A DNA stretch of 33,515 nucleotides from Chiloscyllium plagiosum (taxonomy: Eukaryota), in assembly GCF_004010195.1 (NCBI RefSeq), contig NC_057753.1, positions 7,108,696-7,142,210 on the forward strand, in the 5' to 3' direction. The position numbers and the translations under genes were made by a program. Positions 1 to 33,515 of this stretch are shown one piece after another. The notes beneath the pieces were generated by a model. That model was given only the letters and a program-made list of their open reading frames with translations. It had not been told where the DNA came from and did no database searches. Position 1 is the stretch's first letter. Every line of letters begins with the position of its first letter.

Positions 1-532
1 GAGGAAGAGGTGGGGAGTGGTGTCGGTGTAATTACGGAAGATCAACTGCTGTACGTAGCCAACAAAGAGACAGGCATTGCTGGGGCCCATACGTGTGCCC
101 ATGGCTACCCGTTTGGTCTGGAGGAAGTGGGAGGATTCAAAGGAGAAATTGTTAAGGGTGAGGACCAGTTCGGCCAAACGAATGAGAGTGTCGGTGGAGG
201 GGTATTGTTGGGAACGTCTGGAGAGGAAAAACGGAGGACTTGGAGGCCCTGGTCATGGTGCATGGAGGTGTAGAGGGATTGTATATCCATGGTGAAGATG
301 AGGCGTTGGGGGCTGGGGAAACGGAAGTCTCGGAGGAGGTGGAGGGCGTGGGTGGTGTCTCGAACGTATGTGGGGAGTTCTGGACTAGGAGGGATAGGAC
401 AGTGTCGAGGTAGGTAGAGATGAGTTCAGTGGGGCAGGAGCACTGAGATGATGGTTTGGTGATGGGCGGTGGGGTCAAGGTCAAGGGGGCGGAAGGAAGA
501 GGTGTCCTCGAGTTGGCGTTTAGCTTCAGCGA
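1..532 (-). mobile_element. Penelope-like element reverse-transcriptase fragment (frameshifted, internally deleted)
   Basis: The reverse strand encodes IAEAKRQLEDTSSFRPLDLDPT, CSCPTELISTYLDTVLS, FTMDIQSLYTS and NNFSFESSHFLQTKRVAMGTRMGPSNACLFVGYV, which are PLE RT motifs. It is absent at the matching position of copy B (~20450). Confidence 0.88.
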
Positions 533-686
533 TGGCTGAAGATTGGGTTCCATAGATAGGGAAAGAGATGAAACCAGGGTCATGCAAAGAAACTGGTCGT
601 AAATAATATTGAAACAAAAACAGAAATCTGTGTTGGGACTCAGCAGAATGTGTCCGAATCTGTGGGGGGAAGACTGGTAACCCGCG

Positions 687-1122
687 TGAAAAAATATTCA
701 AATTAATGAATTGACAACAAAGGTGCTGGTTTGATTACCGTCTGTGCCTTACCATTTGGTATGTATGACACGTTCAGCAAATGGTTACCACATCCTGGTG
801 CAGTTCAGGCCAATGAAAAAATATTATACCGTCGCCTGAGCATTTCCTCCCCTGAGCTGACCACGAGCAGCGAGTTCGTGTGCCTCATGTAACACCTTCA
901 GTTTGAAAAAATATTCAAATTAATGAATTGACAACAAAGGTGCTGGTTTGTTTCTCGTCTGTGCCTTACCATTTGGTATGTATGACACGTTCAGCAAACG
1001 GTTACCACATCCTGGTGCAGTTCAGGCCAATGAAAAAATATTGTACCGTCGCCTGAGCATTTCCTACCCTGAGCTGACCACGAGTAGCGAGTTCGTGTGC
1101 CTCATGTAACACCTTCAGTTTG
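687..1122 (+). repeat. 217-bp direct tandem duplication (687..903 and 904..1120) inside the Gypsy integrase remnant
   Basis: Both copies start tgaaaaaatattcaaattaatgaattgacaacaaagg and end aacaccttcagtt with few mismatches. Copy B (~20617..20835) has only one unit. Confidence 0.95.
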
Positions 1123-3122
1123 TCTGCTCCCAGTGCTCTGGTGCACTTCGGCCCAATACCCTTCTGCACTAACCAGCCGTGATCTCCATTTCTGTCTTGG
1201 AATTCTGTATTCTAGATTACAACCTCCCAGAAAATGTTTTGCCTCCTTTCGTAGTACGCCTACACAAATAAAACTTTTCGTAATGTTGTCTTGCTACTGC
1301 ACGTCTCTTAGCTTTCCACGACGAAACACTCCCGTCTGATCCTCGGCCTGTTCAGGTTTTTCCTGCACCATTACGTCAATCAGGGTGTCTGCTAATTTAA
1401 CTTCAACTCCTTCATCTTACTCTACTTTTCGCTTCGTGGTGTTTCTTATGATAGTCAGATCTAATTGCTGCACAGTCTGGGAAAATACCAGGTTATTTCT
1501 ATTTTAACTCTTCAGTTTTTTGGACATTCTTGGGCGTTTCCACAACATGGGGTGTCACTCCCACATTGGATCTTGCCAAATCATTCCCAAGAACATACTG
1601 AAATCCTGAAACTGACACTCTGTCAATCACTCCCATTGGAATATCCTCAGACTTAAGTTGATATTCCAACCAGATCTTACATAGGGGAACGCTAAGTTTC
1701 AGTCCATCTATCCCACAGATTACACACTCATGGCTTACAAATCAATAAGACTGCGTGTTTGCTCATCTTTCACGATCAATTACTGATGAGAACCTGCATC
1801 TCTGAACATTAGGTTTTGTTTGTATTTCTTCCCCGTTCTTTCGGAAGAAACATGAGCCACAAAGGCGAAATCTTTTTTGAGATAAGGTACTAACTCCATA
1901 CTGAGCCATTGCCTAGACTGTGCTCTCTCCTGCAGCTCCTCGGCTCTTTTTGGGGTTATTTTAATACCTTCACGAATGTCTCTGGCTTAGCTTCGCTTAC
2001 CACATTTTTTTTTTCACAGCATCTTTCTTGACTGGGCAGCACTGCGAATTTACATGTCCAACTTTACCATAGTTGAAACACCTGATGTCTTACCCATCCT
2101 CTCGCTCCTATTGGGCATTATTTTAAAAATCTTGCCAGTGCTCTCCACTCTTGTTTAAGTATTTTAGGATCTCCCTTCTCCTAACTTCTATCCCTCACAG
2201 GTCGAAACTTTGTTCGCAAACTTGTTTTCTGAAGCAACGTGTATTCAGCTGCTAATTCTGCTGCCCTTCCCATTTCCTGAACTTTCTGTTACCCCACGTG
2301 AATTCTTACCAGTTTTAAAAGTGAGATTTTAAAATCATTCAGCCGAATAATCTTTCGGAGAGACTCAGTGGTCTTATCAATTTTTAAAGCAAGTACTCAC
2401 CGAGCAAAATGACCATATTTAATTCTTTGAAACTCAAGGTAAGTCTGACCTGTTTCCTTCGTTATGTTTGTGAACCATTGTGTGTATGCTTCCAATTCCA
2501 ATTGATGAACACTTAAAATAGACTGTTTAACCTCTTCCTAGCCCCTTGACACCTCATCTGACAGCGTGACAAGTACCTCACGAGCTGTGCCAAACAGGTG
2601 TATGTGAATTACCATTAGCCATAAATCTGCCGACCATTCTATCATCCGAGCGAAAGTTTCAAATGAAAGAAATAAAGGTTCAAAGTCTTCTGCATTAAAC
2701 CTTAGCAGCGTAGTGATATATTTACATATCACTGCCGATTTTTTTTAATCTTATCCTGTTAACTTGTCTTTGCTGACGAAGCCACAACTTCTCAAGTTCA
2801 AACTCTCGCTCTTTCTGTTTTTCCATTTCTTCTTTCCATTTTTTTCTCCCTTGCTTCTCTCTCCCTTTCTGTCTCCCTTTCTTCTCACTCTCTTTCTTTC
2901 TCCTGTTCTTCTCTCTCTCTCTCTCTTTGCTCAGCGAAGAACCTTCTCTCCATCCCTTTTCTCTCGCATTTGCTCTCTCTCTCTATCTTCTCATTCCACT
3001 TTCCTCAATTGTAATTTATGTTTATCTTCGTCTGCCGCTAATGTCCATTTCTCTGACACACCAAAGCAATTCCCTGACAATTTCATCATTACTTCCGTCC
3101 TCCGATAAATCCCAAACTACCT

Positions 3123-3478
3123 TCTGGTTGTAGGTTTGCTCGCTGAGATGGGAGTGTTTTTTTTTCAGACCTTTTGTCACCACACTATTTTGTAAATGAA
3201 GTTTCTTTTGCTTGCTTTTTGTATGGGTCTTCCAAGTTCATTAGCTGCTTTTTTTTGTAAAATACTTGGCAAAACCACTAAATATCACATTGGACCAACA
3301 GGAAGAAAACTAGCCACAAGGATACATGAACATCAACTTGCCACAAAAATGAGAAGAACCACTCTCATTAATATCTTTACATATATGTGAGAACGGGAAC
3401 CACTTCGACTGGGCCAACCACAGAAAATGATGTCACCGCAGAAAATAGCGTAGTCACAGGTAGTGACGACACCAACCG
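3123..3478. mobile_element. Penelope fragment with internal inversion (pLTR piece on -, GIY-YIG piece on +) inserted in the Gypsy gag, copy A
   Basis: The + strand encodes KYHIGPTGRKLATRIHEHQLATK (GIY-YIG). The - strand has a pLTR end (ggtgacaaaaggtctg...ctcagcgagcaaacctac). It ends in ~18-bp acaggaaatgacatcacc-like repeats. Confidence 0.78.
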
Positions 3479-3699
3479 GCTTTGGGTGATTTCCAACACG
3501 CATTCAGCACTCTACGTCATAGTGCAATACAAAACTAACCATAGTGGTAGTGGTATTAAAAGGAAATGGAAATGTGAAATTTGAGACCTGACATCAGGTC
3601 TCATTTCAACTCCATTATGCTCTTCACTCCAACTGACAAGTAAGTGATTAACTAGCAAAGTTCAGATATCTCTTGAGACGATGCAGCCTCCTTTCCAAG

Positions 3700-5490
3700 G
3701 GTATTCTGTCACTTTTTTTTATTTCAAAGTGTGCTTTAAAACAGAGGATCCATTATGTCTGGATAAATTTATTGAAAAATCGTTCAAGTTTTATGTAAAC
3801 ACTTGTACAACGAATAACGGAATGGCCAGTTCTCAAAGTTCAGTGCACGAATTAGTTTGGTTTTGGACAGCTGTCTTTCTTAATGTACTGTTCAAGCTTT
3901 AGATGGGAACGCAAAAAAGCAGCTGAGGACCGAGTGAAGCAATTTCATGCCGATTGCTGGTCCTTCTGACATCTTTCCTGCAAGAACCTGAGTTTGAAAG
4001 TCCCTTTTCGCCATAGGGAGTTATTGGGACGTTACAAGAAATTGAAAGTGCATCATTAAGTTGTGACAGAGTCGAATGAGTTCCAACTATTCACGCGATT
4101 CTAAATTTGACTTTCTTTTGTTTGTGCGTAAATAAATTGTGTTTTGTTGAAAACAGAATGTTTGAGCGAACTGCATCAGTCCCGGAATATCCATTACACA
4201 ACCGCTTAAAAAAACCAGAAATCTTTGGATCTGGGCTACCTTTTTGAACTGTTGTGAGGGGGTCTGACTGCTACATGAAGACTGGGGTACCATCGCTGGA
4301 TTTGCTTTCAGATTTTGATTTGGTATAAGGGTCGAAGGAATCAATATAGGCGAGTGGTCGCTGTTAGAGTCTATTGTGCTGGGCATTGCAGTCGTTTGTT
4401 TTAAGCAGTACTTGATGTAGTAATGGCTTCTTCAGTCCACAAGAGATTTATGGGGATGGAAAAACTGACTTTGTGATCTTTCCAAAATGCGATCAAAGAA
4501 AAGCCGCTGGAATTAGCAGTCAAGCTGGAGTTGAAGCTGCCTCCTTCCATGAGGAACGAAACGACAATTTCAGCATTTCAATTTGCATAAAACCCCATCA
4601 TAATCTTTAGATTTAGTGAAAAATTCAATTGAGAATGAAGCAGCTTGAGATACAGGCAAAAGGAAAGGAGCGAAAAAGACTTGAAACTGTATGAATGACG
4701 ATTAAGAGTCAAGTTAAGAGGGAAAAAAACCGAAATGTCCTTGCCGAATAAAAAAAGAAAGGTACACGGAGGAAAGGAAAGAAAGAGAAAGATAGCTTGA
4801 CTGTAGAAATTGACACTTAGACAGGAAAGTCAGCTTAAAAGAATGGTGATGAAGGCTGAAGGTAAGCTTAGTGTGAAAGAGAGGTGTATGAGCAAACCCA
4901 TGGCAGCAAAAGGCCTGTTGGGAATTTATTCAAATGTATTCAATCAGGGACTCCATTGGTCTAGAAGGATGGAGAAGCCTTTTTCCATCTCTTTTGACAT
5001 GGTGGCCAAAGAAATGAAGGGGACAGTGACCATGTGGATTTTGCTTGTCGATTTGAGCTGGTGAGCTACTTGCATCACTATCAGATGAGCTATTTGGGCC
5101 GTATGAGGTGGTGAAGACGGCAATTTTAGGAGCAAATCAGCTGTTACCAGAAACCTACAGGCAGCATTTCAGTAAGCTACGGAGGGACAATAGTCAAACC
5201 TACATTGATATTTAAAGGATAGAACGAAGTAATTTTGATAGGTGGATAATGGTATTAAAGATACAGCCAAACTATGACGATTTTAGAGACAATATTATTT
5301 TGCTGCAGTTCAAAAAATCACTTCCTGAAGTCGTGGGAAATCATGTTGAAGAGCTGAAAGTTAAAACGGAAAGATTAGCTGACGAAATGGCGGCTTGGTT
5401 GAATAATTAAATTTGGCTTCCAAGGTCGATTTCAATCTGTCAGGGACAGAAATAGGGCAAACAAACAATCCTAATGTAGCAACGGAAAGG
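3700..5490 (+). mobile_element. Second decayed Gmr1/SCAN-type Gypsy element: probable LTR (~3700..4281), PBS-like site (4283..4304) and gag remnant (~4420..5490), copy A
   Basis: Gag remnants AIKEKPLELAVKLELKLPPS, FSISFDMVAKEMKGTVTMWILL and FKKSLPEVVGNHVEELKVKT-RLADEMA. The sequence tggggtaccatcgctggatttg resembles a degenerate tRNA-Pro PBS. LTR limits are uncertain. Confidence 0.75.
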
Positions 5491-5494
5491 CCGA

Positions 5495-5803
5495 AGCATT
5501 AACTGTGTCAGCCCTGCCATTCCTTCTGTTGCCAAAACGAATGAAAGCATCTTTATCTAAATTAAACTCCATCTGCCACCCCTCAACTAATTGGCCAAAT
5601 TAGTCAGGCTTTCTTACTGACCATGAAGCCTAAATTCGCATCCGAATCGTTTACACAAAAGTCAAGCAACAGTGGTAACACCACCTATCCCACATCTGAT
5701 TACAGGCCACCAATCTCAAAAAAAAACAATTCCCACTTACCCCATTTTGTCTCCTACCGTCAAATCAAAATTCCATTCAATTGTCAAGCTCTCCTTGATT
5801 TCG
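5495..5803 (-). mobile_element. Degraded CR1 LINE RT fragment
   Basis: The reverse strand reads WQMEFNLDK-like (aaactccatctgccac). Its distal part is paralogous to ~26850..27035. Confidence 0.6.
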
Positions 5804-6178
5804 NNNNNNNNNNNNNNNNNNNNNNNNNNNNNNNNNNNNNNNNNNNNNNNNNNNNNNNNNNNNNNNNNNNNNNNNNNNNNNNNNNNNNNNNNNNNNNNNN
5901 NNNNNNNNNNNNNNNNNNNNNNNNNNNNNNNNNNNNNNNNNNNNNNNNNNNNNNNNNNNNNNNNNNNNNNNNNNNNNNNNNNNNNNNNNNNNNNNNNNNN
6001 NNNNNNNNNNNNNNNNNNNNNNNNNNNNNNNNNNNNNNNNNNNNNNNNNNNNNNNNNNNNNNNNNNNNNNNNNNNNNNNNNNNNNNNNNNNNNNNNNNNN
6101 NNNNNNNNNNNNNNNNNNNNNNNNNNNNNNNNNNNNNNNNNNNNNNNNNNNNNNNNNNNNNNNNNNNNNNNNNNNNNN
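5804..6178. other. Assembly gap (375 N)
   Basis: Run of N. Confidence 1.
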
Positions 6179-6632
6179 CTACTAAGGATAGCTGTTCGTG
6201 TCGTTTCGTGGCTAGTTGACATCAACTAGCCACGAAACGACACGATCAGCTATCCTTAGTAGCTACACACGCAGACAACAAGCAACATGAATTTGACTGG
6301 GACAACACTACTATCATAGGTCAAGCCAGACAGAGAACAGCCAGGGAATTCCTAGAGGCATGGCATTCATCCACAAACTCCATCAACAAACACATCGGCC
6401 TGGACCCAATATACCAACCACTACAGCGGACAGCTGAAACTGACCACCGGAAGCGGCACTGACACACCACTATAAACACCGGAGGAAACATCAAAGAAGC
6501 GCTTCGCAGGAGGATCCCAAGCACTGATGATGTCGCCTAGCCAGGGGACGAAACGTTTGCAACAAAAACGTCCAGCTCGGCGAACAGAACCACAACAACG
6601 AGCACCAGAGCTACAAATCTTCGCACAAACTT
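6179..6632 (+). mobile_element. Well-preserved Penelope 3' end: GIY-YIG C-terminus (6220..6462) plus pLTR, preceded by an inverted copy of its own start
   Basis: Open frame HQLATKRHDQLSLVATHADNKQHEFDWDNTTIIGQARQRTAREFLEAWHSSTNSINKHIGLDPIYQPL...TGA. 6179..6219 is the reverse complement of 6222..6262. It is absent from copy B. Confidence 0.9.
6521..6560 (+). ncRNA. Minimal type I hammerhead ribozyme motif in the Penelope pLTR
   Basis: GCA-CUGAUGA-U-GUCgCCU(agcc)AGGgGAC-GAAAC-GUU-UGC: both core boxes, helix II (6 of 7 pairs), the palindromic ACGU in place of helix III, and a 3-bp helix I (GCA/UGC). Confidence 0.78.
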
Positions 6633-7110
6633 TGATCAGATTTATGTTTAAAAGTGTGGAATATTTATCGGCAATGTTATGATAAGTTCGGATGTAGGTC
6701 ACTCACCGGGAGTAGCTCTGTGACAGCGCCACGGACAGCAAACGAATGCTATTCTTTGTATCTGCTTGTTTAAGGGTTGATAATCCGCTCCATCTATGAT
6801 TTCACCGAAAGCGAATCGCAAACAGCGCATTTGTATGTTCAACAAGACCTGCAGCATTTGAAGAACATGGTGCACTACAAGCTTAGTTTTAGGCAGTGAC
6901 AAAAACATGCTGGCATTGAAACAAACATTAGATTTTCGAATTTAGAGCAGACAATATTGTTGTCATGAATGAGAGTAAAGGGAACAAAAATTGTTTTCTC
7001 ATCATGTAACTGTGAAGTGTAACCATGTATTACAATCCAAGAGCATGAACGAAGACATTTATGACACGACTGAGGATGACGTTTTTCATTCGGAGAATGG
7101 TGAGCCTGAT

Positions 7111-7375
7111 TAGATTCTGGATTAGATTAGATTAGATTACAGTGTGGAAACAGGCCCTTCGGCCCAACAAGTCCACACCGACCCGCCGAAGCGCAACCCA
7201 CCCATACCCCTACATCTTTGGACTGTGGGAGGAAACCGGAGCACCCGGAGGAAACCCACGCAGACACGGGGAGAACGTGCAAACTCCACACAGTCAGTCG
7301 CCTGAGGCGGGAATTGAACCCGGGTCTCCGGCGCTGTGAGGCAGCAGTGCTAACCACTGTGCCACCGTGCCACCC
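7111..7375 (-). mobile_element. HE1-type tRNA-derived V-SINE (about 60-bp internal deletion), specific to copy A
   Basis: Head ggtggcacggtggcacagtggttagcactgctgcctcacagc, B box ggttcaattcc, V-domain tgcgtgggtttcctccgggtgctccggtttcctcccacag, (TCTAA)n tail. The empty site is at ~28461..28480 in copy B. Confidence 0.92.
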
Positions 7376-7589
7376 ACATTTACTGATCATTTACTGCTGC
7401 AGAGAATGGATGACGCCAAAACATTAAATGTTTCAAAACATAGCTCAGTGTATTTCTGAGGGCTTCAGGATTCAAATGTAGAGGGAGCAAGGGCAAGGGC
7501 ATAAACATTTGTGGGATTGATGGTCAGAAATAAACATTTTGAATGTCGAGTAGACTTGATCGTCTGAACGTACTGTGAACACAGAAAAG

Positions 7590-9780
7590 ATAGTATAGAA
7601 CAGTACTGCAGAGTACATGCCCTTCAGCCCTCTACGATGAGCTGAGCTTTCATCCCACTGTACAATCAAACTGATTGACGTACCCTTCATTTTGCGATCC
7701 TCCCTGTTCCTATACAAGAGTCGTTTAAACATCCGAAATGCATCTGACTCCATTACCACTGCTGGCAGTTCACTCCACGGACACATCACTTTCCGTGCAA
7801 AAGGAAGCTACTTCTGACATCTCACCAAAAATCTTTCGCCAATCAATGTAAGGTTATGCACACTCGTGATATCTATTTCTGTCTTGGGAAAAACTCTTGG
7901 GCTACACACTTTGTTTATGCCTCTGATCATCTCGTGCACACCCATCAAGTCATCTCTCATCCTTCTTCGCTCCAATGAGAAAAATTCTCGGTCCCTAAAA
8001 TATCTTCATCAGACATGCTCTCCAGTCGAGGCAGCATTTTAGTAAATTTAATCTGCAACTTCTCTACAGGGGCATATCCTTCCTATCACGAGGCGATCAG
8101 AACTGAAAACAATATTCCAGGTGTTCCATAATTAGTGTTACATTCAGCTGAAGCATAACATCGTGGCTCTTAAACTTAGTCCCCTGCCAATAAAAGACAC
8201 CAAAGCGTTCACTTTTGTTAAGAACCCGATCAACTTGAGTGGCATCTTTGAGGGATCCGTGTACATGAAACCCATAACCCCTCTGTGCCCAACACTGCCA
8301 AAATCCTGCCTTCAAACCTGTAACCTTCATTTAAATTCGAACTTCCAAAATGAATCACTTCTCCCTTTTTCAGTTTGATTGACATATTACACGAATCTGA
8401 AAGGGTCTGCTTCCTTTCAATATCCCATTGTCAAATCAAAACAGGTCACGACACTACCCACAACTCCACCACCTTTCTTGTTACCGGTAAACTTACTAAT
8501 CAACACTTCCACTTCCTCATCCCAGACATTTGTGAAAATCACAAAGAGCTGAGGACCCAGAACTAACCGCATTGTAATTCTCCATCCCCTAATTAAATAC
8601 AGTCCCATAATGTCTGCTTCTATCCCTCACCATGACTATTATAATGATCAAGAGTTTTGATCACTATCACCGAAATCTTCTCCAACTTAGAGATATGCCA
8701 CCTGACTTGACTCGTTTCCAAGCATTAAATCTATTGTGGCCTCCACTCTAATCGTCTTATCTCCACACTGAGTGAAGCATCCTTCACAGACACAGCTGAC
8801 AAAATTTGTTCCATTCAATTTATTTTCCCCAAGGAGGTGCTAATCAATATTAAGAAAGTTGATGTCAACCATTAGAACAACCCTGTTAATTTCGCCCCTT
8901 TCCAAAATCTGTCATCCAGTCTGCTCCTCCATTTATCTGTTGATATTGGGAAGCTGTGGAAAACTCCCAACAAATTGAGTGTTTATTTCCTTTTTCTGGC
9001 GTTCATCCATACCGACTCAATAAGAAAACTCTCGTCGACAACCTCCCTTACTGCAGCTGTGATACTACCTCTGATGAGCACTTCCACTCCAGTACATCTT
9101 TTCCTCCCTCCCTATTAATTTGAAGCATGTAAACTGCAGAACATCCAAAAACCATTCCTACTCCTGTGGTCTAAGTTCATCATCCATATCGATAACTCTT
9201 TTCTGTTAAGATAACATACTACAATCAAACACACTGACTACAACGTTGTCCTGTCAAGTGTTTATCCTCCCTCACAGACTCTGTTCTCGCTGTCACTGCC
9301 TGTTCACCAGATACCCCCAACCTCTCATACGTAGCTCCGGTTCCCATGCCCCTGCTGAACTAGTTTAAACCTTCCTGATAAACTATTGCAAACTTCCCGC
9401 CAAAGATACTGGTGCCCTCCGGTTCAGATGGAACACGTCCCACCTTACCCAGAAATTATCGCAATGACGAACATATCTGAAGCCCTCCCTCCAACACCAG
9501 CTCTGCAGCGAACTCTCTTCCGAGCCTCACGACCATCGTACATGTTGCAATCCTGACAGCGCTACTCTGCTTGTCCTGCATTTTAGCTTCTAAACTAACT
9601 GCCGATGTTATTTTTTTTCCCGTCCTAATCCTTTTCTAACTATGTCATTCTCATCGATGTTTACCACGACATCTGGCTGTTTACCTTTCTCGATAAGAGT
9701 CCTGTCAGCTCGATCCGAGACATCCCTGATCCTGGCACTGAAGTGTGAACACATTCTTGGGGAGTATTGTTCGCTCATGA
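7590..9780 (-). mobile_element. Old CR1 LINE (ORF1 esterase, APE and 3' RT remnants; large internal deletion), copy A
   Basis: SARIRDVSDR...QPDVVVNIDENDIVRKG (SGNH ORF1, 9608..9799); LVLGPQLFVIFTNVWDEEVEVLISKF (RT); MLQLNVTLIMEHLEYCFQF; 3' UTR with a gggctgaagggcatgtactctgc-type end. Confidence 0.85.
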
Positions 9781-10021
9781 CAATCCTACTTCTAAACATG
9801 TTCTGATATTCAATGTTTCTCTTTATGCACGATACATGAATGAACTTATCACTGAGTGTTTAGGTAACATGCCTGTTTGTGCAATCAACTAATTTAGAAA
9901 TTTGTCCTGTTCCTACTGGTCAATGAACTATTCTTTATTCAGTACCGCACAATAACCAGGATAGCAAGAAAATACCTTTTTTCGACTTTGTGCTTCTTAG
10001 AATTTACCCAGCATGAAGCTT

Positions 10022-11569
10022 ACCATAAGACTATGAGACATAGGAGCGAAAGTAAGGCCATTTGGCCCATCAGTCCACTCCGCCATTCAATCATGGCTGA
10101 TGGGCATTTCAAATCCACTTACCCGCATTCTCCCCGTAGCCCTTAATTTTTTGTGACACCAAGAATTTATCAATTTCTGCCTTGAAGACATTTAGCGTCC
10201 TAGCCTCCACTGCACTCTGTGGCAATGAATTCCACAGGCCCACCACTCTCTGGCTGAAGACATGTCTCCGCATTTCTGTTCTGAATTTACCCCTCTAATT
10301 CTAAGGCTGTGTCCACGGGTCCTAGTCTCCTCGCCTAACGGAAACAATTTCCTAGCGTCCACCCTTTCCAAGCCATGTATTATCTTGTAAGTTTCTATTA
10401 GATCTCCCCTTAATCTTCTAAATTCCAACGAATACAATCCCAGGATCCTCAGCCGTTCCTCGTATGTTCGACCTGCCATTCCAGGGATCATCCGTGTGAA
10501 TCTCCGCTGTACATGCTCCAGTGCCACTATGTCCTTACTGAGTTGTTGGGACCAAAACTGCACACAGTACTCCAAATGGGTCCTAACCAGAGCTTTATAA
10601 AGTCTCAGTAGCACAACAGTGCTTTTATATTCCAACCCTCTAAAGATAATTGACAACATTGCATTCGCTTTCTTAATCACAGACTCAACGTGCATGTTTA
10701 CCTTTAGAGAATCCTAAACTAGCACCCCCAGTTCCCTCTGTCCTTTGGCTTTACGAATTTTCTCACCGTTTAGAAAGTAATCCATGCTTCTATTCTTTTT
10801 CCAAAAGTACAAGACTTCGCATTTTGTCACATTGAATTCCATCAACCATTTCCTGGACCACTCCTCCAAACTGTCTAGATCCTTCTGCAGCCTCCCCACT
10901 TCCTCAGTACTACCTGTCTGTCCACCGAACTTTGTATCATCGGCAAACTTCGCTAGAATGCCCCCAGTTCCTTCCTCCAGATCATTAATATATAATGTGA
11001 ACAGCTGTGGCCCCAACACTGAACCCTGCAGGACACGGCTTGTCACCGGCTGCCAGTCCGAAAAAGAACCTTTTATCACAACTCTCTGCCTCCTCTCAGA
11101 CAGCCAATCCTCAATCCATACCAAGAGCTCACCTCGAACACCATGGGCCCTGCCCTTGCTCAGCAGCCACCCATGTGACACCTGATCAAAGGCCTTTTGG
11201 AAGTCTAGGTCGACGACATCCACTGGGGTTCCCTGGTCTAACCTGCTTCTCATCTCTTCAAAGAACTCCAATAGGTTTGTCAGGCACGACCTCCCCTTAC
11301 AAAATCCATGGTTACTTGTTCTAATCCGACCCTGCTCTTCCAAGAATTTAGAAACCTCATCGTTAATGATGGATTCTAGAATTTTACCAACAACCGAGGT
11401 TAGGCTAATTGGCCTATAATGTTCTTCATTTTTTTCCCAAAGTGCAAGACCTTGCATTTGCTCACATTGAATTCTATCAACCATTTCCAGGACCACTCCT
11501 CCAAACTGTCCAGATCCTTCTGCAGCCTTCTTTTCTTCCATTAGCTTCAATAAGCTTATTTTCTTCAAT
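10022..11569 (-). mobile_element. Younger 5'-truncated CR1 LINE (ORF2 RT, one in-frame TAG and a late frameshift), specific to copy A, AAGCTT target-site duplication
   Basis: YRPISLTSVVGKILE, HGFCKGRSCLTNLLEFFEE, LDFQKAFD, QGSVLGPQLFTLYINDL, KFADDTK, RTHLEYCVQFWS, RRLRGDLIETYKI. ORFs 10714..11568 and 10192..10695 are in frame across a TAG. aagctt flanks it at 10016..10021 and 11570..11575; the empty site is at ~31105..31125. Confidence 0.95.
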
Positions 11570-12135
11570 AAGCTTCAATGCCATTTTGCAGGATAATCAT
11601 GCCCCATATTCAAGTAACGGTGTTAAAGTGAATGCACGTTTCTCATAGTAAAAGCTTTGAGTATTTTTGTTATAACGTCAAACTGCTGCATTTGATTTTA
11701 GTATCTGTCATGAATTCTATTAATTGTTCGTCAGATTTTATTGCTGAAGCCCATTGCTTTTTTTAAGCTTTGACTCCTGAGGCTGAAAACGTTACCTTTA
11801 AAATGATAAGCTATCTGTACAATTTGAAAGGAAACATTAATAACATAAAGTCACCCAAAGCAAATATCCAAGAAGAAATCGAAGATTCATCATCAAGGAG
11901 TCTTTTGATAAAATATGTATTTTCGTCCACATTTTTACCAGGTCTTCAGATTTGTCTCTATAGAGATTTCACCACATTCTTCAGATCTTCTCTCATTTTT
12001 TTTTTTTCTGGGTTTCTGACAGCTGCATTCTACAGCAATTTCGGTCTCATCTGAGGTTTGGCTCCTTGGAGTGATTTTGCTGAATGATGCTCAATGAAAG
12101 TCAGGGAGACAGTGTGGTCTACAGGTACTGAGATT

Positions 12136-12266
12136 AGAGTTGAGAGTGTGTTGCTGGAAAAAGCACGGCAGGTCAGGCAGCATCCGAGGAGCAGAACAAT
12201 CAACTTCTCGGGCCGGAGCCCTTCAGCAAGAATCCTGCGATTGTCCAGCAACACACTCTCAGCTCT
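12136..12266. mobile_element. Short Penelope-pLTR-derived element with 23-bp terminal inverted repeats and a decayed hammerhead core
   Basis: agagttgagagtgtgttgctgga (12136..12158) matches the reverse complement of 12244..12266 at 22/23. The - strand reads ttgctgaagggctccggcccgagaagttga...ggatgctgcctgacctgc. Confidence 0.75.
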
Positions 12267-12401
12267 TTGAAAGTCAGGTTTTTGATTCTCTGTGGAGAAT
12301 AAGAGTTGAGACGTTGGCTCGATCTACTCTGTCTACTCAAATTTTCAAAAAAACTTCAAGTTTAAGCGTAGTTAATAATTAAAACAAATAAATATTTTAA
12401 C

Positions 12402-12438
12402 GCACACACAGACACAGACACACATACACACACACACA
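12402..12438 (+). repeat. Imperfect (CA)n microsatellite
   Basis: gcacacacagacacagacacacatacacacacacaca. Confidence 0.9.
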
Positions 12439-12586
12439 AAAGCAGAATTTTCAAGTAAGAGAGCAATCTTTGATTGTTTTCGGGTCTAAATTATAAGCAA
12501 AGCTACCGCTTTGGATCCAGGTCTGTGTTCGGATAGCTTTGATGTTAATTCATAGGTGAGACATCACTTCCGTCTTCATTGTACTT

Positions 12587-12592
12587 TTTATT
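12587..12592 (-). promoter_or_regulatory. Possible AATAAA polyadenylation signal of the GPCR
   Basis: TTTATT on the + strand about 260 nt downstream of the stop codon. The context is AT-rich, so it could be chance. Confidence 0.3.
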
Positions 12593-12852
12593 TTAACATT
12601 GATTCACAAAGTTGAAATTTGTTCCCTTTGAATTGATATACAATTTGAAACAACACAAGAATAGATCATAAAGAACAAAAAAATGCAGAATAAATTGCCC
12701 CAAAGCAAAACTAAGTAATGTGTGCAAAAAAAATGTTTTTGTATATATATATTACCAGAGTCCAGGAGAAGCTATTGTTTTAGAAATAAGTGAAATGAAA
12801 ACTTAACTACGTTGTTGTACTGCCAAAGCAAATACTGTTTCCTTAATCATGT

Positions 12853-13736
12853 TTAACATATTCTGAAGGTTTGTTTCCATATACATTTCAACATATTGCG
12901 AAGAACTTTCCTGAATTTGTTCTGCGTTGCTGCATAAATACATGAATTAAGAAAACAACTCAGCAGCTTCAGGACATTTCCTATTTCTGTTGCAATATAA
13001 TCAGGGTTTGTGAAGTCGCCTCGGTAATAATTAGGGTGTGACACTCTGGTGAGGAGCAAACATAGGGAATATGTCAACCAAAGCATTATGAAACTGACTG
13101 TCACAGAGAATAATAAAATGATGGATTTCCTCCGGTTCTCTGCTGCCGAATTGCTACGATTCTTATTTCTGTGTCCCTGGAGTCCATTACGCGTTCTATT
13201 TGCCACGAAAATGCGGTAGACGGTTAAAGAATTAAACACGAATATTAGTAGAAACGGAATCCTAGCAACCGAGGCACTGTAAAACCAGACAAACTTCATC
13301 CCAAAATGTGAGGCTCAGAAAGTTGCACTTGTTCCACAGCCCCACTGGACGTTTTGAACGATCTTCCCAGGCTCATATGCAAACAACACCGGAATATTCT
13401 TTAACAGGATCAGGGCTGACACGATTATTAATAATGTGATTGCGGTTCTTTTTCTGCAATACTTTCTTTTGAACTCCTGACAGCAGATTATCACAAATCT
13501 GTCAAATGTGAATGAAACGGTAAGCCAAACAGTTAGATCGAGAGTGATTGCACTCATGTATGCAGGCGTGTGAGACAAGAAGGAAAATGGAAAAGAAGAG
13601 TTCAAAATGCGATACACTACAGAATTAATGATAATGGCCAATAGATCGGAAGTTTCCATAGCCACCATGTAAAACGTGATACACTTGGAAAGACCACTGT
13701 CGCCTCGCAATAGAATCACAATCGTCATCGAATTCG
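12853..13736 (-). pseudogene. Exon 2 of the GPR139-like orphan class A GPCR (TM1-TM7), with an in-frame stop at 13317..13315
   Basis: Acceptor ctgatcttctctatttctctgacag|CG. ORFs 13315..13782 and 12853..13299 are in the same frame, separated by one TGA. Motifs: ANSMTIVILLRG-GLSKCIT-YMVAM-SDLL (TM1/2), VWLTVSFTFDRF-ICC (TM3, DRF), QWGC (ECL2), ENRRKSIILLF-SFIMLW (TM6), NSCIYAATQ-KFR (TM7/H8). The spliced CDS is 954 nt. Confidence 0.88.
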
Positions 13737-13779
13737 CTGTCAGAGAAATAGAGAAGATCAGTCCTTCAAAAAAAGAAAT

Positions 13780-14476
13780 CATTCACTGACTGTTGGAGTC
13801 ATTGGCTTGGCCGGCGTTCATTGTTCATGTCTCATTTTCCAAAGTGAAGTTAAGAGACAAGTACATTGTTAAGCACACGCAATCTTTTGTCAGCTTTCTA
13901 GGTAAGGATGGTAGTTTACTTCCAAAATGAACGTTAGTGACGCGAGTAAGGATTTCTCAATAATCAGCGATGGATACCTCGTTGTCATTGAATATTGACG
14001 TGGAGATACCAGTTATGGACTGGTCTAGACGAAATGAAAAAAAATNNNNNNNNNNNNNNNNNNNNNNNNNNNNNNNNNNNNNNNNNNNNNNNNNNNNNNN
14101 NNNNNNNNNNNNNNNNNNNNNNNNNNNNNNNNNNNNNNNNNNNNNCGTATGTTTTCAAATTTTGTGTCAGAATGGCTCTATTCCCAAAGTATGAATTCAG
14201 GGAAAGTTCCATGGATTATCAAAAAGAAATGACTGCCTACAGATTACGTGCTCTTTGAACAGAATCGAATGTATCTGCAAATACAATTCTGCAAATGCAA
14301 ATTCACCCCATAGACTTAATTGTGTGTGTGCGAGCATTACATTAGTTCGATATTTTTTTCTCAAATTTACAATCCAACATTGACTGTAGCGGGATTCGTA
14401 AACAGCAGCCCAGGACATCATCTGGGTCTCTTCATTAATAGTCCAGTGAATATATCACTACTGTATCGCACACCTC
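13780..14476 (-). mobile_element. Degraded older shark SINE (SacSINE1/DeuSINE-like), split into ~13780..13990 and ~14340..14476 by an insertion containing the gap
   Basis: Recognised from memory of the family: gttaagagacaag...ggtaaggatggtagttt and gcgggattcg...ctgggtctcttcattaatagtccagtga...atcactac (antisense tRNA-like head). Highly diverged. Confidence 0.5.
14046..14145. other. Assembly gap (100 N, probably unknown size)
   Basis: Run of exactly 100 N. Confidence 1.
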
Positions 14477-14559
14477 AGCTTTATATCCGTGTACCAATGC
14501 ATGATTGTAATTAGTGCGAAGATACTTACTACCAACATTTGAACGCCAACCATTGAATT

Positions 14560-14868
14560 CGTAGCATCATTACAGGAGTATACAGGCCATTAGGTCCATC
14601 AGCCCATCCAGACCCATGACCCTGACCAAGCTTTCCATGGATTACTGATTGCTGATGCACCTAGTTTACATGTCCTGGCCACGATGGACAATTTATTATG
14701 GTAAATCCACCTAACATGTACAATTGTAAACTGTGGGAGGCAACCAGGTCCCGCGGCTGAAGCTCACAAAAACATGAGATAACGTACAAATTACATGCAG
14801 ACTGTCGCCCGAAAATGGAATCGTGTTCAGTTCCCTGATGCTGTGAGGCAGCAGTGCTGACCACTTAG
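14560..14868 (-). mobile_element. Old, diverged HE1/V-SINE-family copy
   Basis: gctgtgaggcagcagtgctgaccac head and aactgtgggaggcaacc V-domain remnant, matching the younger SINEs in this window. Confidence 0.75.
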
Positions 14869-15076
14869 CTCCTGAGCGTTTTGTGTGCCAGTCCCGTCGG
14901 TATTCTATCCACTGTCGTCTGACAGTGTGAGGATTAAGGAAAAAGAAAATTGCAAAAATCAGTTCTATTACGTTATTTACATTATTAGAGCAGTAACATT
15001 TTGAGAAAGTAGAAAGAGTCGAAAGTGACCACAAACAATTGTTGATTTTGTTGTGGTAACATTGTGCTATAAAATG

Positions 15077-15390
15077 TGGCGCAGTGGTTAGCGCCGGTGC
15101 CTCACAGTGCCTGAGACACGGGTTCAGTTCCAGCCTCAGGCGACTGACTGTGTGGAGTTTGTACGTTCTCCCCGTGTCTGCGTGGGTTTCCGTCGGGTGC
15201 TCCGGTTTTCTCCCACAGTCCAAAGATGTTCAGGTCAGATGAATTGGCCATGATAAATTGCCCGTAGTGTTAGGTAAGGAGTAAATGTAGGGGTATCGGT
15301 GGGTTGCGCTTCGGCGGGTCGGTGTGGACTTGTTGGGCCGAAGGGCCTGTTTCCACACTGTAATGTAACCAAATCTAATCAAATCTAATA
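15077..15390 (+). mobile_element. HE1-type tRNA-derived V-SINE, near full length
   Basis: A box gtggcgcagtggttagc, B box ggttcagttcc (15121..15131), V-domain, CR1-like 3' end gggccgaagggcctgtttccacactgta, aatct-repeat tail. Confidence 0.93.
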
Positions 15391-15489
15391 ATCAAAACAT
15401 TGACATTGGCAAATGGCTCTTATCACAGTAGGGCACTAGCAATGATTGAAAAGCACTGACTCATAAACAAACAGACAAGAATGACTTAC

Positions 15490-15559
15490 CTGGAATGCAA
15501 ATAACTGCGAGAATTGGATAACAAACTTCTTTTATGAGCAAAATCCATGCTTTTCCCAT
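15490..15559 (-). pseudogene. Exon 1 of a GPR139-like orphan class A GPCR (MGKAWILLIKEVCYPILAVICIP-G|gtaagt)
   Basis: The reverse strand reads ATG at 15559, then 23 codons plus 1 nt, then a consensus GTAAGT donor (15489..15484). The phase-1 end matches the acceptor at 13737/13736 to give ...ICIP-A-NSMTIVIL (TM1). It is too short for the ORF track. Confidence 0.88.
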
Positions 15560-16519
15560 ATTTAAAGACTCAATGACTTCTGCCAGTGTTAAATATCTGT
15601 GGCTGGTGCATGACCAGGATGCTTACATTTATGAATGCATCAGGTCTCCAGAGAATCATTCATGTGATATCATCACTCACGTTTGTTTGAATGAATTAGA
15701 CAAACGTTTTTCTTGAGCGATAACTCATATTTTCTTTTAAATCGGCGGCTCCCTTCTCAAACCATGAGTTCAATAAGATGTTTTATCGTTCTGACCTACG
15801 GGCTCTCAGTTATCTGACATCCATACTTGAGTTTTCCGATGTTTTAGTTCCCTATAGTTTCAACCATGTTCAAATATGGATTCGAAAAACTTTGATTTCA
15901 GCTGTAACAGTATTCAAACTGAAACTACCCATCTCACTGTTCTTTCAATTCCAAGGACTTCAATTCTCCCAAGAGCATTTTGGGTGACATTACATTAAAT
16001 ATCGTTCGAAACCTCATTGGCATGACATGCACAAGACTTCTGATATCCCTGTCTGCAACTCCATGGGGTAATCGAATACATTTAATAGTAATACAGAACA
16101 AAAGAGATTTGTCATTCCATCAAGCGCCAACTCGCCCAATTTTGTTTTACCTCCCCCGATCTTTCTGCTCTCAAATCAGAAAATTGACCCTGTTCCCTCG
16201 GACCATAAGTAAAAAGAAGAGGAACAGCCTGTTCGTTCCCTCGAGTTTACTCTTTCATTCAATAGCATCATGGATGATCCAACATTCACTCCCCTTGATC
16301 CCACTACAGTTTGGGAATGATAACGATAGATTATAACACTCTTCAGTGTAGTTGGTTACAGATGTTGGGAATTGCTATGTGAAAGAGTAAAAACAACGTC
16401 TCCTGCAATGTTGCAAAAAAAATGATAAGACCAAAATTACAGGTCCAGAAGCTTTTGAAACGATCAAATTGTAACTGAAAGGGTTCAGAAAATATTAACC
16501 ATAATATTTTCTAGTTTGA

Positions 16520-16900
16520 AGAGTTGTATTTATGTACATAAATTGGGAGACGGGTTTTCTTTCCTTGGAGCAGGAAAGATTTGGGGGGGCGGGTTTATAA
16601 AGCGTAAAAAATGTATCAAAAATGAGAAACATAGCGAGTGAAGACCAAAACACATGTTCCCCTTGGTGAAGGGTCCGTTAAAGGGCGGGGCCGTTGGACA
16701 GAAAGCAAGTAACAGCAGTGTTACAGGAAGTGTGATGGAAATGAACCAACCGATGGATAGTGGAGCGTCGATCTCCACGAACCCGATGTGTGGAAAAGAT
16801 AGACACACTTTTAAACGTTAAGAAGTTTTTAAAAGTGCACTTGATTTGTCAAGGCAGACAAGGTTTGTATCAAACAACAAGAGTTGTACGACTTTTATTC
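16520..16900 (+). mobile_element. Highly degraded CR1 3' fragment
   Basis: ttttctttccttggagcagg and atgttccccttggtgaagggtc correspond to LFSLEQR...LFPLVEGS of the CR1 ORF2 C-terminus. Confidence 0.5.
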
Positions 16901-18799
16901 AGATTCAGAATCATGAGGAGAATGCAGAATGCCTGAGGTGATGTGATCGAAATTTAGAAATGAAATGCAGTCCAGATAATCTTGTGCAAGTTTTTTTCTT
17001 AACTTCATTATCAATCAGTCTTTCTGTATGCCGTTTTCTATCAGCTTAACTAATTTCCATAGAATCTTAACAAAAGCAGACATTGTCAGAATTCGTTGGG
17101 CATTTTCTACGAACATCTGCCTAATGTTGAAAAACCTTGTTCAAACACTCGATTGCAGTTTCAAGGAATCATTTGAATTTAACTTTCTTCTGCACCTTGA
17201 GGTAGTACGTTGGTGCGATGCTATTTGGGGATTAAAGATTCAAATCATTCGTATATTCACTTCTGCGCTAAGCTGTGCAGGTAGAGTTGAAGGATGAAAA
17301 TCGTGGGGAAGAAACATGATCATTTTGTTTAGGAATCCTCTCATTGATAAGAACTTAGGGAAAACTGTGAACTATCCAGGTCAAGGATTTGTTGAGCACA
17401 TGGAGGGACGTCCTGGGCAGTGGGTTTGGAGGGCTTGGGATTCAATTGGGTCATCTCACGGATATTGTACCACATTGTCCTGTGAACTATGCCCCCCACC
17501 GCCTTCTGGACAAAAGAGGAAGATAACGTAGGTGGAACAGTTTCAGGAGAGAAATGTGTTCTCTGATGAGAAAAGAGAGAGGCAACAATAATGGGCCAGA
17601 GAATCATTCTCGCTCAAAAACAAAACTGCGTGAACAATGATTCAAGATAGATACCCCTCAACGAACTTAATTTGAAGCGAATCTTGTGCGGCTGAGTCAC
17701 CTGGAAAGTAATGGTTTTTGTCTATTTCCATCAGGAATCAACCTCGTTGGAGCATATCTCGTGAATTTCGAATCATTTTCATCCGGCACTATTTTAAACA
17801 AAGAGGACGGACATTTGCGAAATATTGTGATCTTGTGATGACTTTGAAGCGGGAAATGCACGCACAAACTGAATATTTTCTGTTGTTACTTCCAGAAATC
17901 TTCTGCTCATAAAATGTTCCTGCTGTCCAGAAGCACCTTTCAGTAACTTTTAAAGAACGTCGTGATCTTTGCCTAAATGAATCATTTTAAAATTTATTTA
18001 ATTTCATGTAGGTTTCAATCATTTAATGCACTCTCCTTATGCATGTATTCACAAACTGACTTTTGGAATAGAGTCGAGTATTTCAGTTTGTTCGAAGCTA
18101 TGTTTGAAATGCACATTGACAGCAACAGAGCAGATTAACATCTACCACGTGAAGTCAGCATGAATGACTCTACTTCATAACCTCTCTCCACGTCTGAGGT
18201 GTTCTGAATCTCAGGGTAAATCCTCCACGAGTCATCTCTCTCTCATTAGAGACAAGAACGTTATGATCAACTATTTCATTTTCATGCTTTGGATGCATTA
18301 ATCGCTGATTGATGAAATGTATTGGAGTGTTGAGGCAAGTATCCGAAAGTAGCAAATGCTGAAATCACAAAACAGTTCAGACAGCATTTGTGCAGCAAGC
18401 GAAAATTAATTCAGAACTTTGCCGACTGCAGTAATTGGATGTTAGGATCTGTTTCCCTGCTATATTACTCAATTACGCAGTTTTTTTTTTCAACGAGATA
18501 AATCAATCAAGATATTTTCAGTTATTGCATGACTCGAGTGGGGCTGTGTTTGACGGAGAGGTCAAGAGTGGAATGTTTGCATTCTATCCCACTTCTGTTA
18601 AACAAAACGTGATGTCTCAGGAGTTCATCTGTTCATACCTTGAATTGCTGTTGCTTTAAACCATTAAAGAGAAAGTTTCAAATGAGCGTTATTTGTTTCA
18701 GGCCTGGCTATAATCTGGAAACGAAACTGCAGTTTTAAATGGATTCTGTGAGACCACGCTTAGAGAATCACGAGTGGTTTTGTTTTCACTCGCTAAGAG

Positions 18800-19165
18800 T
18801 GCACTTGCAAGAGTGGACGTGAAGTGGAGGTTCACAAGGCTGTCACGAGAGCCAGCAGAACTGTCCTCGAGGAGATCTTGTTTTTAGTAGTCGTTTATTC
18901 AATGCAGTTTAGAAAGATGAGAGATGATCTGACTGTAAAGTAGATTTTTTAACGTTGCTGGACTGACCGATGCAGGGAGGATCGTTCCCCTGCTTCGTGA
19001 CTCTTTCACCAGGTGTCAAAGTCGCAGGATATGGGGTGTGACTGAGATGAGGGAACATTTATTCAGTTAAAGAACAGTGAGCATGTGGAGTTCTCTCCTA
19101 CAGCAGGCAATGGCGGCCACGGAATATATTCAAGAGATAGTTTTTAATGTTTTTAGAGTCATGAC
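18800..19165 (+). mobile_element. Highly degraded CR1 3' fragment
   Basis: gtggaggttcacaaggctg (RRFTRL), tttagaaagatgagagatgatctg (FRRMRGDL), actgagatgagg, tggagttctctcctacag. Confidence 0.6.
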
Positions 19166-19299
19166 TGACTTCGGCGACATAGCCCCTCGGTTCAAGGATG
19201 AGTAGACATTGGCACCAAAGTTTGGCCTTTCCTCCAACACCATTGGACAACAGTTGGGTCCAAACTTTTTCTTGAGTGTCTGACTGACTGTGCCCAATC

Positions 19300-19800
19300 C
19301 TCCTGACTACTACCAGAGTCTGTCGCAGAGTTACTGTGCTGTGGGGGCCCTGTGCAAATGATCTGTCTCGATTGCAATGAAGCCTGGTGAATCCTTGACA
19401 ACAATCCTGCTCTGGGTTTATGCGAACCAGCAATGCAAGACTGACGTCTTATGAGACTTTGTTTGAGGGGACAAACAGACTAGGCAACGGTGGACTATTA
19501 TTTTGTATGACAATGCACAAAGGACTCAGCTATGCAATCTTGGTCAAAGTCATGAGCTAACTGCTTTATATCCACCGTACAATGAATTCCTTGCTGGAGC
19601 AATTCACGTGCAACAAAGAATTGCACAAGTATGTTACAATTGATCAGAAGTGTGCCCGTTCTGTTGTTGCAATGTGCCATATTATGAATGCACAGGCCTA
19701 CGTTTGGCACCGTGGGAACGTTTAACATTGCACGATGGGAAAATGACTAATTCTCGAATTATGGATCTGCAAATTAAACAAGTCTGTGGTAAAAGTTCAG
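19300..19800 (+). mobile_element. Possible very old Gypsy gag/integrase remnant
   Basis: KPGES-like and LRDRLVCGI-like traces, plus C-x2-C...APWERL (ORF 19650..19844). Weak. Confidence 0.35.
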
Positions 19801-19837
19801 AACCGGCTTCTAGGACCAGTCTGAATGTAAGCAAATT

Positions 19838-20150
19838 AAGTTAGATTTTTTTTTAGATTAGATTACATTACAGTGTGGAAACAGGCCCTTCGGCCCAACA
19901 AGTCGAAGCACAACCCACCCATACCCCTACATTTACCCCTTACCTAACACTATGGGCAATTTAGCATGGTCAATTCACCTGACCTGCAAATCTTTGGACT
20001 GTGGGAGGAAACCGGAGCACCCTGAGGAAACCCACGCAGACACGGGGAGAACGTGCAAACTCCACACAGTCAGTCGCCTGAGGCGGGAATTCAACACGGG
20101 TCGGGGCGCTGTGAGGCAGCAGTGCTAACCACTGTGCCACCGTGCCGCCC
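19838..20150 (-). mobile_element. HE1-type tRNA-derived V-SINE with probable CAAATT target-site duplication
   Basis: Full head gggcggcacggtggcacagtggttagc, V-domain and (TCTAA)n tail. caaatt flanks it at 19832..19837 and 20151..20156. Confidence 0.92.
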
Positions 20151-20605
20151 CAAATTGTACAAGCTTGATAAAATGCCAGTAATCTTCTTAATGCCTCCTT
20201 GTATAATTTGAACTGCAGAGTCTAGCTTCAACAAAATGCCCATGCAATAGCAATAGGTCGATGCAAATGATTAATGTTTGGTAAAACTAATAAGGCAATG
20301 TTCAACACTACTCATGACGTACATTTCATGTAATCTGCAATTTCTCAGCATATTTGAAAAATTATAATATTTCTCTTTTTTTTGGAAAGGTGCAATAGCA
20401 GGATTGACTCATAAAACCTTAGTTTTCGGATCCAGTTGAGAAAAATAGCTATGATTGCCGAAGATTGGGCTCCATGAACTCACAGACAGGAAAAGACATG
20501 TAACAAGGTTCATGCGAAGGAACTGGTGGTAAATAGTATTGAAACAATAACTCAAATCATTGTTGGGACTCAGCAGGAGGTATCCAAATCTGTGACGGGA
20601 AGAAT

Positions 20606-23290
20606 GGTAACCCGTGTGAAAAGTTCTTCAAATGAGTGAATTGATAACAAAGGTGCTGGTTTTGAAGCCGCCTGTGGCTTACCTGCCCATTGTTATATAT
20701 GACATGTTCAGCAAAAGATTACCACATCCTTGGTCAGTCCAGGCCAATGAAAAAAAAACGTTCACCTGAGCATTTCCTACCCCAAGGTGACGACGAGTAG
20801 GCAATTCGTGTGCTACATGTAACACCTTCAGTTTGTCTGCTCCCAGTGCTCTGGTGCACTTCGGCCCATTTCCCTTCTGTACTAACCAGCCGTCATCTCC
20901 ATTTCTGTCTTCAGATTCTATATTCCAGATTATAATCTTCCAGAAAACGTTTTGCCTCTTTTCGTAGTGGGCATACACATATAAAACCATTCATTATCTT
21001 GTCTTGCTACTGCAAGTCTCTTAGCCTTCCAGGGATAAACACTCCCGTCTGATCCTCTGCCTGTTCAGGTTTTTCCTGCACCATTACGTCAAACAGGGTG
21101 TGTGCCAACTTAACTTCAACTCCTTCTTCTTTCTCTACTTTTTGCTTCATTGTGTTTCTTATGATAGTCAGATCAAATTACTACACAGTCTGGGAAAATA
21201 CCAGGATAAACCTCAGTTTCTTGGACTTTCTTGGGCTTTTCCATAGAATGGGGTGTCACTCCCACCTTGGATCTTGCCAAATCATTCCCAAGAAAAAAAC
21301 TGAAATCCTGAAACTGACAGTCTGTCAATCACTCCCATTGTGACTTCCTCAGACTTAAGTTGGTACTCCAACCGGATCTTACATAGAGGAAAGCTAAGTT
21401 TCTGTCCATCTATCCCACAAATTACCACACTCACGGCTAACAGATCAGAAACAATGCATATTTGCTCATCCCTAACGATTAATGACTGGTGTGATCCTGA
21501 CTCTTTGATTTTTTTTTGTATTCCTTCCCCGTTCTTTTGGAATAACCTTTAGTCGCAAAGGCGACCTCTTTTTCGAGATAAGGTCCTAACTCCATACTGA
21601 GCCCCTGCCTAGGCTGTGCACTCTCCTGCAGATCCTCGGCTCATCTTGGAGTTATGTTAGTACCTTCACTAATGTCTCTGGCTTATCTTCGCTTATCACA
21701 TCTTTTTTTCACAGCACGTTTCTTTACTGACCAGCACTGTGACTTTACATGTCCCCCTTTACCATAGTGGAAACACCTGATGTCATTCTCCTCCTTTCGC
21801 TCCTATTGGGCATCGTTTTAAAAATCTTACCAATGCTCTCCACTCTTGTTTGTGCAATTTCGGATTTGTCTTCTCCGAACTTCTATCCGTCATAGGTCGA
21901 AATTTTGTTCGGAATCTTGTTTTCTGAAGCAACATGTATTCATCTGCTAATTCTGCTGTCATTCCCATTTCCTGAACATTCTGTGTCTCCACATGAATTC
22001 TTACCAGCTTTGAAAGTGAGTTTTTAAACTCATCCTGCAGAATAATCTCTCGTAGAGACTCAGTGGTCTTATCAATTTTTAAAGCAATTACTCAACAAGC
22101 AAAATTACCATATTTAATTCTTTCAAACTCAGCGTAAGTCTGACCTGTTTCCTTCGTTATGTTTGTGAACCGTTGTCTGTATGCTACCACTGCCAAAGGA
22201 TGAACACTTTAAATAGACTGTTTAACCTCTTCAAAGTCCCTTGACTCCTCATTTGACAGCGAGACAAATACCCCAATAGCTGTGCCAACCAGTTGTATAT
22301 GAATTGCCTTTAGCCATAAATCCTCGGACCGTTCCATCATCTGAGCCAACGTTTCAAATGAAAAAAGAAAGCCTTAGAATCTTCCGCATCAGAATGTACA
22401 GAGCACATTTCTTTACTCTCTGTTTCTCTCTCCCTTTCTTCTCTCTCTCTTTGCTCAGTGAAGAATCTTCTCTCTGTTTCTTTTCTGTCTCTTTTTCCTC
22501 TCTCTCTCTGTTTATCTCCTCAATCTACTTCCCTCAATTGTAATTTCTGTTTTTCTTCCTCTGCCCCTAATGTCTATTTCTCTGACACATCTAAGTAATT
22601 CCCTGACAATTTCAGCCATAATTTTGTGCTTCGTTAAACCCAAACTAACGTCTGGATGTAAGTTTGCTTGCAGAGCTGGAAGGTTTGTTTTCTGACGTAT
22701 TGTCACCACACTATTTTGTAAATGGCATTACTTTTGCGTGCTTTCTGTATCGCGTCTTTCAAGTTCATCAGCTGCGTTTTAATGAAAAATACCTTGCAAG
22801 AACCGCACGAAATACCGCATTGTACAAACAGGCAGAAAACCATCCATGAGGATACATGAACATCAACTTGCCACTAAACGAAATGAACCACATACACTTG
22901 CCGACGGGCACCGCCTCGTCTGGGAAAACATCACCAAAAAACACAGTGACTAGGATCCCACATTTCAGCACTTGAGGAAAAGAGCATGAAATTACGCAAT
23001 TATGCGAAATGACATCACCACAGAAAATACTGTCACCACAGGAAATGGCATAATCACAGGTAATGACGTCACTAACCGGCATTGGGTCGGTTCCAACCCG
23101 AAATTCAGCACTCTAAATCAGAGTGCAACATAAAACTAATCACAATGGTAGCGGTGTTCAAAGGAAATGGAAATGTAAAATTTGAGACCTGACGTCAAGT
23201 CTCATTTTAACTCCTTTATTCTCTTCACTCCACCTAACAAGTAAGTGGTTAACTTACAAAGTTCAGATATCTCTTGCGACGATGCTGCCC
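20606..23290 (-). mobile_element. Decayed Gmr1/SCAN-type Gypsy internal region, copy B
   Basis: KVLHVAHELPTRRHLGVG (integrase HH, ORF 20679..20990), CFHYGKGGHVKSQCW knuckle (~21730..21780), AELADEYMLLQK (gag). Paralogous to 676..3690. Confidence 0.82.
22648..23078. mobile_element. Penelope fragment with inversion in the Gypsy gag, copy B, ending in 18-bp tandem repeats (~23003..23073)
   Basis: KIPCKNRTKYRIVQTGRK...RIHEHQLATKR; repeat units acagaaaatactgtcacc / acaggaaatggcataatc / acaggtaatgacgtcact. Confidence 0.78.
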
Positions 23291-23299
23291 CGTTTAAAA

Positions 23300-26010
23300 G
23301 GGTATTCTATCCGCGTTGTTTTTTTTTATTCCAGACTGTGCATAAACATAGAGGTTCCGTAATGTCTTCATATATTTGCTTGAAAAATCGTTCAACTTTA
23401 ATTTAGACACTTGTGCAATGAGAACGGAGTGGCCAGTTCTCAAAGTTCAGGGCACGGATTAGGTTGGTTTTGGCAAGCTGTTTTTTTTTAATGCTCTGTT
23501 CAAGCTTTAGGTTGGAACGCAAAAAAGCTGTTGCGGACCCAGTGAAGCACTTTCATGCCGATTCCTTCTCCTCCTGACATCTCTCCTTCAAGAACCTGAG
23601 TTTGAAATTCCGTTTTGGCCAAATCGAGTTTGTGGGACGTTTCAGGAATTTGGAAGAGCATCATTAATTTGCAAAAGAGTCGTTTGAGTGTCCAGATAGT
23701 TATGCGTTTCTAAATTTTACATTATTTTGTTTGAGTGTGAATACATGCTGCTTTGTTTAAACTGGGTGTTTGAGCTAGCTGCATCAGTCCTGGAATATCC
23801 ATTACACAACCGTTTAAACAAAAACAGGAATGTTTGGAACTGAGCTACCATTTTGAACAGTTGTGAAGGGATCTGGCTGCTTCATGAAGACTGGGGTGTC
23901 GTAGCCGGATTTGCTTTAAGATTTTGATTTGTTGTCAGGGTTGTAGGACTCGAATTTGGCGATTGGTCGCTTTTAGTGTCTCCTGGGCTGGGCGTTGAAC
24001 TTGTTTGTTTTAAGCAGTGCTTGATGTAGTCATGGCTTCTTCAGGCACCAAGAACTTTCTGAGGGTGACTTTGTGATTTTCCAAAAGGCGATCAAGGAAA
24101 AGCTGCTGGAATTGGGAGTCAAGCTGGAGATGAAGCTGCCTCCTTCCATTAGGCAAGAAAAGGTAACTAAAACAATCAGTCAGCATGTGAATTTTCTGGA
24201 AACGCCAGCAGAAGCTTTAGATTTAGCAAAACATTCAGTTGGACATGAAGCAGCTTGAGATAGATGCAGAAGAAAAGGAAAGGGAAAAAGACTTGATACT
24301 GTATGAATTACGATTACGGGCGAGTTAAGAGAAAAAGAACGAAATGTCCTTGCAGAATAAAAAGCAAGGTACAGGTAGGAAAGGAAACAAAGAGAAAGAA
24401 AGTTTGATCTACATAAATTAACACTTCGAAAGGAAAGTCAGCTTAAAAGGATAGTGATGAAGGCTGACGGTAAGCTGAATGAGGAAGAGAGGTAGATGAG
24501 CAAACATATGGCCGTCAAAATCCTGTTGGGAATTTATTCAAATGCATTCAATCATGGACGATATTCGATGAGATGGATATCGAAGCCTTTTCCCATCTCA
24601 TTTGACAAGGTAGCTAAACAAATGAAGGGACCAGTGACCATGTGGGTTTTGCTGATCCAAACTAAACTTGTCGGTTGAGCTAGTGCATTATTTGCATCAC
24701 TATCAGAGGATGTATTTGCGGCGTATGAGGATGTGAAGATAGCCATTTTAAGTGCGAATTAGGTTTTGCGACCAACTACAGACAGCATTTCAGTAACCTA
24801 CGGAGGGTCTATAGTCAAACCTACATTGAGATTTAAAGGAATAAACGAAGCTATTTTGACAGATGGATATGGGCGTTAATGGTACAGCAAATCCATGTCG
24901 CTTTTAGAGATAAGATTATTTTGTTGAAGTTCAATAAAAATCACTTCTCGAAATATGGGAAATCATGCGGAAGAGCTGAAAGTTGAAACGGTAAGATTAG
25001 CAGAAGAAAAGACGAGTTGGTTGAATAAATGAACTTCGCTTCCAACATCGATTTCAATCGGGAAGTAACTGAAATAGGGCAAAAGGAAAATCCCAAAGTA
25101 ACAACAGAAAGGTAGATCTCGGTGAAGATCACAAAGATAACTTACCACAGGATGAAAGGGAAAGCCGTGAAGGGGAAATGGAAGTGAAAAACCTCCAGTG
25201 CTTTCACTGCAATTAAGTGGGCCACTTGAAAGTACGGTGTTGATGTGTGAAAAAAAGCATAAGGAAGCCAGAAGGAGGAGAATCGGACAAGCCAGTTAAT
25301 TTTGTTACTTTTGGAACCGAAATCATTGTGGGATCTAAAAAGCTGCAGAAGAATGCACAACCTAGTCAGAGTCCAGTTAAGGAGAAATTGTCAGGTCATT
25401 ACGAAGGTTAACTTCACTCTCCAATGTCAGCGCAGCAGGTAAATAGTTTATAATAGGAAGAATACAGGATCCTCTCCATCTTTGGTGTTGGACGACGACG
25501 GTATATGTACCTTTGAAGGACTGTTGTCAGAAAAAAATGCAAGTAACGGGATTTTACGGTGAGACAAGAAGTGCTCAATTAGAGTGAAGTTAGAGTGCAC
25601 AGTAAAGAGTAGAGAAGTTGTGGTAGGAGTCCTGAATAAGCTCTCAGCTCCAGGAATACAGTTGTCCTTGCTGACGATGCAACTGGGTCACAGTCAGGAG
25701 TTCTGCCGACTTTGGTTGAAAAGCCAATGAAACCTCTGCTGCTGAACTTTTGCGGGAAACATATGTTTTTGTTTTTGCAGACTGTGTGAAAATGACGTCA
25801 TAAGGACAACAGTTGAAAGAAAAGTGATCAAAGAAGACAGATAAGAACCTTATAATGGAATTACGTGAGTTATTACTTGATCAAATGCTTGTGACAGAAC
25901 AGAAGCAAATGAATGGCAAAGTAGAAATCCTTCGTTCAGAGAAATTAACTGAGTAGCAGCAGGAGGATGAGAAGGTAAAGGAATTACCGGAGAGGTCATA
26001 CACAAACACA
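23300..26010 (+). mobile_element. Second Gmr1/SCAN-type Gypsy element, copy B: probable LTR, PBS-like site 23892..23913, gag, CCHC and protease remnants
   Basis: AIKEKLLELGVKLEMKLPPSIR; ISFDKVAKQMKGPVTMWVLLIQTKLVG; CFHCN*VGHLKVRC (~25199..25240); NTGSSPSL protease-like site (~25460); VVVGVLNKLSAPGIQ and GSQSGVLPTLVEKP. Confidence 0.8.
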
Positions 26011-26419
26011 GGCTGCAATAAGTGTGTGGTTGAAGTTTTTTCGGACCAGTTTGATTACAGCTAATAGATACTGGTTTTGGCAGTCAGGTTATTCGCTGAA
26101 AGTAGCCAGGCAGTTCAGAAGTTGCTGGTCCCAATGAAGCAGTTCTATGCTGGTCATCTCTCCCTGACCTCTCTCCTCTCAGACACTGTGTTTGAAAAGT
26201 ATTTTTGGTTCCAAGGGTATTTTATATGGATTGTTGCAAGCGTTTGGAACAGCATTGTTCAGTTGGGATGCTCTATTGTGTTTTCGGGCAGCTTAAGTTA
26301 TTCGGTAGTCTAATCTCTTTACTTATGTTCTATTTCCATATTGCTCAGAACATTTAGGTTTTCCAGCGTGTGTCCAAATGTCTTTTAAACGTTGTAAACG
26401 TACATGCACCAAAAACTCC

Positions 26420-27265
26420 ATGAGGCCGTTCATTCCATACACAAGTCACTCTCTTTCTGAAAGAATTGCCACTCAGATCTATTTTAACCTTTCTGTTCTT
26501 ACTTTACCAATATGCCATCTGGTTTTGAAGTGCGCTTCCTGAAAGAAAAGACCTTTGCTACTCTTTATTTCTTTGCCCGCAAGTCTTATAAACTATTATA
26601 AGTTCACCCCTCAATGTCCTGTGCTCCAGTGAACAGATCTAGCATTTCTTTATACCTCATACTGTCTAGTCGCAGCAGCATGCTTTTAAATCTTAACTGT
26701 AGCATCTTCAAGTTAATGCTATCATACCAGCAGCAGGGCGACCAGAGCTGTACACAACCCTAAAGAAAGGTAGCTGACCCATCGTCATGTTCAGTCTCAA
26801 AATGACGTCTCAATTCATACCTTCAACGTTTTGGTGTCCTTCGCCATGACTAACCATGACTCCTAACTTCGCATCCCAATCGTATATACAAAAGACAAGC
26901 GACAGTTGAACTCCACCCATCCCCTTAGCTGATGACAGGCCACCAATCTGAATAAATAAGTGTCGCTTGCCCCACTCTGTTTCATACAGTCAAACCACCG
27001 TTCCAATGAATCGTCAAGTTTTCCCTGATTTCGATATCATCTCAATTTGATGAATAACCTGACAGTGCGCAACCGAGTCAATGTCTTAACCAAAACCCAT
27101 ATGCACAACGCCTACCGCCCTGCCTTCATGTATCTTTTGGTTCATCCTGTCAAAAAGTCAATGAAATTTCTGAGACAAGATTTTCCACGAACAAACCGAT
27201 ATTGACTATCCCTAATTCGTCATTGCTTCTCCAAATGCATGCCAATCTGTCTCTCAGAATCCAGT
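26420..27265 (-). mobile_element. Degraded CR1 RT/3' fragment, copy B
   Basis: cagggcgaccagagctgtacacaa (antisense CVQLWSP), aatgaaatttctgagacaagattttcc (antisense GKSCLRNFI), caaaccgatattgactatccctaat (antisense IRDSQYRFV). Confidence 0.65.
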
Positions 27266-28669
27266 GGCGCAAATTATTCATGCAATTTTATGATCTTTGT
27301 CACCTCCTCCATTTTTTATGCAGGTTTTTTATTTAAATTGTTTTTCAAAGAGAGAAATCTCTTCGTTTACCGCAAATAAACTGCTCATAGGTACATGAGG
27401 CAACAGATAAATTGTCGACTCCAGTTCAATATTCATCGTGAACCCTGTGTGATTCGTAATTCTCCCCATTTTCTATCCAATGCTAAAATATATCAAAGAA
27501 AATCACTGTCAAGATCGCTCTAAAATGAAATAGTATTTTGCGCAGTAGATTTTATGAGAATTCTGTTTACTTTTTAGTTGACACCAGCACCCAGCAATCA
27601 TAATTTCGTTCATCATCCTTTCAAAATCTCCCCCATTCCATTCAAAGCAAAATTAGTTTTTAATGGTGTCGTCAATTAAAGTGCGTCTCAATTTGTAATT
27701 GTTTGGTTTATTTGAGAGAAAATTATTTTCAAAGATGAAAATATGAGAAAGCTAACTCTTCTCTGAGTGCATCCAACATCAGTGTAAAGCTGCCAATTTC
27801 AAATCATACTTGGTACATTCTGAATTTTTCAAGACTGTTTTCCGCGTTTCAACAGACAAAATTCAACTGATTCAATTAATTTATTGTGACAACGTGTGCC
27901 TAAATACAGTAAAATAATTTGTTTGTAAGGCATACAGAAAGGATAAAGTAAGCCAAGACATGCAGAGCATAAGTTTCATATAGAGGAAAACAGATAACAT
28001 CAAATGTATGTTTAAATGAGTGGAATATTTATAATCAATGCTATGATGAGTACCGATGTAGATCACTCACAGGGAGTCGCTCGCTGTCGGCGCCAAGTAG
28101 AACAAACGTGTGCTATTCTTTGTATCTGTTGTGTAAGGGTCGATAATCCGCTCCATCTATCCTTTCCCCGAAACAAAACCCACAGAACATTTGTATGTTC
28201 AACAAGTCCTGTTGCATTTGAAGTACATGGTGCACCACAATTTCAGTTTTAGGCAGTGAGACAAACATGCTCTCATTGAACCAAACATTAGATATTCGGA
28301 CATAGAGCAGACAACTTTGTTTTCATGAATGAGAGTAAAGAAAGCTGCAATAGTTTTCTCACCATGTAACTGTGAAGTGCAACCATGGATTTCAGTCCAA
28401 GTGCATGAACGAAGACATTTAGTACATGATTGAGGATGACGTTTTTCATTCAGAGAATGGTGAGCTTGATGATTTACTGCTGCAGAGAATGGATGAGGCT
28501 TAAAAAGTAAATGTTTCAAAAACGTACCTTTGCATGTTCCTGAAGGCTCCAGGATACAAATGGTAGAAGGAGCAAGCGGATAAACGTTAATGAGTTTTAT
28601 GGTCAGCAATAAACATTTTGAATATGGAGTAGACGTGATGGTCTGAAGGTACTGTAAACACAGAAAAGA

Positions 28670-30880
28670 CAGTATAGAACAGTGCAGCAGAGTACAGGCC
28701 ATTCGACCCTCGATGTTGAGACGAGCTTTCATCCCACTCTACAGTAAAACTGATTGGCGTACTCTTCATTTTACTATCATACATGTTCCTATACAAGATT
28801 CGCTTAAATATCCGAAATACATCTGACTCCATGACCACCGCTGACAGTTCATTCCATGGACCCACCACTTTCTGTGTATAAAGAACCTACATCTGACGTT
28901 TCGCCGAAAACCTTTCTCCAATCAATATAAGATTATGCACACTCGTGATATCTATTTCTGGCCTGTGTGAAACTGTTGGGCTACCCAGTTTGTTTATGCC
29001 TCTCATCATCTCGTGCACCTCCATCTATCCATTTCTCATCTTCTTCACTACAATGAGAAAAAACCCCGCTCCCTAACCTACATACATCAGACATGCTCTC
29101 CATCCAGGCAGCATTCTCTAAAGCTTGCATATCCTTCCTATCATGAATCGACAAGAACTGAATACAATATTCCAGGTGTTACATAATTAGGGTTACATAG
29201 AACTGCAGCATAACTTCGTGGCTCTTCAACTCAGCCTCCCTGCTAATGAAATCCACCAAAACATTCGCCCTTTTATGAACCCTATCAACTTGATTGGAAA
29301 CTTTGAGGGATCCGTGTAATGAATCCCAAAACCACTCTGTTCCCCAACACTGTCAAAACCTGCCCTCAAACCTGTAATCTGCATTCAAATTCGAACTTCC
29401 AAATCGAATCACTTCTCTCTTTTTCAGGTTGAATTACGTATTCCTCTAACCTGACGGGTTCTGCATCCTTTCAATGTCCCGTTGTTAAATCACAACAGGC
29501 CTCCAGATTAGACACAACTCCACCAACTTCCGTTTTACCGGCAAACTTACTAATCAACACTTCCAGTTCCTGATCCCAGTCATTAATGAAAATCACAAAG
29601 AGGTGAGGTACTAGAACTAATAGAATTGTAATTCCCCCTCCACCAATTAAATAATTTTCCATAATGTCTACTCCTCTCCCTCACCATGCCTAATTTAATG
29701 ATCAAGAAGTTGTGATCACTATCACCGAAATGTTCTCCAACTGAGAGATCTGCCACCTGACCTGATTCGTTGCTAAGCACCAAATCTAAAATGAACTCCC
29801 CTCTAGTCGGCCCATCTCCACACTGAGTGAGGAACCCTTCACAGGCACACCTGACAGAATTTGTTCCATCCAAATGATTTTCCCTCAAGATGTGCCAACC
29901 AATATTAAGGAAGTTGATGTCACCCATTACAACAACGCTGTTACTTTTGAACCTTTCCAAAATCTGCCATCTAATCTGCTCCTTCAGGTCTATGTTGGTA
30001 TTGGGTATCTGTGGAATCCTCCCAACAAATTGAGTTTCTCTTCCCTATTTCTGACTTTCACCCCTCCTGACTCAATAAGCAAACTCTCATCGACGGCCTC
30101 CCTTTCTGCAGTTGTGTTACTATCTCTGATTAGCAATTCCTCTCCACCACCTCTTTTACCTCCCTCCCTATTACTTTTGAAACAAGTAATGTGCAGAACA
30201 TTGGCGAACCATTCATACCCCTATGCTCTAAGTTCATCATCCATATTCCAAACTCTTTTGTGTTAAAATAGACACACTTCAATCAAACACATGGACTGCA
30301 ACGTTGGCCTATCAAGTGTTTATCCTCCCTCGCAGACTCTGCTCTCGCTGTATCTGCCTGTCCACCAGCTGCCTCCAACCTCTCATATATCGGTTCGGTT
30401 CCCATCTCCCTGCCAAATTAGTTCAAACCTTCCTGAACAGCTATTGCAAACTTCCCGGGGAAGATACTGGTGCCCCTCCCGTTCAGGTGCAACACATTAT
30501 TCTTGGTAAGGTCCCACCTTCCCCAGAATTTATCGTGATGATGCACATATCTGAAGCCCTGTCTCCTACACCAGCTCTGCAGTCACGTGTTCAGCTTCAT
30601 GCGCACTCTTTTCCTTGCCTCACGCCCGTGGTATATGTAGCAATCCGGACAGCACTACTCTGCTTGTCCTACCTTTTAGCTTCTAAATTAACTGCCTGTA
30701 TTTACTTTTCACGCCCACATTCCTTTCTATCTATGTCGTTCTCACCGATGTGTACCACGACATCTGGCTGCTAACATTTTCCCTTTAGGGTCCAGTGAAC
30801 TCGATCCTAGATATTCCTGAACTTGGCACTGAGGGGTAAATACACTTTTGGGGAGGATTGTTCGCTGTTGACAATGCTTC
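28670..30880 (-). mobile_element. Old internally deleted CR1 LINE, copy B (paralog of 7590..9780)
   Basis: APE motifs VVVMGDINFLNIGW...PTRGEFILDLVLSNESGQV...GEHFGDSDHN (29583..29960) fused directly to RT LVLVPHLFVIFINDWDQELEVLISKFAGKTEVGG. Confidence 0.87.
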
Positions 30881-31390
30881 TTCTGTACGTTCTCTTATAT
30901 TCAATGTTTCTATGAATGCACGATTCGTTAATGAACTTATCACTGAGTGTTTAGGCATCATGCCTGTTTGCGCTATCAACTAATTAAAAACTACTGCCTG
31001 TTTCATTTGGTCAATAAACTACGCTTTATTCAGTACTGCCCAATAACCAGCATAGCAAGAAAGGACCTTTCTTTGCGATTTTTTGTTTCTTAGATCTTGC
31101 ATAGCATCAAGTTTCAAAGTCATTTTGTAGAATAATCATGTCCCATATTCACGTAAATGTTTTGCAGTGCATCCACGTGTCTTACAGTAAAAGCTTTGAT
31201 TGTTTTTGTTATGACATTAAACTGGTGCATTTCATTTTAGCATCTGTAATGAAGTCCATTAATTATTAGTCAGATTTTACTCATGAAACCCAATTGCTTT
31301 TTTAAGCTTTGAGTCCCGAGGCTGAAAATCTCACCTTGAAAATGATATGCTATATGTACAATGTAAAATGAAACATTAATAGCATAAAGT

Positions 31391-33276
31391 GTAAAAAAAA
31401 AAGGAAATAAGCGGGCTAAAAGGGGTCATGAAATAGCTTTACCAACCAGAATTAATGAAAATCACAAAGCATTTTATTCTTATATCAGAAGCAAGCGGGT
31501 AAATAAGGAAAGGATTGGTCCACTAAAAGATAATGAAGGAAGGCTGCGTGCCGGACCTGAGATAATGTGTGAGATTCTGAATGATTACTTTGCATCAGTG
31601 TACAATGAAGAGAGGAACACGATGAACCTTGAGATTAGAGATAAAAGTTGGATTAGTGTCGATCACATTGGCATAAATAGGGTAGTTGTGTTAGGTATGC
31701 TCGAGTTTTTTTAGGTGCCTAAGTCGCCAGGACCGGAAAGGATCTATCCGACATTGCTGAGGCAGGCGAAGGAGGAAATAGCTGGGATCCTGACTTATAT
31801 ATTTTTGGCATCCTTAAACACTGGTGCGGTGCTGAAGGACTGGTAGATTGCTCATGTTGTCCCCCTGTACAAGAAGGGTAGTAGGCATATTCCGGGTAAG
31901 GACACACCAGTGAACCTGAAGTCCTTGTCGGGACGATGCTGGAGAGTGTACTCAGAGACAAGATGCATTTATATTTGGAAAGGAATGAGCTTATCAGTGA
32001 TGGGCAACATGGCTTTGTGTAGGGAAGATATTGCCCTCACAACATGATAGAGCTCTTCGAGGAAGTGGCCAAGTTGTTAGATGAAGGAAGAGATGTTGAT
32101 GTCATATACATGGGATTCAGTAAGGCGTTTGATAAGACCATTGCAGTCTAATGTAAAAAGCGAAATCACATGGCCAGCAGGGTGTTCTAGCTAGTAGGAT
32201 AAAGATCTGGTTGAGCAACAGGAGACAGAGAGTCGTAGTTGAAGAGAGTTTCTCGCAATGAAGAAAGGTGATAAGTGGTGTTCCACAGGGGTCAGTATTA
32301 GGGCCACTGTTGTGTATAATATACGTAAATGATCGACAAGAGGGTACTGTTGGTATGATTAACAAGTTTGCAGACGACACAAAGATTGGTGGTGTAGCAG
32401 AAAACATTAGGGACTGTCAGAGAATACATAAGAATATAGATATACTGGAGAGTTGGGCAGAAAAGTGGCAAATGGCTTTCAATCCGACCAATAGTGAAGT
32501 GATGCATTCAGGCAAGTCTTTTTCCAGATCGAATTATACAATGAATGAAAGAATCTTGGGAAACGTTAATGGGCAGAGAGATCTGGCAGTGCAGGTCCAT
32601 TGTACCCTGAAGGTTGCTGCACAGGTGGATAGAGTGGTCAAGCAGTCATATAGTATGCTTGCCTGCATTGGACGAGGAATTGAGGATAAGAGCTGGCAAG
32701 TCATGTTAAAATTTTACAAGACATTGGTTCGGCTGCATTTAGAATACTACGTACTGTTCTGGTCGCCAACATTACCAAAAGGATGTGGGGGCTTTGGAGA
32801 GGGTACAGAAAAAGTTTACGAGGATGTTGCCTGGTATGGACGGTACGAGCTATGAAGAGAGTTTGAGTAGGTTAGGTTTATCTTCACTCGAAGAAACGAG
32901 ATTGAGGGGGGATTTGATTGAGGTTTACAAAATCATGAAGAGTACAGACAGGGTGGATAGAGACAAGCTTATTTCCCAGGGTGAAGAGTTCAGTAACGAG
33001 AGGTCTCGCTTTCAAGCTGAGAGGTGGAAAGTTTAAGGGGGATACACGTGGCAAGTACATCACACAGAGGGTGGTAGGCGTTTGGAACAGAGGAAGGCAC
33101 GGCAGATTCATTTAATATGCATTTGACAGATGATTCAGGAGGTGGGGAGCAGAGGAACACAAATGCTTAGGAAGTGACCGACAGGTTAAGACAATACATT
33201 TGGATCGTCTCAGGCTTGGCGGTCCGAAGGGTCTGTTCCTGGGCTGTAAAATCTCTTTGTTCTTTTTACCTTGTTC
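31391..33276 (+). mobile_element. 5'-truncated CR1 LINE (frameshifted ORF2), specific to copy B, TAAAGT target-site duplication
   Basis: SGVPQGSVLGPLLCIIYVND...INKFADDTKIGG...WAEKWQMAFNP...LVRLHLEYYVLFWSP; LERVQKKFTRMLPGM...RLRGDLIEVYKIM. taaagt flanks it at 31385..31390 and 33277..33282; the empty site cataaagtcaccc is at ~11844..11856. Confidence 0.95.
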
Positions 33277-33515
33277 TAAAGTCACCCACAGCAAATATCC
33301 AATAGGAATTCAAAAAAATGTGCCCGCAAAACACAACGTGCAATCTTTTCTTTTGGGTTTTCAGTAAGTAAGGATGACAGTAAAAGAGGTGAAACTAAGA
33401 TGAATTATCAAGGATTCTTTTGCTAAAACATATATGTTCGTCCGCATTTTTATCAAGTCTTCAGATTTGTCTCAAAAGAGATTTCACCATATTCTTCAGC
33501 TCTTTTCTCAATTTT

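Follow-up and report, generated by a model that had tools for sequence, protein, structure and literature searches.

Two diverged copies around a receptor gene

Within the window (the whole stretch of DNA analyzed here, 33,515 nucleotides), a two-exon class A receptor gene on the minus strand (15559-15490 plus 13736-12853; 317 codons) lies between two direct collinear paralogs, designated copies A and B. Both the paralogy of the two segments and the position of the receptor between them had been proposed in the original prediction, and self-alignment of the window bore this out: nine blocks in the same order, at offsets of 19.5 to 21.5 kb between the copies, yielded 8,333 aligned bases with 83.4% identity (K2P 0.19) and spanned 8,437 of the 11,470 bases of copy A. 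The final base of copy B pairs with position 12000 of copy A. From there to the receptor stop (12853) the distance is 853 bases, in agreement with the approximately 850 bp predicted. The copies and their mobile elements are as follows.

531..12000, no strand: copy A, a retroelement mosaic of roughly 11.4 kb that represents receptor 3' flank and closes with a receptor tail; 83% identity to copy B
20453..33515, no strand: copy B, paralogous to copy A and interrupted where the window stops
7110..7383, no strand: SINE-like repeat, in A only; 78 to 93% identity to 15076-15389 and 19841-20150; site empty in B
7838..8581 in A (minus strand) and 29110-30044 in B: old decayed LINE, in both copies; tblastn E values of 4e-8 in A and 2e-17 in B
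10022..11569, minus strand: CR1-type LINE fragment, in A only; RVT_1 E 4.8e-28; site empty in B
31391..33276, plus strand: CR1-type LINE, in B only; RVT_1 E 2.9e-7; 6-base target-site duplication at its flanks, with the junctions read

The shared sequence had also been described as including stretches that are not transposable elements. At the right ends of the copies these turn out to be receptor sequence, namely 3' flank and a helix-8 tail. Elsewhere the shared sequence is partly decayed retroelement, with CR1-type reverse transcriptase and endonuclease matches (the endonuclease match in the shared LINE, with an E value of 9.4e-5, falls under the Pfam cutoff). Being common to both copies, this decayed LINE must be older than the A-B duplication. 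The name CR1 is presumptive, as are the labels gag-like and Penelope-like for other fragments; Pfam named none of the latter (0 meaningful matches in 14 frames), and four of eight pieces searched against Pfam were without a match.

Since the shared sequence is in part retroelement and the window carries two N gaps, it might be argued that A and B arose when members of the same transposon families inserted independently at two places, or that one haplotype was assembled twice. We consider this extremely improbable, with eight independent blocks sharing their order and orientation (a chance of about 1e-7 under random placement), receptor tails and flanks common to both copies, and empty sites accompanied by a target-site duplication. 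A double assembly is further contradicted by the 17% divergence, far above that of alleles, and by the exact or near-exact pieces of copy A found in sequencing runs X4 and X1.

The middle gene is a probable pseudogene

The receptor gene located between the copies, hereafter the middle gene, has the following features.

15490..15559, minus strand: exon 1, with the ATG, the first half of TM1 and a GT donor; tblastn E 2e-4 to 0.007 with five of six relatives
13737..15489, minus strand: phase-1 GT-AG intron, 1,753 bases long and containing a 100-N gap as well as SINE copies
12853..13736, minus strand: exon 2, of a probable pseudogene; 81% identity to XP_043538398.1 (Chiloscyllium plagiosum)
13563..13564, minus strand: site of an in-frame loss of 5 codons, among them that of the TM3 disulfide cysteine, a Cys in 122 of 122 relatives
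13315..13317, minus strand: in-frame TGA, codon 164, in ECL2 ahead of TM5; a residue occupies this column in 122 of 122 relatives

Membership of class A is indicated by the Pfam 7tm_1 domain in exon 2 (E 6.6e-15, with the stop read as X) and by the predicted model of a relative, P0004, in which the helices are present and which matches class A structures. A fold search with that model (mean pLDDT 70) singled out no family, GPR139 included: the class A fold is shared, and GPR139 ranked 32nd with 20% identity.

The spliced 317-residue product of the original prediction does not survive closer reading, because codon 164 of 317 is TGA and the frame is interrupted; together with the deleted cysteine of the TM3-ECL2 disulfide, this is not what would be found in a functional receptor. 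It was nevertheless considered whether the gene might be intact in life and the TGA an assembly error, since the stop was read from the assembly and its site lies outside the 40 of 585 read-alignment rows listed. This is a slim chance, given the independent lesions: besides the cysteine deletion, there are departures at 11 of 93 conserved columns (7 in the closest relative; median, 3.5), and the middle gene has a branch length of 0.17, versus 0.09 for its sister protein, XP_043538398.1, with which it groups with full support. We regard the middle gene as a probable pseudogene. At the site of the deletion, one contig from run X9 has 15 extra letters. Upstream of this gene, no 26-base array was found.

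Contigs from runs X1 and X4 (both organism A) point to further copies. Up to 15 contigs, among the matches listed, cover single exon sites, a depth that is not a copy number. A contig of 584 to 586 bases covers 13019-13591 with 82 differing letters, roughly the A-B divergence, and is 13 bases longer than the stretch covered, which would imply a frameshift. Other contigs, at 82% and 92%, extend out of the 3' flank and approach or enter the end of the exon, and a joint from 12733 to 13971 represents a copy without exon 2. In one single-cell RNA run of unstated tissue, of which 2% was read, depth on exon 2 was about zero.

Receptor tails at the right ends of both copies

The end of copy B had been thought to correspond to the approach to the GPCR at 12853. 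Its actual counterpart is a receptor remnant, A0, at the right end of copy A, and a matching tail, B0, closes the window.

11946..12022, minus strand: remnant A0, reduced to the last part of TM7, helix 8 and the tail, with one extra stop in the tail
33461..33514, minus strand: locus B0, the last 17 codons plus stop in open frame, running off the window
12439..12762, no strand: sequence flanking the middle gene on its 3' side, with homology to the A0 flank (11631-11944) and the B0 flank (31191-31389)

At the DNA level, A0 and B0 were the best and second-best matches to the middle-gene tail among 881 windows (scores of 56 and 55, each reached in 0 of 1,000 shuffles). Their matches to the family profile were modest and short (A0, model positions 311 to 345, E 0.024; B0, positions 318 to 346, E 0.04), and a chance-looking match at 7033-7149 came near these values (E 0.053). 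With receptor tails at both right ends in addition to the middle gene, the window contains three same-strand receptor loci; in a tblastn search with six relatives, only the two tails matched and no further receptor body was found.

The two tails resemble each other (45 of 51 bases identical) more than they do the middle gene (35 to 36 of 51), which belongs to a different sub-branch. They are closest to XP_048476855.1 and XP_059499058.1, and 12 of the 17 residues of the B0 tail are identical to those of the P0006 tail. The 3' flanks are related as well: they score 98 and 56, and in neither case did any of 300 shuffles reach the score; the same test showed no homology for two other stretches. 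These related flanks are the trace of an older duplication.

The body of A0 is missing past a junction at about 12012 to 12040, and contigs with a differing letter at 12028 and 12057 stop near 12022-12023. The window ends 12 to 22 bases short of the equivalent junction in copy B. A receptor paralog 0.8 to 1 kb past the window end, as originally predicted, would follow only if copy B shares the truncation of A, the repeated unit then being flank, dead remnant, full gene and 5' flank, with the paralog some 850 bases beyond the end. The invariant helix-8 Phe, kept in all 121 relatives with a residue at that position, is changed in both A0 and B0, so that the gene from which they descend may have been dead before them, and runs X1 and X4 contain a middle-gene paralog at about 82 to 85% identity, equal to the A-B divergence. 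Those contigs could sit anywhere in the genome, however, and the 17 visible codons of B0 are open, while A0 has its extra stop. Moreover, one X9 contig has a tail of the A0/B0 type joined to a receptor body: it connects 11991 to 12911, in register with the tail alignment (in which 12910 pairs with 11991), although this joint is a single contig from another species with 25 letters on its short side. On balance, we put the layout with a shared truncation at slightly under an even chance. As for B0 itself, the loss of the helix-8 Phe in common with A0 suggests that it is more likely dead than alive.

An elasmobranch receptor family

The middle gene is a member of a family of proteins annotated in sharks and rays in RefSeq as "probable G-protein coupled receptor 139"; these are automatic annotations with long frames, whereas the copies in the window are broken or cut off. 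Its closest RefSeq relatives are XP_043538398.1 (C. plagiosum, 81%) and XP_059498255.1 (Stegostoma tigrinum, 68%). The best 120 of 575 matches were all elasmobranch, from 11 species, in keeping with the predicted elasmobranch expansion, and species-specific blooms were apparent: in a tree of 121 sequences (FastTree, midpoint root), Heterodontus, Pristiophorus, Heptranchias and Scyliorhinus each form clades. Among the same best 120 of 575, at least 16 members lie on one 74.9-Mb Heterodontus sequence, at least 10 on one Scyliorhinus canicula sequence and at least 9 on one 9.3-Mb Heptranchias sequence, without adjacency being implied, and in one 90% cluster, four of five members are catshark proteins with consecutive accession numbers.

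A search of the Atlas returned three chordate "GPR139" clusters (154, 82 and 71 members) and invertebrate FMRFamide-like clusters, and nothing more specific. No description of the elasmobranch expansion was found in a literature search outside which most subscription papers fell, and none of the eight supplements of PMC13188829 that were searched matched. GPR139 and GPR142 have been grouped with protostome MIP and FMRFamide receptors in a study whose accessible part holds nothing on a shark expansion (PMC8514136).

Relation to GPR139 and variability of the binding pocket

The best solved-structure match of the family profile was GPR139 (PDB 7VUG and 9M42; 55 bits). A single family member scores only 35 bits against human GPR139, which is equal to its score against neurotensin receptor 1. 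According to the part of the literature consulted, GPR139 is highly conserved (PMC12775434), in contrast to this multicopy, variable family, and its pocket includes D84 (2x61), E105 (3x29), E108 (3x32) and R244 (6x51) (PMC12775434). With numbering by motif offset, none of these residues is kept in the elasmobranch family, where the commonest residues are Tyr at 2.61 (105 of 122), Leu at 3.29 (70 of 122), Thr or Asn at 3.32 (51 and 32 of 122) and Ala at 6.51 (54 of 122), Arg being absent from the five commonest at the last position. The designation "GPR139-like" therefore stands as a nearest-neighbor label and falls as a statement of orthology, given the 35 bits and the pocket acids and Arg that are not kept; by sequence, the family is only distantly like GPR139. 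Ligands given for GPR139 are aromatic amino acids, MSH-related peptides and dynorphin (PMC12775434, PMC12287315), and intact members of the elasmobranch family would probably not share the ligand recognition of GPR139.

A second, GPR139-like lineage, found in coelacanth, sturgeon, teleosts, amphibians, turtles and squamates and also carried by sharks, is about 28 to 30% identical to the family. In a tree covering the family and this lineage, without true GPR139 or GPR142 sequences, it formed a separate clade (support, 100) in which each species listed apparently has one gene. Like GPR139, it keeps the acids at 2.61 and 3.29 (each 119 of 119) and the Arg at 6.51 (118 of 118). It may be one of the GPR210A/B sets (PMC6504862).

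Relative to this sister lineage, the family varies in its pocket. Over 122 members, mean entropy was 1.65 bits at pocket positions versus 0.89 at other TM positions, compared with 0.74 versus 0.83 bits in 119 sister-lineage members of equal overall divergence; the corresponding tree-aware difference was reached in 36 of 20,000 permutations. The pocket numbering derives from motif offsets and a generic list. In a stricter test, against other outer-half positions, the family pocket was marginal (1.21 versus 0.98, P = 0.05), and most of the effect persisted when the mask was moved over by a single position (0.50 and 0.64 against 0.80), so that loss of constraint explains the variability as well as selection for new ligands does. 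The variability does not reside in the extracellular loops (ECL1, 0.86; ECL2, 1.40; ECL3, 1.42 bits; each below the sister lineage), whose conservation, like that of most TM positions, matches what is found in the single-copy sister lineage.

A probable slice of a receptor array

In all likelihood, the window samples part of an array in which elasmobranch-specific two-exon class A receptors stand head to tail and evolve by birth and death. The hallmarks of that process are present: tandem paralogs of two ages, pseudogenes beside intact relatives, and lineage-specific clades. The birth-and-death array of the original prediction is thereby upheld, except that the gene at its center is itself a probable pseudogene. 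An older duplication set the middle gene apart from the A0/B0 type, and a younger one (K2P 0.19) produced copies A and B, after which retroelements entered each copy independently. A0 lost its gene body, and the middle gene gained its stop and lost the TM3 cysteine. Unequal crossing-over between neighboring paralogs or shared repeats may have caused both the duplications and the deletion.

It could be countered that a repeat-rich region was duplicated with the receptors as mere passengers, pocket variability reflecting relaxed selection. At least two of the three loci in the window are broken, another copy lacks exon 2, the frameshift implied by the longer paralog contig would add one more, and the strict pocket test was marginal. 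Still, at least 120 long-frame members in 11 shark species hold 93 columns at ≥90%, loops and most TM positions are conserved as noted above, and the presence of members in rays and skates too means that the family has persisted over a very long span of evolution. Passive duplication seems rather unlikely to us. Under birth and death, intact members may constitute a repertoire of candidate sensors responding to a variety of small polar molecules or of peptides, as scaffold and signaling motifs are kept while pocket-lining residues change between copies; we would give this not quite an even chance.

More speculatively, and with rather low probability, sharks and rays might possess a large extra receptor repertoire that grew out of relatives of GPR139/142 instead of OR, TAAR, V1R or V2R genes, organized in tandem arrays, diversified in its pocket, and acting as a principal system of chemosensing or innate danger sensing, with the window recording the turnover of this repertoire. 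If true, it would offset the small known olfactory repertoires of these animals: cartilaginous fishes are reported to have very small olfactory receptor families, with 34 V2R genes and 4 to 9 genes in each other family in the catshark, in a report whose accessible text contains no word beginning with "gpr" (PMC10116579). A large, fast-turning family with a variable pocket, hidden under an automatic "GPR139" label, would be a candidate for missing sensory or immune receptors. The window itself exemplifies this on a modest scale, most of its copies being dead, but turnover is directly visible: duplication occurred twice within its 33 kb, one gene was truncated, another acquired a nonsense change, and each copy received insertions of its own. 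No sequence kinship of the family to the OR, TAAR, V1R/ORA as well as V2R/OlfC repertoires was shown; the likeness lies in same-strand tandem copies, pseudogenes, lineage blooms and a variable pocket.

Segmental duplication and its repeats

Self-comparison of the window resolved nine direct blocks shared between two segments, copy A (531-12000) and copy B (20453-33515). Realigned, the blocks comprise 8,333 bases at 83.4% identity (79% to 86% per block; K2P, 0.19), and the chance of a single order and a single orientation is near 1e-7 when eight are counted as independent; the collinear paralogs of the original prediction are thereby borne out. The offset between the copies moves in steps, from 19.5 to 21.5 kb, because of insertions private to each copy:

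10022-11569, LINE in copy A only, empty site in copy B
7110-7383, SINE in copy A only, empty site in copy B
31391-33276, LINE in copy B only, 6-base target-site duplication, empty site in copy A

Taken together, the collinear blocks and the copy-specific insertions with their empty sites mark an old segmental duplication. Scattered repeats, as an alternative origin, were ruled out by block order and orientation and by the empty sites, and two alleles were rejected on the basis of the divergence. An older LINE is common to both copies. In public contigs, 7 of 7 variant letters listed within 11602-11941 are those of copy B.

Other repeats were observed in and around the copies. Broken reverse-transcriptase-like frames (1-535), without a Pfam match and which we take to be Penelope-like, adjoin the left edge of copy A; homology between A and B may resume left of the window. 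Copy A alone contains a recent 217-base tandem duplication (687-1122; 96% identity). An 84-base, near-perfect palindrome (6179-6262), possibly an assembly artefact, adjoins a 375-N gap. Both copies also share a pair of decayed, gag-like segments, oppositely oriented and 58% alike; these are presumably Gypsy gag, a label to which Pfam gave no support:

2118-2621 and 5056-5362, gag-like segments in copy A
21975-22281 and 24643-25140, gag-like segments in copy B

Three receptor loci

Between the copies lies a two-exon class A receptor gene (the middle gene):

15559-15490, minus strand, exon 1
13736-12853, minus strand, exon 2
1,753-base GT-AG intron, minus strand

The predicted product of 317 residues agrees with the codon count, but the frame is interrupted, codon 164 being TGA in the assembly, at a site outside the 40 of 585 public-read rows listed. 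Lesions besides the TGA point the same way: the TM3 cysteine, kept in 122 of 122 relatives, is lost via a 5-codon deletion, and the protein deviates at 11 of 93 highly conserved columns (closest relative, 7; median, 3.5), a count exceeded by five annotated relatives, mostly partial proteins. The middle gene is thus probably broken. No 26-base array occurs upstream of it. In its 3' flank, 12130-12270 is the end of a very high-copy short repeat, where contig depth peaks; the window as a whole was matched by more than 9,000 contigs per public contig run.

With tblastn, weak matches to the receptor C-terminus appeared at the right ends of both copies, here termed A0 and B0. The middle-gene tail scored 56 against 11930-12040 (best of 881 windows) and 55 against 33445-33514 (second of 881), scores reached by 0 of 1,000 shuffles in each case, and a profile of 122 relatives ranked both tails directly behind exon 1 (model positions 311-346; E, 0.024 and 0.04). 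B0 has 17 visible open codons and a stop at 33461; A0 has the same tail plus one extra stop, and its receptor match stops near 12012-12040. The two tails are identical at 45 of 51 bases, compared with 35 to 36 of 51 for each against the middle gene, and resemble a neighbouring sub-branch of the family (12 of 17 residues matching a relative, P0006). Moreover, the 3' flank of the middle gene (12439-12762) is homologous to those of A0 and B0 (0 of 300 shuffles each). These tail identities and homologous flanks show three same-strand receptor loci, namely, the A0 remnant, the middle pseudogene and B0, which arose in two rounds of duplication, in support of the birth-and-death array originally proposed. 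Neither tail has the helix-8 Phe, which 121 of 121 relatives retain, and this loss suggests that the ancestor of A0 and B0 may already have been decaying.

The window ends 12 to 22 bases before the position equivalent to the A0 break-off; either the B0 receptor body would continue directly beyond 33515 or copy B would be truncated like A0, with a middle-gene paralog, as originally predicted, some 850 bases further on. The public sequence examined (three contig runs and one RNA run) shows paralogs somewhere in the genome, none placeable beside copy B. These paralogs are many, with up to 15 contigs covering single exon sites and contigs at 82% and 92% spanning the 3' flank and exon end. In both X1 and X4, two runs from one organism, a contig of 584 to 586 bases spans 13019-13591 with 82 other letters, and a joint from 12733 to 13971 skips 1,237 bases (12734-13970), including all of exon 2, which represents either a paralog or an allele without the receptor body. 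In X9, a run from another species, a single contig joins 11991 to 12911 in register with the tail alignment (25 letters on the short side). In two X9 contigs, the shorter side of 12028 (window 12022-12028) amounts to 49 letters; tentatively, the A0 junction may thus predate the split of the two species.

An elasmobranch receptor family

The best 120 of 575 matches all came from elasmobranchs (11 species), most of these proteins bearing the name "probable G-protein coupled receptor 139", and the family tree contains species-specific clades, in line with the predicted elasmobranch expansion. Among these 120, many members have a single sequence length within their species (at least 16 in Heterodontus, 10 in Scyliorhinus canicula, 9 on a 9.3-Mb sequence of Heptranchias and 7 in S. 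torazame), which denotes linkage, not adjacency. The closest zebra shark relatives sit on one 15.6-Mb sequence. Consecutive accessions in catshark (four) and Chiloscyllium punctatum (three) suggest adjacency or isoforms. Each of the 10 close representatives checked belongs to a shark, ray or skate. Among 10 distant ones, 5 carry the names of salamanders, coelacanth, teleosts or a caecilian and 1 that of a clam, and 4 list no species. In a 49-sequence tree built without true GPR139 and GPR142, elasmobranch members formed a single clade (support, 94), separate from a GPR139-like lineage also carried by sharks (support, 100); a link to a salamander lineage was unsupported (50).

Receptor arrays that evolve by birth and death are already known, and the family is present in RefSeq under automatic naming. 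We found no paper on its expansion in the literature searched, mostly openly available articles; the main text of two shark sensory papers (PMC11979771 and PMC10116579) contains no word beginning with "gpr". The window is a genuine part of an under-described receptor array, with most of its copies dead, and it draws its significance more from the family than from its own content.

Pocket variability

Entropy was computed over what we assume to be 25 generic pocket positions, numbered by motif offset. In the family (122 members), it was 1.65 bits at these positions versus 0.89 at 112 other TM positions, compared with 0.74 versus 0.83 in the sister GPR139-like lineage (119 members), overall identity being alike (61% against 64%). 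A stricter test, counting changes on trees and comparing outer-half positions alone, gave 1.21 for the pocket versus 0.98 in the family (p 0.05) and 0.41 versus 0.71 in the sister lineage (p 0.004); the difference in pocket between the two was attained in 36 of 20,000 permutations. Much of the effect stayed when the pocket mask was shifted by one position, and most was gone at two. These contrasts indicate that the family pocket has escaped the constraint evident in its sister lineage, with the scaffold retained. We give slightly less than even credence to the reading that the members form a repertoire adapted to a range of small ligands; relaxed selection may also account for the variable pocket. 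Almost no exon reads were present in one single-cell RNA run (tissue unstated, 2% read), a result that carries little weight.

Relationship to GPR139

The description of the family as GPR139-like stood in part: its profile ranks GPR139 first (55 bits), but a single member reaches 35 bits with human GPR139, a score on a par with that for neurotensin receptor 1, and the pocket residues differ. GPR139 pocket residues, as given in PMC12775434, are not kept in the family, whereas the sister lineage echoes them (acid 2.61, 119 of 119; acid 3.29, 119 of 119; Arg 6.51, 118 of 118). Judged by sequence, the family is best regarded as not GPR139. PMC6504862 gives names to sets related to GPR139/142 in coelacanth, gar and fishes; neither "shark" nor "cartilaginous" appears in it. 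The sister lineage itself (P0214 and P0289-P0406) is conserved, with GPR139-type pocket residues, across a range that reaches from sharks to turtles and squamates, and no mammal or bird occurs among the named rows of its best 120. Two of its records are named TMEM183A isoforms, which hints at TMEM183A as a neighbour.
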